This document shows positions 1 through 64,000 of a stretch of DNA of 64,000 nt, piece by piece (positions within the stretch are counted from its first letter, which is position 1; each line of letters opens with the position of its first letter). Under the pieces are notes generated by a model. That model was not told where the DNA came from and did no database searches. It saw only the letters and a program-made list of their open reading frames with translations. A program made the position numbers and the translations under genes. Source of the stretch: Bacteroidota bacterium. GTDB taxonomy: Bacteria; Bacteroidota; Bacteroidia; 2-12-FULL-35-15. The stretch is taken from NCBI GenBank assembly GCA_947447995.1, contig CANFLQ010000004.1, positions 2,268 through 66,267 on the forward strand, in the 5' to 3' direction.

Positions 1-823
1 CTATTCTCCCTCCCTCTCCAATCAATTCTATTATTTGCCCCTCGTTTAAATTACCTTTATAAATGGTATGTACCTTTACTTTGGTAGATGTGTAAATTTT
101 ACTACTGTCTTTGTTATAATAAGACCGCGATTCTATCTTTTCTCCCTCAAAAATATAGTCGGCAGCATTAATGGTTTTTATGGTTTGTACGTTGGGTGTA
201 AAATCCCAAAATATAGGTTCTGCTGGCGGTTTACTTTCTATTAGCACTTCCGCTTGTTTTTTTTGGGGAATGCTTACACCGGGTACTTTTAAAAGCAAAC
301 TTTCAACATCTTCTTTGGTTTTAAATCCAATGTGATTTAAACCAAACATAGTAATATCTGATTCGTCAGCATATTCAAGACACGATCTATTATTCACATA
401 ACTCATTTTAACTGGTAAATTATATGCCTGATTTGGTACAGGTAGTTTAGTTAATTTTTTACAAAAAAGAATATAGGGCTCTCTGTAACCAACAGAAATC
501 CCATGTCTATTTACCCGTTCATCCAATCCAATTGTACCGCCCTCTTCAATCTGTTCTACTATTTGCCCTTCCGTTAAATTCCCTTTATATACAGCATTTA
601 CTTTTACTTTATTGGAAGTGTACATTTTACTACTATCTTTATTATAATACGATTTATCTTCGAGTATTTCACCCTCAAAAATATATTCAGCAGCGTTGAT
701 AGTTTGCATGGTTTGCTCGTTGGGTATCAGGTTTCTCCCGCTACGCGATTGATTTGGGTTTTGAGCATTGGCATTACTCCATAAACCAAGGACGATTAAG
801 AATAATAAAGATATTTTTTTCAT
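1..823 (-). CDS. secreted hypothetical protein, C-terminus cut by the window edge, with an internal tandem duplication
   Basis: ATG at 823-821 on the minus strand gives signal peptide MKKISLLFLIVLGLWSNANAQ. The frame stayed open where I translated it. It is absent from the ORF track, presumably because no stop lies inside the window. nt ~1-240 and ~520-760 are visibly homologous (AA(E/D)YIFEGE..SYYNKDSSK.YTS.KVKV..YKGNL.EGQI). Confidence 0.55.
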   Translation of the reverse strand, partial: MKKISLLFLIVLGLWSNANAQNPNQSRSGRNLIPNEQTMQTINAAEYIFEGEILEDKSYYNKDSSKMYTSNKVKVNAVYKGNLTEGQIVEQIEEGGTIGLDERVNRHGISVGYREPYILFCKKLTKLPVPNQAYNLPVKMSYVNNRSCLEYADESDITMFGLNHIGFKTKEDVESLLLKVPGVSIPQKKQAEVLIESKPPAEPIFWDFTPNVQTIKTINAADYIFEGEKIESRSYYNKDSSKIYTSTKVKVHTIYKGNLNEGQIIELIGEGGRI

Positions 824-1172
824 TGTTTTGTATTTTAAATTGTTGAAATAGTATTTTTAATTGAAGTATGTTTTTAAGACCGTAGTGTTTTTAAAATACA
901 TTTAATCTTATTTTTATTACAACACAAAGAATGTAATATTAACTTCATCGAATGCTATATATGTATTATCAAAATTTAAACGAATAAACAGTTTTATTAT
1001 TTTTGTATTGGAATAATACAGATATGTTGCCAATGGTATGGATACAATAAAAGCAAATTATTTTTGTTTTAATATGCGTAAAAACAAACATTTAGCTATG
1101 ATGGCAATGATAGCAACTTTGTTTATTATCACAGCCACAAAAATTGCTATAAGTATAGAGTAGCGTACATTC

Positions 1173-1208
1173 AAAAAAAAGAGTCCCGACCATAAGCCGG
1201 GACTCTTT
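1173..1208 (-). terminator. rho-independent terminator downstream of the 1136-aa gene
   Basis: GAGTCCCGG/CCGGGACTC-type stem (1181-1207). An A8 run on the + strand gives a U-run after the stem on the minus strand, 23 nt beyond the stop at 1231. Confidence 0.7.
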
Positions 1209-1230
1209 TACTAATTGTGATTGTTAATTA

Positions 1231-4200
1231 TTATTTAGCGATTACAACTTTTTCAATCGTTACAAATTTTTCGTTAGCTACTCTAACTGTGTACACACCA
1301 TTAGCCAAGTTTAAAGTATTGATAACTTGTTTTTGGTTTGCAGTAGCATTTAAAGAAGCAACTTCAGTTCCATTCATATCAAATAATTGAACAGTAGCAT
1401 TTTCTGAAACAACTACATTGATAGTTTCAGCAGCTGGGTTAGGATATACACTTACATTATTAGTAGTTGCAAATGTAATATTACCATCCACTACTTCAAC
1501 ATTAACTTTGTCGCCATTCAAATAACCTGCTAATGATTTAAGATTATCTTTTTTAACATCGTCAGCTTTAACACGAACAGAAACAACTGGTTTAGTGATG
1601 TCTAAGTTTTGTAAGCTAAAAGAAGTAAATCTTAAAGTAGAATCAACATCATTCAAATTATCCAATGCATTTAAAGTAGCAATGTGGTTTACAATTGAAT
1701 TGTAAGCAACACCACCATTTAATTGTAATGCAAAGTCAAGCGCATTGATAACTTTATCAGATACTATTGAAACAGGTATGTTTACAAACCCGCCTTGAGC
1801 AATAGCTTTTGATAAGTCAAAAATAATTTTATCAGTAGTTGCTGATTTTAAAATTCCATCAGCAGCAATTGATTTAAAGTTACCATTAACATCTCCAAGC
1901 AAAACTCCAGTATAAACTTGAGCACCTATAACTGGGCAATCTGTTGGGTTAGTTACTGTTGATGGGATATTGAATGCTCCGTTTGCATTAACTGTTGAAG
2001 TTAAAACTGGAGACATTGATTTAGAAAAACCAACACCATCGTTAGCAGGGTAAATACTAGAGATCATGAAAGCACCATTAGTAGCTAATGTGTGTTCATC
2101 AACAAAAACCCAGTCGTTAGATCTACCTTTACCTGCTTTTTTAGAACCGTTAGCATTGTGGCTCCACGCTTGTTTGAATTCACCAATTGCTAATACCGAA
2201 CGTTGGTTCATTTGAGAAACGTCACCAGCACTAATTACACCATCTTGGTTAACATCCATTGCAATCATTTGAAATACATTTGGTATGAAAGATAAGTCGC
2301 CAACAACTACTTTTCTTGCCAATAACGCATCAAAACCGTTTACAACAGCTTGTACACTTTTTGAAGAATCGATATCTCTTACAATGTTAAAAGCCAATGA
2401 GCTTAATGTTGCTCCATTAGGGAACAATGAAAAAGCACCAGCAGCATTTGGAGTTGCAAAAGCAGCAGAAGGATGAGTACCAGCTAAATTGTTTGTGTAA
2501 ATTTTAGTTGCTACATTGTTATTGATTGCGCTGTGATCAGCCCAAAAATTTAAAGTACCAGTTAACGTACTGTCTTTGTATGTTCTATAGCTTCCTGCAT
2601 CAACATTTACAGATGAAACACCATTAACATAACTTTCTTGAAAATTAGTGATTTTGAATGAAGCAGTATCTACAGATCCAAAAAGATTTGTTTTGCTAAA
2701 TCCAACACAAATTAATTCTCCAATTCCATTGAAAGTTGTTCCTGTCGGAGCATTGTTGTTCAAAGAAACTGAGATGATTATATAACTGCTATCAGCAACA
2801 ACATTGCTTGCAATAGTAGTATAAATAGGGTTAGTTAACGTACCTGCTGTAATAGCACCAGTTGGAGTTACTTTGTTTTTATTGTAACGTAAAACCATAT
2901 CATATCCTATTACGTTAGCAGCAGGGTTTAATACTTTATTTACAGGCAAACAAAAACTAGGTATAGCACAAATAGCAGCAGCAGTTGCTATTTTGTATGG
3001 ATTACCAGCTGGGTTGTCAATTGTAAAAGCAATTGCTGAAGAAATGGTGTTGTCTCCAAAGTTATCAGTAGCTTTAGCAGTTAATGCAAAAGTACCATAT
3101 TGTGCAGCAGATATCCAAGCGATAGAATATGGACTTGTAGCATCAGTTCCTATTGATACACCATCAACAAAAAATTCTACACTTGATACAGTACCATCAG
3201 CATCTGCAGCAGCAGCAGTAATAGTAACAGTAGTTGTAGCAACACCGCCTAATACTGAACCAGCATTTGCAGGAGAAGAAATACTAACTGTTGGAGCAAC
3301 GTTGTTACCTACAGTAATATTTTTTGCAGCAGAAGTTGTTACAGCTCCTGCGTTATCATACGCTTTAGCTGTTAAAGCATAAGCACCAACTGTACTTGTT
3401 AAAGTGAAAGTGTATGGAGAAGCAACTTGTAATGCTTTACCAACTCTTATAGCACCGCGGTAAAATACAACAGAGTCAATTGTTCCGTCAGCATCAGCAG
3501 CAGTTGCCGAAAAGTTGATTGGAGCACCTGTTATATAAGATGTTCCTGTTGTAGGAGCATCTAAAGTAACTGTAGGAAGTGCGTTGTTTACTGCAGAAAA
3601 AATTACTGCCGAAGAAGTAGCAGTTTGCCCATCATTATCAGTAGCTAAAGCAGTGATAGTGTGAGTGCCAACAGTAGCAACTACAGTGTTTGTGTAAGCT
3701 GCAGTAACATCAGTACCAACTGAAACACCATCTACAAAAAATTGAACACTAGAAACAGCGCCATCATCAGCAGCAGTTGCAGCAATGTTTACGTTATTAC
3801 CTGTCATGTAAGTAGCGCCAGTTATTGGAGCTGTAATACTTACTGTTGGTGGTGTTCCAAAAGTACCTGTTAAACCTGCATTTGTTTGTTCAGAACCTAT
3901 TGGAGCAGAAGAAACATATTGTTCTACTGAAGCACCAATAGCCATTTGAAGGTTTAATTCAAAATGAAAAACACCATCAGTAGTAAATTGACCAACTAAT
4001 ACTCTGTTAGTAGGAGTGGGACCAGTAACACCACCTGCAACAGCAATTGCATGATTGTTTACCAATAATGAATTTCCTACCTGACTAATGTTATCAAATA
4101 AATCAAGTTCATTAGAAAAACCTGCAAGTGTAATTGTTCCATTTGTTGCAGGCATCATACCGTCTTGTGTTTTAACCGCTATACCGATAGAAACTGGAGC

Positions 4201-4641
4201 ATTATTTAAAATAGCATCACCTACAATAAAACTACCGTTAGTATCTTCTGCTTTAAGCATCCCTGCTTGACCTGAAGCAGCAGCACCCATAGAAACCCAT
4301 GAATCTAAGGCAGCAGCTTTGTTTTTCAAAAATCCAGTGCCAATAGCATTGGGTGTTGTTGCACCTCTATCCTCAGAGTTAAAGAAATGAGTAGAGGTGT
4401 TGATGTTTAAATTGTGATTAACATCACCGTATACAGCTTGTAGTTTATAACCAGTTGCCATATCTACATAAATTCTGTAAGTTATAGAACCTACAGGTAA
4501 TACGCCATCGCTACCAGCAGCATCAGCAGCATCACTTTTATAGTATTTTTCTACTATGATACCTTCCAACCCTTGAGCATGGGCTGCAACGTTTCCTAGC
4601 AAAGCTATACCAAGACCTAATATTAAATTTTTAGTTTTCAT
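1231..4641 (-). CDS. large T9SS-sorted surface protein: shared ~240-aa N-domain, three Big_7-like Ig repeats, cohesin-like and dockerin-like segments, type A sorting domain
   Basis: Signal peptide MKTKNLILGLGIALLGNVAAHAQ. The N-domain (IIVEKYY..GS.TYRIYVD..GYKLQAVYGD.NH) is shared with the ORFs at 8969, 13433 and 14239. Repeats carry A(T/A)AAD(A)DG..SV.FFVDG. DVNQDGVISAGD is an EF-hand/dockerin-like loop. The C-terminus VYPNPAAETINV...GVYTVRV is typical of a Por/T9SS type A CTD. Confidence 0.85.
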   Translation of the reverse strand: MKTKNLILGLGIALLGNVAAHAQGLEGIIVEKYYKSDAADAAGSDGVLPVGSITYRIYVDMATGYKLQAVYGDVNHNLNINTSTHFFNSEDRGATTPNAIGTGFLKNKAAALDSWVSMGAAASGQAGMLKAEDTNGSFIVGDAILNNAPVSIGIAVKTQDGMMPATNGTITLAGFSNELDLFDNISQVGNSLLVNNHAIAVAGGVTGPTPTNRVLVGQFTTDGVFHFELNLQMAIGASVEQYVSSAPIGSEQTNAGLTGTFGTPPTVSITAPITGATYMTGNNVNIAATAADDGAVSSVQFFVDGVSVGTDVTAAYTNTVVATVGTHTITALATDNDGQTATSSAVIFSAVNNALPTVTLDAPTTGTSYITGAPINFSATAADADGTIDSVVFYRGAIRVGKALQVASPYTFTLTSTVGAYALTAKAYDNAGAVTTSAAKNITVGNNVAPTVSISSPANAGSVLGGVATTTVTITAAAADADGTVSSVEFFVDGVSIGTDATSPYSIAWISAAQYGTFALTAKATDNFGDNTISSAIAFTIDNPAGNPYKIATAAAICAIPSFCLPVNKVLNPAANVIGYDMVLRYNKNKVTPTGAITAGTLTNPIYTTIASNVVADSSYIIISVSLNNNAPTGTTFNGIGELICVGFSKTNLFGSVDTASFKITNFQESYVNGVSSVNVDAGSYRTYKDSTLTGTLNFWADHSAINNNVATKIYTNNLAGTHPSAAFATPNAAGAFSLFPNGATLSSLAFNIVRDIDSSKSVQAVVNGFDALLARKVVVGDLSFIPNVFQMIAMDVNQDGVISAGDVSQMNQRSVLAIGEFKQAWSHNANGSKKAGKGRSNDWVFVDEHTLATNGAFMISSIYPANDGVGFSKSMSPVLTSTVNANGAFNIPSTVTNPTDCPVIGAQVYTGVLLGDVNGNFKSIAADGILKSATTDKIIFDLSKAIAQGGFVNIPVSIVSDKVINALDFALQLNGGVAYNSIVNHIATLNALDNLNDVDSTLRFTSFSLQNLDITKPVVSVRVKADDVKKDNLKSLAGYLNGDKVNVEVVDGNITFATTNNVSVYPNPAAETINVVVSENATVQLFDMNGTEVASLNATANQKQVINTLNLANGVYTVRVANEKFVTIEKVVIAK

Positions 4642-4831
4642 TTTTTTTGTAATTTTGTATGAATGAATTTTAGTGTTTTTACTATGATTTGTTTACTTTG
4701 ATTTAAAAAACTATAAATATTAATTGCAAGATTGGGTTGAATTGGTCTGAAATTCGTAGTTTCAGCCTTATTTGTTTTGAACCTTCTGCGTTAACATTTA
4801 TAGTTTTTTTATTTTTATTTACTTATAATAA

Positions 4832-6544
4832 TTAGTTACAAGATTGATTGTATTGACCTAACACTTGTAAAAAGTCAGTAACATTGGTTACACCATCTTG
4901 ATTTAAGTCTGCTGGGCATGGAGCAAGTCCTGGAGTAACACTTAAAATAGTAGCGTACGTCCAGTCCGACATCCAGTTTTTACCAGTTGGAGCAAATGCA
5001 CCTCTGTAAGCAGCAGCTGTAAAAAACCCATCAACTGGTGCTGTAGGGCAACCAGTTGTAGCCAATGCAGGGTTTGGTACTGCATCCACTTTGTGAGATA
5101 TAGCATTTGTAGCATTGTTTACAGCAAACGCGTAATCAAAACCAGCAATAGAAGCTACACTTTTATTTTTATCAGTAGTATAAAATTGAGCAGTATCGGT
5201 AGTAGCAACACCACCTGTAATTACACCACCTACAACAGATCCGCCAGCAGCATTTTTGTCAATTGCAAAATCTTTTGTCATACCCACAAAAGTGTTACAT
5301 TTAATTTTTAAGCTATTAGTGCTGTTACCACCTGTGTTTGCCCAGTTATGGTAAGATTCGCTAGCACCTGTTCTTGTACCAAGAGCTTTGATAACATTTA
5401 CACCGTAACGGAAGTTTGCAAATACTGAATTGGAAATTTCTCCTTCAGTTAATTCTTTTGCTTCAATAGCAGCTAAACCTGAGTTATCAGATGTTAAAGC
5501 AGCTTTGTTGTTACCAATCATTGTTGCGTTAAAAATAATTGGGTGAGCGTGTAATGTTGCATTTGATTTTTGGTCATCCGAATCCATTTCAAATCCGTTA
5601 TCAGCATCAGCAGAAGGAGAAGTTGCTGCATTGTCCGATTTCATACCGAAAATAAATTGGGCTTTTCCGTTATAGGCATCATCCCAATCAAACATATCAT
5701 CGTTACCAAATAAGAAAGTAGCATATTTAATGTTTACAGTACCACCCCAAAATTCCATGTTATCATCAGCACAAGAAATAACTTCAACATGGTCAACAGT
5801 AGTACCTCTTCCAACCGATCCGAAAGAAATACCATTTATTTCACCACCTACTTGAAGTGCAGCACCTGCATGTCTTACTGAAACGTATTTTAACACACCT
5901 GAATTGTCGTTATCGTCAAAAGATGCTGGAGCTACACCAAATTGATCTTTACCATTAGTGGAAGCAAATCCTTCAAATGTTCCAATTCCATCAGCAACAC
6001 ATAATCTGCCATCGCCCACACCTGCTTGAAAAGGACCATTAGCAGCTAAGGTTAAATTGTTAGAAGCTTTACCTGCTAATAATAATCCTCCCCATTGTCC
6101 TTTGTTTGAAATAGCATACGTTCCATCCAATGGATCAGCTTCTGCTGTGAATACAATTTGGCAATCAGCATTACCACTAGCAAAAATTTTACCACCTACT
6201 TCAACAGTAAGAGCAGTTGCTAAACTAGCATCTGCATTGAAACGACCTTTTATTAATGCACCTGCATTAATAGTTAATGTTTTACCATTTGGCACATAAA
6301 TCTTTTTATCTAAGATATATGTGTGAGCGCAATCAAAAATGGTGTTAGATGCTGTTAACTCACCATCACTAGCACCACCCGATGTAGCTAGTGTAGATAC
6401 AAGTACAGTGGGTCTTGAAGCTACAGAAGGGCATCCACAAGCAGCACCCAAATTTGTTTGGGCAAAACTAGGCGCCAAAGTTGTCATTGCTAATATAGCA
6501 GATGAAACTAGTTTTGAAATTGTTTTGTTTGTTTTCATTTTCAT
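4832..6544 (-). CDS. secreted protein of unknown function with a C-terminal dockerin-like calcium loop
   Basis: Signal peptide ..LAPSFAQ. Central DDNMEFWGGTVNIKY-type motif that I recall from uncharacterised Bacteroidota secreted proteins. The C-terminus ADLNQDGVTNVTDFLQVLG resembles a dockerin half-repeat. No T9SS CTD. Confidence 0.75.
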   Translation of the reverse strand: MKMKTNKTISKLVSSAILAMTTLAPSFAQTNLGAACGCPSVASRPTVLVSTLATSGGASDGELTASNTIFDCAHTYILDKKIYVPNGKTLTINAGALIKGRFNADASLATALTVEVGGKIFASGNADCQIVFTAEADPLDGTYAISNKGQWGGLLLAGKASNNLTLAANGPFQAGVGDGRLCVADGIGTFEGFASTNGKDQFGVAPASFDDNDNSGVLKYVSVRHAGAALQVGGEINGISFGSVGRGTTVDHVEVISCADDNMEFWGGTVNIKYATFLFGNDDMFDWDDAYNGKAQFIFGMKSDNAATSPSADADNGFEMDSDDQKSNATLHAHPIIFNATMIGNNKAALTSDNSGLAAIEAKELTEGEISNSVFANFRYGVNVIKALGTRTGASESYHNWANTGGNSTNSLKIKCNTFVGMTKDFAIDKNAAGGSVVGGVITGGVATTDTAQFYTTDKNKSVASIAGFDYAFAVNNATNAISHKVDAVPNPALATTGCPTAPVDGFFTAAAYRGAFAPTGKNWMSDWTYATILSVTPGLAPCPADLNQDGVTNVTDFLQVLGQYNQSCN

Positions 6545-6792
6545 TTTTGTTTGTTTTCTGTTTGATTGGTTTAAAATTTATGTTTTAATAATTAAATTCA
6601 CCATGGCTGATGAACGATACAAATGTCGTTCAAATACATATTCTTAACTTAATTTCAGACTTATGAAATTATTATTTGTATGTGGAATTAAGGTTAATGG
6701 AATGATAATTAAAAATCAACATGTTAAAAAAACGCTAACAGTTAATAATAATTAATTAACATTAAAAAGAAAGGTGAATAGAATGAGCGGGA

Positions 6793-7347
6793 CTAGAAAG
6801 CGGGAACTATTTTGTTAACCAACAACAATAGCTCATCAGAAGCAGAATCTCGGTTTAAGTTATATACTTTAAATTTATATAACCTTGCATTTTTTAGGAT
6901 CAAAATAAAAGGATTGTTTAATACATCCTTTACCAAAAAGGCTTCATCGCCTACCTGTTTAAGTTCTTTTACAACTAATGTTTTTTGATTTTCAGATTTA
7001 AAACTATCAAAAAAAGATTTTGCTTCGGCAGTTGTTTTGAATTGTTCCATAGCATAAAACATTTCTGTTCTTATCCATTTAACACTGTCTTTCAATGTAT
7101 TTGCCCAATACTTGCACTTAAATTTCCAAACTCCTCCTTCAAAATCCCAAGTGCTATCTTTAAGGTGGGCAGGCTCTTTTAGCATTTTTTCAGCTTCGGA
7201 AAGTGATGGATAAGTGAAGGTATTTAATATGCTATCTGGAATACTTATTTGATTGGCTTTTTTGTTTACGTTAGCTTTAGTAGTTGTTTGTGAGTAGCTA
7301 ATTACTGTTAAGGATAAAGCTAAGATTAGGAATAATATATTTTTCAT
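6793..7347 (-). CDS. hypothetical secreted protein
   Basis: 184-aa ORF with signal peptide MKNILFLILALSLTVISYSQ. No recognisable motif. It starts 36 nt downstream of the preceding gene. Confidence 0.55.
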   Translation of the reverse strand: MKNILFLILALSLTVISYSQTTTKANVNKKANQISIPDSILNTFTYPSLSEAEKMLKEPAHLKDSTWDFEGGVWKFKCKYWANTLKDSVKWIRTEMFYAMEQFKTTAEAKSFFDSFKSENQKTLVVKELKQVGDEAFLVKDVLNNPFILILKNARLYKFKVYNLNRDSASDELLLLVNKIVPAF

Positions 7348-7383
7348 TTTAGAAATACTTGAGTATAAATTGAGTATGATAAT

Positions 7384-8109
7384 TTAAAATTGGTAATACA
7401 AACCAACGTTTAATCCAACCGAATATAAATAACTTTTAACCGGTGCATTTATTACCGATGTTATGGAACGTCGGTAAATGGGTTCTAATTTAAAATTCAT
7501 TTTAGTTGAAATTGGGTAATCAATACCCAATCCAACTGTGTATGCAAAATTTATTTTTAAAAAATCAGACTGAACTGTCGTTGTTTTTTTTTCGGCGCTT
7601 CTACTATTGTAACCCAATATGGATGTTGTTTTTTGTGTTAAAAAAAAATTTGCAGATACGCCTGCTGTTACAAACAATTTTAATTTCCCTGTTAATATAT
7701 AATAGTTTGCTTTAACCGGAATGTCGAGGTACATATAGTGATAAATAAACCTATTGTTAACTGGCAACACTCCATTTGCAGGATTCAATAAAATGTATTT
7801 TTTTGTTTGTTCTCCTTTATCAGATAATAGCAATCCAGATGCAATTGAAATTTTTTTATTAATCAAATAAACAAAATTTATCCCTGTTGTATATCCATAT
7901 TTACCTATTTCCATTGTATCGCGTATATCTGCTATTAGTTTGCCTGAAGCATCGGATTTTAATTTTCTGTAATTATAATCTGGCGAATAGGTAATGCCAA
8001 TTTGTAGTTTTTTTATTTTTACGGAATCGCCTGTTTCAGAAAACAAGGTAAAGGGTAAAAAAATTATACATAATAGGTGAATTGTTTTCATCATTTTTAC
8101 TTTATTCAT
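7384..8109 (-). CDS. outer-membrane beta-barrel protein (porin-family/OmpA-like barrel)
   Basis: Alternating aromatic/hydrophobic beta-strand pattern ending in ..VGLYYQF. I chose the start at ATG 8109 (MNKVKMMKTIHLL.. signal peptide). The longer track ORF (to 8178) overlaps the upstream gene and reads through a hairpin repeat. Confidence 0.65.
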   Translation of the reverse strand: MNKVKMMKTIHLLCIIFLPFTLFSETGDSVKIKKLQIGITYSPDYNYRKLKSDASGKLIADIRDTMEIGKYGYTTGINFVYLINKKISIASGLLLSDKGEQTKKYILLNPANGVLPVNNRFIYHYMYLDIPVKANYYILTGKLKLFVTAGVSANFFLTQKTTSILGYNSRSAEKKTTTVQSDFLKINFAYTVGLGIDYPISTKMNFKLEPIYRRSITSVINAPVKSYLYSVGLNVGLYYQF

Positions 8110-8146
8110 AACTCCCTCTCCTTTGGAGAGGGCTGAGGTGAGGCAT

Positions 8147-8962
8147 TTAATTTTTAACACAACGTATACTAAAACCATACGTTTTAGCTCCGTAATATCT
8201 AAATATATTGGTGTTTTTATAATCTAAATATCGATACCAAACTTGGTTTCCGTTGGTAGTAGACGACCACCAAAAACCAGTATACGTTAATCCATAATCA
8301 CTCCAAATTCCATTAAACATACAACAACCACCTGCAAGCGCAGAAAAACCACTTTGGTTATTTTCATACAAATCTCCAAATTGATCCTTTGCCCAAGCTG
8401 GTTGGCCGCTTGATTCATCTAATTTTAGTTGTTTTAATTTTTGAGCTTCCGTTGTTCCTCTCCAACTTGTTTTTTCGGCATCTGATGCATTCATGCCCAA
8501 TTGTTTTTCTAATGTTTTCCATTCGTCATCGCTTGGTATATGCCATCCAACAGGAGCAATATTTTTGCTGTTGCTTACTGCATACCAGTTATAAAGCAAG
8601 CCATATATTTTAGCGTTTGCATTTTCATCGTTATAAATACAATACGCTCCTTTTTTACTATTTGCCCATGTTGTATCCGGAATGTTGGAACTGGGAGAAA
8701 TATTTAATACCATTTTGTTTATTGTGGTGCTATCGTTGTATCGGGTTACTTTTAAATTTTCGGCCATCCACCATTGGTTGCCAATTTTAATAGTTTTGTA
8801 AATGTTGCCATCTATATCTGTTACAGTACTTGTTTCGGAGGGAGCAACTTTATTTTCTTTTTTACAAGCGCTTGTAATTATTATAAACAAACTTGCTAAA
8901 AAAAATGTATAAAATTTTGTATACTGTTTCAACGCCATAATATTTAAAAATATGCTGTTCAT
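8147..8962 (-). CDS. FISUMP-domain lipoprotein (Fibrobacter succinogenes major paralogous domain)
   Basis: Lipobox ..ITSAC. Motifs DIDGN.YKT.KIGNQWWMAENL, GLLYNW, GWHIPSDDEW, GFSALAGG, FWWSST and GFSIRC are characteristic of the TIGR02145 family. Confidence 0.85.
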   Translation of the reverse strand: MNSIFLNIMALKQYTKFYTFFLASLFIIITSACKKENKVAPSETSTVTDIDGNIYKTIKIGNQWWMAENLKVTRYNDSTTINKMVLNISPSSNIPDTTWANSKKGAYCIYNDENANAKIYGLLYNWYAVSNSKNIAPVGWHIPSDDEWKTLEKQLGMNASDAEKTSWRGTTEAQKLKQLKLDESSGQPAWAKDQFGDLYENNQSGFSALAGGCCMFNGIWSDYGLTYTGFWWSSTTNGNQVWYRYLDYKNTNIFRYYGAKTYGFSIRCVKN

Positions 8963-8968
8963 CCAACC

Positions 8969-10294
8969 TTAATTTTTTGTAAATAATTTACTCTCATACG
9001 TATTGCCAACCAATACACGCATTAGGTATAAACCAGTATTCAAATGAGTAATGTTTATTGGTTCACTTATAACTCCCGAACGTTGACCTAAGTTTTTGTT
9101 TATAATGATGGTACCATACGAATCGAAAATGGAATAACTAAGGTCTGCATTGTTGCCACTCGTTATTAGTAAATTTATATTATCCTGCGCTGGATTTGGA
9201 TAAAGTTTAAATTCAACCGAATTGCTTATGTTAGGGCATACCAAACTAATATCACGGTTAGCGCATCTTCCAGGATAGCAGCATAACAATGGAATATTGT
9301 AATTTGCTTTAGAGTCATAGTTGCAAGCTAATGAATCCATACATCCCAATACTATAGTAGTTTTGCAGGATGCCATAATATCACAATCTCTGTCGGCCAT
9401 GTATTCCAAGTAGTTGGGATCGGGGCATCCGCATACTAGCTGAAAAGGGTATTTAAGAAATCGGCTTACTTTTTCGTTAGGTAATAAAACGCTATCGTTG
9501 GCAACATAAAAAATGCTCTTACCAAGTGAGTCGGCTATTTCTAAGTTGAGCTCAAATTTAATTGCACTTTTGGTTGTTAATTGTGCAATTAATATTTGAT
9601 TACTATCTTTATTTACCCCCATTACACCATTATTTGATAATCCTGCATTATAACTTATAAATGAATTGCTCTTTTTTACAGAGCCAAAAATGCTGGAATC
9701 AACACCAGTTATTCCATTTTTTATTCCATAATCAATCCAATTGGTTGGTACGTTTATCATTGGCTCTAAACCATCTGAGCTTGTTAAAGGGCTGCCGGCA
9801 GCGGCATTTGTATTGGTTAATAAACCCGTTGCGATGGCCGCACTTCCTCCGTCATTATTTATTCCTCCAACAATAGAGCCATTTGTATCTTGTGTTTTTA
9901 ATACCCCAAAATAAGTAGAACCCGCACTTTTATTTGTTTGCCCTAAAGTTATCCAGCTATCTAGGGCAACTGTATTTTCTTTCAAACGGTTGCTGCCAAG
10001 GTCTTTCCCAAAGGTTTGCCCTCTGTCGGTATTATTAAAAAATACAGAGTCGCTTGTAAATTTCAAAGCATGGTTAGCATCACCATATATTTTTTTAAGT
10101 AAATAACCCGGTTTTAAATCCACAAAAATTCTATAGGTGATTGAACCTGAATCAAGCTTTCCACCAATACTATTGGTAGCATCAATAGCGTTGGAAATAT
10201 AATATTTTTCTACAATTACTTTTTCTAATTGAGCATGAACAGCAATTGAAAAAAATAAAAAAGTAAAAATTAATAATATAGAAATACGTTTCAT
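8969..10294 (-). CDS. T9SS-sorted paralog with the shared N-domain plus a Cys-rich insert
   Basis: Signal peptide. N-domain VIVEKYYISNA..GSITYRIFVDLKPGY. Thirteen Cys within ~70 aa (CGCPDPNYLEYMADRDCD..ACNYDSKANY..CCYPGRC). C-terminal KLYPNPAQDNINLL..GLYLMRV T9SS type A CTD. Confidence 0.85.
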   Translation of the reverse strand: MKRISILLIFTFLFFSIAVHAQLEKVIVEKYYISNAIDATNSIGGKLDSGSITYRIFVDLKPGYLLKKIYGDANHALKFTSDSVFFNNTDRGQTFGKDLGSNRLKENTVALDSWITLGQTNKSAGSTYFGVLKTQDTNGSIVGGINNDGGSAAIATGLLTNTNAAAGSPLTSSDGLEPMINVPTNWIDYGIKNGITGVDSSIFGSVKKSNSFISYNAGLSNNGVMGVNKDSNQILIAQLTTKSAIKFELNLEIADSLGKSIFYVANDSVLLPNEKVSRFLKYPFQLVCGCPDPNYLEYMADRDCDIMASCKTTIVLGCMDSLACNYDSKANYNIPLLCCYPGRCANRDISLVCPNISNSVEFKLYPNPAQDNINLLITSGNNADLSYSIFDSYGTIIINKNLGQRSGVISEPINITHLNTGLYLMRVLVGNTYESKLFTKN

Positions 10295-10304
10295 GTAACT
10301 AATT

Positions 10305-13300
10305 TTAAAGTTTATAAGCTATACCCAATACAAAGTTGGTTCCGTATCTGTATGTATCATATAACACTCCCGATCCTTTGTACTCTCGTTTGATAGTCGC
10401 ATTTAATATATCGCGCACAGTTAAGTTCACACTAAAATGTTTGCCCAATGTTTTGGAAGTTTTAAAATCTATTAAATGTCTGGATAATTCATAAACATCA
10501 GGTATCGCTTTGTTATTGGACGATATAACCAATCTGGGACCTTGCACGTTGTAACTAAGTGCAATAGTTAAACCCGTTTTATCCGACGAATAGGTAAGTA
10601 TACCGTTGAGTATGTATGGAGCCTGCCCAAACATTGCTCTTGATATGGTGTCAACTGGTGTAAATTTTTTCATTCCGTCAGAGCCAATATCTATTGTTGA
10701 TCTAACAAACTTGCTTTGTGATTTTACAAATGTTACATTGGCTCTTACATCAAAATGTTTTGAAATTGTTTTTTTACCTTCCAACTCAAGTCCGGTAACA
10801 TACGATTTATCAACATTTTGCCAGGTATAGCCATTTGAATTTACTAATTCAATGTGATTTTTAAAATCTTTATAAAATAAACTTACGGATACATTATCTC
10901 CACTATTAAAGTAGGATTCGAACCGGAAATCATAATTTTTTATATGTACCGTTTTCAAATTCGAATTTCCAAAAACGGGAGCCCTTAATTCATTGTCAAA
11001 ACTTTGCAAGTCCGATAACTCTCGTATACTTGGTCGTGCAATTGTTTGGCTAAAGTTTAAACGCACATTTATTGTAGCAATAGTATCGCTTTTTAATTTA
11101 TAAATAGCATTCGCACTAGGTAAATAGTTTATCTCATTTAATTTTCCTGGATTAATCAATGGTGAACCGTCACGAACAAATCTACGTTTATCATTTGCCT
11201 CATATCCCAGTGCGTTGAACGAATAGACGTCGGTAAATATATTTCCATTTTCAACTCTTAATCCTCCCGAAAAACGCAATGCGGGGATTATTGAATAATC
11301 CAACATGGCATAAGCAGCAGCTATTTTACTGTACCCAAATGTATGATCGGCTACTGTTGAATTATTGCTGTAATACAGGTTTACGGAATTAATTGGCTTA
11401 CCATCTTTATCAACACCGTTTTGAATATTAAAATTACTTTGATCAAAGTATTGATCAAGATTATTATTTACGAGGGTGTTATTAGCGTATAATCCGGGGT
11501 TTACAAGGTATTGGTATTGGTCACTTTTTTTATTGTTTAATTGATACGCTCCACCAAATTTTAATTTGCGTATAAGGTCTGGGTTATCTGTATTTGATTG
11601 TATTGGCAATTCAGCAGATAATCTGGAATCAAACAAATTATCTGTTAAATACCTGTAATTTCTGTTAATACCTTCTCCAATAGTACGGTCTAACTGGTAA
11701 GTATTACTTTTAGGGTCATGCACATAAATTAAATTTCTGAAATCAGGAACGCTGCTTTTTCCATTTGTATAAGATGCGTTTGCTTCTATCTTAATTTTTG
11801 GTCCAGATATATAATGTTCCGATTTATATTGGTATACCAGCTGTTTGCGTTGCTCATATAATTGGCTTTTCCCAATCTTATTCTCAGAAGCATCTAACGT
11901 ATCTAATGAATTTCTAACAGTATTTACTCCCGTTAAATTAGGCATAAATAATAGTGAAACAGTATTGTTAGGAGTAAGTTTATAGGCTACATTTACCAAA
12001 GCACTCCAGCCATTATTTTCTCTGCTAATTTGCTGATTTAATGAGGATGTGGTTGTTCCTTTATCATCAATTCGGTTAACAGTTGATTTGGGATCGTACT
12101 GTATCGCACTGCTATATCTGAAACCTGCAATAAATCCAAGCGGTTTGCCAAATAATAGCATTTGATTACCAATATTAAAACTTTGTGTAAAATTTAGTGG
12201 GGCTTTACGTGTTGTAGTGTTCCAATTATTCGCAAATGATTTTCCGGTTGCAGGTACTCCCGCATTTATGGTATTAAATGCCTGCTGCTTATATGAACCA
12301 TTGTTATATAAATCTTGTGCATTTTTAAAGGCAACAGCATCATCCATTTGAGCTTTAGGAAGTAAGCCCAATTGTACCAGTCCTAACTTATAGTATGTAT
12401 TTGCTAATTGGCTGCCATCATCTATCCAGCCTGTTACACCAATTGATTTATAATAATCGCCTAATCCTAATGCTGATAATTGGGCATATTGGCTTGGGTT
12501 TGTATTGAAGTTCACAAAGTCGTTATGATTACGATCACGGAAATTATTATCATATCCAAGCCAGTCGGTAGTGCTACGTTGTGAACTCACAACATCTTTA
12601 AATGTTGTTTGATTGTTGTATCCAACCTGACTTTCAACATTTACAGTTAATTGATCGGGATAATCTTTTGTTTCAACAGATATATAAGCACCTGCCCAAT
12701 CGCCTGGTAAGTCGGGACTTGCTGTTTTTGTAATAATAACATTGTCTACCAAACTTGCAGGAAAAAGATCCAATTTAATGTTGTTAGTGAACGGATCCAA
12801 TGTTGGTATCCTTGATCCATTAATGGTTGTTTTTACATATCTATCGCCAATACCGCGCACAGTAATAAAACCACCATTGGTAGATACTCCCGAAACACGT
12901 GCAACAGCAGTAGTAACATTGGCATCGCCTCTGTTTTTCATTGCGTCGCCCGATACATATTCTATAGTTTTGGCTTCATTGATCTTTATATTTTCCATGT
13001 AATACTCCTTCCATTTTGATACTTTTGCAACTACTTCAACAGTGCCAAGTTCGTTTGATGCAGACTCTAAAACAAAATCTTTAACAATCACTTCCCCATT
13101 TTTTGGATGAACAATTGCTTCAATTGTTTTGTAACTGATATAAGATATGAGGAGTGTTTGTGCCGTGGAATCCTTTATTTTAATGGAATAATTACCATCC
13201 AAATCTGTAGCAACACCAATACCAGGATTTGATTTTAATATTACAGTAACACCAATCAATGTTTCACCACTTTTATCAGATATTTTGCCTCGGATGATTC

Positions 13301-13364
13301 CCTGAGCAATTGCGCTTGTTGCAGTAATTAAACTAATAAGGATTGCAAAAAATATTTTTTTCAT
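10305..13364 (-). CDS. TonB-dependent receptor with N-terminal CarboxypepD_reg domain
   Basis: GIIRGKISDKSGE.LIGVTV...TDLDGNYSI (CarboxypepD_reg), followed by plug motifs (VRGIGDRYVKTTINGSRIPTLDP..LDLFP) and a ~800-aa beta-barrel. No SusD-like gene follows. Confidence 0.9.
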   Translation of the reverse strand: MKKIFFAILISLITATSAIAQGIIRGKISDKSGETLIGVTVILKSNPGIGVATDLDGNYSIKIKDSTAQTLLISYISYKTIEAIVHPKNGEVIVKDFVLESASNELGTVEVVAKVSKWKEYYMENIKINEAKTIEYVSGDAMKNRGDANVTTAVARVSGVSTNGGFITVRGIGDRYVKTTINGSRIPTLDPFTNNIKLDLFPASLVDNVIITKTASPDLPGDWAGAYISVETKDYPDQLTVNVESQVGYNNQTTFKDVVSSQRSTTDWLGYDNNFRDRNHNDFVNFNTNPSQYAQLSALGLGDYYKSIGVTGWIDDGSQLANTYYKLGLVQLGLLPKAQMDDAVAFKNAQDLYNNGSYKQQAFNTINAGVPATGKSFANNWNTTTRKAPLNFTQSFNIGNQMLLFGKPLGFIAGFRYSSAIQYDPKSTVNRIDDKGTTTSSLNQQISRENNGWSALVNVAYKLTPNNTVSLLFMPNLTGVNTVRNSLDTLDASENKIGKSQLYEQRKQLVYQYKSEHYISGPKIKIEANASYTNGKSSVPDFRNLIYVHDPKSNTYQLDRTIGEGINRNYRYLTDNLFDSRLSAELPIQSNTDNPDLIRKLKFGGAYQLNNKKSDQYQYLVNPGLYANNTLVNNNLDQYFDQSNFNIQNGVDKDGKPINSVNLYYSNNSTVADHTFGYSKIAAAYAMLDYSIIPALRFSGGLRVENGNIFTDVYSFNALGYEANDKRRFVRDGSPLINPGKLNEINYLPSANAIYKLKSDTIATINVRLNFSQTIARPSIRELSDLQSFDNELRAPVFGNSNLKTVHIKNYDFRFESYFNSGDNVSVSLFYKDFKNHIELVNSNGYTWQNVDKSYVTGLELEGKKTISKHFDVRANVTFVKSQSKFVRSTIDIGSDGMKKFTPVDTISRAMFGQAPYILNGILTYSSDKTGLTIALSYNVQGPRLVISSNNKAIPDVYELSRHLIDFKTSKTLGKHFSVNLTVRDILNATIKREYKGSGVLYDTYRYGTNFVLGIAYKL

Positions 13365-13432
13365 TCGGATAAAACCAACAACTAGGTATAAATTTTTTGA
13401 GAAAAGGTTCTGTATTTATCTATTTTTATTAT

Positions 13433-14203
13433 TTATTTTTTTGAATTAAGGGCATCAAATTTTATCTCGGCCCCTTCAGCATCTTTAGCAACGTATTGCA
13501 TGGATGCACCTGTTGGTGTTCCAATTTGCAAATTTAATTCGTAGGATAGTTTTCCGTTTGTAGTTAATTGTGCAATCAAAATTTTATTATCAGCTGTTGC
13601 ACCTTTAACACCACCAAAAACTGCCCACGATACATTTGTACTTTTAAATGACGAAGCCTTTGTTGAATCTTGAAAAAATTTGAGATCATCGCCAAAATAA
13701 CTAACAGCGCGCACCTTTTCAGATGCAATAAGTCCGTCCGCTTTGGATAAAAATGATTTTGTAATTATTGATCCGTCTTTATCGTCCGTTTTAGGAATTC
13801 CTAAATGCGCTTTTGTTGCTGCACCAATGGTAAGCCAGGAATCTAAGGCCAGTAAATTTTGATTAATTAGCTCATTATCTATTCTATCTCCTGTTCTTTC
13901 TCCACTACGTTTAGCATTAAAAAATTCAGTAGTAGTTTCTATTTTAAGTTCATGTTTAGCTATTCCAAAAACGGCTTGCATAGTATAACCTGGTTTTAGG
14001 TCAACAAATATTCTATAAGTAACAGATCCCTTTGGAAGATAATTGTCAAGTGTATCCTTATAGTCCTTTAACTCTGAACCATTATACGTTTCCACAATTA
14101 TTCCTTCCAAAGCCAATCTGTCTGCGTCTGTTGGTGTTTTTTTCAATTGTGCCTTAGAGGCAAAGCAACTGAACATAAGCACACTAAAAATGAGTTGTTT
14201 CAT
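13433..14203 (-). CDS. secreted paralog consisting only of the shared ~240-aa domain
   Basis: Signal peptide, then GIIVETY..GSVTYRIFVDLKPGYTMQAVFG..LDSWLTIGAA..ILIAQLTTNGKLSYELNLQIG. No Ig repeat and no T9SS CTD. Confidence 0.8.
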   Translation of the reverse strand: MKQLIFSVLMFSCFASKAQLKKTPTDADRLALEGIIVETYNGSELKDYKDTLDNYLPKGSVTYRIFVDLKPGYTMQAVFGIAKHELKIETTTEFFNAKRSGERTGDRIDNELINQNLLALDSWLTIGAATKAHLGIPKTDDKDGSIITKSFLSKADGLIASEKVRAVSYFGDDLKFFQDSTKASSFKSTNVSWAVFGGVKGATADNKILIAQLTTNGKLSYELNLQIGTPTGASMQYVAKDAEGAEIKFDALNSKK

Positions 14204-14238
14204 ATTTTTATGTAATCGAGTTATTAGTTAGATAATAA

Positions 14239-15603
14239 CTAATTGATGATTAATTTTTTTGCTGAAGAAACACCATCTAATGTTATTACAATAAAATACT
14301 GACCAGCTGTGTAACTAGATACATTTATTTTTTCAAAGTAAGTACCAGTTATGCTTCCTAATTTTTTAGTTGCAATTATGCTACCAGTTACATTATATAT
14401 TGCATAAGTTGCAACACTTTGTTTTGATGTATTTATTTCGATACTAACAAAATCGCTTGTTGGATTTGGATATAATGATATAGCAGAAGCAAATGTTGCA
14501 AAATCCGCTATCGCTGTTATGCGTGAAACGATAATAGAAACAGCCGATGATGTTGTATGAGCACCTTTGTTATCCGAAGCAATTGTAGTTAATGTATGAG
14601 TTCCAGCAGTACTTACAACTGTAAATGTATAAGGCGAAGTAATATCTTTACCAATTTTTACCCCATCAACAAAAAACGCTACTGAATCAATTGTGCCATC
14701 GGTATCAGCCGCTGTTGCGGCAATAGCAACCGTAGCATCTGTATTGGATGTTGTATAGGTTGTAGCTGTTGCAGGTGTTGTTATACTAACTGTTGGCGCA
14801 ACATTTGGAGTTACACTATTTGTTGTACTGGTATAAACAAGTGATGGGATTGTTAACTCATCTCCAACAGGCGATGATGAAACGTATTGTTTAACAATTT
14901 TACCAACTGCCATTTGAAGGTTCAATTCAAAATGAAAAACCCCATCGGTGGTAAACTGTCCAATTAATATTCTGTTAGTTGATGTTGGTCCCTTTACGCC
15001 ACCAGCTAATGCAATAGCGTGGTTGTTTAAAGAAATTGAACTTCCTACTTGACTCTTGTCTCCAAAAAGGTCTAGCTCCGAACTAATACCTGCAAGTGTT
15101 ATTGTTCCGTTTGTGCCAGCAACCATACCATCTTGCGTTTTAATGGGAATACCTATTGATGCAGGAGTATTATTTAATATGGTATTTGCAGTAATAAAAT
15201 TGGTAACACTATTGTCCTCCGATTTTAAAACACCCATTTGTCCTAAAGCTGCGCCACCCATTGAAATCCATGAATCCAATGCGTTTGAACCATCTTTCAA
15301 ACTGATAGTTTTAATTCCGTTTGGTATTATCGCACCTCTATCTTCTGAATTGAAAAAAGTAGTACTTGTACTTATTTTTAGCGAGTGGTTAACATCACCA
15401 TATACTGCTTGTAAATTGTAGGCTGTATCTAAATCGGCATAAACTCTGTAAGTTACCGATCCAATTGCTAATCTACCAACGCTACCTGCTGTATCAGCTG
15501 CATTGGCAACATAATATTTTTCTACTATAATGCTGTCTAAACCTTGTGCGTATGTAAATGCGCTAAGAAAACCCAAACTTAAACTTAAGATAATTTTTTT
15601 CAT
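14239..15603 (-). CDS. T9SS-sorted paralog: shared N-domain, one Big_7-like Ig domain, type A CTD
   Basis: Very similar to the N-terminus of the 1136-aa protein (long identical runs such as GQFTTDGVFHFELNLQMA). It carries one AATAADTDGTIDSVAFFVDG repeat. C-terminal LYPNPTSDFVSIE..GQYFIVI. Confidence 0.85.
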   Translation of the reverse strand: MKKIILSLSLGFLSAFTYAQGLDSIIVEKYYVANAADTAGSVGRLAIGSVTYRVYADLDTAYNLQAVYGDVNHSLKISTSTTFFNSEDRGAIIPNGIKTISLKDGSNALDSWISMGGAALGQMGVLKSEDNSVTNFITANTILNNTPASIGIPIKTQDGMVAGTNGTITLAGISSELDLFGDKSQVGSSISLNNHAIALAGGVKGPTSTNRILIGQFTTDGVFHFELNLQMAVGKIVKQYVSSSPVGDELTIPSLVYTSTTNSVTPNVAPTVSITTPATATTYTTSNTDATVAIAATAADTDGTIDSVAFFVDGVKIGKDITSPYTFTVVSTAGTHTLTTIASDNKGAHTTSSAVSIIVSRITAIADFATFASAISLYPNPTSDFVSIEINTSKQSVATYAIYNVTGSIIATKKLGSITGTYFEKINVSSYTAGQYFIVITLDGVSSAKKLIIN

Positions 15604-16017
15604 GATATTGGTTGTTAAATGTATTGTTATGTAATTTTTTTATTGTTTAATTTGATGATACAAATCTCTGAATAGAATTTTGAGTTGTGTTAAATTAAGC
15701 ATCATGATTTAGTTAAATCAAGGTTAATAATTACATCAAAAGATGAATTAAAAATTTAACATTGGTGTTTAAATGATGATAAAAGAAGAGGTAATTTTAT
15801 TTTGGATATTTTATTAATCCCAATGTAGAATGGGTATTTGAGGCAATAAGAGCGAATTTAAAATTTGCTCTTAACTTTTAAGTAACATTAATTATTTTAG
15901 AGAGGATCTGCTGATTATGGAAGAAATAGTAACAAAAAATATTTTACAATATCTGCTCGTTAGTTTAAAACGACGTATTATGTGCAAGAATTTTCTTTCT
16001 AAAAAGCTACTTGTTTG

Positions 16018-16087
16018 CGTCATTGCGAGGAACGAAGCAATCCAATAGAATACTTTACTTGAGATTGCTTCCTTCCTCGCAATGACG
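16018..16087. repeat. palindromic intergenic element (25-nt arms, 20-nt loop)
   Basis: CGTCATTGCGAGGAACGAAGCAATC ... GATTGCTTCCTTCCTCGCAATGACG, with one mismatch between arms. The sequence type (cattgcgagg..gaagcaatc) is a dispersed palindrome I recognise from Bacteroidota genomes. Confidence 0.7.
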
Positions 16088-16165
16088 TTCGCAGTTTAAT
16101 ATTGCTACGAAATAATTTCATCATTTATATAAGTGAAACCAATAAATTATGCTATTCTTTTTGCA

Positions 16166-16528
16166 TTACAAAGCATTGTAATTTTTTTCACTGGTAAGTT
16201 TACCATTTTCATCCCACATAGACCAAGTTTCAACTTTTGCACTCATCTCATAGTGCATCTCGTAACGTTTGGTTCCTTGAGCATCCCAAACTAACCAGGT
16301 ACCATTTTTTTTCCCGCTTACATAATAAGCCTCTGCTATTTTATGCCCAGCTTCATCCCAACGTAACCACTGTCCGGTTTTATCATTGTTTATAAATGCA
16401 CCTGTTTCCATTACCTTTCCGTTTTCATAATAATAGGTAACAGCACCATCTTTTATTGTAGCATTTTGTGCCGAAACGGTTAAGGCTGAAGAAATGCTTA
16501 TTGCGAGTACAAAAAATATTTTTTTCAT
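16166..16528 (-). CDS. MORN-variant repeat protein (YwqK-like), secreted
   Basis: Signal peptide. Repeated G.W..W...G......Y..G...G.W units (KTGQWLRWDEAG, KNGTWLVWDAQG, ETWSMWDENG). Confidence 0.7.
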   Translation of the reverse strand: MKKIFFVLAISISSALTVSAQNATIKDGAVTYYYENGKVMETGAFINNDKTGQWLRWDEAGHKIAEAYYVSGKKNGTWLVWDAQGTKRYEMHYEMSAKVETWSMWDENGKLTSEKNYNAL

Positions 16529-16650
16529 GGCGTTATGTTTTTTGATTCTTTAACGTAAAGTGAATCAAAAAGTTTTGAAAATCATATCACAATGCAATAA
16601 ATATTTCGCAATGTTAATTTAATGTAAAGTAATGGTGAGGTGTGTGGTAA

Positions 16651-16971
16651 TTATTCCGAAGCCAACTCTATAACAAGGCTGTTATAGGAATACGTATCAA
16701 CGGTAATTTTTGTATCGTTGTAGGAAATATATTTTACAACAAGTTCGGGTTTGTTGGTGTTAATGTTTGCAGAAAAATTACCATTCAAATCGGTATAAAT
16801 AATTTTATCTCCCAATTTAATTTCAGCGCCTGCAATTTCTTCGCCGCTTACTTTATCAATTACTTTTCCTGAAATTAAATGTGTTTTGTTTTTTTCATTA
16901 TCAGTATGATTACCCGAAAAGGCAATTAGTGCTATAATAAATAATGCAAAAGTTAAAAAGTATTTTTTCAT
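16651..16971 (-). CDS. small secreted CarboxypepD_reg-like domain protein
   Basis: ISGKVIDKVSGEEIAGAEIKLGDKIIYTDLNGNFS matches the carboxypeptidase-regulatory-like fold signature. N-terminal signal or anchor. Confidence 0.6.
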   Translation of the reverse strand: MKKYFLTFALFIIALIAFSGNHTDNEKNKTHLISGKVIDKVSGEEIAGAEIKLGDKIIYTDLNGNFSANINTNKPELVVKYISYNDTKITVDTYSYNSLVIELASE

Positions 16972-17189
16972 TTTGTTGATTAATAATCTGATACAAAATT
17001 AACCTTCGTTATCAAGAATAAAGGAATCAAAAATTTAAGCAATTATGAAGATTGTGTTACCAATGTAAATTTTACGTTACGTTTATTGTTATTGCTGTTA
17101 AATGATGTAATTTCCTAAAGTAAAGTTAAACTTAACTTAATGTAACATTTCTTGTATAAGAATACCTTTACCAACTTAAAAAAGGGATA

Positions 17190-17873
17190 ATGGTAATTGC
17201 CGAGTTAACAATTTTGCTTATTGATACAAATGTTGAAATGCTTGCTAATATTGAAGCTGCATTAAAAGCAGAAGGGTTTAAGGTTTTTGTATCTATCAAC
17301 TCAAATGAAGCAATTCAATTAGTAAAACAAGAGCACCCCAATCTTATACTTGTTGATTTGTTGATGCCCGAACTGGATGGTATTGATATTTGTTTGGAAT
17401 TAAGGCAAGATGAAAAGCTAAAAAATACCTTAATTGTTTTTCATACCGAAACCTGCGAAGATTATTCTCAAATAGCTGCATTTAATGCCGGTGCCGACGA
17501 TTACATTATAAAACCTGTAAAAACAAGGGTGCTAATAAGCCGTTTAAAAGCGTTGTTAAAGCGTTATATAGTTTATAACCAACCATCCGAAAAAAAGGAA
17601 GTTGCAGGGCTAACTATTGATCGTGAACGTTATATGATATTTAAAGATGGGGAAGAAATAATATTGCCCCGCAAGGAATTTGAATTGCTTTCTTTACTTT
17701 CCACTTCTCCTCGCAAGGTTTTTACCCGTAAGGAGATTTCTCAGCTTATTTGGGGTTATGAAATTTTTGCACGCAACAGAACCATTGATGTTCACATCCG
17801 TAAACTTCGCGAAAAGCTAGGCAATAAATACATTAAAACAATTAAAGGGATAGGGTATAGTTTGGAAGTATAG
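17190..17873 (+). CDS. OmpR/PhoB-family response regulator, orphan paralog with an altered acidic pocket
   Basis: Receiver domain plus winged-helix domain (RTIDVHIRKLREKLG..IKTIKGIGY). Beta1 reads LLIDTN instead of the usual DD(E); the phospho-acceptor context LILVDLLMP is retained. Same length (227 aa) as the RR at 21993, with closely matching C-terminal motifs. Confidence 0.85.
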   Translation: MVIAELTILLIDTNVEMLANIEAALKAEGFKVFVSINSNEAIQLVKQEHPNLILVDLLMPELDGIDICLELRQDEKLKNTLIVFHTETCEDYSQIAAFNAGADDYIIKPVKTRVLISRLKALLKRYIVYNQPSEKKEVAGLTIDRERYMIFKDGEEIILPRKEFELLSLLSTSPRKVFTRKEISQLIWGYEIFARNRTIDVHIRKLREKLGNKYIKTIKGIGYSLEV

Positions 17874-17890
17874 CTCTCTTTATAAGCTTA

Positions 17891-18772
17891 CTACTGGCCT
17901 TTATATTTTTCGTACAATTGATGTACAATCCCATCGGATAAGCCTATTTGAGGAACAATCATTTTTTCTATCCGAGCATGTTTTAATACACTCAATAAAA
18001 TTTTTGAAGCAGGAACAATTACATCTGCACGGTCGGGATTAAGTCCCATAACGGACATACGTTCTTCATAAGTGTGGGATTCTAGCGTATCGTATATTGC
18101 TTTTAATTTGGAAGTGCTTAGGTATTTATCGGGCTTTCGCCCCGACATTTTAAATAATTTATTAATGTTACCTCCAGAACCTATTGCTATCAAAGGTTTG
18201 TAACCATCAGTAATTTCTTTGATCCAATTTTTAAAATAATTCCAGTATTCTTTATCAATTTTGTTGTGCAACATGCGTATGGTACCAATATTGAACGATT
18301 GGGAAGCAATAGCTTTGTTTTTAGAGAATAGTGTTATTTCGGTGCTTCCTCCGCCAATATCAATATACAGGTAGGAGTTGTTAATGTCCAAATGCTCTTC
18401 AATGTGATTGGAATAAATAATATCGGCTTCGGTTTTTCCATCAATAATTTCAATTTTTATTCCTGCTTCCTTGCGTACACGTTCAATAATATCTTTGCCG
18501 TTTGTTGCATCACGCATTGCGGAAGTAGCGCAGGCACGGTAATCAATGGCATCGTAAACATCTATCAAATGTTTAAAAGCTTTCATGGAAGTAACTAATT
18601 TTTCTATTTTTTCGGGAGATATTTTTCCGTTCAAAAAGGAGTCTTCGCCTAAGCGTAATGGAACTCTAACTAATTCCGCTTTTTTAAAAGAAGTAATACC
18701 ATTGCTAGTGTGCACATGGGAAAGCAGCAATCGTACTGCGTTTGAACCTATATCAATTGCTGCAAACTTCAA
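17891..18772 (-). CDS. ppx: exopolyphosphatase (Ppx/GppA family)
   Basis: N-terminal AAIDIGSNAVRLLL and DIGGGSTE actin-like ATPase motifs typical of Ppx/GppA. It lies immediately downstream of ppk1. Confidence 0.85.
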   Translation of the reverse strand: MKFAAIDIGSNAVRLLLSHVHTSNGITSFKKAELVRVPLRLGEDSFLNGKISPEKIEKLVTSMKAFKHLIDVYDAIDYRACATSAMRDATNGKDIIERVRKEAGIKIEIIDGKTEADIIYSNHIEEHLDINNSYLYIDIGGGSTEITLFSKNKAIASQSFNIGTIRMLHNKIDKEYWNYFKNWIKEITDGYKPLIAIGSGGNINKLFKMSGRKPDKYLSTSKLKAIYDTLESHTYEERMSVMGLNPDRADVIVPASKILLSVLKHARIEKMIVPQIGLSDGIVHQLYEKYKGQ

Positions 18773-18778
18773 TCGGTG

Positions 18779-20857
18779 TTATATTTGAGGTATTTTAAAA
18801 TAATTGTAAATCTCCATTTGCGCTCTTACTTTGTTTTTACCTAAGTTGTTTCGGTATTCATTTTTTTGTTTGCTATCCAGTATTCTTGCTTTTGTATTGT
18901 CCAACCAAAGGATATTCAAAATTGTTTTAATTTGTTTTTGTATAGTACTATCGTAAATTGGTACTGCAACTTCGGATCGTTGGTCAAAATTGCGTGCCAT
19001 CCAGTCTGCCGAAGTTAAATAATATTTTTCATTTCCGCCATTATGAAATATACACACCCTGCTATGTTCCAAAAATTTGTCAATGATACTAATGGCTTCA
19101 ATGTTTTCACTCAATCCTTTAACGCCTGCTACCAGTGAGCACATACCACGCACAATCAATTTTATTTTTACCCCTGCCATACTTGCTTCGTAAAATTTGT
19201 TGATAATTTCGGTATCCACCAGGTTATTCAGTTTTAAAAAAATAGCGGCAGGTTTCTTATTTTTAGCATTTTTAATTTCTACATCTACTAATTGCAAAAT
19301 TTGTTTACGCATAAAAAATGGCGAAACAATTAAATGTTTGTATGCACCTGTTTTTAGGTTGTTCAGGTAAAACGTAAATACTTTTGCTATTTCTTCAGTT
19401 ATCCTATTATCGGCAGTAAGTAAACCATGATCGGTGTATACACGTGCTGTATCACCATTAAAATTACCTGTACCAATGTATCCGTAATAAATAATTTTTC
19501 TATCTTCTTTACGGGAAATTAAAAATAATTTTGAATGTACTTTTAATCCGGGTACACCGTAAATTATTTTTGCACCTTCTTCTTGTAGCTTGTTAGCCCA
19601 AAAAATATTGGCTTCTTCGTCAAACCGTGCTTGCAATTCAATTACGGCAATTACTTGTTTTCCGTTTTTAATAGCATTTATCAATGCTTTTACAACATTG
19701 GAGTTTTTTGCTACTCTGTATAATGTAATTTGTATGGTTTCAACTTTTGGATCAATGGAGGCTTCACGTAATAAATCAATGATATGATCGTAGGATTGAT
19801 AGGGAAAAGTTAGCAACACATCTTTTTGTTTCAAAATTTTAAAAAAACTGGGTTGATCCTTTGGTCTGGATTGTGAAGTAGGTAATTCGGGATGTTTGAG
19901 TGCAGGTGTTGGCGCATATTTTAAATTGGGACCACCAATATTAGGGAAAGAAATAAAGTCTTTAAAATTATGATAACGTCCTCCAGGAATAAGATTATCT
20001 GCTTTGCGTAATTTTATTTTTCTCATTAACAAAGTAAGCATATCGGTAGCAATTTCACTATCGTATACCAATCGTACTGGCTGACCTTTTTTTCTGGCTT
20101 TTAATCCCTTCGATATTTTTTCAACAAAACTTTTTGAAAGATCGTTGTCCATATCTATCTCTGCATCCCTAGTTAGCTTAATGTTATAGGCTTCTGTGTA
20201 ATCATATTCAAAATTATTAAATACATCATCCAAACAAAAACGAATTACATCGTCCAACAAAATTACGTAGTTCTTATCTTTTTCTTTTGGCAATACAACA
20301 AAGCGGGAAATATTATCGGTAGGCACTTCCAGTATTGAATATTTATTTTTTTTTGCTTTTGAATTGTGTCCTAATTTTACTATCAAATATCCCGATCGGT
20401 CTTTTAAATAGGGGAATTGGGATGAATTATCAAGCATGATTGGGAACAAAGAGGGCATTACATTTTCCCTAAAAAATTGTTTAATAAAAACACTTTGTTT
20501 AACCGAAATTTGTTTTTCGTTAATAATAAAAATATTGTTTTTAGCTAATTCGCCAAGTATATCTTGATAAATAGTATCAAACTGTATTTGTTGATCAATA
20601 ACAACTTTTTGAATTTTATGTAAAAGCTGTTCGGGGGTTTCGCCGATAAATTCAGCGGCTTTTTTAGGAAACTTAACTGCGCGTTTTAAGGCTGCAACAC
20701 GCACTCTAAAAAATTCGTCACGGTTATTAGAAAATATTCCTAAAAATTTTATTCGTTCTATCAGCGGAACGGTTTTATCTTCAGCTTCCTGCAATACTCG
20801 TTCATTAAACGATAACCAGCTTAATTCCCGGTTATTTAAAACACTAATTTTTTTCAT
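18779..20857 (-). CDS. ppk1: polyphosphate kinase 1
   Basis: 692 aa. N-terminal RELSWLSFNERVLQEA.D..VPL.ERIKFLGIFSNNRDEFFRVRV. PLD-like C-domains (VHSKL..). Confidence 0.92.
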   Translation of the reverse strand: MKKISVLNNRELSWLSFNERVLQEAEDKTVPLIERIKFLGIFSNNRDEFFRVRVAALKRAVKFPKKAAEFIGETPEQLLHKIQKVVIDQQIQFDTIYQDILGELAKNNIFIINEKQISVKQSVFIKQFFRENVMPSLFPIMLDNSSQFPYLKDRSGYLIVKLGHNSKAKKNKYSILEVPTDNISRFVVLPKEKDKNYVILLDDVIRFCLDDVFNNFEYDYTEAYNIKLTRDAEIDMDNDLSKSFVEKISKGLKARKKGQPVRLVYDSEIATDMLTLLMRKIKLRKADNLIPGGRYHNFKDFISFPNIGGPNLKYAPTPALKHPELPTSQSRPKDQPSFFKILKQKDVLLTFPYQSYDHIIDLLREASIDPKVETIQITLYRVAKNSNVVKALINAIKNGKQVIAVIELQARFDEEANIFWANKLQEEGAKIIYGVPGLKVHSKLFLISRKEDRKIIYYGYIGTGNFNGDTARVYTDHGLLTADNRITEEIAKVFTFYLNNLKTGAYKHLIVSPFFMRKQILQLVDVEIKNAKNKKPAAIFLKLNNLVDTEIINKFYEASMAGVKIKLIVRGMCSLVAGVKGLSENIEAISIIDKFLEHSRVCIFHNGGNEKYYLTSADWMARNFDQRSEVAVPIYDSTIQKQIKTILNILWLDNTKARILDSKQKNEYRNNLGKNKVRAQMEIYNYFKIPQI

Positions 20858-20939
20858 AGTTCAAAAAAAGAATAATCTATTGAATCAAAATAATTCACGG
20901 TATTGTGTATTAATTTTGAATGGTAAAGGTCGGAAAAAA

Positions 20940-21335
20940 TTAACTTACGTGGGTCATGTCAGGCAACCAATTCACTTTTTCGTGGTTCATTAACCCTCTT
21001 ATTAAGCTTAATAAAAGTTTTGGCCGAATTGGTTTTACAATAAAATATTCTTCGTTAGATACGGATAGGTAATCTTTGGGGTCTATTAGGCTAATAATGC
21101 TTGTGTTTTTTAATTGCTCACCCTTTAAATTAGTATTAAATAATGCCAATGCGTACTCTGTATCAAGTGTATTTAATACTATTAAATCGGGAACAACTTT
21201 CGTTGCTTGATCTAATATATTTTTTACATTGCTTGATTTGAATATCTCAAAACCATTTTCTTTTAGGTTGGTTTCCATGAAATTCATTTCTTTTTCATCG
21301 TCAAATACCAATAAAATACGTTTCATCTTTTTCAT
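20940..21335 (-). CDS. stand-alone pseudo-receiver domain protein (phospho-acceptor Asp replaced by Asn)
   Basis: Receiver-like layout (ILLVFDDE ... VKPI), but the beta3 position reads DLIVLNTLD where canonical receivers have D. Compare DIIVSDIMMP in the neighbouring gene. Confidence 0.7.
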   Translation of the reverse strand: MKKMKRILLVFDDEKEMNFMETNLKENGFEIFKSSNVKNILDQATKVVPDLIVLNTLDTEYALALFNTNLKGEQLKNTSIISLIDPKDYLSVSNEEYFIVKPIRPKLLLSLIRGLMNHEKVNWLPDMTHVS

Positions 21336-21366
21336 TAAATAACAGAATTAAAATATATTTTACCAA

Positions 21367-21750
21367 TTAATTTTCTTTTTCAGCCATCACTCTATTTACT
21401 ATTGCAAGCAAATATTCAAATCGGATAGGTTTTGTAACAAACTCATCGGCTCCCGAAAGCATTGCGTGTAATACTTTATAATCGTCGTTCAAAGCTGTTA
21501 AAAATATAAAAGGGGTTAAATTTGTTCCCGTATTATTTCTAATATATTTACATAATTCAATCCCATTCATGGTGGGCATCATTATGTCCGAAACAATTAT
21601 GTCCGGCATTTCTGTTTGTGCTTTAGTAATACCTTCCAAGCCATTGCTTGCAGTTATCACATTAAATTGTTTTTTACGAAAATTGTAGGATAAAAATTCA
21701 AGTATATCCGGTTCATCGTCTACCAGTAATATTTTTTGTTGTAGTGCCAT
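21367..21750 (-). CDS. single-domain CheY-like response regulator
   Basis: ILLVDDEPDILEF, DIIVSDIMMP, FIFLTA and VTKPI: all canonical receiver residues are present and there is no output domain. Confidence 0.85.
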   Translation of the reverse strand: MALQQKILLVDDEPDILEFLSYNFRKKQFNVITASNGLEGITKAQTEMPDIIVSDIMMPTMNGIELCKYIRNNTGTNLTPFIFLTALNDDYKVLHAMLSGADEFVTKPIRFEYLLAIVNRVMAEKEN

Positions 21751-21850
21751 CGTTTTTTTATTACAAAAGTATTGGCTTTGTTTTTTCTTTATGTTTATTC
21801 ATTGTTACCTTATCGTTAAATACAATTATTTAATTTTAGCTAATTCATTA

Positions 21851-21878
21851 TTTGCGTTTTTATAAAATACTACCTTTG
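21851..21878 (+). promoter_or_regulatory. candidate Bacteroidota sigma-A promoter (-33 TTTG / -7 TACCTTTG)
   Basis: TTTG at 21851-21854 and TACCTTTG at 21871-21878 match the TTTG/TAnnTTTG consensus, ~115 nt upstream of the RR ATG at 21993. Motif match only. Confidence 0.3.
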
Positions 21879-21992
21879 TTTGAGTAATGCCAATTTTAAC
21901 TATTATTACGTACTTAATCATTTGGTAATATTGAATTAACAATGGCTTGACTACTAACAGGTAATTTTATACTAAATTTTAAAACATACACT

Positions 21993-22676
21993 ATGAATAG
22001 TAATTACAAAATTTTGTTGGTAGATGATGAACCAGATATACTTGAATTTCTGAGTTATAATCTAAAGAAGGAGGGGTACACTGTTTTTACTGCTGTTAAT
22101 GGAAAGGAAGGCTTGGCAGTTGCTAAGACTGAAATTCCAAATTTAATTATATTGGATGTAATGATGCCAGATATGGATGGTATTGAAACCTGTAGAGAAA
22201 TACGCGAGATACCTGGATTAAAAAATGTAATGATAGCCTTTTTAACTGCCCGTAACGAGGACTACTCCCAAATAGCAGGCTTTGATGTTGGTGCCGATGA
22301 TTATATTAATAAACCAATTAAACCTCGCGTATTAATTAGTCGTATTAAAGCACTATTGCGTCGTAGCGGAACAACAGAGAGTACATCAACAGATAAAGTG
22401 GATATGGGCGGAATTAAAATTGACCGCGAACGCTATTTAGTAATACAAAATGGGGTTGAAATTAATTTGCCTAAAAAAGAATTTGAATTGCTAGATTTAC
22501 TTGCATCTAAGCCTGGCAAAGTGTTTACACGTGAGGTAATACTTGATAAAGTGTGGGGTGGAGATGTGATTGTTGGTGACAGAACTATTGATGTACACAT
22601 CCGTAAACTGCGTGAAAAATTAGGGGAAGATTTTATTAGAACCGTAAAAGGTATTGGTTATACTTTTGAATTTTAA
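21993..22676 (+). CDS. OmpR/PhoB-family response regulator
   Basis: Canonical receiver (LLVDDEPDILEF, LIILDVMMPDMDG, FLTA, INKPI) plus a winged-helix output domain. Followed by a histidine kinase gene. Confidence 0.9.
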   Translation: MNSNYKILLVDDEPDILEFLSYNLKKEGYTVFTAVNGKEGLAVAKTEIPNLIILDVMMPDMDGIETCREIREIPGLKNVMIAFLTARNEDYSQIAGFDVGADDYINKPIKPRVLISRIKALLRRSGTTESTSTDKVDMGGIKIDRERYLVIQNGVEINLPKKEFELLDLLASKPGKVFTREVILDKVWGGDVIVGDRTIDVHIRKLREKLGEDFIRTVKGIGYTFEF

Positions 22677-22721
22677 CAAATCACTTTAATTCAATTATAT
22701 TAGCAATAAAGTTATAATCAA

Positions 22722-23756
22722 ATGAAAACAATATCCCCTAAAATTTTGTTATTGCTTATAGCCTTTATTATTGCATTACTTATTTCATTTACTTTATTTT
22801 TTACGCATACAACATCGGTCAATCTTCAATTAAATTTAATTTTTGTAGGTTTTATTATTTCTTTAGTCACATCTTTTCTGATACTTTTTTTTGTAAATAT
22901 TTTTGTTTTTAAACGTATTGAACAATTATTGTTTACCGTTAAAAACTTTCGTTCCCAAAGCGATAAAACCATTGCTAAAATTGAAAGCAGCAATGATATT
23001 GATAATTTGGATATGGAAATTTTGGCTTGGGCCGATGATCGTAAAAATGAGATAGAACGATTAAAAAAATTGGAAGTATATCGAAAGGAGTTTTTGGGTA
23101 ATGTTTCCCATGAATTAAAAACGCCTGTATTTAATATTCAGGGTTATGTGCTAACACTTTTAGATGGCGGATTAGAGGATGCGTCTATTAATAGAAATTA
23201 CCTGATGCGTGCCGAAAAAAGTGTAGACAGAATGATTACCATTATTGATGACTTGGAGGCTATATCGCAATTGGAAACAGGTGAACTGCAAATTGAACCC
23301 GAACGCTTTGATGTGGCTACATTAGCAAAAGATGTGGTAGATGCCCAGGAAATGAAAGCTACAGCAAAGGGAATCATCCTTACTTTTCCAGAGGATTTGA
23401 AGCCAATTTTTGTTTTAGCAGATAGGTTCAGAATACGACAAGTATTTGTAAATTTAATAGTGAATTCTGTTAAATACGGTAAGGAATATGGCGAAACTAA
23501 AATCAGTTTTTATGATTCAGGTGAAAATATAACTGTTGAAATAGCAGATAACGGAATAGGAATTTCTGAAGAGCATTTACCGCGCTTGTTTGAACGTTTT
23601 TATCGTGTTGATAAAAGCCGATCGCGCGATCAAGGCGGAACAGGTTTGGGTTTAGCTATTGTAAAACATATTATTGAAGCCCATAATCAAACCATCAGAG
23701 TAAATAGTACAGAAGATTTAGGTACTACGTTTTCATTTACGCTGAAAAAGGGGTAG
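22722..23756 (+). CDS. two-component sensor histidine kinase
   Basis: Two N-terminal TM segments. H-box FLGNVSHELKTP. N, G1 and G2 boxes (VNLIVNSVKY, DNGIGI, GGTGLGLAIVK). Confidence 0.9.
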   Translation: MKTISPKILLLLIAFIIALLISFTLFFTHTTSVNLQLNLIFVGFIISLVTSFLILFFVNIFVFKRIEQLLFTVKNFRSQSDKTIAKIESSNDIDNLDMEILAWADDRKNEIERLKKLEVYRKEFLGNVSHELKTPVFNIQGYVLTLLDGGLEDASINRNYLMRAEKSVDRMITIIDDLEAISQLETGELQIEPERFDVATLAKDVVDAQEMKATAKGIILTFPEDLKPIFVLADRFRIRQVFVNLIVNSVKYGKEYGETKISFYDSGENITVEIADNGIGISEEHLPRLFERFYRVDKSRSRDQGGTGLGLAIVKHIIEAHNQTIRVNSTEDLGTTFSFTLKKG

Positions 23757-23775
23757 ATACTTCGATAAAATAAAA

Positions 23776-23893
23776 CACTGAGACACTAAGACCACTCAGA
23801 TACACTTAGAAATTCTGATTCAAAAATATAAATCTGTATAATACTTAGTATATTTAATTTTAGTGAACCTTAGTGTTCTGAGTGTCTTAGTGG
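23776..23893. repeat. imperfect long inverted repeat built from CACTNAG-type units
   Basis: Left arm CACTGAGACACTAAGACCACTCAGATACACTTAG (23776-23809). Right arm TTAGTGAACCTTAGTGTTCTGAGTGTCTTAGTGG (23860-23893), which overlaps the stop of the glycosyltransferase gene. Confidence 0.5.
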
Positions 23894-24960
23894 TAAAATA
23901 AAGCCTCAATTCTCTTTTCAAGCACATCCTCATTTTCAAAACCATTAAAACCTTTATATTTTTCAATTTCTTTTAAAGCAATTGCTAAATCTAATGTTGA
24001 TTGTTGTTGACTGAAAGCAATTTTTTTTTTCATCAAACTTTTGGCTAAATATTTCTGTTCTGTTTGACCAGGAGTAGCAATAAAAATAGCTTTTTTGCCA
24101 AGTATTGCCAAATCCATTATTGTTGAATAGCCAGATCGCGATATAATAATGTTAGATTGAAGTATAGCTTGCTGCATTTCATCGGCATTCAAATGCGATA
24201 CTATTTCAATAGTATTTAGTGTTTCCTTTTTTTGTGAAATTTCTGTTTTTCCACAAACTATTAAGGCCTTTATTTTGCTTTGCTGTAGTTGTTTAATTAA
24301 CAATTTTTCAAAAACACTTCGTTGCGGTTCAGGTCCAGATACCATTGCCATTACATCATAAGTAATAGCCGTAATAGTAGGAGTTTCTTTTTTTTGAAAT
24401 CTAGATAAAACACCAATAAAAAAAGCATTGTTTGGTAATGGATAGCTGTGTGATAAGTCTCCAGACAAGTTATTTGATCCTTCTATATCTGGTATCCAGC
24501 ATTCATCATACTTTTTTATGAAGTATACATTTATTTTATGTAATAGTTTTTCAACACCTGGCAACTTTATCATCAGTTGATGTGTAATAAATACGCTCTT
24601 TACACGCTTATTCCACAGCCCAAATCTATTATCTGAAATAACAATATCAATCTTTTTTTCTTCAATAATTTTTTTAAGAATCCGATGTTCTCGCCAAATG
24701 CTATTTACTATTTTTGGAATGGAGAATATTATTTTAAAAATCAAAAAATTTTTGGTGGAGTATCTGATATCAACTCCTTGCAAGGGAATATATTCCAAAT
24801 CAGGAAACTCATTTTGCAAAAGTGCCAATGCTCTGCCTTCGGCCGAAATAATTACCGTTGCGTTTTTTTTTAACAACAAATTAATAATTGGAATGCACCG
24901 TGTAGCATGCCCCAAGCCCCAGTTAAGCGGACAAATAAGTATTCGTTTTTGTGTAAGCAT
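23887..24960 (-). CDS. glycosyltransferase family protein (MurG-like/GT28-related fold, Glyco_trans_1_3 type)
   Basis: N-terminal ILICPLNWGLGHATRCIPIINLL resembles the G-rich acceptor-domain loop of the MJ1255-like glycosyltransferase family. ~357 aa. Confidence 0.7.
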   Translation of the reverse strand: MLTQKRILICPLNWGLGHATRCIPIINLLLKKNATVIISAEGRALALLQNEFPDLEYIPLQGVDIRYSTKNFLIFKIIFSIPKIVNSIWREHRILKKIIEEKKIDIVISDNRFGLWNKRVKSVFITHQLMIKLPGVEKLLHKINVYFIKKYDECWIPDIEGSNNLSGDLSHSYPLPNNAFFIGVLSRFQKKETPTITAITYDVMAMVSGPEPQRSVFEKLLIKQLQQSKIKALIVCGKTEISQKKETLNTIEIVSHLNADEMQQAILQSNIIISRSGYSTIMDLAILGKKAIFIATPGQTEQKYLAKSLMKKKIAFSQQQSTLDLAIALKEIEKYKGFNGFENEDVLEKRIEALFYH

Positions 24961-25032
24961 TTTGTAAGTTCAAAGTTAGGAAGTAATTTATATTACCAAT
25001 TGCTGTTTTATCAATTTTCAGCATAAACTTTA

Positions 25033-25040
25033 TAACTTTG
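25033..25040 (+). promoter_or_regulatory. candidate -7 box TAACTTTG upstream of trmB
   Basis: Matches TAnnTTTG, 50 nt upstream of ATG 25090. It is embedded in the AACTTTGAACTT repeat arm. Motif match only. Confidence 0.3.
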
Positions 25041-25089
25041 AACTTTATATCCCGATAGCTATTGGGATTAAACGTTCAAACTAAAATTT

Positions 25090-25761
25090 ATGGCTAAACG
25101 AAAATTAAAAAAATTTGCAGAGGTGCGTTCATTCGATAATTGTTTTTTCTTGTCGTTTGAACAATCGCAGGCAGAAGGCTTACCTTTAAAAGGGAATTGG
25201 CATAAAAATTATTTTAAAAACAATAATCCTATTGTTTTGGAATTAGGTTGCGGTAAAGGCGAATACACTGTAGGCTTGGCAAAGCGGTATCCCAATAAAA
25301 ATTTTATTGGGGTAGATATTAAAGGTAATCGTATTTGGACAGGTGCTAAAACTGCTATTGAGGATAAAATGAATAATGTTGCTTTTATCCGTACTCGTAT
25401 CGATAATATAGAAGCATGTTTTGGTGATGGAGAAATAAATGAAATTTGGATTACTTTTCCCGATCCTCAACCTCAATTGTCGCGTATCAGAAACCGCCTT
25501 ACCAATATGAAATTTATTAATAAATACAAGCAAATATTGGGTAATGGGGGCATTATTAATTTAAAAACGGATAGTGCATCTTTTTATGAATATACAGGCG
25601 AAGTAGTTGCCGAAAATAAATTGGAATTATTGGATGCTACCAATGATTTGTATGCAGATACTACTTTGCGTGACGAAGCGTTAACAACTATAAAGACCTA
25701 TTATGAAAAAAAATTTTCGGATCTAGGATTTAAAATTTGTTATTTAAAATTTAGAGTTTAG
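25090..25761 (+). CDS. trmB: tRNA (guanine-N7)-methyltransferase
   Basis: LELGCGKGEYTVGLA SAM-binding motif, IGVDIKG, and FPDPQP, which is characteristic of TrmB. Confidence 0.88.
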   Translation: MAKRKLKKFAEVRSFDNCFFLSFEQSQAEGLPLKGNWHKNYFKNNNPIVLELGCGKGEYTVGLAKRYPNKNFIGVDIKGNRIWTGAKTAIEDKMNNVAFIRTRIDNIEACFGDGEINEIWITFPDPQPQLSRIRNRLTNMKFINKYKQILGNGGIINLKTDSASFYEYTGEVVAENKLELLDATNDLYADTTLRDEALTTIKTYYEKKFSDLGFKICYLKFRV

Positions 25762-25763
25762 CA

Positions 25764-26102
25764 ATGAAAAAAGGGGACGATTTTTTTCAAAATGTATTTG
25801 ATGTTGTTCGGCTTATTCCAAAAGGAAGGGTAACCAGTTACGGTGCCATTGCAAAGTATTTGGGTACAGCCCAATCATCTAGGATGGTAGGTTGGGCAAT
25901 GAATGCAGCGCATGGGCAAAAGCAGTACGTTCCCGCACATAGGGTAGTAAACCGTAATGGAGAGCTTACAGGTAAACATCATTTTGCTACCCCTTTTTTG
26001 ATGCAGGAATTATTGGAGAAAGAAGGCGTAAAAGTTATAAAAGATAAGATTAAAAATTTAGATACCATTTATTGGGATCCAATGAATGAGTTGAATCTTT
26101 AA
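25764..26102 (+). CDS. MGMT-family alkyltransferase-like (ATL) protein lacking the active-site Cys
   Basis: V..IPKGRVTSYG.IA helix-turn-helix region. The motif reads VPAHRVV where active MGMT has PCHRV. Confidence 0.8.
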   Translation: MKKGDDFFQNVFDVVRLIPKGRVTSYGAIAKYLGTAQSSRMVGWAMNAAHGQKQYVPAHRVVNRNGELTGKHHFATPFLMQELLEKEGVKVIKDKIKNLDTIYWDPMNELNL

Positions 26103-27485
26103 TTATTTTGCCGCCTTTTTTAAAGAGTTAACTGCCCTAGCGGGTAAAATTTTACATTTGGTACTCCAAGCGCAAGTGGCATCTTTTTCTAATACACTTA
26201 TAAAGTTATTGGTAAGCATCATCTGAGCAGTATTTAAACAAACTGTTTTTAAAGTTGCATTTTTTTGACACCATAAATAAAGTAACGCTTTATTTGCCCT
26301 TAAATCTAACCAACCTAATTTGTTATTAAGGCAGCTTAAACTAACAAGCGCTTCACTGTTACTTATATCGATAGATGATAATTGATTGTTATAACACCAT
26401 ACACCTGTTAACTTTTTATTATTATTTAAGTTTAATGTGGTAAGTTGTCCGTTGTCGCACCACAACTCAACTAAATCAACATTTGTACTAAGATCCAATG
26501 CAGATAGAAGATTTTTGGAACACCCCAATTCTTTTAAGCCAATGTTATTGGTTACAACCAAATCTGTTAATTGATTGTTGTTACAATATAATGCTGTTAA
26601 ACCTTTATTTGAATTTATATTTAATACTGTAAGTTTGTTGTCGGAACAAGATAGCCGCATTAAGCCCGTTGTTCCTATTAAATTCAATGTTGTTAATTGA
26701 TTATTATGACACCAAAGATCAGCCAAAACTTCATTTGTACTTACTTCCAATTCAGTTATTTGGTTATTATTACAATATAAAATGGTTAATAAAGTATTGG
26801 CATTAGTATGGAGTGTTGTAAGTTTATTTCGGGAGCAATCTAATTCACTAAGAGCGTTGTTAAAGTTAAGGTTTAAGTTAGTTAGCTGATTACGTGAACA
26901 GATAAGTCGACCCAAATCACCATTTGTGCTTAAATCTAGTTCCTTAATTTTATTTCCATTGCAATCTAAATCGGTTAGTTTAAAATTAGCACTTAGGTTT
27001 AAAGCGTTTATAAAATTGTTGGCACAATGTAAGTATGTTAAAGCACTATCTTTTGTTAAATTTAGGTAGGATAGTTGATTGAATTCACAATCCAGATTGG
27101 TTAAATTAATATTTTTATTTACTTCAAGAACCGAAATTTTGTTGTTGGAGCAAATTAGCCAATTTAATTTTAAATTGTTGTAGGTATTTAAGTTGCTAAG
27201 TAAGTTATTGCTACAGTTTAGGAAGCTAAGCTCTGTAAAGGCTTCAATGCCTGTTAAATCCTTTATTTCAAGTAAACTTACATTAAGTGTTGTAATTTGT
27301 TGGGCTTCTTGTTCCGATATCAGACTATCACGATTGCTGTTGATAGTAGTGCTATTTAATAAATATTTTTTAAAATTAGCATCGGGTATGTGCACATACC
27401 TTGGAGTGGTAAATAAAACAGATGCTTGCAATGAATAACTAACAGTAAAAAATACAAAATAAAAGAATAGTAAAAGTTTTTTCAT
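26103..27485 (-). CDS. secreted leucine-rich-repeat protein (~16 tandem 22-23-aa LRRs)
   Basis: Repeats of the form L(T/S).L.C..N.L..L.L..N..L. I chose the start at ATG 27485 (MKKLLLFFYFVFF.. signal peptide); the track ORF extends to 27515. Confidence 0.8.
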   Translation of the reverse strand: MKKLLLFFYFVFFTVSYSLQASVLFTTPRYVHIPDANFKKYLLNSTTINSNRDSLISEQEAQQITTLNVSLLEIKDLTGIEAFTELSFLNCSNNLLSNLNTYNNLKLNWLICSNNKISVLEVNKNINLTNLDCEFNQLSYLNLTKDSALTYLHCANNFINALNLSANFKLTDLDCNGNKIKELDLSTNGDLGRLICSRNQLTNLNLNFNNALSELDCSRNKLTTLHTNANTLLTILYCNNNQITELEVSTNEVLADLWCHNNQLTTLNLIGTTGLMRLSCSDNKLTVLNINSNKGLTALYCNNNQLTDLVVTNNIGLKELGCSKNLLSALDLSTNVDLVELWCDNGQLTTLNLNNNKKLTGVWCYNNQLSSIDISNSEALVSLSCLNNKLGWLDLRANKALLYLWCQKNATLKTVCLNTAQMMLTNNFISVLEKDATCAWSTKCKILPARAVNSLKKAAK

Positions 27486-27637
27486 GTACAAAATATTAAG
27501 TGAAAAACACTTCATTATTAATCAAGCTACTACATTTGCATTGAAAAAAAATAGTTACAATTCAATGTTATAAATTTATACAAAAAATATAAAATACCAA
27601 GTAGTTGGGGTGTTTGAATTAATAAATGGTTGTATAA

Positions 27638-28129
27638 TTAGTTATTAATTTTACCGTCAATAATATCCTGTATCATACCCTTGTAAGTTGCTCTATCAAT
27701 TATATTTTCATTGTTTTCCCCCACTTTTTCCATTAAGATGATGTTTGCAAATTCCGAAACAATTGTTTTAGGATAAGTACCATATTTTTCTCGGGAAGCC
27801 ACCATTAAATCTATAAAATCGTTTTGATAACAAATTGTTATTTGAGGATGTTCATGCACCCATTTCGGAAAAAAAATAACACCGTGTGATTTTTTTTCTT
27901 TGATCATAAAATTAACTACTACATCAGTACCAGTTGGTTCTGTCCACCACACTTTATATACCCCATCTGTTAATTTAACAATATCCACTTTTTGATTTCT
28001 TACCCATCTGCCACCAACCATTCCACTATGGATGCGATAATCAATAGTAGTATTATTTTTTATATACATTTCATATTCCCAACCATTATCATATTGATAA
28101 ATAAAACGAGTTCCTACAAAATTTTCCAT
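27638..28129 (-). CDS. padC: phenolic acid decarboxylase
   Basis: Long runs match PadC as I remember it from Bacillus and Lactobacillus: [78 protein letters not shown]. Confidence 0.9.
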
Positions 28130-28285
28130 ATTTTTTAATGTAATATTATTAGCTGTTAGTTTGCGTCATTTTTTATTAATTGCTCAATTCAAATATACAC
28201 TTTAATTTATTTAATAAAGCTTATAAATTTATGTTAATATTGTTATTTTAAACGTGTTATTTAAAAATTTAATTGAAGCCTAACT

Positions 28286-28729
28286 ATGAAATACGATGTA
28301 ACTGATGAAGCATTAATAAAAGCAAGCCCATCGGCTGTTTTTAATGCTATAATTGATGTGTATGATGGAAAAAATAATTGGTGGATGCCATTTGTTTCTT
28401 CAAAACTTAGTCAGGGAAATTCAAGTGCCAACTTGGGTTCAGAGTATAAAGTAACCATTCATGGTAAAACTCCAATTTCCTTTGTAACAAAAACAATTGA
28501 AATAAAACCAAATGAAACAATCCGTTTACATTACATAAAAGGGGCATACATAGGGGAAGGGCTTTGGGAATTTAAACAAATAGGCAATACAACCAAAGTT
28601 GTTTTCAGATGGCGTACAAGTTCAAATACTTTATTATTAAAACTTATAGCACCTTTTTTTCCAATTGCAAAAACGCATTCTGCTGTTATGCAAAAGGGAT
28701 TTAAAAATCTTAAAAATTTATTGGAGTAA
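28286..28729 (+). CDS. SRPBCC (START/polyketide-cyclase-like) family protein
   Basis: 147 aa. The N-terminal ..SPSAVFNAIIDVY.. pattern and the size are typical of the family. Weak motif-level call. Confidence 0.6.
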   Translation: MKYDVTDEALIKASPSAVFNAIIDVYDGKNNWWMPFVSSKLSQGNSSANLGSEYKVTIHGKTPISFVTKTIEIKPNETIRLHYIKGAYIGEGLWEFKQIGNTTKVVFRWRTSSNTLLLKLIAPFFPIAKTHSAVMQKGFKNLKNLLE

Positions 28730-28748
28730 TAATTTTATTAAACGAAGT

Positions 28749-28968
28749 TCAACTATTTGATTCTGTTGTTTTTCCATCAAACTCAACTTCTTGTTCTTCC
28801 GCCACATACTTCATACTCATTGCTATCTATAATGCACTTTCCGTTGCCACTCTCAAACCTAAAAAATGGATCATTGTCGTGATGAATTTCGGCTCCTATT
28901 TCTTCCAATGGTTTTAAATTCATTAACACCAATTGGCTGTGGGTTGTCATGAAATTTGAAAACAACAA
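28749..28968 (-). pseudogene. cupin-domain gene remnant (internal deletion with frameshift)
   Basis: The 61-aa ORF has the N-half of a small cupin (LKPLEEIGAEIHHDNDPFFRFESGNGKCIIDSNEYEV) and then stops. A different frame immediately continues AEEQEVEFDGKTTESNS*, which resembles the usual C-terminal tail of these cupins. The second cupin motif is missing. Confidence 0.45.
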
Positions 28969-29008
28969 AAATTTTAAAGTGTTAGTGGGGAGAAATTTAA
29001 AACTTTAG

Positions 29009-29043
29009 AATGGTGAATTAAGACGAATTCTTAATTCACCATT
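29009..29043 (-). terminator. perfect 15-bp stem, 5-nt loop hairpin downstream of the DUF853 gene
   Basis: AATGGTGAATTAAGA cgaat TCTTAATTCACCATT, ~90 nt past the stop at 29132. Only a weak U-tract follows on the minus strand. Confidence 0.4.
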
Positions 29044-29131
29044 GCGCCCCGCTAAAATCTCCTATAGAATGCGTTCCACCTGAAAATAAATTTTTTACGC
29101 TATTATTTTAATACCAACTAATTATTTCGTC

Positions 29132-30691
29132 TTAAAAAAAGCTTCCCTTTTTTTTGCGCGACGATGTAGATTTTCCCATCAATACACCTAAAAGCCCGCG
29201 AGTAATTTCCTTAAAAATTGTTTTAGTTACACTGCTGTTGGCAATTGCTTTTATGGTGTCTGTTACTCCCGATTGTTTTTCTTCTGTAACAGTTATCTGA
29301 CGTTGAGTAGTAGTTACTGTTTCCGTTTCTTCAACAGCAGCAGCTATTTTTTCATTCAATATTTCGTAAGCACTGTGTCGGTCAATTTCTTCATTATAAA
29401 TTTTGGCAATTTTTGAATTGGCCACTTTTTCGTCCTGCTCTGCCGGCGTAAGCACATCCATGCGCGATTGCGGTGCACACATCATTGTATGTACTAACGG
29501 AGTTGGTATACCTTTTTCATTTAATACAGTAACCAATGCTTCACCAATACCCAATTCAGTAATTAAATCTTCTGTTTTATAAAAATCAGAACTAGGAAAA
29601 TTTTCGGCAACCAATTTAATTGCTTTTCTATCTTTAGCTGTAAATGCACGTAATGCGTGTTGTATTTTTGTACCTAATTGACTCAATATTGTATCTGGTA
29701 TATCTGTTGGAGCTTGTGTGCAAAAATAAATTCCTACGCCCTTGCTCCGTATTAATTTAATGATGGTTTCCAGTTGTTGTAACAATGCTTTTGATGCTTC
29801 TTTAAAAATAAGATGTGCTTCATCAATAAATATTACCAATTTAGGTTCGCCTTTATCCCCAATTTCAGGGAACTTACTGTAAATTTCGGCAAGCAAACAA
29901 AGCATAAATGTGGAAAACAATTTTGGTTTATCCTGTATATCTGTTAAACGCAATATGTTAATATATGCTTTGCCATCGCTTCCTTTTTGCAATAGATCTT
30001 CTACTTCAAATGATTTTTCTCCAAAAAACAAATCTCCGCCTTGCTGCTCCAACTCTAATATTTTACGCATAATAACACCAGCCGAAGCGGGCGAAATGGA
30101 ACCATAATTTTGTTCTATTTCTTTTTTACCTTCTCCGTCCGAAAGGTGTTGCAGCGTTGCTCTAAAATCTTTAATGTCGAGCAAGGGCATTTTTTTATCA
30201 TCACAATATTTAAAAATAATAGCAATAGCACCTTCTTGATTTTCGTTTAATTCAAGAATTTTAGAAAAAAGTACTGGCCCAAATTCTGAAATGGTTGCTC
30301 TAAGTCGTACTCCTTTTTCTTTAGATATTGTCATCAATTCGGTTGGATATTCACTAGCCACCCAAGGCGCACCAATCAATTCCATACGTTCCTTTATTAT
30401 TGGATTTAACGTACCAGCTTTAGATATTCCACTAATATCACCTTTAATATCCATTAGTAATACGTTTACGCCTTGCTCCGATAATGCCTCGGCAAAGCGT
30501 TGTATGGTTTTTGTTTTTCCAGTTCCTGTGGCACCTGCAATTAATCCATGTCGGTTAACAGTTGCTAATGGAAGTTCTACTGCTAATCCGCCTACCGCTT
30601 TTTTATCGTAAACAGGGCCTCCCAATAAAATACTTTTCCCTTTGAAATCAAATGAAGATTTGATTTGTTCTTTAAATTTTTCTACCGACAT
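29132..30691 (-). CDS. DUF853-family HerA-like P-loop ATPase (YjgR-like)
   Basis: Walker A GLIAGATGTGKTKT. Walker B-like LVIFIDEAH. The size (~520 aa) and overall pattern match the YjgR/DUF853 family. Confidence 0.85.
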   Translation of the reverse strand: MSVEKFKEQIKSSFDFKGKSILLGGPVYDKKAVGGLAVELPLATVNRHGLIAGATGTGKTKTIQRFAEALSEQGVNVLLMDIKGDISGISKAGTLNPIIKERMELIGAPWVASEYPTELMTISKEKGVRLRATISEFGPVLFSKILELNENQEGAIAIIFKYCDDKKMPLLDIKDFRATLQHLSDGEGKKEIEQNYGSISPASAGVIMRKILELEQQGGDLFFGEKSFEVEDLLQKGSDGKAYINILRLTDIQDKPKLFSTFMLCLLAEIYSKFPEIGDKGEPKLVIFIDEAHLIFKEASKALLQQLETIIKLIRSKGVGIYFCTQAPTDIPDTILSQLGTKIQHALRAFTAKDRKAIKLVAENFPSSDFYKTEDLITELGIGEALVTVLNEKGIPTPLVHTMMCAPQSRMDVLTPAEQDEKVANSKIAKIYNEEIDRHSAYEILNEKIAAAVEETETVTTTQRQITVTEEKQSGVTDTIKAIANSSVTKTIFKEITRGLLGVLMGKSTSSRKKKGSFF

Positions 30692-30772
30692 AATGTATAT
30701 TTATTAAAATTGTTATATTTTCTCAACGCTTTTTTATTTTTAATAAGGTTGGAATTAACTGTAAAGTTACTA

Positions 30773-31459
30773 TTATTTTTTTTCTGCTTTTTTCTGCTTT
30801 TGCTTTTTTATTTCTGATGAAATAGAATTCCTTATTTCATTAAAATATATTAATGTTTTAAAGGCATAAGTGGGCGAATTAAATTTTTCATTCAAGCGTT
30901 TATAATCGGTTATAATAAATCTAAAACCTATTCCAGCACCTATACCAAACCATTTTACTATTTTATATTCAATACCAACTGCTGGTTCGTATATAAAAAA
31001 TGTACCTTTTTCAATTATATTTTTTATACCCAAATTAGTGTATTGATAATACGTTTTGCCAATTCCAAATTGCAGCGGAATACTTAACTCCCATTTTTTA
31101 TTTTGATAATACACATATTCTATATATGCCGATATGTATTGCAATTTTAAAGAAGCAACTGAGCTATCGTTTTTATTGCTAGTAAAATATACTGTTTTTT
31201 CAAAATTTGTAGCCTTTGAATAAAGTTGATTGTATCCAATGCCAAACTGAAGTCGTTCGTTAAAATCAAGCCCTATTTTAATTCCAAATATTTTGGCTCT
31301 GCTGTTATCTATAAATGAATTTCTACTATCAAGTTTCCCTAATACATGCGGTTTGTGTTTTAAACAATCTTTTATGGTGTCAAAAGTTGGTTGTGCTTTG
31401 GCAGCACTATTTATGCTACAAAAACATATTAGGATATGTATGTAATATTGTTTTAACAC
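30773..31459 (-). CDS. hypothetical protein, possibly an outer-membrane beta-barrel
   Basis: GTG start. N-terminal hydrophobic signal. Alternating aromatic strands (GIGYNQLY, YIEYVYY, GIEYKIV). Lys-rich tail. Confidence 0.5.
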   Translation of the reverse strand: MLKQYYIHILICFCSINSAAKAQPTFDTIKDCLKHKPHVLGKLDSRNSFIDNSRAKIFGIKIGLDFNERLQFGIGYNQLYSKATNFEKTVYFTSNKNDSSVASLKLQYISAYIEYVYYQNKKWELSIPLQFGIGKTYYQYTNLGIKNIIEKGTFFIYEPAVGIEYKIVKWFGIGAGIGFRFIITDYKRLNEKFNSPTYAFKTLIYFNEIRNSISSEIKKQKQKKAEKK

Positions 31460-31593
31460 TTTACAAAGATAGTGATAGTAACAATGAACAGTAGTTTGTT
31501 GTTATTAAGTTAGAAACACAGTACTGTTTGTAATAATTATAATGGTTACTAAAATTGGTATTGATGGTAACTATTATTTTTACAACTTATCGA

Positions 31594-32064
31594 TTAAAAC
31601 GGAATGTTTAATTTATTATAAATAAAGTGCAATAACCAAAGTGGTCCTATTAAAAGAAATTGAAGATCTTTGAAGAATGATGGTTTTTTACCTTCAATGC
31701 CATGTCCAATAAATTGAAATATCCAGGCAATAACAAAAATTATTGTTGAAATTAGCCATAGCGGAGGTATTTGGAGTTTATCCAAATAATAATTTCCAGC
31801 GGTTACACCTACAGCAACAAATACCATCCCCAATGTTAAGCTAGATGATAATGTTTTATAATAAAATAATGCAATTAGTAAACCTAGGGTTCCAAAGTTA
31901 ACTGGAAAGTTGAATTGATTGAATGTTTCGGGAGTAGGGATTGACCATAATAATCCGATGATTGCAAACAAGATAGCAGGAACACAAATCCAATGAATTA
32001 GTTTATTGGTTTTGTTTTTATGACTTTCGCCATATTCAGCAAGTAATACATCCACTTTTTTCAT
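31594..32064 (-). CDS. DUF962 (Mpo1-like) membrane protein
   Basis: YGESHKNKTNKLIHWICVP and FQFIGHGIEGKKPSFF..L.FLLIGPLW are the family hallmarks. Four TM segments. Confidence 0.8.
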   Translation of the reverse strand: MKKVDVLLAEYGESHKNKTNKLIHWICVPAILFAIIGLLWSIPTPETFNQFNFPVNFGTLGLLIALFYYKTLSSSLTLGMVFVAVGVTAGNYYLDKLQIPPLWLISTIIFVIAWIFQFIGHGIEGKKPSFFKDLQFLLIGPLWLLHFIYNKLNIPF

Positions 32065-32094
32065 CTCTTAACTTTTTAAGTAATTTAATATTTT

Positions 32095-35000
32095 CTAATG
32101 GATAATTGTTAAAAACCCCTTTTCGGAATATTCTTGCCCATCAATTCCTTTTGCTTTCACTAAATAATAATAAGTACCATCATCTGCATTTTTACCATTG
32201 CTGTTACGTCCATCCCATTTACTATTTGGGGTACGCCCTTCATATAATTTATTTCCCCAGCGGTCGTAAATTTCTATATCAAAACTGGTAATTCCTGTGT
32301 GATTAATTTCAAAAAAATCGTTGTTGCCATCGCCATTTGGTGTAAATACATTGGATACAACCAGTTTGTATACAATTAATGTTGTTGTAGTTGTATCTGA
32401 ACATACATTATTGTTGCTTGCAATTAATTTAACAGTATAAATTTTTGGTATTTTATATGTGTGGGTAGCATTAGTAGTTGTATCAATAGCATCATCGCCA
32501 TAAATCCATTGATAAGTAGTTGCATTTTGACTGTTGTTGGTAAAGTTAATAAGTAATGGAGGTGTACCATTATCTTTGTCATTTGTAAATGTTGCAATAG
32601 GTTTTGCAACTGTTACAGTAACTTCCTGAGAAATTCCCGTGCAAGAACCTCCTTTTGAAATAGGCGTTACTGTATATGTTAATATTTCCTTATTTATAGT
32701 AGTATTTACAATTACATCATTAATAGTATCGTACATTTTTGGTGCAATAGATTCCCCTGTAAGAGAGGTATTGTCAGTTGTTAACCATAAATATGTAGCA
32801 GCAATATTGGCGGTTAATGCAATGTTTGGTGGTGTTCCATTGCCGCATATTAATTTAGCATTGATACTGGTCATGTTTGGATTTGGATTTACTGTTGCTT
32901 TAATAGTTTGCACAGTTCCAATGCAACTACCTATTGTAGCGGTGGGCGTTACGCTGTATGTAACTATTTGAGGTATTAATGTGTTGTTTGTAATACTATT
33001 AATTATTGTTGGTGTTGGCTGTGCCGATGTAAATTCACCATTTGTATTTGCATTATTGGCTGCAACCCATAAATATGCCGAAGGAACATTGGAAAGTAAC
33101 TTAATATTTAAGGGAATTCCGCTGCATATAACAACCGAATCAATACTTGTCATTTTTGGTTTAGGATTAACAGAAACCAATATTAGTTGTTGATCACTAA
33201 CACAAATACCAATAGTTGAAGTTGCCGTTGCGGTGTAGGTTACAATTTGAGTAGTAACGGTATCGTTAGTAAGTATATTATCAATAGTTTTATTTTTTTG
33301 CAAAGTAATTATTTCTCCCCCCACATGTTTAATATCATTTCCAATCCACGTATACGTTGAATTGACATTGGCAACCAATGTAAGTGTTGCATTTTGTTCA
33401 CTACAAATTTCAAGTGCAGAATCACTTGTTAATTTAGGTTTTGGATTTACTCTAACAGTTATTAATTGTGAATTTCCAGCACAACCTAAATTGGAGTTGG
33501 GGGTAATGGAATAGGTAAGTAATTGCCCTGCTGTTGAAATATTTGTTAATGTATTTGTTAATGTATTTGAAATGGTGGCAGTAACACTTTGTCCAGTTAT
33601 ATTGTTGTTGATGCTTGGGATCCAACTAAACGAGGAGGAAATATTGGTGGTTAAAGGAATATGAATAGCTGTTCCGCTGCATATCGATTGTGTGGCGTTG
33701 CTGCTTGTAATTACAGGTTTTGGATTTACGGTAACATCAATAAATTGAGATTTTCCGCGACAACCTTGCGGATTAGATGTAGGGGTAATTGTATAATTAA
33801 TGATTTGTGGAACAAGCGAGGTGTTTATCAATGCATCATTTATGGGGGAGCCTATTTTATTTCCTGTACTTTCTCCTTCTATATTTGAATTGTTGTTGTT
33901 TGTCCAAACGATAAGCGATAGCATATTTGCAGTTAATGGAACGCTTAGTGGGCTGCCGCTACAAATAGTTTTAGCCGTGATGGTATTGGTCATAATCGGT
34001 GCCGGATTAATGGTTACAGTAAACGTATGCGCCGTTGCCAAACATATTCCCGCTGCTGCAATGGTATTGGTAATGGCGTATGCGCCGCTTGGAGTATTGT
34101 TAATATCTATTTCACCTGTTTGATTACTTACAAAAACAACGCCAGCAGGGTTAGAAGTAAATATACCTGCGCTTGCTCCCACGGTGTATGTTGGCGAAGT
34201 AAAAGGTGTTGCTACTTGGCAATATGTTAATTTTGGATAGCTAAAAGTAGCATTGGGAGCAAGGGTAATGGTAATTTTAAAAGTGCTGGAATCAATACAA
34301 GTTCCGTTGGTTATATATGTAACATTATATGTACCAAGAGTACTTGCGGCCAAATTAAATTTACCTGTTGAGGCATCTAAAATAAGCCCCGTAGTAGATT
34401 TAAAAGTACCACCAATTAAACCTGTTACATGGGCAATAGTATCAGCTGTAGTATCGTTTTGACAGTAAGTAGATAGTGCGTAGTTGAATGTAGCATTATC
34501 GGAAGGACGAACAGTAACCGTTAAAACAAAAGGGATTCCAGAGCATCCGCTCAATGTTGGTGTAACAGTATATGTTACTGTTGATAAGTTATACGTAAGG
34601 TTGGTAAGCTTTTGGCTGATGCTGTCAATGGCTACTGCATTAGCGCTTCCGCCAGTTACTGTACCAGCAGGATTAACCGTTGGAGCCGACCAAATGTATT
34701 TTGTTCCCACAGGTATTTTTGTTGCTAAAGTTGGAATTCCATTTTGTGGTTTTATATTAAATATTTCTCTATTACAAATTACAGTAGCGGTGTTAGGTAT
34801 AGTTGATGGAGGCATTACTGTTGTTGCAAGGGTATCACCATTAGGAGCATTGGTACAACCGTTAGCAGTTGAAATAACTACATAGTTAACTTTAATTGCA
34901 CTCAATGTGGTATCGCTTAATGTTTCGTTAATATTTCCGTTACCGGAAGCTAAAATATTACTTACTCCTGCTACAGCAGCCCTATTCCACAAAAATGTAG

Positions 35001-36675
35001 TTCCCGATGTTGTACTTTCAGGAGTATAATTAAAAGGTTGATCGCTGCAAGCTGTTGTGTTTAAAGTACTTTTTAACGATGGTATGGGTTTTACAATCAC
35101 AAAACCTACTGCCGAACCAATTTTACCTGAAGTAGAGGATACATTGTAAGAAGTTGTAATTAAAGGTTTAACAGTTATTGATGCAGTAGTTTCGCCTGTG
35201 TCCCATAAGTATGAACTGCCTCCGCTGGCAGTGAGGGTTGCTGTTTCTCCAGGGCAAATTTCGGTGGAGTTTACTGTAATATCATTGGTGGACGCTTTGT
35301 TGGTAATTTGAAACCGCATATCGCACACTTCGTGTGCAAAACCGTCGTAAGCTATAAGATAGGTTGCAGAAGGGGAAGGAGTCCAAACAGCATTGATATT
35401 ATTATCGGTTTGAGAGCCGTTAACCGACGATCCGCCCGTTGCTCCACCAACACAATTTGCAACATCTCCACAAGTTACCCCTGGTGCATAAACAGATATT
35501 TGCGAACCTCTAGAACCATCGCCTCCAGTACAATTTTGTTGATATAATTGAAAAAAAGCATCTCCTGTCCAATTAGCAGGCACTGTCCACGAATACCAAA
35601 TAGTATTGTCCGCTTGTCCTAAACAAAGGTCGGGAGGGGTATCGCCATTTGCACTGTAAGTGGATACTAAATACAATTGTTCGGCATTTATTGGTTGAGC
35701 ATTTGCGCATAAATCATTTGCAGGAGGCGTTAAACCTACTGCACTTTTAGCGCAATAATCCGTACGAAATCCTGTTTGTGTTGAATTTTTTGTGAGTGTT
35801 GTTAAAATAAAATATTTTGTTCCAACAGATAAATTAGAAAAAGTAATACTTGCAAGTGAAGCGGCGGAATCGCTACCAACACACGTTAAATTACTGCAAT
35901 CGGTGGCATTTGCTGCTAAAAAAAGAGTGTATTCACGTAGGCTGTTTGCCCCTGTAACTTGGTTGGTAATTGAAACAGAATCATTATTAGCAATAAAAGT
36001 TGACCACGTTCCGTATTGATTGGTTTCATCATCTCCTCCGCAATAATTTACTCCCAAAGGGTGGTAATATCCAACTGGCAATACGGCATTATTAATTCTA
36101 TTGCCATTATCTGCACGGTTAAATTGTGATGGAACTTCACAGCTTAAATTATTGGGATGCACCACCTGTGCTTCACAAGGCGTTGAGCCTGGAATATAGG
36201 TGTCGGATACATTTATACAAAAGGTGCCAGTTGCACTTCCTGCTCCGTCAACGCGTATAAAATACGTGTTGCCGGCAACTAAAGAAGCCATATTGATAAT
36301 AGAATTATTTGCCACATTGGTTCCCCCATCATCATTACAACCAACTTGGGTTAGGTTACCTGTGCAGGTATTGTCGGATGTTGCGTAAACAGCAATTTGT
36401 GTATTGGTAAGTGATAGCCCTTGAACATCTGTAGTAACCGTCATTCCAGAAACGGTAGCTACAAATTTGTACCAAACATCGTTGCTTATTGCTGAGCCTC
36501 CCCAACAAGTGGGTACAAAAGCAACTTCACTAATTGTTGCGCCAATATTGGTTCCTTCGGTACAACCTAAACTAACACTGATGGGTGTTGCGTTGCAGAT
36601 GGAATCATTGTCGGGGTTAGCAAAAGCGATAAATTGTACTGATAAAAAGGAGAGTAAAAAAATAATTTTTTTCAT
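32095..36675 (-). CDS. giant T9SS type B (gliding-motility-associated C-terminal domain) surface protein with tandem PKD-like repeats
   Basis: Signal peptide. Two Cys-rich N-modules. At least 7 tandem ~90-aa repeats (NPKP.(M/I)TS....ICSG..L.I.L..N....Y.W). One classical PKD domain. C-terminal FTPNGDGNNDFF...WDG....G....DGTYYY, the CHU_C/type B sorting domain. Confidence 0.9.
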   Translation of the reverse strand: MKKIIFLLSFLSVQFIAFANPDNDSICNATPISVSLGCTEGTNIGATISEVAFVPTCWGGSAISNDVWYKFVATVSGMTVTTDVQGLSLTNTQIAVYATSDNTCTGNLTQVGCNDDGGTNVANNSIINMASLVAGNTYFIRVDGAGSATGTFCINVSDTYIPGSTPCEAQVVHPNNLSCEVPSQFNRADNGNRINNAVLPVGYYHPLGVNYCGGDDETNQYGTWSTFIANNDSVSITNQVTGANSLREYTLFLAANATDCSNLTCVGSDSAASLASITFSNLSVGTKYFILTTLTKNSTQTGFRTDYCAKSAVGLTPPANDLCANAQPINAEQLYLVSTYSANGDTPPDLCLGQADNTIWYSWTVPANWTGDAFFQLYQQNCTGGDGSRGSQISVYAPGVTCGDVANCVGGATGGSSVNGSQTDNNINAVWTPSPSATYLIAYDGFAHEVCDMRFQITNKASTNDITVNSTEICPGETATLTASGGSSYLWDTGETTASITVKPLITTSYNVSSTSGKIGSAVGFVIVKPIPSLKSTLNTTACSDQPFNYTPESTTSGTTFLWNRAAVAGVSNILASGNGNINETLSDTTLSAIKVNYVVISTANGCTNAPNGDTLATTVMPPSTIPNTATVICNREIFNIKPQNGIPTLATKIPVGTKYIWSAPTVNPAGTVTGGSANAVAIDSISQKLTNLTYNLSTVTYTVTPTLSGCSGIPFVLTVTVRPSDNATFNYALSTYCQNDTTADTIAHVTGLIGGTFKSTTGLILDASTGKFNLAASTLGTYNVTYITNGTCIDSSTFKITITLAPNATFSYPKLTYCQVATPFTSPTYTVGASAGIFTSNPAGVVFVSNQTGEIDINNTPSGAYAITNTIAAAGICLATAHTFTVTINPAPIMTNTITAKTICSGSPLSVPLTANMLSLIVWTNNNNSNIEGESTGNKIGSPINDALINTSLVPQIINYTITPTSNPQGCRGKSQFIDVTVNPKPVITSSNATQSICSGTAIHIPLTTNISSSFSWIPSINNNITGQSVTATISNTLTNTLTNISTAGQLLTYSITPNSNLGCAGNSQLITVRVNPKPKLTSDSALEICSEQNATLTLVANVNSTYTWIGNDIKHVGGEIITLQKNKTIDNILTNDTVTTQIVTYTATATSTIGICVSDQQLILVSVNPKPKMTSIDSVVICSGIPLNIKLLSNVPSAYLWVAANNANTNGEFTSAQPTPTIINSITNNTLIPQIVTYSVTPTATIGSCIGTVQTIKATVNPNPNMTSINAKLICGNGTPPNIALTANIAATYLWLTTDNTSLTGESIAPKMYDTINDVIVNTTINKEILTYTVTPISKGGSCTGISQEVTVTVAKPIATFTNDKDNGTPPLLINFTNNSQNATTYQWIYGDDAIDTTTNATHTYKIPKIYTVKLIASNNNVCSDTTTTTLIVYKLVVSNVFTPNGDGNNDFFEINHTGITSFDIEIYDRWGNKLYEGRTPNSKWDGRNSNGKNADDGTYYYLVKAKGIDGQEYSEKGFLTIIH

Positions 36676-36858
36676 ATATATATTAAATTTTAATTTTTGT
36701 ATGGAATATTTTTTATTGCGCTATGATTGCGCGCTAGCGTTCCAAAGATAGTTTTTTTCAAACAGGATTCTATTTTGTGCAACACAAAATAGAACAGAAA
36801 AAGCAATATCTCCAAATTGCATACACGAAATAGCGATACCAATGGTTGGGTTTTACAG

Positions 36859-36889
36859 TTGCTCAAATTATATTATTCAACTACCTTTG
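36859..36889 (+). promoter_or_regulatory. candidate promoter (-33 TTG / -7 TACCTTTG) of the sulfhydrylase gene
   Basis: TACCTTTG at 36882-36889 lies 24 nt upstream of ATG 36913. TTG at 36859-36861 lies 20 nt further upstream. Confidence 0.35.
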
Positions 36890-36912
36890 TTTTGTATTAG
36901 AACTAATTTTTT

Positions 36913-38094
36913 ATGAAAAAATATAAAAATTTTGAAACACAAGCGGTACGTACACAAACACCTCGTACTGCGCAAAAAGAGCATTCAACACCTATGTTTC
37001 TTACGTCCAGCTTTATGTTTGATGATGCTGAAGATATGAGAGCGATGTTTGCCGATGAAAAAACGGGGAATATATACAGTCGCTTTTCCAATCCCAATTT
37101 AACCGAGTTAATTGATAAAATGAATTTGCTGGAAGGTACCGAAGCTGGCTTAACCACAGCAACTGGTATGGCAGCTATTTTTACCACCTTTGCAGCTTTG
37201 CTTAATAGTGGCGATCATATACTTTCGTGCCGTTCTATATTTGGATCTACTCATACCGTATTTGGTAAATTTTTTCCAAAATGGAATATTACGCATACGT
37301 ATGTTGAAATAGATCAACCTGAAACATGGCAACAGTTTGTGAAAAAAGAAACTAAGATAGTGTATGTAGAAACTCCATCAAATCCGGGAATTGATATTCT
37401 TGATTTGGAGTGGTTAGGTACGTTTGCCAAACAAAATAAATTGATATTGGTGGTGGACAATTGCTTTGCTACACCTTACATCCAGCAACCTATTAAATAC
37501 GGGGCAGATATTGTTATTCATTCGGCAACTAAGTATTTAGACGGGCAAGGCAGAGTAATGGGAGGAACTGTTAATGGTAGAAAAGACCTTATCGATCAAA
37601 TCAAAGCATTTGCTCGCAGTACTGGTCCGGCAATGTCGCCATTCAATGCATGGGTAATTTCAAAAAGTTTGGAAACATTGTCTATCCGTATGGAAAAACA
37701 TTCTGAAAACGCATTTGAGCTTGCAAAAGTATTGGAAAAAAATCAAGAGATAGAATTGGTGAAATATCCGTTTTTAGAATCCCATCCACAATATGCCATT
37801 GCTAAAAAGCAAATGCGATTGGGTGGAGGTATTGTAACCTTTCTTGTAAAAGGTGGAGTAGAGCAAGGTCGTAAATTTATGGACGCATTGCAGATGTGTT
37901 CTATATCTGCCAACTTGGGCGATACACGCACCATTGCAACACATCCTGCCTCATCAACGCATGCAAAACTAACCGAAGCGGAACGAGTGGAAGTTGGAAT
38001 ACTTCCAGGCCTTGTTCGTATATCTGTTGGCTTGGAACATATTGATGATATTGTTGCCGATATTGAACAAGCGTTGAAAGCAAGTACTAAATAA
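36913..38094 (+). CDS. Cys/Met-metabolism PLP-dependent enzyme (O-succinyl/O-acetylhomoserine sulfhydrylase-like)
   Basis: 393 aa. SATKYLDGQG PLP-lysine motif. N-terminal T.AVR....R....EHS.P.FLTSSF. Typical of the MetZ/MetY/MetB family. Confidence 0.88.
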   Translation: MKKYKNFETQAVRTQTPRTAQKEHSTPMFLTSSFMFDDAEDMRAMFADEKTGNIYSRFSNPNLTELIDKMNLLEGTEAGLTTATGMAAIFTTFAALLNSGDHILSCRSIFGSTHTVFGKFFPKWNITHTYVEIDQPETWQQFVKKETKIVYVETPSNPGIDILDLEWLGTFAKQNKLILVVDNCFATPYIQQPIKYGADIVIHSATKYLDGQGRVMGGTVNGRKDLIDQIKAFARSTGPAMSPFNAWVISKSLETLSIRMEKHSENAFELAKVLEKNQEIELVKYPFLESHPQYAIAKKQMRLGGGIVTFLVKGGVEQGRKFMDALQMCSISANLGDTRTIATHPASSTHAKLTEAERVEVGILPGLVRISVGLEHIDDIVADIEQALKASTK

Positions 38095-38107
38095 GTAAAC
38101 GTTTTAC

Positions 38108-38139
38108 AAAAAAACTGCCCTAGTTTAGGCAGTTTTTTT
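38108..38139 (+). terminator. rho-independent terminator, possibly bidirectional
   Basis: AAAAAACTGCC ctagttta GGCAGTTTTTTT, 14 nt after the stop at 38094. The A-run on the other side would also serve the convergent aroQ. Confidence 0.7.
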
Positions 38140-38194
38140 GTCATTTCTAGGGTAGAAATTCTATCTAGTTTTATATAAAGCTAAATCTTTAAAA

Positions 38195-38623
38195 TTATTC
38201 CACATCCAAATCCAAAACACTTTCAATTGCCAAACGGTACGAATCCATTCCGAAACCAGAAATAATACCTTTACATTTAGGAGCAATTAATGAAACATGT
38301 CTAAAGTCCTCGCGGGCATACACATTTGAAATGTGTACTTCTATAACAGGTGTGGTGATAGCAGCAATGGCATCGCGTATAGCAACAGAAGTGTGGGTAT
38401 AACCGCCAGCGTTTAAGATAATGCCATCATAGCTAAAGCCAACTTCATGAAGTTTATTAATTATTTCGCCTTCCACGTTGGTTTGGTAATATTCCAATTC
38501 AATGTTTTGAAAGCTATTTTGTAAGGTTATAAAATACTCATCGAAGTTTTGATTTCCGTAAACGGATGGCTCTCTTCTTCCTAATAAATTTAAGTTGGGT
38601 CCGTTAATTATTATTAGTTTCAT
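38195..38623 (-). CDS. aroQ: type II 3-dehydroquinate dehydratase
   Basis: IINGPNLNLLGRREP.VYG and HISN(V)..RE.FRH motifs. 142 aa. Confidence 0.92.
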   Translation of the reverse strand: MKLIIINGPNLNLLGRREPSVYGNQNFDEYFITLQNSFQNIELEYYQTNVEGEIINKLHEVGFSYDGIILNAGGYTHTSVAIRDAIAAITTPVIEVHISNVYAREDFRHVSLIAPKCKGIISGFGMDSYRLAIESVLDLDVE

Positions 38624-38634
38624 ACTTTTATGAG

Positions 38635-39621
38635 TTGATATTTGTTAGTAGTTTATCCTTTGTAAAGATAGGGCAAAATTTCAAATACCTAAATTTGTAT
38701 TTATATAAATCGAAAAATAATTTGAACTGGAAAGTGTACATACAAGGCTTTAAATCATTTTTGGCATTGGAAAAATCTTTGTCGGGTAATTCTATTGAAG
38801 CCTATTTGCACGATGTTGAAAAGCTTGTTCAGTTTCTGGAATTTAAAAAGTATGATTTTTCGCCAAAGGATATTGAGTTAAAACATTTACAGGAATTTTT
38901 AAAATGGATTAATGAACTGGGTATGAGCGCCACTTCACAAGCTCGGATAATAAGTGGAATAAAAGGGTTTTATAAATATTTGTTATTAGAAAACATTTTA
39001 AATAATGATCCAACTGCTTTGTTAGAAGCTCCGCGTTTGGGTCGTAAACTGCCGGATACATTGAGCACCGACGATATTAATAAAATTATTGATGCCATAG
39101 ATTTGAGTTTACCTGAAGGGCAAAGGAACAAAGCAATGCTTGAAACCATTTACAGTTGCGGGTTACGGGTAAGTGAGCTGGTGAATTTGAAAATATCTAA
39201 TCTTTTTTTTAACGATGGTTTTATAAAAGTAATTGGGAAAGGGGATAAGGAAAGGCTTGTGCCCATTGGTACTGTGGCTATAAAGCAAATAAATATTTAT
39301 AGAGATGAAATACGTTGTCATCTTGCCATTAAAAAAGACCAAGAAAATTTTTTGTTTTTAAACAGGCGTGGAGCAAAGCTTTCACGGGTAATGGTGTTTA
39401 CCATCATAAAACAATTAGCATTTAAAATTGGATTAAAAAAACACATCAGTCCGCACACATTCCGCCATTCATTTGCCACACATTTAATTGAGGGAGGAGC
39501 CGATTTGCGTGCTGTTCAGGAAATGTTGGGGCATGAATCCATCACTACTACGGAGATTTATACGCATCTCGACAGAGATTTTTTAAGGCAGGCGATCATA
39601 CAATTTCATCCGAGATCATAA
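38635..39621 (+). CDS. xerD: site-specific tyrosine recombinase XerD
   Basis: SGNSIEAYL.D...L core-binding domain. Catalytic R..(ELV.L), HTFRHSFATHL, GH.S..TT.IYTH. The true start may be the in-frame TTG at 38722, because the first ~29 codons look non-native. Confidence 0.88.
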   Translation: MIFVSSLSFVKIGQNFKYLNLYLYKSKNNLNWKVYIQGFKSFLALEKSLSGNSIEAYLHDVEKLVQFLEFKKYDFSPKDIELKHLQEFLKWINELGMSATSQARIISGIKGFYKYLLLENILNNDPTALLEAPRLGRKLPDTLSTDDINKIIDAIDLSLPEGQRNKAMLETIYSCGLRVSELVNLKISNLFFNDGFIKVIGKGDKERLVPIGTVAIKQINIYRDEIRCHLAIKKDQENFLFLNRRGAKLSRVMVFTIIKQLAFKIGLKKHISPHTFRHSFATHLIEGGADLRAVQEMLGHESITTTEIYTHLDRDFLRQAIIQFHPRS

Positions 39622-39780
39622 TTGAAAAAGTAGGAATTACGATTAACGAATTACGAAAACTATCTCATATCTATCTCTTGCACACTTTCTCGACTACGCT
39701 CGAAATGACAGCACACAATGTTAGTTCGAGCCCTTCGTCTTCGCTCAGGATAAACTCAGTTGAGAACAATCAAGATGGGC

Positions 39781-40734
39781 TTATTTTCTTGCGATTACTT
39801 TTTTTACTGCTTCCACAATGTTTACTGTATCCAAGCCATATTTGGTCATCAATTGATCAGGTGTTCCGCTTTCGCCGAAGGAATCATTAACGGCAACCAT
39901 TTCAAGTGGAGTAGGTAATTCACGTGCTAACAGTTGCGCAATGCTGTCGCCTAAACCACCGTTCATTTGGTGTTCTTCGGCTGTAACAACGCAACGTGTT
40001 TTTTTAGCGGATGCTATAACTGCTGCTGCATCTAAAGGTTTAATAGTATGAATGTTTATTACTTCTGCATCAATGCCTTGTTCGGCAAGTAATTCACCCG
40101 CTTCAATGGCTTTCCATACTAAATGTCCGGTTGCAAAAATGGTAACGTCTTTTCCTTCGTTTAACATTAACGCTTTACCAATTTCAAATTTTTGATCGGC
40201 AGGGGTAAAATTAGGAACAGCAGGGCGACCGAAACGCAAATAAACCGGACCGTGATGTTCGGCAATAGCAATGGTTGCAGCTTTTGTTTGATTAAAATCA
40301 CAAGGGTTGATAACCGTCATACCCGGCAACATTTTCATCAAACCAATGTCTTCTAATATTTGGTGAGTTGCGCCGTCTTCACCCAAAGTTAAACCGGCAT
40401 GGGATGCGCAAATTTTTACGTTCTTATCTGAATAAGCTACCGATTGACGTATTTGGTCATACACACGCCCGGTAGAAAAATTAGCGAACGTTCCTGTAAA
40501 AGGAATTTTACCACCAATAGTCATACCTGCAGCAATACCAATCATGTTTGCTTCGGCAATACCAATTTGAAAAAAGCGTTCCGGATGATCTTTTTTAAAG
40601 TCATCCATTTTTAAGGAAGTTGTTAAATCAGCACAAAGTGCAACTACATTAGGGTTTGTTTTTCCTAATACAGATAAACCTGCTCCAAATCCTGAACGTG
40701 TATCTTTTTTTTCGGTGTATGGGTATTTTTTCAT
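39781..40734 (-). CDS. transketolase, C-terminal half (pyrimidine-binding and C-terminal domains)
   Basis: ERFFQIGIAEANMIG.AAG and the GEDG.THQ motif. 317 aa, typical of split transketolase subunit B. Confidence 0.9.
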   Translation of the reverse strand: MKKYPYTEKKDTRSGFGAGLSVLGKTNPNVVALCADLTTSLKMDDFKKDHPERFFQIGIAEANMIGIAAGMTIGGKIPFTGTFANFSTGRVYDQIRQSVAYSDKNVKICASHAGLTLGEDGATHQILEDIGLMKMLPGMTVINPCDFNQTKAATIAIAEHHGPVYLRFGRPAVPNFTPADQKFEIGKALMLNEGKDVTIFATGHLVWKAIEAGELLAEQGIDAEVINIHTIKPLDAAAVIASAKKTRCVVTAEEHQMNGGLGDSIAQLLARELPTPLEMVAVNDSFGESGTPDQLMTKYGLDTVNIVEAVKKVIARK

Positions 40735-40796
40735 TTTATTCGTTGGTTATGTGTTTTTGATAAATGTAATATGAGTTTATAATATGATTTTTAGAG

Positions 40797-41234
40797 TTAT
40801 TTTCCCCTCAACTTAAATAATTCGTCAGTTGTAATAAAATTTGTAAAATCGTTTTTTGCAAGTCCTTTGATTAGCATTTTGTCGCCACTCCAAATTTTAC
40901 ATTTAAAATGTTTAGAGTAGGCAACATAGTGAATGTCTTTGGGGTCAACATCTGCAACAAGTTTTTCAGCCGCAAACCAAGTTGAAATTTTAATTTGTTC
41001 CTCAGAAATAAAGGTGATGTCTTTGTATATTTGAAACTCGGCTTCTTGAATATTTTTTAAAGTCAAACCTGAAATTTTAGTAAGTCGTGGATAATGTTTT
41101 TTAATTTCAATTCTTAAAAAATCAGGAGCAATAAAGTCGAAGTATTTTTCGGAGTTAATTAGTAAATCTCCAATTTTTCCATTGGTATTGAGGATAGCAC
41201 TAAAAACAATATTTGCGTCAACAATTATTTTCAC
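40797..41234 (-). CDS. PIN-domain toxin-like protein
   Basis: KIIVDANIV (first acidic residue), later DVDPKD and SGD acidic positions. GTG start overlaps the stop of the upstream small gene (GTGA). Confidence 0.75.
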   Translation of the reverse strand: MKIIVDANIVFSAILNTNGKIGDLLINSEKYFDFIAPDFLRIEIKKHYPRLTKISGLTLKNIQEAEFQIYKDITFISEEQIKISTWFAAEKLVADVDPKDIHYVAYSKHFKCKIWSGDKMLIKGLAKNDFTNFITTDELFKLRGK

Positions 41235-41437
41235 TTGGTAAAGCGTTTACGATTTTTAGCCCACCAAGAGGCATTTACCTCATCCGCAAGTTTGTCAACG
41301 TCAGTTTGTTTGGCTTTACTTTTTGAAGTTGCTTCTAAGTATTTTACATAGTCAATAAGTCGTTGAAGCCCAAAACTATCAACAGACGATGAAACTGTGA
41401 TTACGATTTGATTATTTGTTGTTCGTTCAATTAGCAT
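41231..41437 (-). CDS. putative antitoxin partner of the PIN protein
   Basis: 68-aa ORF with a 4-nt overlap with the PIN gene. Basic C-terminus (WWAKNRKRFTK). No family name recognised. Confidence 0.55.
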   Translation of the reverse strand: MLIERTTNNQIVITVSSSVDSFGLQRLIDYVKYLEATSKSKAKQTDVDKLADEVNASWWAKNRKRFTK

Positions 41438-41498
41438 TTTTGTAATTTTTTTATAACAAAGATAATGATTTTTTGGTCGCTCTATTTTTTGAAAATCA

Positions 41499-42911
41499 CT
41501 AATTTAATCTCACAGCAGTAGAAGTTCCCGAATCAATTTTAAATGATTTCTCAATCGAATAGATGGATTCTTTTGCATTTTTAGGGCGGTATTCAACGCG
41601 GTATCTTCCGGGTTGAAGTGTAATGGTTTCTGTAATCAGGTTACTATTCAAATTACACACCCAAACTATTTTACTTCCTTCTTCCAAATAAAGGCTGCCA
41701 GGACCTTCGCTTGGTTTTGATATGGTAACACTGCCTGCTTGTGGTATTTCCAATGTTGTGGTTTTGCTTTGCGCGATGTCTATTTTATCTAGTTTGATGC
41801 GCGGAAGCGTAAGTATTTCCAAATCATATTTTCCCACAATGTATTTTTCGGTGGTATTAAATTGTTGTACATGTAGCGTTTGCATGTCTTTATTTTTGCG
41901 GATAATACAATCAATACGGGTATTGCCAGCAGTTTTTAAATTCAAATAACCTTGAGGAGCATCCACAGCAATAATATTATGTTTTCCAGGTATTAGTTCA
42001 ATGCCTGTTTTTTCAACGGGAGGAATGGTATGTACCACCATTTTGTAGGTTCCTATAGGATCGATAACAATAGTATCCGGTACACCTCTGTTATTGATGG
42101 TGTGCATGTAATTGTAGCGGATAACACCGGAATGCTCTTCGTAAAAGGTCATGTTTACATCTGTTTCAGAAGGTCTCCCAATTTGATCGTTCAAATTAAC
42201 CTGAGCAGTAGTATTATTTAATGCCTGAGAGATAACAATCTTTAAAATATTTTTAAAACTTGCTTCGCTGGAAGCATCGTAAAATTTACCGATACAGCCA
42301 AATGAATTAATATAACTCTGATCGAGCCCGATACCGATAACAAATGGTTTTAAAACAATGCCTTTTTTTTGTAATGCTAGCGAAACAGCACAAGGATCGC
42401 CATCACATTCTTCGAGTCCATCGGTAATTAAAATGATGATATTTTTTACACTTTTGGTGGATGCCGTTGGAAAGTCGCCACCGCATTGTTCTAGCGTATA
42501 TGCGATTGGCGTTGTTCCTTTCGGAACAATCATTTTAAGTTTGTTCTTAATGGCTTGTACATTGTTTCTTCCAAAAGGAACTTCCAGTTTGGTATCGGTA
42601 CAACTACGTTCGGGACGTAATGGAACCTGATGCCCATACGGACGAAATGCCAGTTCTAGATTTTGAGAACCATCGATGCTGTCCAAAAATTCGCTCAAAA
42701 GCTTTTTTGCAAGATCCATTTTCATACCGCTTTGCCATTGACCAAACATGCTGAATGATGCGTCAAAAACAAATAAGATACGCGTTAATGGTTGATTAGG
42801 TAATTGTTGTTTTTTTTGTTGTGAACTTAGGTCAAAAGATAATAAGTTAAAAGTCAAAAAAAGAACGACTCCTAATAACCTCATCCTAAATTTTGACATT
42901 TTAATTAACAT
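41499..42911 (-). CDS. von Willebrand factor type A (vWA) domain protein with a C-terminal beta-rich extension
   Basis: Signal peptide or anchor. MIDAS motif DASFSM, later GTTPIA and ILITDG. ~230-aa uncharacterised C-terminal region. Confidence 0.85.
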   Translation of the reverse strand: MLIKMSKFRMRLLGVVLFLTFNLLSFDLSSQQKKQQLPNQPLTRILFVFDASFSMFGQWQSGMKMDLAKKLLSEFLDSIDGSQNLELAFRPYGHQVPLRPERSCTDTKLEVPFGRNNVQAIKNKLKMIVPKGTTPIAYTLEQCGGDFPTASTKSVKNIIILITDGLEECDGDPCAVSLALQKKGIVLKPFVIGIGLDQSYINSFGCIGKFYDASSEASFKNILKIVISQALNNTTAQVNLNDQIGRPSETDVNMTFYEEHSGVIRYNYMHTINNRGVPDTIVIDPIGTYKMVVHTIPPVEKTGIELIPGKHNIIAVDAPQGYLNLKTAGNTRIDCIIRKNKDMQTLHVQQFNTTEKYIVGKYDLEILTLPRIKLDKIDIAQSKTTTLEIPQAGSVTISKPSEGPGSLYLEEGSKIVWVCNLNSNLITETITLQPGRYRVEYRPKNAKESIYSIEKSFKIDSGTSTAVRLN

Positions 42912-42970
42912 ATTTTTCTTTTGATTACTAATTTCCCTGTTTCCTATTCGCTATTTTCTATTCGCTAAAA

Positions 42971-43816
42971 TTAATAATCTCCCAACGTTTCCGCATTTTG
43001 ACTTAAAGCAATTGCCAACTGTTCGTTGTTAGGTGCTTGCCCGTGCCATTTGTGGGTGTGCATCATAAAATCAACTCCGTTGCCCATAATGGTAGTCATG
43101 AGTATCATTACCGGTTTCCCTTTCCCTGTATGTGTTTTAGCAATTTTTAAGGTTTCAATTACTTCAGTAATATTGTTACCATTCATTGCAAGTACATCCC
43201 AGCCAAAGGCTTCCCACTTCGCTTTTAGGCTTCCCATCGCCAAAACATCATCGGTAGAACCGTCAATTTGTTGTCCGTTCATATCGATTGTTGAAATGAT
43301 ATTGTCCACTTTTTTTGCTGAGGCATACATGGCAGCTTCCCAAACTTGCCCTTCCTGCAATTCACCATCACCACACAAAGTATAAATGATAGAATTGTCA
43401 TTATTTAATTTTTTAGCAAGCGCAGCGCCAATAGCAACTGATAAACCTTGTCCCAATGAACCTGATGCAATGCGAATGCCCGGCAAACCTTCGTGTGTAG
43501 TGGGGTGTCCTTGTAAACGGGTATTTAATTTACGAAATGTAGCTAATTCCTTTACAGGAAAATAGCCCGAATGTGCTAAAACACTATAAAAAACAGGGGA
43601 AATATGTCCGTTGGAAAGAAAAAACAGGTCTTCGTTTTTGCCATCCATCGAAAAGCTTTTTGGATTGTGCTTCATGATGTCGAAATAAAGCGAAACAAAA
43701 AATTCGGTACAACCCAATGATGCTCCCGGATGCCCTGAATTTACAGCGTGAACCATTCTAACAATGTCTCTGCGAACCTGATTGCAAATGTTTTCTAATT
43801 CTTGAACTGAAGCCAT
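42971..43816 (-). CDS. transketolase, N-terminal half (TPP-binding domain)
   Basis: SGHPG.SLG, GHP, GSLGQGL and CGDGELQEG motifs. 281 aa. Confidence 0.9.
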   Translation of the reverse strand: MASVQELENICNQVRRDIVRMVHAVNSGHPGASLGCTEFFVSLYFDIMKHNPKSFSMDGKNEDLFFLSNGHISPVFYSVLAHSGYFPVKELATFRKLNTRLQGHPTTHEGLPGIRIASGSLGQGLSVAIGAALAKKLNNDNSIIYTLCGDGELQEGQVWEAAMYASAKKVDNIISTIDMNGQQIDGSTDDVLAMGSLKAKWEAFGWDVLAMNGNNITEVIETLKIAKTHTGKGKPVMILMTTIMGNGVDFMMHTHKWHGQAPNNEQLAIALSQNAETLGDY

Positions 43817-44060
43817 ATTTTATTAATTTGAAGATTTGACAATGTGCTGATGTGCTAATGTTTTATATACTTAAAAAACATTTTTGAAATTTGATAAATT
43901 TTAAATTAAATTACGCTCATTATTTAATTGTTTTAAATATAATGGTGGTCAAAAGTATAGTTTTTTATGCGAATAAGAGGCTTTGTTGACAATATTTATT
44001 CGTTGTTGAAAACTCATTTAATAAGGTTTTTCTGGCGATTAATAAAATGGCATATTTTGG

Positions 44061-44068
44061 TATCTTTG
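44061..44068 (+). promoter_or_regulatory. candidate -7 box TATCTTTG upstream of ychF
   Basis: Matches TAnnTTTG, 82 nt upstream of ATG 44150. Motif match only. Confidence 0.25.
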
Positions 44069-44149
44069 TTCTTCGGTAAAAATGAGCAAATAGCTAAATA
44101 CGTGCTACTTTATACTTAATACTTTGTACTAAATACTAAAAACTAAATT

Positions 44150-45250
44150 ATGGCATTACAGTGTGGCATTGTGGGGTTACCCAACGTAGGAAAATCAACT
44201 CTTTTTAATTGTTTATCAAATGCAAAAGCGCAAGCGGCAAACTTTCCGTTTTGTACGATAGAGCCTAATGTGGGTGTAATTACAGTTCCTGATGAACGAC
44301 TTTCGGCACTTGAAAAAATTGTAAAACCGGAACGTGTTGTTCCTACAACGGTTGAAATAGTTGACATTGCAGGATTAGTAAAAGGCGCTAGCAAAGGCGA
44401 AGGATTGGGAAATAAATTCCTTGCCAATATACGTGAAACAAATGCCATAATTCATGTGTTGCGTTGTTTTGATGACGACAATGTTATTCATGTGGATGGC
44501 TCTGTGAACCCTATCAGAGATAAAGAGATTATTGATACCGAATTGCAATTGAAAGATTTGGAATCGATTGATACCAAGTTGAAAAAGGTAGAGAAACAAG
44601 CAAAAACGGGCAATGACAAGGATGCTAAAAAAGCATTTGAAGTGTTAACAGATTTGAAAGCATTGTTGGAACAAGGAAAGTCGGCACGTTCGGCAAACCT
44701 TTCACCTGTGGATGAACAATATGTTGCAGATTGTTGTTTGCTTACAATTAAGCCTGTATTGTACGTTTGCAATGTGGATGAGGCATCTGTAATCAATGGA
44801 AATAAATACGTAGATGCTGTCAAGGACGCTGTAAAAGCGGAGAATGCAGAGGTGTTAATCATCACGGCACAAATGGAAGCGGAAATTGCAAGTTTAGAAA
44901 CTTATGAAGAACGTCAAATGTTCCTTGCCGAAATGGGTTTGCCTGAACCGGGCGTTAATAAATTAATCAAAGCGGCTTACCGCATTTTAAATTTACAAAC
45001 GTATTTTACTGCAGGGGTGAAGGAAGTGCGTGCATGGACAATCAACAAAGGCATGACGGCACCACAGGCAGCCGGTGTTATTCATACTGATTTTGAAAAA
45101 GGATTCATCAGAGCTGAAGTGATAAAATACAACGATTTTATTACGCTAGGTTCTGAAGCGGCTTGCAAAGAAGCTGGGAAAATGGGCGTTGAAGGAAAGG
45201 AATATGTAGTGAACGATGGCGATATGATGCACTTTAGGTTTAACGTATAA
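44150..45250 (+). CDS. ychF: redox-regulated ATPase YchF
   Basis: GIVGLPNVGKSTLFN, FPFCTIEPN, DIAGLV.GAS.GEGLGN.FL, and the C-terminal TGS domain (F.RAEV..Y.D). Confidence 0.93.
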   Translation: MALQCGIVGLPNVGKSTLFNCLSNAKAQAANFPFCTIEPNVGVITVPDERLSALEKIVKPERVVPTTVEIVDIAGLVKGASKGEGLGNKFLANIRETNAIIHVLRCFDDDNVIHVDGSVNPIRDKEIIDTELQLKDLESIDTKLKKVEKQAKTGNDKDAKKAFEVLTDLKALLEQGKSARSANLSPVDEQYVADCCLLTIKPVLYVCNVDEASVINGNKYVDAVKDAVKAENAEVLIITAQMEAEIASLETYEERQMFLAEMGLPEPGVNKLIKAAYRILNLQTYFTAGVKEVRAWTINKGMTAPQAAGVIHTDFEKGFIRAEVIKYNDFITLGSEAACKEAGKMGVEGKEYVVNDGDMMHFRFNV

Positions 45251-45253
45251 ATT

Positions 45254-45320
45254 AAGTTCAAAGTTATAAAGTTCAAAGTTTAAAAGTTAGCGCAACTTTG
45301 AACTTTACAACTTTAAACTT
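45254..45320. repeat. cluster of AAGTTCAAAGTT 12-mers in direct and inverted orientation
   Basis: AAGTTCAAAGTT at 45254 and 45269. The inverted copy AACTTTGAACTT is at 45294 and the variant AACTTTAAACTT at 45309. The cluster lies between ychF and parE and could fold as an imperfect hairpin. Confidence 0.5.
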
Positions 45321-45335
45321 TCTAACTAAAAAAAG

Positions 45336-47186
45336 ATGGCAGAAAAAGAAGTAAAATATAACGAAGACAGCATCCGCACGCTGGAATGGAACGAACACAT
45401 CCGTTTGCGTCCTGGAATGTACATTGGTAAATTAGGCGATGGTTCTTCGGCCGATGACGGTATTTATATTTTATTGAAAGAGACCATTGATAACTGTATC
45501 GATGAGTTTGTAATGGGCAATGGAAGAAGCATTGATATTACCATAAAAGATAAATCGGTGCGTGTACGCGATTATGGACGCGGCATTCCGCTGGGTAAAG
45601 TGGTGGACGTTGTTTCTAAAATTAATACCGGTGCCAAATACGATTCGGAAGCATTTAAAAAATCGGTTGGTCTGAATGGTGTTGGTACCAAAGCGGTGAA
45701 CGCTTTGTCGAGTTACTTTAAAGTGCAATCCTTTAGAGATGATCAAACGAAAGCAGCAGAATTTTCGCAAGGGAATTTAACAAAGGAAGAGAAAATTGTT
45801 GCCTCTGATTCCCGTAAAGGAACGCTGGTACAGTTTATTCCCGACGAAAAAATATTTGGTAATTTCCATTTCATCAATGAATATGTTGAAAAAATGCTTT
45901 GGAATTATGCCTACCTCAACAGAGGACTAACTATTAATTACAACGGACAAAAATTTCATTCCGAACACGGATTATTAGACCTGCTACAACAAAATATAAC
46001 AGGACCAATCTTATATCCAATCATTCACCTGGAAGGCTTTGATATTGAAGTTGCCTTAACACATAGCAACCAGCAATACGGCGAAGAATATTATTCGTTT
46101 GTAAACGGACAACATACTACACAAGGAGGAACGCACCAGGGTGCATTCAGAGAAGCGGTGGTAAAAACAGTTCGTGAATTTTTTAAGAAAGATTACGAAG
46201 CGGTAGATGTCCGCACATCTATCATTGCTGCGGTGAGTATAAAAGTACAGGAACCCATTTTTGAATCACAAACAAAAACCAAATTAGGTTCTCAGGAAAT
46301 TGGTCCGAAAAGTCCTTCGGTTAAGGCATTTGTTGGTGATTTTTTAAAGACCGAATTAAATAATTTTCTTCATAAAAATTCCGAAGTAGCACAAGCGATT
46401 CTCCAAAAGATTGTTCAGAACGAGCGTGAACGTAAGGATTTGCAAGGTATTCAAAAGCTTGCCCGCGACAGAGCGAAAAAATCAAATCTTCACAACAAAA
46501 AATTGCGCGATTGCAGGGTTCATTTAACATCCAACGACGAACGTAAATTAGATACTACTTTATTTATTTGTGAGGGTGATTCGGCAAGTGGTTCTATTAC
46601 CAAAACCCGAGATGTGAATACACAAGCGGTATTCAGTTTGAAAGGAAAACCGTTAAATGCTTTCGGTCTGACAAAGAAGATCGTTTACGAAAATGAAGAA
46701 TTTAATTTGTTACAAGCCGCTTTAAATATTGAAGATGGTATAGAACATTTACGTTACAACAATATTGTGGTTGCTACCGATGCCGATGTGGACGGAATGC
46801 ACATACGATTATTATTGATGACGTTCTTCCTTCAGTTTTTTCCTGATTTAGTAAAAAATGGACATGTGTATATTTTGCAAACACCTTTGTTCCGCGTTCG
46901 TAATAAAAAAGAAACCATTTATTGTTATAGTGAATTAGAACGCAGAGATGCAATTGCTAAACTTGGTACTAAGCCTGAGATAACCCGATTTAAAGGTTTA
47001 GGAGAAATTTCTCCCGATGAGTTTAAATTATTTATTGGTAAAGATATTCGTAAAGATCCTGTTATTATTGGTAAAGACAGAACCATTATAGATATGTTAA
47101 GTTATTATATGGGAAAAAACACACCGGAGCGACAGGATTTTATTATTGATAATTTGGTGGTGGAGAAGGATTTTGTGGAGGAATAG
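45336..47186 (+). CDS. parE: DNA topoisomerase IV subunit B (type IIA topoisomerase B subunit)
   Basis: GHKL ATPase N-box (E..DN.IDE). LNGVG. TOPRIM (EGDSA..., D.D.DG.HI). At 616 aa it is shorter than GyrB, and it is paired with a ParC-like gene downstream. Confidence 0.88.
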
Positions 47187-47214
47187 GGAGCCCCAATAAA
47201 TACGTTTTTGTATA

Positions 47215-47423
47215 AGGTCGCTCCTATGGAGCTTGGTATAGTTTGAGGATGTGTATTTCTACAAACAGTTTGCTCCTACGGAGCAAAATTTAGAGCCAAA
47301 GAGAGACGAATTGTTTGTGAAAAAGTTATTAGTATACTATTTTAAAGCTCCAGAGGAGCGACCTGTTTGTAGAAAAGAATAATATAGTAAGTAAAATAAG
47401 CTCCGTAGGAGCGACCTGTAGAA
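47215..47423. repeat. REP composite unit 1 (4 REP palindromes, MITE-like)
   Basis: REPs at 47217-47232, 47259-47284 (forward), and 47347-47372, 47400-47422 (inverted). Core is GCTCC-NNN-GGAGC plus a (G/A)A(C/A)CTGTTTGTAG tail. The unit ends 1 nt before the RAYT ATG. Confidence 0.8.
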
Positions 47424-47921
47424 ATGCCCAATACGTATTCACAAATTTATATTCAGATAGTATTTGCTGTAAAAGGTAGAGATAACCTAATATCTAAAAA
47501 TAATCGTGAAGAATTGCATAAGTATATTTCAGGTATAATTCAAAGTCGTGAACAAAAGTTATTGTCGATATTTTGTATGCCGGATCATACGCATATATTA
47601 ATTGGGATAAAGCCGTCCATCGCTATTTCAGATTTGGTAAGGGATATAAAAGCAGGTTCCTCCCATTTTATTAATGAGCAAAAATGGGTGAAAGGTAAAT
47701 TTAATTGGCAAGAAGGTTTTGGCGCATTCTCCTATTCTAAAAGTCAAATTGACGACGTAATAAAATATATTTTAAATCAGGAAGAACATCATAAAAAAAA
47801 TTCCTTTAAAGAAGAATACATTAATTTTTTAAAGAAATTTGAAATTGAATATGATGAAAAATATTTGTTTGATTGGGTTGAAAATCAACAGGCCGCTCCT
47901 ACGGAGCTTGGTATAGTGTGA
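47424..47921 (+). CDS. REP-associated tyrosine transposase (RAYT; IS200/IS605-like Y1 transposase)
   Basis: HUH motif (PDHTHILIG). Catalytic Tyr region (VIKYILNQEEHH). 165 aa. REP clusters flank it on both sides, and its last codons (AAPTELGIV) are REP sequence. Confidence 0.88.
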   Translation: MPNTYSQIYIQIVFAVKGRDNLISKNNREELHKYISGIIQSREQKLLSIFCMPDHTHILIGIKPSIAISDLVRDIKAGSSHFINEQKWVKGKFNWQEGFGAFSYSKSQIDDVIKYILNQEEHHKKNSFKEEYINFLKKFEIEYDEKYLFDWVENQQAAPTELGIV

Positions 47922-48098
47922 GGCTGTTTTATTTCTACAAACAGTTTGCTCCTACGGAGCATATTTTATATGCCTCAGAGAGGCGACCTGTTTGTAGAAA
48001 AAGAATAGTGTAGTAGGTATAATAAGCTCCAGAGGAGCAAACTGTTTGTAGAAAAAATTAATAGTAAGTAAAATTAAGCTCCGTAGGAGCGACCTGTA
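47892..48098. repeat. REP composite unit 2 (5 REP palindromes)
   Basis: REPs at 47892-47907, 47936-47960 (forward); 47972-47997 (variant GCCTC-AGA-GAGGC), 48026-48051 and 48078-48098 (inverted). Confidence 0.8.
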
Positions 48099-48142
48099 AA
48101 ATAATTTTTGTGATTACTTCACAAATAAAAAAGTAAAAAAAG

Positions 48143-49108
48143 ATGACCATAAAAGAAGCAATTTTAAAAAGCTTAGACGATATTAATGGATTAACAAATT
48201 ATTTGGAAATTTTTAACCATATTGTTGCAAAAAATTATTATTCCTTTGGTACAGCAAAGACCCCAACAGGGACAATTTCCGCTTTGCTCGGAGATTTCAT
48301 ACGTACAGGTGATACAAGAGTAAAACGCATTAAACAAGAGGGTGGCACGTATTCATACTATTTGACAAAAAATGAACAGAATATTGGAATTGATGTTTTA
48401 ATTGGAGTAACTGAAACTACTAATAATACTAATATAAAAGTTGAGAAAAACAAAACTTATGACGAACGAGATTTGCATAGGCTTCTAAGTAGTTACTTGA
48501 AAAATACTGGTATTTATTCTAAGACAATTTTTCACGAACAATCAAACGGAAAAGATAATAATCAAATTTGGACACATCCAGATATGGTTGGTATTAAGTT
48601 TTTAAACCTGCAAAGCCAAACAAGTCAGAATTTTTTAAAAGCCATTAATCGGGCAGATACTTTTAAGTTGAATTCGTATGAAATCAAAAAAGAAATAAAC
48701 AACGATAGTGAATTAAAGAAAGCATTCTTTCAAGCAGTTTCAAATTCAACGTGGGCAAATTATGGTTACTTGGTAGCTTTTGAGTTTAGCGATAGTTTAA
48801 TCGAAGAGATGGAACGATTAAATCAATCATTTGGAATTGGAATAATAGAATTACACTCAAATCCATATCAAAGCAAAATTTTATTCCAAGCAAAGTACCG
48901 AGAATTAGATTTTAAGACCATTGACAAACTTTGTAAAATCAACAAAGAATTTGAAAAATTTATCGAGCAGACAGAAAAATTAATGACGGCGGAAGAACGA
49001 TATTACAAATCAACAGAAAAAGAACTTGACGAATTTTGTGATGGTTATTTTGAAAACGATACAGAAATGGAAAAATATTGTAAAGACAAAAATATTCCCA
49101 TGGAATGA
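48143..49108 (+). CDS. HARE-HTH domain protein with a PD-(D/E)xK-like nuclease core (COG2958/HrgA-like)
   Basis: N-terminal MTIKEAILKSL....T..EI...I.......KTP.GTISA.L resembles HARE-HTH. Central ERDLH..L..YL, W.HPDMVGI ... SYEIKKE and FQAVSNSTWANYGYLV fit the PD-(D/E)xK pattern and the COG2958 family as I recall it. Confidence 0.65.
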   Translation: MTIKEAILKSLDDINGLTNYLEIFNHIVAKNYYSFGTAKTPTGTISALLGDFIRTGDTRVKRIKQEGGTYSYYLTKNEQNIGIDVLIGVTETTNNTNIKVEKNKTYDERDLHRLLSSYLKNTGIYSKTIFHEQSNGKDNNQIWTHPDMVGIKFLNLQSQTSQNFLKAINRADTFKLNSYEIKKEINNDSELKKAFFQAVSNSTWANYGYLVAFEFSDSLIEEMERLNQSFGIGIIELHSNPYQSKILFQAKYRELDFKTIDKLCKINKEFEKFIEQTEKLMTAEERYYKSTEKELDEFCDGYFENDTEMEKYCKDKNIPME

Positions 49109-49131
49109 TAGAAATTGAATAAATATAACAG

Positions 49132-49332
49132 GCCGCTCCTACGGAGCTTGGTGTAGTTTGAGGATGTTTTTCTACAAACAGTTTGCTCTTACGGAGCAAA
49201 ATTTAGAGCCAAAGAGAGACGAATTGTTTATGAAAAAGTTATTAGAATACTATTTTAAAGCTCCATAGGAGCGTACTGTTTGTAGTAAAAATGTTGTAAT
49301 ATATTTTATAAGCTCCGTAGGAGCGACCTGTA
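49132..49332. repeat. REP composite unit 3 (4 REP palindromes)
   Basis: REPs at 49132-49147, 49172-49197 (forward), and 49260-49285, 49312-49332 (inverted). Near-identical to unit 1, including the inter-REP sequence. Confidence 0.8.
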
Positions 49333-49353
49333 AATAAACAAGGGCAACAACAG

Positions 49354-49609
49354 GCCGCTCCTACGGAGCTTGGTGTAGTTTGAGGATGTGTATTTCTACA
49401 AACAGTTTGCTCCTACGGAGCATATTTATAAGTCTTAAAAGCTGCTATTTGAAAAAAGACAATTGTTAAATAAAATTTAAACTCCAAAGGAGCATACTGT
49501 TTGTAAAAAAATTCATGATGTACTATATTTTAAGCTCCATAGGAGCGACCTGTTTGTAGAAAAGAATAATCGTAAATAAAAACATAAGCTCCGTAGGAGC
49601 GACCTGTAG
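49354..49609. repeat. REP composite unit 4 (5 REP palindromes)
   Basis: REPs at 49354-49369, 49396-49421 (forward); 49481-49505 (degenerate), 49534-49559 and 49588-49609 (inverted). It ends with the same ..CGACCTGTAGAA-ATG junction as unit 1. Confidence 0.8.
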
Positions 49610-49630
49610 AAATGAGTGCAAAGCAATAAA

Positions 49631-50407
49631 ATGAAATTAAACTTAATTAATAACACCTATTTCAACGATTACAAAAAGCAACTCAATGTCAATATTGATA
49701 ATGCTTTTAAAACGCTATTGGATAAATCTCAAACTGCGGATGATTTTAAATTTTACCTTGCAAACTCTGCGGTACATTCATCCAACATTGAAGGGAATAC
49801 AGTAAATTTTGATACCTACTTAAAGGCAAGCGAACATAATTTACATCTGAAAACAAAAGAGATAAAAGAAATTGAAGCGCTAATAAAAGCATACCAATTT
49901 GCAAAAGAAAATGAGCTTACATTAAAGAATATATTAAAAGCACATGAAATTATTACAACCTCTATTTTAATAAAAAAGGAAAGAGGAAAGTTGAGAGATG
50001 TAAAAGTAGGAGTAAGAAGCGAAGGCAGATTGGTGTATTTAGCCATTGAACCTGAATTTGTAAAAAAAGAAGTAGAAAAATTATTTGAAGATATAGATGT
50101 GTTAATTAAAGCTAAATTAACCATTGAAGAAGTGTTTTATTATGCCGCATACATTCATTTGGTTTTTGTAAACATTCATCCTTTTGTGGATGGAAATGGA
50201 AGAGCAACACGTTTGATAGAAAAATGGTTTTTAGCAAAAAAGTTAGGGGATAAAGCTTGGTTTATTACTTCCGAAAAAAACTATTGGGATAACAGGTCAA
50301 CGTATTATAAAAACCTGCAAATAGGAGTAAACTATTATGAAATAAAGTATGAAAACAGCATTCCGTTTTTACTGATGTTACCCAATGCTTTAAAAAATAT
50401 TTATTAA
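49631..50407 (+). CDS. Fic family protein (AMPylase-type), class II-like with an N-terminal inhibitory motif
   Basis: Fic motif HPFVDGNGRATRL. Upstream SSNIEG matches the (S/T)xxxE(G/N) auto-inhibition motif. I chose the ATG at 49631 (MKLNLINN); the track ORF begins at a GTG at 49616. Confidence 0.88.
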   Translation: MKLNLINNTYFNDYKKQLNVNIDNAFKTLLDKSQTADDFKFYLANSAVHSSNIEGNTVNFDTYLKASEHNLHLKTKEIKEIEALIKAYQFAKENELTLKNILKAHEIITTSILIKKERGKLRDVKVGVRSEGRLVYLAIEPEFVKKEVEKLFEDIDVLIKAKLTIEEVFYYAAYIHLVFVNIHPFVDGNGRATRLIEKWFLAKKLGDKAWFITSEKNYWDNRSTYYKNLQIGVNYYEIKYENSIPFLLMLPNALKNIY

Positions 50408-50408
50408 A

Positions 50409-51347
50409 TTGAAACTGGATAAACAGTATAGCGTCTTTGTAAAGCAAATTAAGCTCGATATTCTCAATGCAAGAATAAAAGCTTCTCGCTCTGTTAATAA
50501 GGAATTGATAAAACTGTATTGGAATATTGGTCAAAAAATTGTTCAGAGCCAAAATAAATATGGTTGGGGAGAATCTGTAGTAGAAAATTTATCGAAAGAC
50601 ATAAGAAAAGAACTGGGAGATATAGCTGGTTTTTCTTCGAGAAATTTGTGGGAAATGCGCAAGGTTTATCTGGCTTACAAGGATTTTAAATTTCTGCAAC
50701 AGCTTGTTGCAGAAATATCATGGGGGCATCATTTACTAATTTTAAATAAGACAGAAAATATTGAGGAACGAGAGTTTTATATTCAATCTACAATTAAGCT
50801 TGGTTGGAGTTGTAATGTGTTACTAAATCAAATAAAAGCTAAGGCTTATAAGCGTCAATTATCACAAAACAAACAACACAATTTTAAAACGGCACTGCCA
50901 CTTCATCTTAATGAGCAAGCTGAAGAAACATTAAAAAGTAGTTATAATTTAGATTTTTTAGGAATAAAAGTTCCCATACTGGAAAGGCAATTGGAGAATA
51001 AATTAGTAGACCAGATTAAAAAATTTATTTTAGAACTAGGTTATGGTTTTTGTTTTATTTCAAATCAGCATAAGCTCTCGTTAAAGCATAAAGATTATTA
51101 TGTTGATTTATTATTTTACCATAGAAAGTTGAAATGTTTAGTTGCAATTGATTTAAAAGTAGGAGAATTTGAACCGGAATATGCTGGGAAAATGAATTTT
51201 TATTTGAATTTACTTGATGAAAAAGAAAAGGATGTAGATGAAAATCCATCGATAGGAATAATTCTATGTGCTGAAAAAAATCATATCGAAGTTGAATATG
51301 CTTTGAAGGGAATTACAGGAACAAATAAAAACACAATTAAAAATTAA
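50409..51347 (+). CDS. DUF1016/YhcG-family PD-(D/E)xK nuclease-domain protein
   Basis: NKELIKLYWNIGQKIV, GFS.RNLWEMRKVY, ISWGHH..IL, LDFLG, and C-terminal YVDLLFYH..L.C.VAIDLK.G.F.PE.AGKMNFYL are family hallmarks. TTG start 1 nt after the Fic stop. Confidence 0.85.
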   Translation: MKLDKQYSVFVKQIKLDILNARIKASRSVNKELIKLYWNIGQKIVQSQNKYGWGESVVENLSKDIRKELGDIAGFSSRNLWEMRKVYLAYKDFKFLQQLVAEISWGHHLLILNKTENIEEREFYIQSTIKLGWSCNVLLNQIKAKAYKRQLSQNKQHNFKTALPLHLNEQAEETLKSSYNLDFLGIKVPILERQLENKLVDQIKKFILELGYGFCFISNQHKLSLKHKDYYVDLLFYHRKLKCLVAIDLKVGEFEPEYAGKMNFYLNLLDEKEKDVDENPSIGIILCAEKNHIEVEYALKGITGTNKNTIKN

Positions 51348-51358
51348 AAAGAAATAAT

Positions 51359-51393
51359 TTCTAATTCTGCAACAAGCTGTTGCAGAATTAGAA
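51359..51393 (+). terminator. perfect 16-bp stem, 3-nt loop hairpin between DUF1016 and parC
   Basis: TTCTAATTCTGCAACA agc TGTTGCAGAATTAGAA, 11 nt after the stop at 51347 and 33 nt before the parC ATG. Only a weak U-tract follows (CTCTTTATT). Confidence 0.45.
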
Positions 51394-51426
51394 CTCTTTA
51401 TTATCAATGGTTTTAGAATTAAAACA

Positions 51427-54147
51427 ATGAGCGACAACGAAAACATAAACGAAGAAACGCATCAAGAAGGTGAAGAATTACACAACGTAATTCATGTTTC
51501 GGGAATGTACCAAAATTGGTTTTTAGATTACGCATCGTACGTAATTTTAGAACGTGCAGTGCCTTACGTGGAAGATGGCTTAAAACCTGTTCAACGTAGG
51601 ATATTGCATTCCATGGATGAATTGGATGACGGTCGTTACAACAAGGTAGCAAACATCATTGGGCATACCATGAAATATCACCCACATGGGGATATGAGTA
51701 TTGGCGATGCGCTGGTGGCACTCGGACAAAAAGATTTGTTAATTGATACTCAGGGAAACTGGGGAAACACATTAACTGGTGATAGGGCTGCTGCTCCGCG
51801 TTACATTGAAGCACGTTTATCAAAATTTGCTTTGGAGGTGGTGTTTAATCCGAAGACTACTGTTTGGTTGACCAGTTACGATGGCAGAAATAAAGAGCCC
51901 GAAACATTTCCTGTAAAGTTCCCCTTATTATTAGCTCAAGGTGTTGAAGGTATTGCGGTAGGTTTGGCGTGTAAAATGTTGCCTCATAATTTTAATGAAT
52001 TGTGTGATGCTTCGGTGGCTGTGTTGCGAGGTAAAAAAACAGATATATTACCTGATTTTGCAACAGCCGGCATGGCTGATTTTTCTAATTACAACGATGG
52101 TTTGCGTGGCGGGAAAATTCGTGTGCGTGCAAAAATTTCTCAGTTAGATAAAAAAACGTTGGTGATTAATGAAATTCCGTTTGGTACAACAACAGGCTCA
52201 TTGATCGATACCATTGTTTCGGCTAACGATAAAGGAAAAATAAAGATCCGTAAAGTAGAAGACAATACTGCCGAAAATGTGGAGATCGTTATTCATTTAG
52301 TTCCAGGTATTTCTCCCGATAAAACCATTGATGCATTATATGCGTTTACGGATTGTGAACTTTCTATTTCACCAAACGCTTGTATCATCGAAGATGATAA
52401 ACCGCGTTTTGTAGGTGTAAATGAAATGCTTAGAATTTCTACTCACAAAACATTAGATTTGCTGAGAAAAGAGCTGGAAATCGAAAAAGGGGAGTTGCAG
52501 GAATCATACATGTTTGCTTCGCTCGAAAAGCTTTTTATCAAAGATGAAATGTATATCGATTTTAAAAATTATTCGGATAAACAAAGTTTGTTTGGTTATT
52601 TGGATGGGCGTTTTACGAAATATAAAAAACAATTTATTCGTGAAATTACCAACGAGGATTTTGAGAAGCTGACACAAATTCCAATGATACGTATCACGCG
52701 TTTTGATTCTGCTAAAGCAGATGAAAAAATGAAAGCATTGGACGCACGTATCAATGAAATAAATCATCATTTAGCCAACCTTGTAGAATACGCAATAGAG
52801 TATTTCAAAAATTTGAAAAAGAAATACGGTGTTGGTCGCGAACGTAAAACAGAAATAAAATATTTTGAAACCATTGTTGCTACAAGTGTTGTAGTGGCAA
52901 ACGAAAAATTATATGTAAATCGTGAAGAAGGTTTTGCTGGTTTTGGTTTGAAAAAAGATGAATTCATTTCTGATTGTTCGGACATTGATGACATTATTGT
53001 TTTTCGTAAGGATGGAACATTTACAGTTTCCAAGGTGCAGGATAAAGCCTTTGTGGGTAAGGATTTAATACACATTGCTGTTTTTAAGAAAAACGATGAA
53101 CGTACTATTTACAACCTCATTTATCGCGATGGTAAAAATGGAAGTGTATTTATGAAACGTTTTCCGGTAACAGGTGTATCGCGCGATAAAGAATATAATT
53201 TAACAAAAGGTACAAAAGATTCGGAAGTACTTTATTTTACGGCTAATCCAAACGGCGAATCGGAAATTGTGGACATACAATTAAAACCATTACCCGGTTT
53301 ACGTAAGGTGCAGTGGGATTTTAATTTTGCTGATTTAGCAGTTAAAGGACGCAACTCCATGGGCAATGTGGTTACCAAATTTGTAGTTAAAAAAATTCTG
53401 TTAAAACAAAAAGGCTTGTCTACGCTTGGTGCATTGGATATGTGGTTTGATGACACCGTGCAACGTTTAAATACCGATAAACGTGGAATTTACCTTGGTA
53501 GTTTTGGTCCCGACGATAAAATAGTTACCATCATGCAAAGTGGAAATTATAAACTTACAGGATTCGATTTGGCAACCCACTTTGATGAAGATATGATCAT
53601 CATTGAAAAGTTTAATCTGGCTAAACCTGTTTCGGCGGTGTATTTGGATGGAGAAAGCAAAACGCATTTTGTGAAACGATTCCTTGTAGAACCGAGTGAT
53701 AAAAAAGTATTGTTTATCAGCGAAGCAGAAGGTTCCCGTTTAGAAATAGTTACTACAGATGCCATTCCGGTTCTTGAATTAAAATTTAGTAAAGTAAAAG
53801 ACAAAGAGATGCCAGATGAAATGGTTAATTTGGTTGATTTTATTGGCGTAAAAGGATTTAAAGCAAAAGGTAATAAATTATCGTATGCTAAAATAAAAGA
53901 CATAAAATTATTGCCTCCGGTAGAGGTGCAAATAGAAGAAGATGTGTTGGATGAGTTTGAAGAAAGTGGCTTGTCGCCATTGGAAGCACTCAAAAAATCA
54001 ACAACACCTGAAAAAACAAAAGAAAAACCACATATTTCAATAGATCATGAAATAAATGCAGAGCTGAAATTACCATCTGAAGAAAAGAAAAAGCCTAAAA
54101 AGCCAGAAGATGATAACGATGATGGGCAAATAACAATGGATTTATAG
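51427..54147 (+). CDS. parC: DNA topoisomerase IV subunit A
   Basis: LDYASYVILERA.P...DGLKPVQRRILHSM, HPHGD, and active-site region AA.RYIEARL. 906 aa with a beta-pinwheel C-terminal domain and an acidic/basic tail. Confidence 0.9.
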   Translation: MSDNENINEETHQEGEELHNVIHVSGMYQNWFLDYASYVILERAVPYVEDGLKPVQRRILHSMDELDDGRYNKVANIIGHTMKYHPHGDMSIGDALVALGQKDLLIDTQGNWGNTLTGDRAAAPRYIEARLSKFALEVVFNPKTTVWLTSYDGRNKEPETFPVKFPLLLAQGVEGIAVGLACKMLPHNFNELCDASVAVLRGKKTDILPDFATAGMADFSNYNDGLRGGKIRVRAKISQLDKKTLVINEIPFGTTTGSLIDTIVSANDKGKIKIRKVEDNTAENVEIVIHLVPGISPDKTIDALYAFTDCELSISPNACIIEDDKPRFVGVNEMLRISTHKTLDLLRKELEIEKGELQESYMFASLEKLFIKDEMYIDFKNYSDKQSLFGYLDGRFTKYKKQFIREITNEDFEKLTQIPMIRITRFDSAKADEKMKALDARINEINHHLANLVEYAIEYFKNLKKKYGVGRERKTEIKYFETIVATSVVVANEKLYVNREEGFAGFGLKKDEFISDCSDIDDIIVFRKDGTFTVSKVQDKAFVGKDLIHIAVFKKNDERTIYNLIYRDGKNGSVFMKRFPVTGVSRDKEYNLTKGTKDSEVLYFTANPNGESEIVDIQLKPLPGLRKVQWDFNFADLAVKGRNSMGNVVTKFVVKKILLKQKGLSTLGALDMWFDDTVQRLNTDKRGIYLGSFGPDDKIVTIMQSGNYKLTGFDLATHFDEDMIIIEKFNLAKPVSAVYLDGESKTHFVKRFLVEPSDKKVLFISEAEGSRLEIVTTDAIPVLELKFSKVKDKEMPDEMVNLVDFIGVKGFKAKGNKLSYAKIKDIKLLPPVEVQIEEDVLDEFEESGLSPLEALKKSTTPEKTKEKPHISIDHEINAELKLPSEEKKKPKKPEDDNDDGQITMDL

Positions 54148-54675
54148 GGTATTAACACCTAGTTTCACATAATATGTTTTCAATTTTGTATTGTCGCAAG
54201 AAGGTTTGATATTATTATTCCATTCTTTTTTAAACTCTTTTTTAGGAAGGAATTGTTTACCTATAAATTTAAAAACAATATTTCCATTTGGTTGTATTGT
54301 ACTATTATTTATAAATTGATAATTTGTATTTTCATAAGTAAAACAATGATTAGCGGAAATTAATACAGTATTTAATTGAAATGTAGCATTCAGATAACGT
54401 ACCGAAAATCCTGCATCTGTAACCGCTTTTGCTATTGCATCGAAGGAAACAGATTGACCTTTTTTAAAAATAATTTTACCGTTGGTGTTAGTTAAATTCA
54501 TTTCTATATTTTCAATAAAATTTAATTTACGAATACTCATTTCTACCGAACGTGTGCATGCAGAACAGGTAAGTCCGTTTACCCCAAAATCAACTGACTT
54601 AAATTGAGCAAAACAGAAGCAAGGCATTAATGCCAAAATGGTTATGATAAAGATTTTTGTTGCAATTGTATACAT
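54142..54675 (-). CDS. secreted heavy-metal-associated (HMA) domain protein with a C-terminal extension
   Basis: Signal peptide. GVNGLTCSACTRSVE is the GMTCxxC-type HMA metal-binding loop. A ~100-aa extra domain follows. The 3' end overlaps parC by 6 nt (convergent). Confidence 0.8.
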   Translation of the reverse strand: MYTIATKIFIITILALMPCFCFAQFKSVDFGVNGLTCSACTRSVEMSIRKLNFIENIEMNLTNTNGKIIFKKGQSVSFDAIAKAVTDAGFSVRYLNATFQLNTVLISANHCFTYENTNYQFINNSTIQPNGNIVFKFIGKQFLPKKEFKKEWNNNIKPSCDNTKLKTYYVKLGVNTL

Positions 54676-54834
54676 TACTGCAAAAGTAAGGATTAATCCT
54701 TCGACTAAAAACAGACAAGAGGTCTCATATTTTGGATAAAAATATTGAAGTTACCCAACCATTTTTTGTTTTAATACGTTTTTTGGTTAGTAGAAAGTAT
54801 TTATTTATTCGAAAAAAAAGCTTAAAATTGCGCC

Positions 54835-55218
54835 ATGATTAATTTTTTAAAACAAATGTTATGTGTTATCTTGGTTGCAGTTGTATTGCTGCAAAGCCTT
54901 GGTAAAACTATTGTTTTGGCAAATTATGAAATTAATAAAGAGTATATTTCCAAGGTGCTTTGTGTAAACAAAAGCAAACCTAAAATGCACTGTAATGGTA
55001 AATGCCATTTAAAAAAGGAGCTAAAAAAAGCTGAAAAAAGAGAACAATCTTCAAGTGCAACAATAGAAAAGATGGAAATTCAATTGTTTTCCACATCTTC
55101 GGATATTTTTCAATTATCTACTACCTTTATTTTAGTAAATAGCAATATGTTATTTAATTATTCCAATCACTTATCGGATAAACATCTCACTTCTATTTTT
55201 CACCCGCCTCAGGTTTAG
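54835..55218 (+). CDS. small membrane protein with a C-x9-HCNGKCH motif (copy 1)
   Basis: N-terminal TM helix, then ANYEINKEYISKVLCVNKSKPKMHCNGKCHLKKELKKAEKRE, ending ..IFHPPQV. Paralog of the ORF at 59337 with the same motif and the same (H/R)PP ending. Confidence 0.6.
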   Translation: MINFLKQMLCVILVAVVLLQSLGKTIVLANYEINKEYISKVLCVNKSKPKMHCNGKCHLKKELKKAEKREQSSSATIEKMEIQLFSTSSDIFQLSTTFILVNSNMLFNYSNHLSDKHLTSIFHPPQV

Positions 55219-55347
55219 TTAGTCTGTTTTTTTATTTACAATAGAATGGCTTTTACTGTTCTATTACTCTATTTTTATTGCATTGTTATGTTGTAACCAA
55301 TTTTGGTTAATTACAATAATACTGCATACATTTAAAAATTTATTTTA

Positions 55348-56415
55348 ATGAAATTACCTGTTTATATTTTGGTAATGCTGTTGTTTTTTATAACACCAGC
55401 AGTATTGTCGCAAACATGCGATTCGGTTAAGGAGTGTAATTGTGCGCTTAACGATAGAAGTCCTGCGGGTATTATGTTAGCGCACGAACATTCTAAAGGT
55501 GTTTGGAAATTTTCGTATAGGTATATGAACATGGCGATGAATGGCAATTTATTGGGTACACAAAAAGTGGATGATAATTTTGTTTTTAATAATTATATCA
55601 TGTCTCCCCAAAATATGCGTATGGATATGCACATGCTTATGGCAATGTATGGTATAACCAATCGGTTGTCGGTTATGGCAATGTTTAATTACAATGTGTT
55701 GGATATGAATATGAGTATGCTGCCAACAACGTTGCATGTTCACGGAGCAGGAACTACCAGTGCCAAAAGTACGCATGTAATGAATACAAAAACATCCGGG
55801 TTGGGTGATATTCAATTGTATGCAGTATATTCTTTATTGAATAAAAGCGACCAACTTTTATTGTTGAACGGTGGTGTGAATATCCCTACAGGAAACATTT
55901 ATAATAAAGGCAATAGCAGTGATTTAATGTATCCTTCACAACAATTGCCTTATATGATGCAAATGGGGTCAGGTACTGTTGATTTTATGCCTGGGTTAAC
56001 CTACTTAATGCTAGTAAATAAGTTTTCATGGAGTACTCAGGTAACGTCGGTAATACGTCCGTTTATGAATACACGTAACTATCGTTTAGGTAATGAAGGA
56101 ACATTGAATATTTGGGCTGCCTACCAATGGTTTAATTGGTTGAGTACTTCACTAAGGTTGGAAGGAATAGCTAAAGGGGAAATTGTAACTAAAGATGCTG
56201 CGCTTTCAACCGTGATGGAGCCATCTGCAAATGCTAAAAATTATGGTGGTAAAAATATCAATAGTTATATAGGGGTTAATTTTTATTTGAATAAAGGATT
56301 TTTAGAAAATAGTAAACTTTCCATGGAATATGGGATGCCATTGTATCAAAATATTAATGGTATTCAATTGGCACAAAAATCAACTATATATGCCGGTTGG
56401 ATGATATCATTTTAA
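55348..56415 (+). CDS. outer-membrane transporter-family beta-barrel (MetA/phenol-degradation-like) with Met/His-rich loops
   Basis: Signal peptide. SGLGDIQLY motif typical of the PF13557-type barrel. Runs such as YMNMAMNG, MRMDMHMLMAMYG and LDMNMSMLPTTLHVHG. Ends ..YAGWMISF. Confidence 0.7.
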   Translation: MKLPVYILVMLLFFITPAVLSQTCDSVKECNCALNDRSPAGIMLAHEHSKGVWKFSYRYMNMAMNGNLLGTQKVDDNFVFNNYIMSPQNMRMDMHMLMAMYGITNRLSVMAMFNYNVLDMNMSMLPTTLHVHGAGTTSAKSTHVMNTKTSGLGDIQLYAVYSLLNKSDQLLLLNGGVNIPTGNIYNKGNSSDLMYPSQQLPYMMQMGSGTVDFMPGLTYLMLVNKFSWSTQVTSVIRPFMNTRNYRLGNEGTLNIWAAYQWFNWLSTSLRLEGIAKGEIVTKDAALSTVMEPSANAKNYGGKNINSYIGVNFYLNKGFLENSKLSMEYGMPLYQNINGIQLAQKSTIYAGWMISF

Positions 56416-56465
56416 TAAAAAAATATCACTTTAAAATAGAATATAAACAATTAAAAAAAACACAA

Positions 56466-57263
56466 ATGAAAGCAATAAAAAAAATACAAATGGCATTTAT
56501 AGGCCTTGTTACACTGGCTGCAATAACATTAAATGCATGTAAAAAAGATGTAGATTTAACTGCAAAACCTGCTACTATAAAGGTAATTGAAAAAGGAGGA
56601 TTGGCATTTCACATTCATAGCTTGGTAGATTCGGTAGAGATAGAAGCGTATGATACCATTTATCAATTGAGTGGTGGTAGAAAATTTTCAGTGACCATGG
56701 CGCAACTCTACCTTTCAAATATTCAGTTGATAAAATTAGATGGATCCACCGTAGATGTATCAGGTGTTATTAAACTAAAACAACAACAAGTGGAAGAGTG
56801 TGAACTAGGAAGTGTGCCAGTAGGAAATTATAAGTCGATTAAATTTAATGTGGGTTTAAGTGCTGCTGTTAACGCCACAGTACCTGCAAATACAGACACA
56901 ACACTTAATCATCCTGATATGTGGTTTAACACTGCAATGGCTCAACCAGATGGTTTTGTGTTTGTAAATTTTGAAGGAACAGTAGATACTACCGCCGCAG
57001 CAAATGGAAGTGTATTGGTACCATTTTCATACAAAATTGGAACAAATGCTAATTTACAAACGGTTACTTTACCCGATCAAAACTTTACAATACTAAAGGG
57101 GCAAACTCAGGAAATACATATAGCAATTGATTATGCCAAGTTGTTTGATGGTGTTCAATTAAATAACAATGGAAATTTAATAATGAATACAGTTTCTGCT
57201 AATGCTACTGCATTGGGAACAATGATTGCAAATAATATTCAAAAAATAGTTAGTTATATGTAA
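56466..57263 (+). CDS. MbnP-like lipoprotein, divergent copy A
   Basis: Lipobox ..TLNAC. (A)QLYLSNIQLIKLDGS and LGSVPVGNYKSIKFNVGL align with copy B. The W-x-W-N-S-G-Y motif is replaced by MWFNTAMAQPDGFVFVNFEG. Start chosen at ATG 56466. Confidence 0.55.
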   Translation: MKAIKKIQMAFIGLVTLAAITLNACKKDVDLTAKPATIKVIEKGGLAFHIHSLVDSVEIEAYDTIYQLSGGRKFSVTMAQLYLSNIQLIKLDGSTVDVSGVIKLKQQQVEECELGSVPVGNYKSIKFNVGLSAAVNATVPANTDTTLNHPDMWFNTAMAQPDGFVFVNFEGTVDTTAAANGSVLVPFSYKIGTNANLQTVTLPDQNFTILKGQTQEIHIAIDYAKLFDGVQLNNNGNLIMNTVSANATALGTMIANNIQKIVSYM

Positions 57264-57375
57264 TGATAACAACTTTATGTAACAAAAGTTGCAGAATTTT
57301 ATTTTTTTGAAATACACCTTTAAAGAATTAAAATTAATTATTAAGAATTAAAGTAAAACTATAAAAACAATATAC

Positions 57376-58158
57376 ATGAAAACACTAATTAAAAAATTAG
57401 CATTATCCTCGGCATTAATTGCTGTTGTGGTTACAGGTTGTAAAAAAGATCCAAAAGAAGAATCCCCTAAACCTGCCAGTCAGGAACAAGACCTTGCTCT
57501 GGTATTTAAAAATGTAGCAGGAACAAGTGATGTAGATTTTATATCTGCCTATACAACAAATTCCGCACAAAAATATACGTTGTCAACTGTGCGCTTTTAT
57601 ATGTCAGGCATAAGCCTTGTAAAAAGTGATGGTTCGGAATATCCTTTAACTGGGCAGTATTTGTTAGTAGATCCTTCAGTATCTCATTTTCATTTAGGAA
57701 AAGTGCCTGTTGGAAATTATAAAGGATTGAAGTTTACAGTTGGTATTGACTCTGTTACCAATCACAAAGATCCAAGTACTTATGCTACAACAAATCCACT
57801 TGCTAATCAAACACCATCCATGCATTGGAGTTGGAATTCGGGTTATGTATTTATGATGATTGAAGGAAGCTGTGATACCACAGCGGCAGGTACGGATGCT
57901 CTTGCTTCAGGTCAATATCATCATTCAATGTTTTTTCATTTAGGTATGGATGGGTTGACTAGAAAAGTAGAGTTGAATAATTCTGCATTTTCAATAGTTA
58001 GCGGAACCGATAAATATGTGTATATAAAAACAGATATGAATCAGCTTTTAAATGGTGTTGATTTGAAAACAGAAAATCAAAGCCATACTATGGGCACAAT
58101 GATGTTGGCAACAAAAGTAGCAAACAATATACCCAATGCATTTAGTATAGTTCCTTAA
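57376..58158 (+). CDS. MbnP-family lipoprotein, copy B
   Basis: Lipobox VVTGC. VRFYMSGISLVKSDGSEYPL, LGKVPVGNYKGLKFTVGIDS..NH.DP and MHWSWNSGYVFMMIEG match my recollection of the MbnP (TIGR04052) consensus. It lies directly upstream of a di-haem enzyme gene. Confidence 0.65.
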   Translation: MKTLIKKLALSSALIAVVVTGCKKDPKEESPKPASQEQDLALVFKNVAGTSDVDFISAYTTNSAQKYTLSTVRFYMSGISLVKSDGSEYPLTGQYLLVDPSVSHFHLGKVPVGNYKGLKFTVGIDSVTNHKDPSTYATTNPLANQTPSMHWSWNSGYVFMMIEGSCDTTAAGTDALASGQYHHSMFFHLGMDGLTRKVELNNSAFSIVSGTDKYVYIKTDMNQLLNGVDLKTENQSHTMGTMMLATKVANNIPNAFSIVP

Positions 58159-58175
58159 AAAATAGCATAAGGTTA

Positions 58176-58212
58176 GCGCCAAACATTAATTGTTTTGTTT
58201 AATGTTTGGCGC
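58176..58212 (+). promoter_or_regulatory. perfect 14-bp stem, 9-nt loop hairpin between MbnP-like B and the di-haem enzyme gene
   Basis: GCGCCAAACATTAA ttgttttgt TTAATGTTTGGCGC. No U-tract follows. 18 nt after the stop at 58158 and 34 nt before ATG 58246. Confidence 0.5.
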
Positions 58213-58245
58213 AACATTTACGTTAACTATTTTAAAAAATGCCCC

Positions 58246-59292
58246 ATGAATACATACAGTAAATTTAAAAATATACATTATTTACGTTTTGTTGGACGGC
58301 GTCAAATAGTATTGTTATTTATACCAGTACTATTTGTTTTTTCATGTAAAAAAGAACCTGTTCCGTATGAATATTCTGAGGGCAATAAAGTAGTTTTGTA
58401 TACTGTACCTAAAGGTTTTCCATACCCTACAGTACCCGTAGATAATTTACCAACAAAAAACAGAATAGTATTAGGTAAGCGATTGTTTTTTGATCCTGTA
58501 CTTTCTCGTGATAGCACAATATCCTGTGGTTCCTGCCATTTGGAAGATAAATATTTTACAGATAATTTAAAAGTAAGTGAAGGTATTGGTAAGCAATTAG
58601 GTGTTAGAAATGCTCCTACCATTATTAATGTTGCATACCATCCTTACTTTTTTTGGGATGGAGGTAATCCAACATTGGAACAACAAGTAGTTGGGCCAAT
58701 TGAAAATCCGTTGGAAATGGGTTTTAATATTAATGAAGCTGTTGCGCGGTTAAAAAAACATTCCGATTATGTTAAACTCTTTCAAGAGGCTTACGGTAAG
58801 GAAATTAGTCCTTTTACGTTAACACGCGCCATTGCTTGTTATGAACGAACAATAATAAGTGGTAATTCCAGGTACGATGATTATATTCAGAAAGGAGATA
58901 CATCTGCATTAACAACATCTGAAAAAAATGGAATGAATATATTTTTTGGAGAAAAAGGCGAATGTTTTCATTGTCACGGAGGATTTAATTTTACCGATAA
59001 TAGTTTTGCAAATAATGGCTTGTATACCACCTATGCCGATTCGGGACGAGCTAGAATAACCCTTAAAGCATCCGATGTTGGAAAATTTAAAACGCCATCA
59101 TTACGCAATATTGATAACACGGCGCCGTATATGCACGATGGTAGTTTTGCTACATTAGTAGAAGTTGTTGAGCACTATAACAGTGGAGGTAAAAAACATC
59201 CAAATAAAAGTCCAATTTTATTACCATTAAAATTAACGGTTACACAAAAACAAGATCTGGTAAATTTTTTAAAATCCTTAACGGATAAATAA
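58246..59292 (+). CDS. di-haem cytochrome c peroxidase-family enzyme (MbnH/MauG/CCP-like), copy 1
   Basis: Two CxxCH motifs (CGSCH, CFHCH). PSLRNI..TAPYMHDGSFATL.EVVEHYNSGG. Lipoprotein-like N-terminus (..VFSCKKE). Start chosen at ATG 58246; the track ORF begins at a TTG at 58195. Confidence 0.88.
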   Translation: MNTYSKFKNIHYLRFVGRRQIVLLFIPVLFVFSCKKEPVPYEYSEGNKVVLYTVPKGFPYPTVPVDNLPTKNRIVLGKRLFFDPVLSRDSTISCGSCHLEDKYFTDNLKVSEGIGKQLGVRNAPTIINVAYHPYFFWDGGNPTLEQQVVGPIENPLEMGFNINEAVARLKKHSDYVKLFQEAYGKEISPFTLTRAIACYERTIISGNSRYDDYIQKGDTSALTTSEKNGMNIFFGEKGECFHCHGGFNFTDNSFANNGLYTTYADSGRARITLKASDVGKFKTPSLRNIDNTAPYMHDGSFATLVEVVEHYNSGGKKHPNKSPILLPLKLTVTQKQDLVNFLKSLTDK

Positions 59293-59336
59293 ATTAAAAA
59301 AAATCAATCATCGTAAAAAATACGTGAAGCAATAAA

Positions 59337-59756
59337 GTGTCAGATAGAAAATTTTATACTACTATTTTTAAAGTAAATAAAAAAACATTTGCTGTAACAA
59401 TGCTTGTGGCTATTTTGTTTCAAGCGTTTTGTTCATTTATCATGTATGCAAATTATGAAATTAATAAAGAAAAGATTACTCAAAGATTTTGTGAAAATAA
59501 AAACAAACCTCAACTACATTGCAATGGTAAATGCCATTTGATAAAACAACTTAATAAAGCAGAAAAAGAAGAAAATACACCGTTAAATAATCTAAAAGAA
59601 AAAATAGAATTTTCTCCTTATGTTATTATGGATGATAGTGTATTCGCTTTTTATAAATATAGCACAAACATAAAACATAGTTTTTCTTACGTGTTTAATT
59701 TTTATTTAATTCATCCCAATACTATTTTCCGTCCCCCTCTTCGTTCGGTTTGCTAA
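59337..59756 (+). CDS. small membrane protein with a C-x9-HCNGKCH motif (copy 2)
   Basis: TM helix, then ANYEINKEKITQRFCENKNKPQLHCNGKCHLIKQLNKAEKEE, ending ..IFRPPLRSVC. The start is uncertain: GTG 59337 or ATG 59400. Confidence 0.6.
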   Translation: MSDRKFYTTIFKVNKKTFAVTMLVAILFQAFCSFIMYANYEINKEKITQRFCENKNKPQLHCNGKCHLIKQLNKAEKEENTPLNNLKEKIEFSPYVIMDDSVFAFYKYSTNIKHSFSYVFNFYLIHPNTIFRPPLRSVC

Positions 59757-59780
59757 CCACTTACTAGTATATTCTTAAAA

Positions 59781-59799
59781 CATACGGATAATCCGTATG
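59781..59799. promoter_or_regulatory. perfect 19-bp palindrome CATACGGATAATCCGTATG
   Basis: Located between small protein copy 2 (stop 59756) and MbnP-like C (ATG 59859). Either an operator-like site or a 7-bp stem, 5-nt loop RNA hairpin. Confidence 0.4.
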
Positions 59800-59858
59800 G
59801 TATGCGCTATGCGATAAATTTGCTATGGACTAATTATAAACATATTAAATTATTAAAA

Positions 59859-60725
59859 ATGAAATTCAAACTTATTTTATTAAGTACGGCATTGCTATTT
59901 ACTGCAATTGGCTGTAAAAAAGAAACAATTGAAAAAATTGTTTATGTTAACAATACACCTGTGGCAACACCTGCCGAAACAGGTACGGTGGAATTAATAG
60001 TTGAACCCACATTAGATGGCGTACCATATACCATGGGTACAGAATTTACAACACCTGCAGGTGAAAAATTAACGGTAACTGATCTTAGGTTTTTACTAAG
60101 TAGTATTGGTTTAGCTAAGGAAAATTCTCAGGAAAATAAATCCATTACTTATCCTGGTGATTTAGCGCAAAGCAATGTTTATTTGGTAGATTTAAAAACA
60201 CCCAATTTTGACAATGGTCACGGTTTGAATAGTTGTAAAATTAGATTTAAAGGGGTTGTTGGGGAGTATGCCGACATTCGTTTTAAAATGGACGTACCCA
60301 ATGAATATAATTTAGCTGATGCAACAACAAATCCATATCCATTAGATGCAGCCACTGGAATGTATTGGTCATGGAATTCTGGGTACAAATTTTTAGTAGT
60401 GAATGGAACAAGTGCTAGCTTAACAGGTTTTAATGGTGTTCATTTATCTATTGGGGCGGACAAAAGTTGTGTGTTTAATTTTAGAAGTTTAATACTTGCA
60501 CCAAGCTTACCTAAAATTATAGTTGAAAAAGATAAAGTAACACAAATTCGTTTTACCTATAATTTGATGCAAATGTTGAGAAATACCAACGGAACTAAGT
60601 ATTCTTTATTACCAAATCCCGATGGTTCAAGCAACTCTCAAGTACATGGTGGTGCAAATGCAAATGTATTACGCGGTAACATTCAGCAAGCTTTGGAATT
60701 AAATAAGTTTTTTAACCCTCAATAA
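59859..60725 (+). CDS. MbnP-family lipoprotein, copy C
   Basis: Lipobox TAIGC. DLRFLLSSIGLAKE.., GMYWSWNSGYKFLVVNG. Start chosen at ATG 59859 (MKFKLILLSTALLF). Confidence 0.6.
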   Translation: MKFKLILLSTALLFTAIGCKKETIEKIVYVNNTPVATPAETGTVELIVEPTLDGVPYTMGTEFTTPAGEKLTVTDLRFLLSSIGLAKENSQENKSITYPGDLAQSNVYLVDLKTPNFDNGHGLNSCKIRFKGVVGEYADIRFKMDVPNEYNLADATTNPYPLDAATGMYWSWNSGYKFLVVNGTSASLTGFNGVHLSIGADKSCVFNFRSLILAPSLPKIIVEKDKVTQIRFTYNLMQMLRNTNGTKYSLLPNPDGSSNSQVHGGANANVLRGNIQQALELNKFFNPQ

Positions 60726-60733
60726 TAATTAGT

Positions 60734-61642
60734 ATGAAAAATAAAAAATATGTTTTAGCACTACTTATTGTAGTTGCTATTTTTAGTATGAATTTTGGAT
60801 TAAAATTTATGAGCGCAGGTTTTGGCGATAGTACTGGAGCTCCAATGAAAACAACTGTTAAAAGTAGTTATGTAGGATGTAATAATTCTGGTTGTCATAC
60901 AAGCAAGTTGCTAAACGATGCTACACAAGGTTTTGTAGATGTAACCAGTGATATTCCTTTAACGGGTTGGGTTCCTAATACAACCTATAATATTACAGTA
61001 ACTGCTACTGCAATAGGAATGTATGCGTATGGTTTTCAGTTTACCACCTGGGGTAAAACGGACAGCGTAACTAAAGGCACATTAACGGCTATGGATGCGG
61101 ATGTGCAAATTAAAAAGTCGATTTTAAAAAGCAGTAAGGGTGCTACATTGGATAGCAACTACTACGCAACTCATTTGAAAACTTCTGTAACACATGGTTC
61201 AACCCATAATATGTGGATGTTTCAATGGAAAGCACCCGCTGTTAAAAATCAGGAAGTACGTTTTTACTTAACCGCTGTTTGTGCAAATGGCAATGGATCA
61301 GCTTTTGGAGATTATGTATATCGTATAAATAAAAATGCGGATTCATCGTCAATTAAAAGTTTAAATATTAACTCAGTAGGTATTGCTGAATTGATGATGA
61401 CTGACAATGTTTTCATTTATCCAACCATTACAAAAAATGATATAAACATAAGTATTCCTAATAAATTAGGAGAGGCAACGGTTTGTGTGATGGATATTAC
61501 TGGTAAAATGGTACTTAACACAGTGTTGATGTTAAACGAAAACTTACATATTATTAATTTAAGTGAATTTGAAACTGGAACGTATGTTATTACTATTCAA
61601 GGTTCAAACTTTAATTTTTCTAAAAAAGTAGTTAAAATATAA
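60734..61642 (+). CDS. T9SS type A-sorted secreted protein with an N-terminal GAP...C-x4-CH domain
   Basis: Signal or anchor. DSTGAPMKTT..YVGCNNSGCH; GFQFT; WMFQWKAP; FYLTAVCANGNGS..GDYVY. C-terminal IYPTITKNDINISIP...GTYVITI sorting domain. Confidence 0.75.
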   Translation: MKNKKYVLALLIVVAIFSMNFGLKFMSAGFGDSTGAPMKTTVKSSYVGCNNSGCHTSKLLNDATQGFVDVTSDIPLTGWVPNTTYNITVTATAIGMYAYGFQFTTWGKTDSVTKGTLTAMDADVQIKKSILKSSKGATLDSNYYATHLKTSVTHGSTHNMWMFQWKAPAVKNQEVRFYLTAVCANGNGSAFGDYVYRINKNADSSSIKSLNINSVGIAELMMTDNVFIYPTITKNDINISIPNKLGEATVCVMDITGKMVLNTVLMLNENLHIINLSEFETGTYVITIQGSNFNFSKKVVKI

Positions 61643-61687
61643 AATGAATTGAGGCTGTAGTAAAAGTTGTTTTAATTGTTAAAAAAT

Positions 61688-61720
61688 AGACCTGACAGGT
61701 TTTCAAAACCTGTTAGGTCT
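61688..61720 (+). terminator. 14-bp stem hairpin (one G-U pair) after the T9SS protein gene
   Basis: AGACCTGACAGGTT ttcaa AACCTGTTAGGTCT, 46 nt after the stop at 61642 and 28 nt before ATG 61749. No clear U-tract. The sequence type (cctgacaggtt) is a common Bacteroidota intergenic palindrome. Confidence 0.45.
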
Positions 61721-61748
61721 TAATAAAGTCCCTCTTTTTAATATATCA

Positions 61749-62786
61749 ATGAACGGGTTAAAATATATTTTCTTTTTTTTATTTGGTTTGCATTCTTGTA
61801 AAAAGGATGCAGTAAACCAACCTAAGCCAGAATTGCCTATTAGCAATGATGGTAGCTATACTTACAATACACCAAGTTATTTTCCTCCATTAAACTATCC
61901 AAGCAATAATAAACCAACAAAACGAAAATTTGATTTGGGTAAAAAATTGTTTTATGATAAAATATTATCAAAAGATTTTTCCATTTCTTGTTCATCGTGT
62001 CATCATCAAAATTTAGCTTTTTCGGACAGTGTACAATTTAGTACAGGTTCTGGCAATCAATTAGCGGCACGTAATGAGCCAACATTAACAAATGTTGGTT
62101 ATAACAGTACTTATTTTTGGGATGGCGGTGTTCCCAGTTTAGAGCTACAAGCATTGGCACCGTTGGATAATCATTTAGAATTTAATTTACCTTACGATAG
62201 TATGCTTATTCGTTTAAACAGCAATGCTATATATAAACAATTATTTAATGAAGCATTTGGTACAGATGCAAATTTGAGTGGTTATACCAAAGCGTTGGCA
62301 TGTTATGAAAGGTCTTTTATTTCGGGCAATTCCAAGTATGATAATTTTTATTATAAAAATAATACAAGTGCTTTTAATGCCAGTGAATTAAATGGATATA
62401 AATTATTTACTGATTCTGAAATTGCTTGCAATTCCTGCCATTCAGGGTTTAATTTTACAAATGGCTCATTTCAAAATATAGGTTTATATATAAATTATCC
62501 CGATCCAGGGCGTTATAAAGTTACTGGATATATACAGGATTTAGCTTGTTTTAAAGTACCAACACTGCGTAATGTTGCCTTAACAGCACCGTATATGCAC
62601 GATGGCAGTATTGCAACATTGGAACAAGTTATTGATCATTTTAATAGTGGAGGGCAAGCGCATACCAATAAATCACCACTGGTAAAACCATTAAACTTAA
62701 CTGCCCAAGAAAAAACGGATTTAGTTAATTTTTTAAAAACACTTACCGATACTGAATTTATTGAGCAACAAAATTTGAAACCATAG
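61749..62786 (+). CDS. di-haem cytochrome c peroxidase-family enzyme (MbnH/MauG/CCP-like), copy 2
   Basis: CSSCH and CNSCH haem motifs. PTLRNVALTAPYMHDGSIATLEQVIDHFNSGG. Lipobox-like GLHSC. Confidence 0.88.
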   Translation: MNGLKYIFFFLFGLHSCKKDAVNQPKPELPISNDGSYTYNTPSYFPPLNYPSNNKPTKRKFDLGKKLFYDKILSKDFSISCSSCHHQNLAFSDSVQFSTGSGNQLAARNEPTLTNVGYNSTYFWDGGVPSLELQALAPLDNHLEFNLPYDSMLIRLNSNAIYKQLFNEAFGTDANLSGYTKALACYERSFISGNSKYDNFYYKNNTSAFNASELNGYKLFTDSEIACNSCHSGFNFTNGSFQNIGLYINYPDPGRYKVTGYIQDLACFKVPTLRNVALTAPYMHDGSIATLEQVIDHFNSGGQAHTNKSPLVKPLNLTAQEKTDLVNFLKTLTDTEFIEQQNLKP

Positions 62787-62787
62787 C

Positions 62788-64000
62788 TTAATTTTTGTTA
62801 AATTGATTTACTCCATTTTTTAACCATTCGGCATATTCAGCAATGCCCGACTGATAAAACCTAGGTGGTGATACTGGCTTTTCATTGCCATCTAACAAAA
62901 TATAAAAAGGCAATGCGTTGGTTTTGTAGATACTCTCTTCCATGTATTTGAATTTGTCACCAAGTGTTGTTATTTCATAATTATCACCATTCCAAAACAC
63001 GTTTTCAACGTCTTTTTTATTTAGTGTCAATTTATCATCCACATAAAGTGATACCAATACCACTTCATTATTTAATATGTTTTTTACGGTAGCATCGGGC
63101 CAAATAAAATCTTCTGTTTTTCGGCAATTGGCGCAGGTGTAACCTGTAAAATCAACCAATAATGGTTTGTTCACTTTTTTAGCATAAGCCAATGCGTGTG
63201 CATAATTGTTTGTGAAATGAACTATTCCATTTTTATTGGTTTGAATGTAGGGAGCAAACTCCGGATCGATAAACGATTGACTGTTATTTTTTTCGGCAGC
63301 ACCAAAGCCGTGTGGCGATTCAGAATATTCGAGCGGAGGCAATACTCCGCTCAATAATTTTAAAGGCGCACCCCATAAGCCCGGAATTAAATAAATAGTA
63401 AAAGAAAGAGAAATTAACGTAACAAATATTCGGGCAACCGAAAGGTGCTTTACTTCGCTATCGTGCGATGTTTTAAAGCCTCCTAACAAATAAATACTCA
63501 TTAATGTAAAAACACCAATCCAAAGGGTAATGAATACTTCACGCGTAAGTATGCCTAAATGATAGGCTAAATCAATGTTAGACGCAAATTTTAATGCCAA
63601 TGCCAGTTCTAAAAAACCAAGTGTTACTTTAACAGCATTGAGCCAACCCCCACTTTTGGGAATGGATTTTAACAAGGATGGAAAAAATGCAAAAAAGCCA
63701 AATGGCAATGCCAAACCTGATGAAAAACCAAACATTGCCCAAAATGCACCGCTTGTATTTTGCGATGTAGATGCTGCCACCAAAGCATTACCAACCATTG
63801 GTCCCGTGCAGGAAAACGATACTACTACCAATGTAAGCGCCATAAAAAAGATGCCCATAAAACCACCTTTATCGCTTTGCGCATCAATTTTATTTACAAA
63901 CTTTGATGGCAATACAATTTCAAATGCTCCTAAAAACGATGCGGCAAAAAGTAGTAATAAAATAAAAACCACACCATTAAAACCTACACTGCTCGAAAAA
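62788..64000 (-). CDS. DsbD-family thiol:disulfide reductase (TM core plus C-terminal thioredoxin domain), N-terminus beyond the window
   Basis: Multiple TM helices with the CcdA/DsbD-like motif (FSCTGP), then a thioredoxin fold with the CxxC motif FTGYTCANCRK. The reading frame is still open at 64000. The stop is 1 nt from the convergent di-haem gene. Confidence 0.85.
   Translation of the reverse strand, partial: FSSSVGFNGVVFILLLLFAASFLGAFEIVLPSKFVNKIDAQSDKGGFMGIFFMALTLVVVSFSCTGPMVGNALVAASTSQNTSGAFWAMFGFSSGLALPFGFFAFFPSLLKSIPKSGGWLNAVKVTLGFLELALALKFASNIDLAYHLGILTREVFITLWIGVFTLMSIYLLGGFKTSHDSEVKHLSVARIFVTLISLSFTIYLIPGLWGAPLKLLSGVLPPLEYSESPHGFGAAEKNNSQSFIDPEFAPYIQTNKNGIVHFTNNYAHALAYAKKVNKPLLVDFTGYTCANCRKTEDFIWPDATVKNILNNEVVLVSLYVDDKLTLNKKDVENVFWNGDNYEITTLGDKFKYMEESIYKTNALPFYILLDGNEKPVSPPRFYQSGIAEYAEWLKNGVNQFNKN

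Follow-up and report, generated by a model that had tools for sequence, protein, structure and literature searches.

A TonB receptor cluster of uncultured Bacteroidota with a previously unannotated secreted domain and a phosphate-gene context

Many uncultured Bacteroidota conserve a type of TonB receptor cluster that probably scavenges a phosphorus-containing nutrient. We describe it from a 64,000-nucleotide stretch of one Bacteroidota contig (CANFLQ010000004.1; hereafter the window), in which four paralogs of X, a previously unannotated secreted N-terminal domain of ~230 aa, are encoded around a TonB-dependent receptor (TBDR). We hold with moderate confidence that the locus is a phosphorus-scavenging TonB system in which the X domains act as ligand-capturing heads. 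The original prediction placed nine co-oriented minus-strand genes between 1231 and 15603, and all nine open reading frames are there. They are listed here with the promoter region and the neighboring genes.

1231..4641, minus strand: X4, 1136 aa; X-domain head, three Big_7 domains and a cohesin module, then a dockerin-like module, a second beta-sandwich and a type A T9SS tail
4832..6544, minus strand: beta-helix protein, 570 aa; SPI signal, CGCP N-terminus, C-terminal dockerin-like Ca loop
6793..7347, minus strand: p184, a secreted protein of 184 aa
7384..8178, minus strand: small outer-membrane beta-barrel (OMP) with an OMP_b-brl_2 match
8147..8962, minus strand: FISUMP-domain lipoprotein, lipobox ITSA↓C
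8969..10294, minus strand: X3, 441 aa; X-domain head, Cys-rich linker, type A T9SS tail
10305..13364, minus strand: TonB-dependent receptor, 1019 aa; CarbopepD_reg_2 N-terminal domain, Plug, 22-strand barrel
13433..14203, minus strand: X2, 256 aa; bare X-domain with an SPI signal only
14239..15603, minus strand: X1, 454 aa; signal peptide (A↓Q), X-domain head, one Big_7 Ig domain, type A T9SS CTD
15697..15887, minus strand: cluster promoter region; TTAAC(A)-type direct repeats with a phasing of about 11 bp
16166..16528, minus strand: small secreted MORN_2/YwqK-like protein, a recurrent module companion
16651..16971, minus strand: small secreted CarbopepD_reg_2 protein, a recurrent module companion
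17190..17873, plus strand: orphan OmpR-family response regulator; best model PhoB, below cut-off
17891-18772, minus strand: ppx, polyphosphate gene flanking the cluster
18779-20857, minus strand: ppk1, polyphosphate gene flanking the cluster
21993-22676, plus strand: PhoB-like response regulator
22722-23756, plus strand: PhoR/PnpS-like kinase with two TM segments, without a periplasmic domain
23887-24960, minus strand: pf04101 glycosyltransferase

Gaps between consecutive genes are 35 nt (X1 to X2), 68 nt (X2 to TBDR), 10 nt (TBDR to X3), 6 nt (X3 to FISUMP), 36 nt (OMP to p184), 248 nt (p184 to beta-helix) and 190 nt (beta-helix to X4). The FISUMP and OMP genes overlap by 32 nt as listed and are about 37 nt apart if the OMP begins at an internal MNKVKMMKT, which is probably its true start. 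Domain matches bear out the receptor as CarboxypepD_reg-type (CarbopepD_reg_2, Plug and barrel) and the predicted FISUMP lipoprotein and small outer-membrane barrel. As anticipated, no SusD-like gene is found among the Pfam/NCBIfam matches of the cluster, and the receptor is not a SusC.

The proteins at 14239, 13433, 8969 and 1231 do share an N-terminal domain. Their X domains are 35-65% identical in a multiple alignment, and BLASTP gives E-values of 7e-39 (X2 against X3, 35% identity) and 6e-135 (X1/X4), far beyond chance. The forecast of three T9SS tails and one bare domain also stands, with Por_Secre_tail/TIGR04183 matches on X1, X3 and X4 and none on the 256-aa protein. X went unrecognized in the original prediction, and it has no match in Pfam, NCBIfam, PDB or PLSDB. 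The AF2 model of X2 is a confident beta-sandwich (pLDDT 86.3, pTM 0.85), for which Foldseek finds no close structural relative. The family comprises ~1,500 clusters at 50% identity, and the sampled members all come from Bacteroidota MAGs or metagenomes. X heads of all paralog classes have in common ~29 near-invariant, mostly polar residues, including a polar signature of E38, Y40, Y41, D47, T62, Y63, R64, H84, N96, D121, W123, D141, D156, N206, Q212, T214, T215 and N224. X almost always sits at the N-terminus, directly behind the signal peptide. Its only fusion partners are Big_7, Big_2, TSP3, MAM and the T9SS tail, and it is never fused to an enzyme among the X proteins examined. A T9SS CTD is present on 133/213 complete X proteins, and a few X proteins end in dockerins. 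Judged from its domain composition, this architecture fits a surface or secreted binding protein.

Across 80 species-level X loci, a TonB receptor lies beside an X gene in 70, at a median distance of 44 bp, and nearly all of the 10 loci without a receptor are cut contigs. The predicted association of the domain with TonB receptors thus holds across genomes, and X maps to no characterized family. Loci carry 3.2 X copies, and the paralog classes are position-specific: X1/X4-type genes lie directly upstream of the receptor in 52/59 loci, X2-type genes occupy the second position upstream in 49/56, and X3-type genes follow immediately downstream in 55/56. The X2-type gene overlaps the receptor gene in some loci. 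The bare paralog, confirmed as a bare domain, is not an oddity but represents a near-universal class (80/213 proteins), found together with CTD-bearing forms in 65/80 loci. No lipobox was found on 63 bare forms examined. Because X2 has neither a lipobox nor a T9SS tail, it and its class are predicted to be periplasmic rather than surface-tethered. The suggested layout of surface-tethered capture proteins fits the N-terminal heads carried on stalks with T9SS tails, but not the bare paralog with its SPI signal only. Other cluster members vary in their distribution. The FISUMP gene occurs in 46/80 loci, always behind an X3-type gene; the OMP_b-brl_2 barrel is lineage-restricted (4/80); and the gene for p184, which has no Pfam/NCBIfam family match, is found in 5/80. 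The MORN_2/YwqK-like gene is always upstream of the X genes (9/80 loci by tblastn, 10/80 by ORF clustering), and the window copy is 35% identical to a P. distasonis YwqK-family gene that follows a TBDR/beta-helix pair.

The genomic context points to phosphate scavenging. Neighbors of the cluster among the 80 loci include ppk, ppx, pstSCAB-phoU, OprP-like genes and PhoBR-like genes, arranged in at least four ways (HisPhos1-PPK-PPX-RR; OprP-like-PstSCAB-PhoU; PstS-OprP-like-RR; PPX-RR). Such adjacency is seen in only 11/80 loci, with response regulators in others, and some of these cases may reflect inherited synteny instead of having arisen independently. Response regulator genes flank the cluster in 14/80 loci by tblastn or 16/80 by ORF clustering. 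The ppx/ppk adjacency of the window recurs in L005/L006, L010, L037 and L082; VTC/DUF4956 genes flank the cluster in L003 and a CHAD gene in L005. In L001, the block of PhoBR-like pair and pf04101 glycosyltransferase directly abuts the X cluster, and its response regulator is 89% identical to that of the window. The window regulators score below curated PhoB/PhoR cut-offs. The promoter region holds the repeats TTAACCTTGATTTAAC (15697-15712) and TGTTACTTAAAAGTTAAG (15870-15887), and the latter motif recurs at 17131-17147, within the divergent promoter of RR227 and CPDreg. These are its only two occurrences in 64 kb, against 0.05 expected, and upstream of the cluster the repeat class shows a 4-fold enrichment over the remaining intergenic DNA (p=2e-4). 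This candidate operator is conserved with L006; however, the motif resembles generic OmpR/ArcA-type sites.

The cluster was also expected to encode two further secreted proteins. One is p184; the other, the 570-aa product, is an apparent ElpS-type beta-helix partner of TonB receptors that had been missed. Its homologs carry a precomputed PF28492 Beta_helix_4 match. It aligns at 32% identity across 491 aa (E 1e-44) with a TBDR-adjacent protein of P. distasonis, also matches TBDR-adjacent proteins of Sphingomonas, Pseudoalteromonas and Hymenobacter, and bears the family hallmark YRGAF..W..DWT near its C-terminus. Because these relatives adjoin TonB receptors elsewhere, we assign it to the ElpS/BT4056/Fjoh_0546 type by homology and synteny. 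The window receptor likewise resembles, over its full length, the TBDR that accompanies the beta-helix homolog of Pseudoalteromonas (E 1.7e-47) and, over part of its length, the corresponding TBDRs of Parabacteroides and Sphingomonas. This beta-helix family is a documented partner of this receptor type, and the pairing is conserved in 621 genera (10.1101/2023.03.17.533168). Pi starvation induces members in Caulobacter (PMC2996285) and F. johnsoniae (PMC8115612), where they are surface-exposed or secreted. At its C-terminus the window protein carries an additional dockerin-like Ca loop, DLNQDGVTNVTDF, a single loop compared with the two repeats of a canonical dockerin. Such a tail is present on 33/40 beta-helix proteins of X loci and on 0/5 relatives outside the clade, all five of which are lipoproteins. 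The beta-helix protein of the X clade thus appears to have swapped a lipid anchor for a dockerin-like tail.

A candidate receptor for this tail is encoded next to it. Homologs of X4 aa 540-1060 carry PF00963 and PF00404, and in the AF2 model of X4 (pLDDT 87.7) the module matches cohesins by Foldseek with a probability of 1.00, a TM of 0.72-0.77 and an rmsd of about 3 A. On this modeled fold, X4 contains a true cohesin and is a scaffoldin-like protein. The gene after the beta-helix gene is an X gene in 32/33 evaluable loci. Against docking on X4, the adjoining X protein in some loci (L003, L007) is short and lacks a cohesin although the dockerin-like tail is present. Moreover, neither the beta-helix protein nor X2 has a recognizable route across the outer membrane, and if the beta-helix protein is periplasmic, it could not dock on X4 at the surface unless the two are co-exported. 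The original interpretation is partly supported, but it missed both the phosphate-gene context and the X4 cohesin, together with the dockerin-like tail of the beta-helix protein.

How might these parts work together? We propose that the locus encodes a TonB outer-membrane uptake system founded on a receptor and beta-helix module of the ElpS, BT4055-BT4056 or F. johnsoniae PUSIII-IV type, a module that would have been elaborated with the X beta-sandwich domain in a large group of uncultured, mostly freshwater Bacteroidota. When phosphate is scarce, a PhoB-like response regulator would bind the TTAAC-type direct repeats and switch the operon on. By sequence, X1, X3 and X4 carry X at the N-terminal, distal end of stalks differing in length, and since they have type A T9SS tails, they should be displayed on or released from the cell surface. 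Their heads may all recognize a single class of phosphorus-containing ligand and raise its concentration near the receptor, and the X4 cohesin, recognized by its fold, may dock the dockerin-like tail of the beta-helix protein. The receptor would import the ligand, bare X2 would take it over in the periplasm, and phosphatases and Pst would finish uptake there. The ligand may belong to the organic phosphoesters or polymers (nucleic acid, phytate, polyphosphate), or it may be phosphate bound to particles.

Other roles for X have to be weighed against ligand capture. X could instead be an assembly or anchoring module that receives dockerin-like tails, in place of or besides the X4 cohesin, and tethers both the X-dockerin proteins and the beta-helix protein without its lipid anchor, forming a complex around the receptor at the surface or in the periplasm. 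The tail co-occurs perfectly with X-domain loci in the sample and is kept in some loci without an adjacent cohesin-bearing X4; those few X proteins that themselves end in dockerins, type II cohesins among the weak Foldseek matches of the X model, and the predicted periplasmic location of both bare X2 and the beta-helix protein are further points in its favor. However, aligning the X profile with the X4 cohesin profile in hhalign gives a probability of 0.15%, the Foldseek cohesin matches of X reach a probability of at most 0.33 and a TM of at most 0.35, and X4 already has a bona fide cohesin. Three to four diverged paralogs with one polar site and varied stalks also fit ligand capture better than the binding of one tail, and we regard the anchoring role as unlikely.

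Slightly less probable still is a SusD-less system for a glycan such as a pectin-like polysaccharide, with X as a carbohydrate-binding module, the beta-helix protein as a lyase or hydrolase, and the phosphate neighbors coincidental. The best NCBIfam match of the receptor, below cut-off, is TonB-Xanth-Caul, a subfamily whose members are often carbohydrate importers. FISUMP, cohesin and dockerin modules stem from fibrolytic systems, and X is a beta-sandwich, as are many CBMs. The partner family also belongs to the pectin-lyase superfamily and models onto polygalacturonase (PMC8115612; 10.1101/2023.03.17.533168). Yet the genes that recur across the 80 loci include no CAZyme, SusD or sugar-catabolic gene; what recurs, in several arrangements, is pst, phoU, ppk, ppx, PhoB-like regulators and an OprP-like porin, and Pi depletion induces the homologous module in F. 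johnsoniae (PMC8115612) and Caulobacter (PMC2996285). Such Pi-responsive loci are reported to be tightly repressed under N and Fe limitation in F. johnsoniae (PMC8115612). Import of a metal or metal chelate, with X as a metallophore-like or metal-binding domain of the cupredoxin/YcnI type, seems improbable to us. Metal chelates are classic cargo of TonB receptors, one remote member of the family has an annotated MopE-type metal-binding motif, and the best Foldseek matches of X are copper-binding YcnI and TTHA1873 (probability 0.7-0.9); but their TM-scores are only 0.24-0.45 with an rmsd of 7-9 A. The mature N-terminus of X is Gln, so there is no His brace. The invariant residues include only one His and no Cys/His/Met cluster, and no Fur, Zur or metal-homeostasis genes recur near the 80 loci.

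The cluster resembles several known systems in part. The HmuY-HmuR and HasA-HasR hemophores share the concept of a secreted or surface binder feeding a neighboring TonB receptor, but without sequence or fold similarity, and the window has multiple paralogs, one of them predicted to be periplasmic. SusC/SusD utilisomes with SGBPs likewise gather several surface binders around a TonB transporter and place a distal binding domain on an Ig-like stalk. Unlike these, the window has no SusD, SusC-type receptor or CAZymes, its binders are T9SS cargo rather than lipoproteins, and its context is phosphate rather than glycan. The middle of X4, where a dockerin-like helical Ca-binding module comes after a type I-like cohesin, recalls the CipA scaffoldins of C. 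thermocellum (4fl4/3kcp), as does a neighboring gene product with a dockerin-like tail. Here, however, the scaffoldin-like protein belongs to a Gram-negative organism and has a T9SS tail for its anchor, the dockerin-like tail comprises only one Ca loop, and in place of a glycoside hydrolase the putative cargo is a beta-helix protein of the phosphate-starvation type.

The closest counterparts pair a receptor with a beta-helix partner. As in the window, the two lie in conserved proximity in the BT4055/BT4056 TBDT-'lid' pair and in Caulobacter CCNA_00170/ElpS (Price et al., preprint 10.1101/2023.03.17.533168; Le Blastier et al. 2010, PMC2996285). The window protein is homologous to TBDR-adjacent proteins of Parabacteroides, Hymenobacter, Sphingomonas and Pseudoalteromonas, has the C-terminal hallmark Y[KR]GAF..W..GWT in common with some of these relatives, and is accompanied by a YwqK/MORN gene, as is the pair in P. 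distasonis. BT4056 and ElpS are lipid-anchored surface proteins, whereas those of the window clade are not, and neither system has X-domain genes. In F. johnsoniae, the clusters PUSIII (Fjoh_3851-3859) and PUSIV/phoBR operon (Fjoh_0541-0549) are induced by low phosphate (Lidbury et al. 2020, PMC8115612). They set a non-SusC TBDT (pf07715 and pf13715) beside a pectin-lyase-fold 'FI/FII' protein; PUSIII includes hypothetical proteins with T9SS domains (Fjoh_3854/3855), likened here by description; and a PPK-like gene, phoBR, OprP and a pf04101 glycosyltransferase lie nearby (PMC8115612). The window matches this gene set. The phoBR operon has the same trio of response regulator, kinase and glycosyltransferase, with the same Pfams in Fjoh_0541/0543 (PMC8115612). 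Unlike FI/FII, which are lipoproteins, the window protein combines an SPI signal with a dockerin-like tail, and to this framework the window adds four X paralogs, a FISUMP protein and a cohesin-bearing scaffoldin.

The nine minus-strand genes at 1231-15603 are best explained as a phosphate-linked system for TonB-dependent uptake, of the ElpS/PUS type, that is, a TonB-dependent receptor (TBDR) with a beta-helix partner, as in Caulobacter ElpS, BT4055/BT4056 and Flavobacterium johnsoniae PUSIII/PUSIV. In order, the genes encode X1, X2, the receptor, X3, a FISUMP protein, a small outer-membrane barrel, a 184-aa protein (p184), a 570-aa beta-helix protein and X4. All nine ORFs lie at the positions originally predicted. 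The predicted spacing of 6-68 nt within the first seven holds except between the FISUMP and barrel genes, which as listed overlap by 32 nt; the overlap vanishes if the barrel starts at an internal MNKVKMMKT. The last two genes stand behind wider gaps, of 248 and 190 nt. The shared N-terminal domain (X) claimed for four of the proteins was found by alignment and BLASTP in all four.

Paralogs X1-X4, each with the X-domain directly after the signal peptide, and the two further secreted proteins
14239, minus strand: X1, 454 aa
13433, minus strand: X2, 256 aa, bare domain
8969, minus strand: X3, 441 aa
6793..7347, minus strand: p184, 184-aa secreted protein
4832..6544, minus strand: 570-aa beta-helix protein
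1231, minus strand: X4, 1136 aa

The X1-X4 domains are 35-65% identical in a multiple alignment (BLASTP: X2 with X3, E 7e-39, 35% identity; X1 with X4, E 6e-135). Pfam and NCBIfam agree with the proposal that three paralogs carry T9SS tails: X1, X3 and X4 score above the curated cut-offs of Por_Secre_tail/TIGR04183 and are type A T9SS cargo, and X2 has no tail. Big_7 repeats are present in X1 and X4. The same databases uphold the CarbopepD_reg_2, Plug and barrel domains of the receptor, as well as the FISUMP and OMP_b-brl_2 assignments. They gave no match on the X-domain, p184 or the 570-aa protein, and p184 and the Cys-rich linker of X3 had no Pfam match even at E<=5. This linker (residues ~270-360; window 9215-9487, minus strand) reads GC.DP.Y... 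and ...C.D..ACNYD..A... and connects the X head to the T9SS tail. PDB sequence searches with the beta-helix protein, the receptor barrel, FISUMP and a cohesin profile returned no useful match.

X is a large, genuine family without annotation. It had been described as unrecognised, and searches of Pfam-A, NCBIfam and PDB sequences, including a profile search of the PDB, likewise gave no match. A word-indexed search found 727 relatives, all unnamed, and no precomputed Pfam domain appeared among the 120 X homologs listed. Among 1.84 billion representatives searched exhaustively with a HMMER profile, 1,526 clusters (50% identity) reached E<=1e-3 and 610 reached E<=1e-30. All 80 species-level genome loci and ten of ten inspected clusters come from Bacteroidota MAGs or metagenomes; a cluster-member look-up for named or cultured carriers gave only MAG/metagenome entries, and X2 had no tblastn match among PLSDB plasmids. 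X is almost always the N-terminal head in larger members, with up to four repeats in some, and its fusion partners, among which there is no enzyme, are limited to Big_7, Big_2, TSP3, MAM and the T9SS tail. Among 252 X domains from the 80 loci, ~29 positions, mostly polar, are at least 90% conserved (X2 numbering: E38, Y40, Y41, D47, L56, T62, Y63, R64, G80, H84, F94, N96, D121, W123, G127, G135, D141, D156, G157, F177, F186, N206, L209, Q212, T214, T215, G217, L223 and N224).

A confident AF2 model of X2 built from 47 sequences (pLDDT 86.3, pTM 0.85) has a beta-sandwich fold with a long, partly helical insertion. The Foldseek comparison originally proposed as a check returned nothing in the PDB at E<=1e-3; the best matches were weak (TTHA1873, the copper protein YcnI and type II cohesins; TM 0.2-0.45, rmsd 7-11 A). 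X was rejected as a divergent cohesin, with an hhalign probability of 0.15%, Foldseek probabilities of at most 0.33 and TM of at most 0.35.

X genes are closely linked to TBDRs in other genomes, as the original prediction had anticipated. A homolog of the window receptor is present in 70 of the 80 species-level loci, at a median of 44 bp from an X gene; the 10 loci lacking one are nearly all truncated by contig ends, and the sole clear solo X gene is L009. Loci hold between 1 and 6 X copies (mean 3.2), with a FISUMP gene in 46/80 and a beta-helix gene in 40/80. The X paralogs are ancient, position-specific classes: X3-type genes directly follow the receptor in 55/56 loci, X1/X4-type genes directly precede it in 52/59, and the bare X2 type is the second gene before it in 49/56. 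A T9SS CTD is present in 133/213 complete X proteins. The remaining 80 are bare domains with a median length of 275 aa; their SPI signals end in A|Q, 0/63 examined have a lipobox, and the two forms occur together in 65/80 loci. X2 and receptor genes overlap in some loci (in L003, the receptor starts at 10786, before X2 ends at 10789).

The loci vary in other respects. In a Flavobacteriales-like lineage (L047, L053-L055, L057, L077) there are 5-6 tandem X genes per locus and no FISUMP gene, and a two-loop dockerin replaces the T9SS tail on some X proteins. Five loci (L015, L026, L031, L056, L058) have a PKD/CHU_C (type B T9SS) protein and a PorP/SprF gene immediately upstream of the X cluster.

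Assignment to the ElpS/PUS type comes from the 570-aa protein. The "two further secreted proteins" of the original prediction are both present, and this one can now be placed more exactly, by homology to TBDR-adjacent relatives, as the beta-helix partner of such receptors. Its homologs carry precomputed PF28492 (Beta_helix_4) matches. In a tblastn search of plasmid and chromid records, its relatives in Parabacteroides distasonis, Hymenobacter, Aureibacter, Sphingomonas and Pseudoalteromonas each adjoin a TBDR; the Sphingomonas pair also adjoins a type II secretion system and the Pseudoalteromonas pair tonB-exbBD. BLASTP gave 32% identity over 491 aa with the P. distasonis relative (E 1e-44) and E values of 1e-27 to 1e-36 with the Sphingomonas and Pseudoalteromonas proteins, and the receptors of these loci and the window are likewise similar. 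The P. distasonis pair is followed by a YwqK/MORN gene, whose product shares 35% identity with a MORN protein encoded upstream of the window cluster (16166-16528). The window protein also shares the C-terminal hallmark Y[KR]GAF..W..GWT with 3/5 relatives outside the X clade (P. distasonis, Hymenobacter and Pseudoalteromonas). Judged by the synteny-defined relatives and this hallmark, the locus appears to be a TBDT system of the ElpS / BT4055-BT4056 / PUSIII-IV type. The TBDR-adjacent homolog in L089, a Hymenobacter plasmid outside the X clade (NZ_CP110137.1, 8851-10284), is named "cell shape-determining protein MreB" in RefSeq, which looks like a mis-annotation.

Previous work ties such pairs to phosphate. 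BT4055/BT4056 is a TBDT-"lid" pair conserved in 621 genera, and BT4056 shares 40% identity with Fjoh_0546 and is a relative of Caulobacter ElpS (Price et al., 10.1101/2023.03.17.533168). ElpS is a surface lipoprotein made under phosphate starvation and linked to alkaline phosphatase activity, and its gene adjoins a TonB receptor and a T2SS (Price et al., 10.1101/2023.03.17.533168; Le Blastier et al., PMC2996285). The F. johnsoniae FI/FII beta-helix proteins are among the exoproteins most strongly induced by Pi depletion; their clusters, PUSIII and PUSIV, encode TBDTs (pf07715 + pf13715), hypothetical proteins with T9SS domains, a PPK-like gene, phoBR, OprP and a pf04101 glycosyltransferase (PMC8115612).

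The window partner differs from this type in its anchor. The ElpS/PUS-type partner is an outward-facing lipoprotein, whereas the window protein has an SPI-type signal without a lipobox, as do 37/39 X-locus relatives; the other two have a spurious lipobox-like match inside the signal peptide. A lipobox is present in 5/5 relatives outside the X clade. Among the X-locus proteins, 34/39 have an A|Q cleavage motif, and a CGCP N-terminus is conserved. All complete X-locus beta-helix proteins end in a disulfide-flanked Ca loop, PTDxNxDGxT(N/D)xxDF, an extension absent from the 3/5 non-X relatives that stop at the family hallmark. Dockerin-like loops were counted in 33/40 beta-helix proteins, 8/253 X proteins and 1/306 other ORFs, and some of the eight X proteins have a two-loop dockerin where the T9SS tail otherwise stands. 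The beta-helix tail is a single loop whose Dockerin_1 match (E 0.038) is below cut-off.

X4 in turn carries a cohesin-fold module. In the AF2 model of residues 540-1060 (pLDDT 87.7), the stretch at ~545-700 matches type I cohesins with Foldseek probability 1.00, TM 0.72-0.77 and rmsd ~3 A. Among multi-domain matches, CipA cohesin-X-dockerin fragments rank first, and homologs of the region carry Cohesin PF00963 and Dockerin_1 Pfam matches; the dockerin-like module of X4 itself is below cut-off (E 4e-4). An X gene directly follows the beta-helix gene in 32/33 evaluable loci, and in some loci a tail-bearing beta-helix gene stands beside a short X protein without a cohesin.

The neighbourhood of the cluster provides strong circumstantial evidence, not proof, of a phosphate link. 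Upstream of it in the window lie, in order, the MORN gene, a gene for a small CarbopepD_reg_2 protein, an orphan OmpR-type regulator and ppx with ppk1, and further upstream two single-domain receivers, a response regulator/kinase pair and a pf04101 glycosyltransferase. The receivers (20940-21750, minus strand; 131 and 127 aa) adjoin each other between ppk1 and the pair, and one is DVU0259/DivK-like. The best NCBIfam models for the pair are PhoB and PnpS/PhoR, both below curated cut-offs; two TM segments are present in the kinase, which lacks a periplasmic domain. The glycosyltransferase-kinase-regulator trio matches the F. johnsoniae phoBR operon in composition, and in L001 it directly abuts the X cluster, with a regulator 89% identical. 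When all ORFs of the 80 loci were clustered and then annotated, the recurrent neighbours were PstS, PstB, PhoU, an OprP-like porin (weak), His_Phos_1, PPK and PPX, in four arrangements.

Arrangements of phosphate genes at X loci (RR, response regulator; CPDreg, CarbopepD_reg_2 protein)
HisPhos1-PPK-PPX-RR...X: L006, L010, L037, L082, window
OprP-like-PstS-PstCAB-PhoU-CPDreg-MORN-X: L036, L042, L044
PstS-OprP-like(-RR) divergent from X: L028, L070
PPX-RR-X: L069, L071

Only 11/80 loci adjoin phosphate genes, with regulators in more, and some of this adjacency may be inherited synteny. VTC/DUF4956/DUF2490 genes lie near L003 and CHAD near L005. Outside the X clade, the immediate neighbours of the Hymenobacter pair include a porin and a DNA/RNA non-specific endonuclease, and a PI-specific phospholipase C is encoded close to the Aureibacter pair.

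The promoter regions hold candidate regulatory sites. TGTTAC-N5/6-GTTAAG occurs twice in the 64 kb against 0.05 expected, at 15870-15887 and 17131-17147, both in promoter regions. Nearer the X1 start is TTAACCTTGATTTAAC...TTTAACA, conserved with L006. The looser GTTA[AC]-N5-7-GTTA[AC] shows a four-fold enrichment within 300 bp upstream of clusters relative to other intergenic DNA of the same loci (14 matches in 12/71 loci; binomial p=2e-4). Direct repeats of this kind, phased at 11 bp, are a usual form of OmpR/PhoB-family sites, and those found here are candidates for them. In Riemerella, an OmpR-family regulator named "PhoP" binds TTTAACA in DAP-seq, which is similar to the window repeat; that motif is ArcA-like and not phosphate-specific, and it therefore counts only for an OmpR-family site. 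A hairpin at 16018-16087 (25-nt arms, 96% complementary, 20-nt loop; CGTCATTGCGAGGAACGAAGCAATC / GATTGCTTCCTTCCTCGCAATGACG), the sole copy in the window, follows the stop codon of the MORN gene and precedes the X1 promoter region; it probably serves as a terminator or insulator. In an Rfam scan covering 1-24000, no riboswitch or known leader turned up upstream of the cluster, and the matches were all sub-threshold and attributable to chance.

Could the cluster serve another purpose? A glycan system is less well supported. The original prediction that SusD is absent is borne out by the nine proteins, which have no SusD Pfam/NCBIfam match, and by the 80 loci, where no SusD-like family recurs. 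A SusC/SusD polysaccharide utilisation locus is ruled out, with no SusD-family lipoprotein and a receptor that is not SusC-type; its NCBIfam match is TonB-Xanth-Caul, below cut-off. In eight loci of one lineage (L060, L061, L064, L067, L073, L074, L079, L083), the opposite strand upstream of the cluster encodes a flippase for polysaccharide synthesis together with one to three sulfotransferases; these are treated as unrelated neighbours. A metal system is also less well supported. YcnI/DUF1775, a cupredoxin-like copper-binding domain with an N-terminal His brace, is among the best structural matches of X, but it reaches only TM 0.45 at rmsd ~7 A, and X has Gln at its mature N-terminus and no conserved metal-ligand set. 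That X is an assembly module is again less well supported than a ligand-binding role.

In the phosphate-linked uptake system that we favor, the X domains would be ligand-binding heads displayed by T9SS on stalks of differing length, and the bare copy would be located in the periplasm. X4 may also act as a scaffoldin for the de-lipidated beta-helix protein, and the PhoB-like regulator would drive expression, presumably under phosphate limitation. The beta-helix protein and X2 have no recognisable route across the outer membrane. A more elaborate scheme strikes us as improbable in full: a cellulosome-style, T9SS-displayed phosphorus-scavenging complex in which the beta-helix protein, its lipid anchor given up, would dock by its dockerin-like tail on cohesin-bearing X4 (possibly with piggy-back T9SS export), and X would be a new phosphorus-ligand module on both sides of the outer membrane (X1/X3/X4 at the surface, X2 in the periplasm), relaying the same ligand from environment to TonB receptor to periplasm.

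Elsewhere in the window, 32095-36675 (minus strand) encodes a protein of 1526 aa that combines six PKD_5 repeats with a CHU_C (type B) T9SS signal; small genes follow, including one for a weak OMP_b-brl protein (30773-31459). This is a second T9SS cargo locus, unrelated to the X cluster. A HerA-like helicase (HerA_C E 3.5e-173, DUF87) is encoded at 29132-30691 (minus strand).

Growth in lakes, reservoirs and groundwater is commonly limited by phosphorus, and many X carriers come from such habitats. Phosphate-starvation-induced TBDRs with beta-helix partners span hundreds of genera, and the clade described here adds an unannotated domain family of ~1,500 clusters (50% identity), confined to uncultured Bacteroidota. 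If X is a ligand-binding head, the small, soluble X2 offers a direct handle on the substrate of a widespread receptor family. The cohesin and dockerin features and the lost lipid anchor would also make an unusual T9SS-based assembly among the surface nutrient-capture machines of Bacteroidota.

How does this locus compare with known systems? The receptor/beta-helix module and its response to phosphate starvation are already known. What is new is the X family and its obligatory multi-paralog integration into that module, together with the split of X proteins into T9SS and bare forms. Also new is the partner's exchange of its lipid anchor for a dockerin-like tail, with a cohesin in an accompanying X protein.

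Follow-up and report, generated by a model that had tools for sequence, protein, structure and literature searches.

CruR/DUF2946 from Bordetella is a copper-sensing arrest peptide encoded by an upstream open reading frame (uORF) (PMC9426467). It combines an export signal, a CXXC motif, a stretch of 45 ± 2 amino acids and an RAPP motif three residues from its end; stalling is relieved by copper, and Rho termination follows (PMC9426467). The arrest has been confirmed in vitro (PMC12992588), and the peptide is poorly structured and apparently short-lived (PMC9426467). Arrangements of a leader with MbnPH, a TonB receptor or Sco have already been described in Proteobacteria (PMC9426467). CutF–CutO works with the opposite polarity: copper induces stalling, and a copper-detoxifying oxidase is switched on when periplasmic copper rises. 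Published surveys of RAPP/RGPP uORFs contain no copper-related cases in Bacteroidota.

Here, we describe a stretch of a freshwater Bacteroidota genome that most likely carries two copper-import gene sets, each starting with a small, uncharacterised leader gene. We put at roughly 55% the probability that the region is made up of two transcription units for copper acquisition and that translation of a leader ORF switches each of them. Coordinates refer to the window, the whole 64,000-nucleotide stretch of DNA that was analysed. An ORF check found the nine plus-strand genes and the two flanking genes all present at the coordinates given below. Module 1 comprises, in order, a leader, an outer-membrane barrel, an MbnP-like lipoprotein without WxW, a second one with WxW, and MbnH; module 2 comprises a leader, an MbnP-like lipoprotein with WxW, a T9SS protein and MbnH. 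The original prediction was of one gene order repeated in two modules; both indeed begin with the leader and end with MbnH, but the contents in between differ and the same order is not repeated. With 22–47% identity, the paralogues are old and do not stem from recent duplication, and no further copies of the locus genes occur in the window. Synteny of the gene sets was borne out in related loci, for module 1 in L001, L007, L024 and L028 and for module 2 in L081 and L082. The original statement that MbnA/B/C genes and a TonB receptor are missing beside the pairs agrees with the ORF annotation, which covered the 50–64 kb stretch.

The two leader ORFs both encode HCNGKCH and share ~40% identity. 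Leader 1 (127 aa; 54835..55218, plus strand), a candidate copper-sensing arrest peptide without a match in Pfam or NCBIfam, has an N-terminal signal-anchor, a Cys/His motif from C43 to H58 (54961–55008) and, 66 residues from the last Cys to the first Pro, an IFHPP motif at 55195–55209 with the stop two codons on. Leader 2 (139 aa, GTG start; 59337..59756, plus strand) starts 44 nt 3' of the MbnH1 stop; its Cys/His motif lies at 59490–59537, its IFRPP at 59724–59738 with the stop five codons on, and its Cys-to-Pro distance is the same 66 residues. The 129 nt that separate leader 1 from the barrel gene (55219..55347, plus strand) contain a 10-bp hairpin at 55240–55265 followed by a U-rich run. 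Spacer hairpins in general were neither commoner nor stronger than in control spacers, whole-spacer folds were not significant (z about −1), and a stem-loop hiding the next start codon was not conspicuous in any of these folds.

The leaders belong to a family with no existing Pfam or NCBIfam model, which comprises 2,555 clusters at 90% identity and 8,051 clusters at 50% identity. Genome searches gave 343 matches, from which 80 loci were kept; the listed record titles of these are all Bacteroidota except for one metagenome-assembled genome labelled Bifidobacteriaceae, which is probably mis-binned. All 87 family members compared contain C-x9-C-x-G-x-C and a C-terminal PP, with a Cys-to-Pro spacing of 61–71 residues (median 66) and a tail of 1–8 aa beyond PP; the same features, with a spacing of 62–70, were found in 256 of 264 additional database sequences from two profile searches. 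The C-terminal logo reads [SA][IV]FHPP, and [IV]F[HR]PP lies 1–8 codons from the stop across the family. The linker of ~66 aa is fixed in length and has no sequence consensus. The charges flanking the signal-anchor predict an N-in, C-out orientation, and the Cys/His cluster is accordingly predicted to face the periplasm. In addition, C exceeds G in the 3' coding part of 83/87 members (median ratio 1.39), compared with 29/87 of the 5' parts and 29/83 of the downstream genes, a bias that could be a mere consequence of the amino-acid make-up of the linker.

The genes examined place the leader first in a run of copper-linked genes, with a median spacer of 103 nt to the next gene, and the operons headed in this way are very diverse in content. 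The partner is a TonB receptor in 28 loci; others include PepSY_TM, SCO1, and a YtkA/FixH-like protein with, behind it, a receptor that scores best with TIGR01778 (TonB-copper). The order MbnP, MbnH, barrel follows the leader in eight loci, and a Met-rich barrel followed by MbnP is also present. The commonest TonB receptor partner is most similar to siderophore receptors, with scores below the siderophore-receptor cut-offs, and the BNR propellers that follow TonB receptors are not known to be linked to copper. The partner families identified across the 80 loci included no CopA, Cus or multicopper oxidase.

At the Pfam level, the lipoproteins and di-haem enzymes are by sequence of the MbnP/MbnH type, in agreement with the original prediction. 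All three lipoproteins exceed the PF20243 gathering threshold (GA) of 27 bits and fall below the TIGR04052 equivalog cut-off of 140 bits: the copy at 56466..57263 scores 93 and 34 bits, that at 57376..58158 scores 136 and 74 bits, and that at 59859..60725 scores 96 and 75 bits, respectively (all plus strand). In the alignment, the first lacks both WxW (MWFNTAMAQPDG) and the conserved His, and in those related loci that were examined this subtype travels with the Met-rich barrel. The second carries M-x-W-x-W (SMHWSW) and FFHLG and is the predicted substrate of MbnH1; the third carries WxW (GMYWSW), and orthologues of it occupy the equivalent position in L081 and L082. Of the three copies, two carry M-x-W-x-W, as does most of the family, whose profile matches MbnP (7L6G; E = 7.6e-5) with the WxW aligned, while the four Cys of MbnP are missing at the locus. 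The di-haem lipoproteins MbnH1 (58246..59292, plus strand) and MbnH2 (61749..62786, plus strand) each have two CXXCH motifs, are 47% identical, and score 187 and 177 bits with PF03150; TIGR04039 MbnH is their best NCBIfam model, although neither score (304 and 292 bits) reaches its cut-off of 363 bits. The best PDB match of MbnH1 is the methanotroph-type MbnH 6E1C (E = 1.7e-58), followed by bacterial cytochrome c peroxidases (~1e-44), MauG (1e-21) and 6NX0/6V59 (1e-14).

The barrel (55348..56415, plus strand) is 8.5% Met with six M.M.M ladders, and its Met and His are invariant across 60 homologues. It has no Pfam match itself, and PF13557 was found in homologues. The AlphaFold2 model has 12 strands (pLDDT 88.4, pTM 0.83); residue periodicity places 14 Met on a single face of strands 1–3. 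Foldseek ranks the COG4313 channel 4RL8 first (E = 3e-17, TM 0.75) and FapF next. The barrel, which had been thought to lie outside known systems, therefore falls into the known COG4313/PF13557 fold family, and it is a candidate Cu(I) channel. The T9SS-sorted protein (60734..61642, plus strand) matches TIGR04183 (37 bits, cut-off 23) and the choice-of-anchor V model NF041895 (69 bits, cut-off 42) and is probably on the cell surface. C49 and H55 of its CX4CH motif (GCNNSGCH) are invariant in 15 homologues; its weak model (pLDDT 64) is a beta-sandwich with a faint likeness to the reeler domain. Divergent from leader 1, the secreted HMA protein (54142..54675, minus strand) has a signal peptide and GLTCSAC, matches PF00403 (32.2 bits, GA 24.8) and has CopZ types as its best NCBIfam matches; L001 and L007, two loci of the barrel type, contain homologues, and the protein is a probable periplasmic copper chaperone. 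The DsbD-type reductase (62788–63972, continuing past the window end, minus strand), with DsbD_TM and thioredoxin domains and 680 aa in full in the source contig, had been named as the convergent gene on the right; it is syntenic in 0/80 related loci. Among the models named originally, PF00403 and TIGR04183 were matched above the cut-off, TIGR04052 and TIGR04039 below it, and PF13557 in barrel homologues only.

These features suggest the following route. The leaders would be synthesised with the signal-anchor and the cluster C-x9-C-N-G-K-C-H, and with [IV]F[HR]PP 66 residues further on, near the stop codon. At low copper, the ribosome would stall at Pro-Pro, when the Cys/His cluster is just out of the exit tunnel, and would mask the 3' part of the leader's mRNA, which is rich in C and poor in G. 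Rho, or another terminator, would be excluded, and we propose that the downstream genes are therefore transcribed. Copper bound to the nascent cluster would relieve stalling, translation would be completed, and transcription would stop within the ~100–130-nt spacer. EF-P could resolve Pro-Pro pauses, which speaks against such stalling. As for the gene products, Cu(I) may enter through the Met-lined barrel and pass to the accompanying WxW-less lipoprotein, while each of the two WxW-type proteins may be oxidised by its MbnH partner from Trp to kynurenine, creating a copper site. The T9SS-displayed CX4CH protein may capture or reduce copper at the cell surface, and the HMA protein may hand it on in the periplasm. 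The gene content, domain families, leader motifs with their spacing across the family, operon position, range of partners and barrel fold come from the analysis itself; we infer the stalling, the sensing of copper, the Rho step, the direction of transport, the formation of kynurenine and the part played by the T9SS protein, as well as the copper specificity.

The leaders were originally taken for structural partners, and they might be stable periplasmic proteins, anchored in the membrane and able to bind metal, that serve as chaperone or sensor subunits and act physically with the outer-membrane transporter and MbnP/MbnH. The conserved signal-anchor, the predicted periplasmic cluster and the constant adjacency to transport genes fit this view, and FHPP could be a docking motif. 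Nevertheless, we consider it unlikely, because operon contents vary and the anatomy is that of a regulatory arrest-peptide leader. A subunit would be expected to track a single partner, but the partner may be a TonB receptor, barrel, MbnP, SCO1 or YtkA-like protein; a linker conserved in length and variable in sequence is the typical pattern of an arrest-peptide spacer, unlike that of folded domains. The leader also stands first in its run with a ~100-nt spacer behind it, and CruR, with the same layout, is a poorly structured and apparently short-lived product (PMC9426467).

If a leader switch is accepted, its polarity could instead resemble that of CutF–CutO, with copper-induced stalling turning on genes that protect against excess by sequestration or export. 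Besides this precedent, resistance systems also often hold Met-rich and HMA proteins, and the predicted periplasmic location of the cluster also fits. However, the family partners (TonB receptors, PepSY_TM, SCO1 and YtkA-like proteins) are of acquisition or cuproenzyme-assembly types, CopA, Cus and multicopper oxidases are missing from the partner families identified, and no prominent stem-loop covers the next start codon, which makes this polarity distinctly improbable. It is more doubtful still that the MbnP/MbnH-like pairs are not copper proteins, with di-haem enzymes that serve as peroxidases or mature another cofactor, or that the system handles a different metal, for example iron or zinc. 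Sub-cut-off equivalog scores, the missing four-Cys motif, the copy without WxW, the siderophore-receptor likeness and the BNR partners would be compatible with such a role. Against it stand the retained M-x-W-x-W, whose WxW aligns with that of 7L6G, the fact that MbnH1 matches methanotroph MbnH far more closely than it matches MauG or peroxidases, the HMA/CopZ-like, SCO1, YtkA-like and TIGR01778-like neighbours, and an invariant Met ladder that fits Cu(I) but not Fe or Zn. A copper role, as originally read, remains the best interpretation; it is supported by the HMA protein with its CxxC, by the barrel lined with Met, and by partners of these gene families that are linked to copper in other genomes.

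The copper-acquisition units with translated leaders can finally be compared with CruR. A family identity with DUF2946 was rejected, as PF11162 matched 0/64 leaders at E <= 10, whereas 13/21 proteobacterial control sequences matched at E <= 0.01; the profile–profile probability was 29% and covered only the N-terminal 48 columns. DUF2946 ORFs are present in the sampled proteobacterial MbnH loci. Since a leader with MbnPH, a TonB receptor or Sco is already described in Proteobacteria, the system has a precedent, contrary to the original view. In anatomy and partner genes the Bacteroidota leaders and CruR are alike; the linker from Cys to PP is ~66 aa in the former but 45 ± 2 aa in CruR, and the C-terminal motif is [IV]F[HR]PP instead of RAPP. 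By this analogy, the leaders look like a new form of those switches, so far known chiefly from Proteobacteria, in which ribosome stalling responds to copper.

The locus holds a real finding, and its small leader proteins make it more interesting than a plain MbnP/MbnH annotation. All eleven genes described in the original prediction are present in the window according to the ORF list and to Pfam and NCBIfam scans, and the locus was found in four assemblies/sequencing runs (freshwater Bacteroidota MAG; GCA_947454875.1, GCA_947444205.1). Module 1 is made up of a small HCNGKCH leader (leader 1, 54835-55218, + strand), a Met-rich barrel (55348), an MbnP-type lipoprotein lacking WxW (56466), another bearing WxW (57376) and the di-haem enzyme MbnH1 (58246). 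Module 2 is made up of leader 2 (59337-59756, + strand), an MbnP-type lipoprotein bearing WxW (59859), a T9SS choice-of-anchor V protein (60734) and MbnH2 (61749). The modules had been read as repeats of one gene order; their orders differ, and the paralogues are old (22-47% identity). As claimed earlier, no methanobactin genes or MbnT were seen in the 50-64 kb part of the window. No Pfam or NCBIfam model matches the two leaders (54835, 59337) or the protein rich in Met at 55348.

The assignment of the three lipoproteins to the MbnP type holds with Pfam, where each passed the gathering cut-off (GA) of PF20243 (93, 136 and 96 bits for 56466, 57376 and 59859, against a GA of 27), but not with NCBIfam, where none reached the TIGR04052 cut-off of 140 (34, 74 and 75 bits, respectively). 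The profile of this MbnP-like family matches 7L6G at E = 7.6e-5. In the context M-x-W-x-W, a WxW motif occurs in 57376 (HWSW) and 59859 (YWSW) and aligns with the WxW of MbnP 7L6G, and it is missing from 56466 (MWFN...); the window proteins were compared with the MbnP structure at the WxW position and at a conserved His-x-Gly. Trp174 of MbnP, which lies within WxW, becomes a kynurenine copper ligand (PMC11951088). Those who deposited 7L6G named it 'metallo-mystery pair system four-Cys motif protein'; this four-Cys motif is missing from the window, where the mature MbnP-like proteins have only one, one and two Cys residues.

The di-haem enzymes 58246 and 61749, which have two CXXCH motifs each and are mutually 47% identical, are closest to MbnH: TIGR04039 is the best model for both, although at 304 and 292 bits they lie under its cut-off of 363, and the best PDB match of MbnH1 is 6E1C (E = 1.7e-58), followed by bacterial cytochrome c peroxidases (~1e-44), MauG (1e-21) and 6NX0/6V59 (1e-14). 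6E1C itself shares 83-91% identity with loci of Methylosinus and related methanotrophs, which rules out its identification as BthA. Lipoprotein 57376 and MbnH 58246 are adjacent, and 59859 and MbnH 61749 are one gene apart, an order shared with L081 and L082 (L numbers denote loci fetched from other genomes for comparison). The MbnP copy at 56466 pairs with the barrel, not with MbnH. The N-termini of all three MbnP-like and both MbnH-like proteins (56466, 57376, 58246, 59859, 61749) have a lipobox followed by C-K-K-[D/E]. This is similar to the signal by which Bacteroidota export lipoproteins to the surface, so some of the system may lie on the outside of the cell.

The protein at 60734 is a T9SS-sorted CX4CH protein (GCNNSGCH) with a type A tail, as had been described, and scores above cut-off with TIGR04183 (37.1 bits; cut-off 23), PF18962 (37.1; 27) and NF041895 (69.2; 42). 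Its CX4CH is kept in distant relatives, and the protein recurs in the leader-headed operons L027 and L029, with the same gene order in L081 and L082. The structural model, obtained with 15 homologues only (pLDDT 64, below 50 in the CX4CH region), gave generic Ig-like Foldseek matches and a weak reeler-domain match (TM ~0.55), and is too weak to interpret. A C-x-x-[STAP]-G-C-H form of CX4CH is also found in leader-headed barrel operons, in lipoproteins of 129-135 aa (L001:12601-12987, L003:13752-14156, L007:18441-18839, L028:12352-12735) and in a 497-aa protein (L001:13021-14514, - strand); the L001:12601 lipoprotein has weak similarity to PSCyt1 (Planctomycete cytochrome c). CX4CH might serve to attach haem in a variant manner, or to hold a metal.

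On the left flank, the secreted HMA protein with CxxC (54142-54675, - strand) was confirmed by PF00403 (32.2 bits versus 24.8; GLTCSAC). It scores under the CopZ and MerP equivalog cut-offs, has a signal peptide and an additional C-terminal domain of ~85 aa, and has homologues in two barrel-type loci, L001 and L007. Further left, the junction between topoisomerase IV subunit A (51427-54147) and the leader is syntenic, since in L001, too, this topoisomerase gene immediately precedes the leader. The two genes upstream of the topoisomerase gene (49616-51347), the second of which has DUF1016_N and YhcG_C, are unrelated to the copper-linked finding. The DsbD-type reductase on the right flank (62788 onward, - strand; 680 aa in the source contig) was considered as a component of the system and rejected: none of 80 related loci has a DsbD homologue within 10 kb of the leader, and the gene converges on its neighbour across a gap of just 1 bp. 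We therefore treat it as a neighbour.

The Met-rich protein (55348) had been read as an outer-membrane barrel. PF13557 is recorded on many of its homologues and the model is a barrel, but the window protein itself has no Pfam match. The model has 12 strands (pLDDT 88.4, pTM 0.83), and the closest structures are the COG4313 channel 4RL8 (Foldseek E = 3e-17, TM 0.75) and FapF. Across 60 barrel homologues, certain Met and His positions are invariant; by predicted strands and residue periodicity, M51/53/55, six Met residues at M81-91 and M101/103/111/113/115 lie on one face of strands 1-3, and the opposite face carries aromatic and aliphatic residues of the lipid type. The modelled lumen thus appears to be lined with Met and suited to Cu(I). 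Met-rich barrels (7-9% Met) accompany the MbnP subtype in which the second Trp and the conserved His are missing, of which 56466 is the example in the window, whereas Met-poor barrels come after WxW-type MbnP-MbnH pairs.

The leaders belong to a large family. A pattern scan with one genome per species gave 343 relatives, a profile search gave 2,555 clusters at 90% identity, and an exhaustive HMMER search gave 8,051 clusters at 50% identity, nearly all of 110-150 aa. The record titles of the 80 loci kept are all from Bacteroidota except for one MAG, which is probably mis-binned. Wherever a source names these proteins, it calls them 'hypothetical protein', 'uncharacterized protein' or 'secreted protein'; a plasmid search for OprC-type receptors gave a single match, on a Bacteroidota plasmid, and RefSeq annotates the leader on the Fulvitalea plasmid as a hypothetical protein.

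The anatomy of the family is uniform. A hydrophobic N-terminal segment of ~20 aa, a C-x9-C-x-G-x-C motif, usually HCNG[KR]C[HY], and a Pro-Pro located 1-8 residues ahead of the stop are present in all 87 leaders from the fetched loci, in which 61-71 residues (median 66) separate the last Cys from the first Pro. The same features were found in 256 of 264 additional database sequences from two profile searches (spacing 62-70). The C-terminal logo is [SA][IV]FHPP, the context of PP across the leaders is [IV]F[HRQK]PP, and the linker has no consensus. Both window leaders have a spacing of exactly 66, with IFHPP at 55195-55209 and IFRPP at 59724-59738. The net flank charges (+1.2 on the N side, -0.7 on the C side) predict an N-in, C-out orientation. 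At the nucleotide level, the leader's 3' part (linker and PP) contains more C than G in 83 of 87 members (median ratio 1.39). Among leader 5' parts this is true of only 29 of 87, and among downstream genes of only 29 of 83. One variant (L081:8441-8824) has SCCEAKC in place of HCNGKCH and retains IFHPP, which indicates that the sensor motif varies and the C-terminal motif is fixed.

Crude gene calls followed by neighbour clustering in the 80 loci revealed that the leader precedes widely differing gene sets. The most frequent are leader, TonB receptor and BNR propeller (15-17 loci) and leader, MbnP, MbnH and barrel (eight loci), followed by leader, 144-aa protein, SCO1 and PepSY_TM (five loci), leader, YtkA/FixH-like protein and a receptor for which TIGR01778 (TonB-copper) is the best model (at least four loci), leader, TonB receptor and PepSY_TM (at least three loci), and leader, Met-rich barrel and MbnP (several loci). 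The spacer between the leader and the next gene has a median length of 103 nt. The BNR-repeat beta-propellers of ~408 aa that follow the TonB receptor in L010-L065, mostly from Chitinophaga (e.g. L061:12828-14051), have no known copper link, and a BNR protein also lies just past DsbD in the source contig of the window (L083:14116-15132). In L007:10001-19444 and L073:10010-16866, two leader-headed units are chained on one strand. In L007 the first consists of leader, TonB receptor and 478-aa membrane protein, and the second, which comes after it, of leader, Met-rich barrel, MbnP, CX4CH lipoprotein and HMA. Leader-gated units in tandem are thus a recurring design.

RNA structure in the leader spacers was not specific evidence. 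Hairpins there beat shuffled sequence (mean -12.3 versus -7.4 kcal/mol) but show no excess over control same-strand spacers of the same loci (-12.6 kcal/mol in the controls, p = 0.24), and because the controls are equally structured, their role as attenuators was rejected. The window spacers contain hairpins at 55240-55265 and 59781-59799; folds of both whole spacers are not significant (z ~ -1), and no convincing case of a stem masking the next start codon was found in them. In a search for sigma-70 promoters and terminators, the counts did not differ from chance, and a scan for the Bacteroidota TAnnTTTG motif was uninformative. Separately, near-perfect hairpins lie in the spacers just 5' of both MbnH genes, at 58172-58214 and 61688-61720 (-22.5 and -22.2 kcal/mol; z ~ -6.4); these might lower the enzyme level relative to the MbnP substrate or stabilise the upstream mRNA.

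A leader with such an anatomy recalls CruR (Bp2923; DUF2946/PF11162), a copper-responsive upstream ORF of Bordetella pertussis, which consists of an export signal, a CXXC, a spacer of 45 +/- 2 residues and RAPP three residues before its end (Roy et al., mBio 2022, PMC9426467). [quoted passage not shown] CruR homologues, which head operons with TonB receptors, PepSY_TM, Sco, PCuAC, YcnI, CopC and MbnPH, occur in Proteobacteria and, in small numbers, in Planctomycetes, Firmicutes and Deinococcus (PMC9426467). In 2025, in-vitro work bore out the arrest at RAPP, and a phylum-wide survey listed no copper-related RAPP/RGPP uORFs in Bacteroidota (PMC12992588). Against PF11162, none of 64 Bacteroidota leaders matched at E <= 10. 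The control set of proteobacterial and methanotroph MbnH loci yielded 38 small ORFs with HCxxC...R[AG]PP, and as a positive control 13 of 21 proteobacterial leaders matched PF11162 at E <= 0.01. Profile-profile comparison of the leader with DUF2946 reached an hhalign probability of 28.7%, and the alignment took in just 48 columns at the N terminus, with the transmembrane 'LLQ' and the first Cys. In anatomy and partners, the Bacteroidota family is CruR-like on paper, yet not a demonstrable member of DUF2946. Several Methylocystis loci (among L088-L156) have two DUF2946-type ORFs on opposite strands beside MbnH, such as L103:5263-5670 (+) and L103:4628-4972 (-), so paired leaders occur in methanotrophs too.

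We propose, with a probability of about 0.55, that the locus consists of two leader-gated copper-acquisition units linked to MbnPH. What the analysis shows is which gene families are present, the motifs and their spacing, the place of the leader in the operon, its partners and the fold of the barrel. Each unit would have one leader, whose stalling and copper sensing, with Rho involved, we infer, and the polarity is most likely such that the units are on under copper scarcity. For Rho-dependent termination, the one indirect sign is the excess of C over G in the leader's 3' part. Transport would be inward, with copper entering through the Met-lined barrel to the barrel-linked MbnP-type lipoprotein and then being held by MbnP lipoproteins bearing a kynurenine that MbnH would make. 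The surface CX4CH protein and the secreted HMA protein may serve as accessory binders.

Three other explanations were weighed. The small Cys/His proteins, each of which keeps its Cys motif, might have a structural role and not a regulatory one; with a C-terminal motif held at a conserved distance in front of widely differing gene sets, we regard this as unlikely. Somewhat less likely still is copper defence with the polarity of CutF, the DUF2946 member of Rhodobacter capsulatus that melts a stem-loop masking the RBS, turns on a detoxifying multicopper oxidase and is opposite in polarity to CruR (bioRxiv 10.1101/2025.02.05.636593). CutF, which senses periplasmic copper co-translationally, resembles the present leaders as an exported leader carrying a Cys motif and, at the C terminus, a motif rich in proline, which in CutF is a stalling motif, but the genes after the Bacteroidota leaders have the look of uptake genes, and the search for a masking stem-loop turned up none. 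A function outside copper appears improbable.

Beyond the two leader-gated units themselves, we tentatively entertain a broader and rather doubtful possibility: that Bacteroidota have their own very large family of metal-sensing arrest leaders, with thousands of clusters, a new [IV]FHPP arrest motif and a new C-x9-C-x-G-x-C-H sensor motif. Such a family would have arisen by convergence on the CruR/DUF2946 design or would be so far diverged from it that the kinship no longer shows. In the present locus, its leaders would gate an undescribed TonB-independent copper import. Along such a route, the surface T9SS CX4CH protein (haem or Cys/His) would capture or reduce Cu(II), the Met-lined 12-strand barrel would conduct Cu(I), and the MbnP-type lipoproteins would receive the copper, two of them armed with kynurenine by MbnH.

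The leader family, which has no Pfam or NCBIfam model, would fill the Bacteroidota gap in copper uORFs using a different motif, and its thousands of natural variants of one putative arrest/sensor design could show how a nascent chain reads metal. The leader could also be a simple genomic marker for copper-regulated operons in Bacteroidota. The locus points to copper supply for haem-copper oxidases and N2O reductase as possible enzyme targets in this phylum; in some genomes, the copper route may use a small Met-lined barrel and MbnP-type lipoproteins, not a TonB receptor. The locus also extends MbnP/MbnH biology well beyond methanotrophs.

Among known systems, the closest to the lipoprotein-enzyme pairs is MbnP/MbnH of Methylosinus trichosporium OB3b (7L6G, 6E1C), which likewise combines an adjacent Trp-rich periplasmic protein bearing M-x-W-x-W with a MauG-like di-haem enzyme; the window proteins pass the Pfam MbnP and CCP_MauG cut-offs. 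Here, however, both partners are lipoproteins (lipobox, then CKK[DE]), and in module 2 a T9SS protein lies between MbnP and MbnH. MopE/CorA with CorB of methanotrophs offers a further parallel, namely a copper-repressed surface copper scavenger with a kynurenine site and an adjoining di-haem peroxidase-like gene, but its fold and sequence are unrelated to those of the window lipoproteins. The barrel resembles COG4313/PF13557 proteins (Pput2725, 4RL8) and FapF, the descriptions of which are a COG4313 channel and a channel that secretes amyloid subunits, in its 12 strands with an N-terminal segment, and differs from them in the invariant Met ladder and His residues, which in the model suggest a Cu(I) path. 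The step proposed for it, outer-membrane copper entry, is that of the TonB-dependent copper importers CrtA/BfrG and OprC, which go with CruR-type leaders in Proteobacteria and with the present leader family in other Bacteroidota loci; in place of such a receptor, the window has a small barrel that lacks plug and TonB-box domains.

Copper acquisition controlled by a leader of the CruR type, together with MbnPH, would be of a known kind, here with a candidate leader variant. In both families, the leader is the small first gene of a copper-linked operon; it has an export signal at the N terminus, then a metal motif based on Cys, a length-conserved spacer and an X-X-P-P a few residues from the stop; a C>G region lies within the leader, a long spacer follows it, and TonB receptor, PepSY_TM, Sco and MbnPH are shared partners. 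What appears to be new from sequence comparison is the leader family with its candidate arrest motif, and as partners a Met-lined COG4313-type barrel and the T9SS CX4CH protein. Whereas CruR has CXXC, RAPP and a spacing of 45 residues, the Bacteroidota leaders have C-x9-C-x-G-x-C(H), a Cys/His cluster, [IV]F[HR]PP and a spacing of ~66 residues, and their partner set also includes COG4313-type barrels and T9SS proteins.
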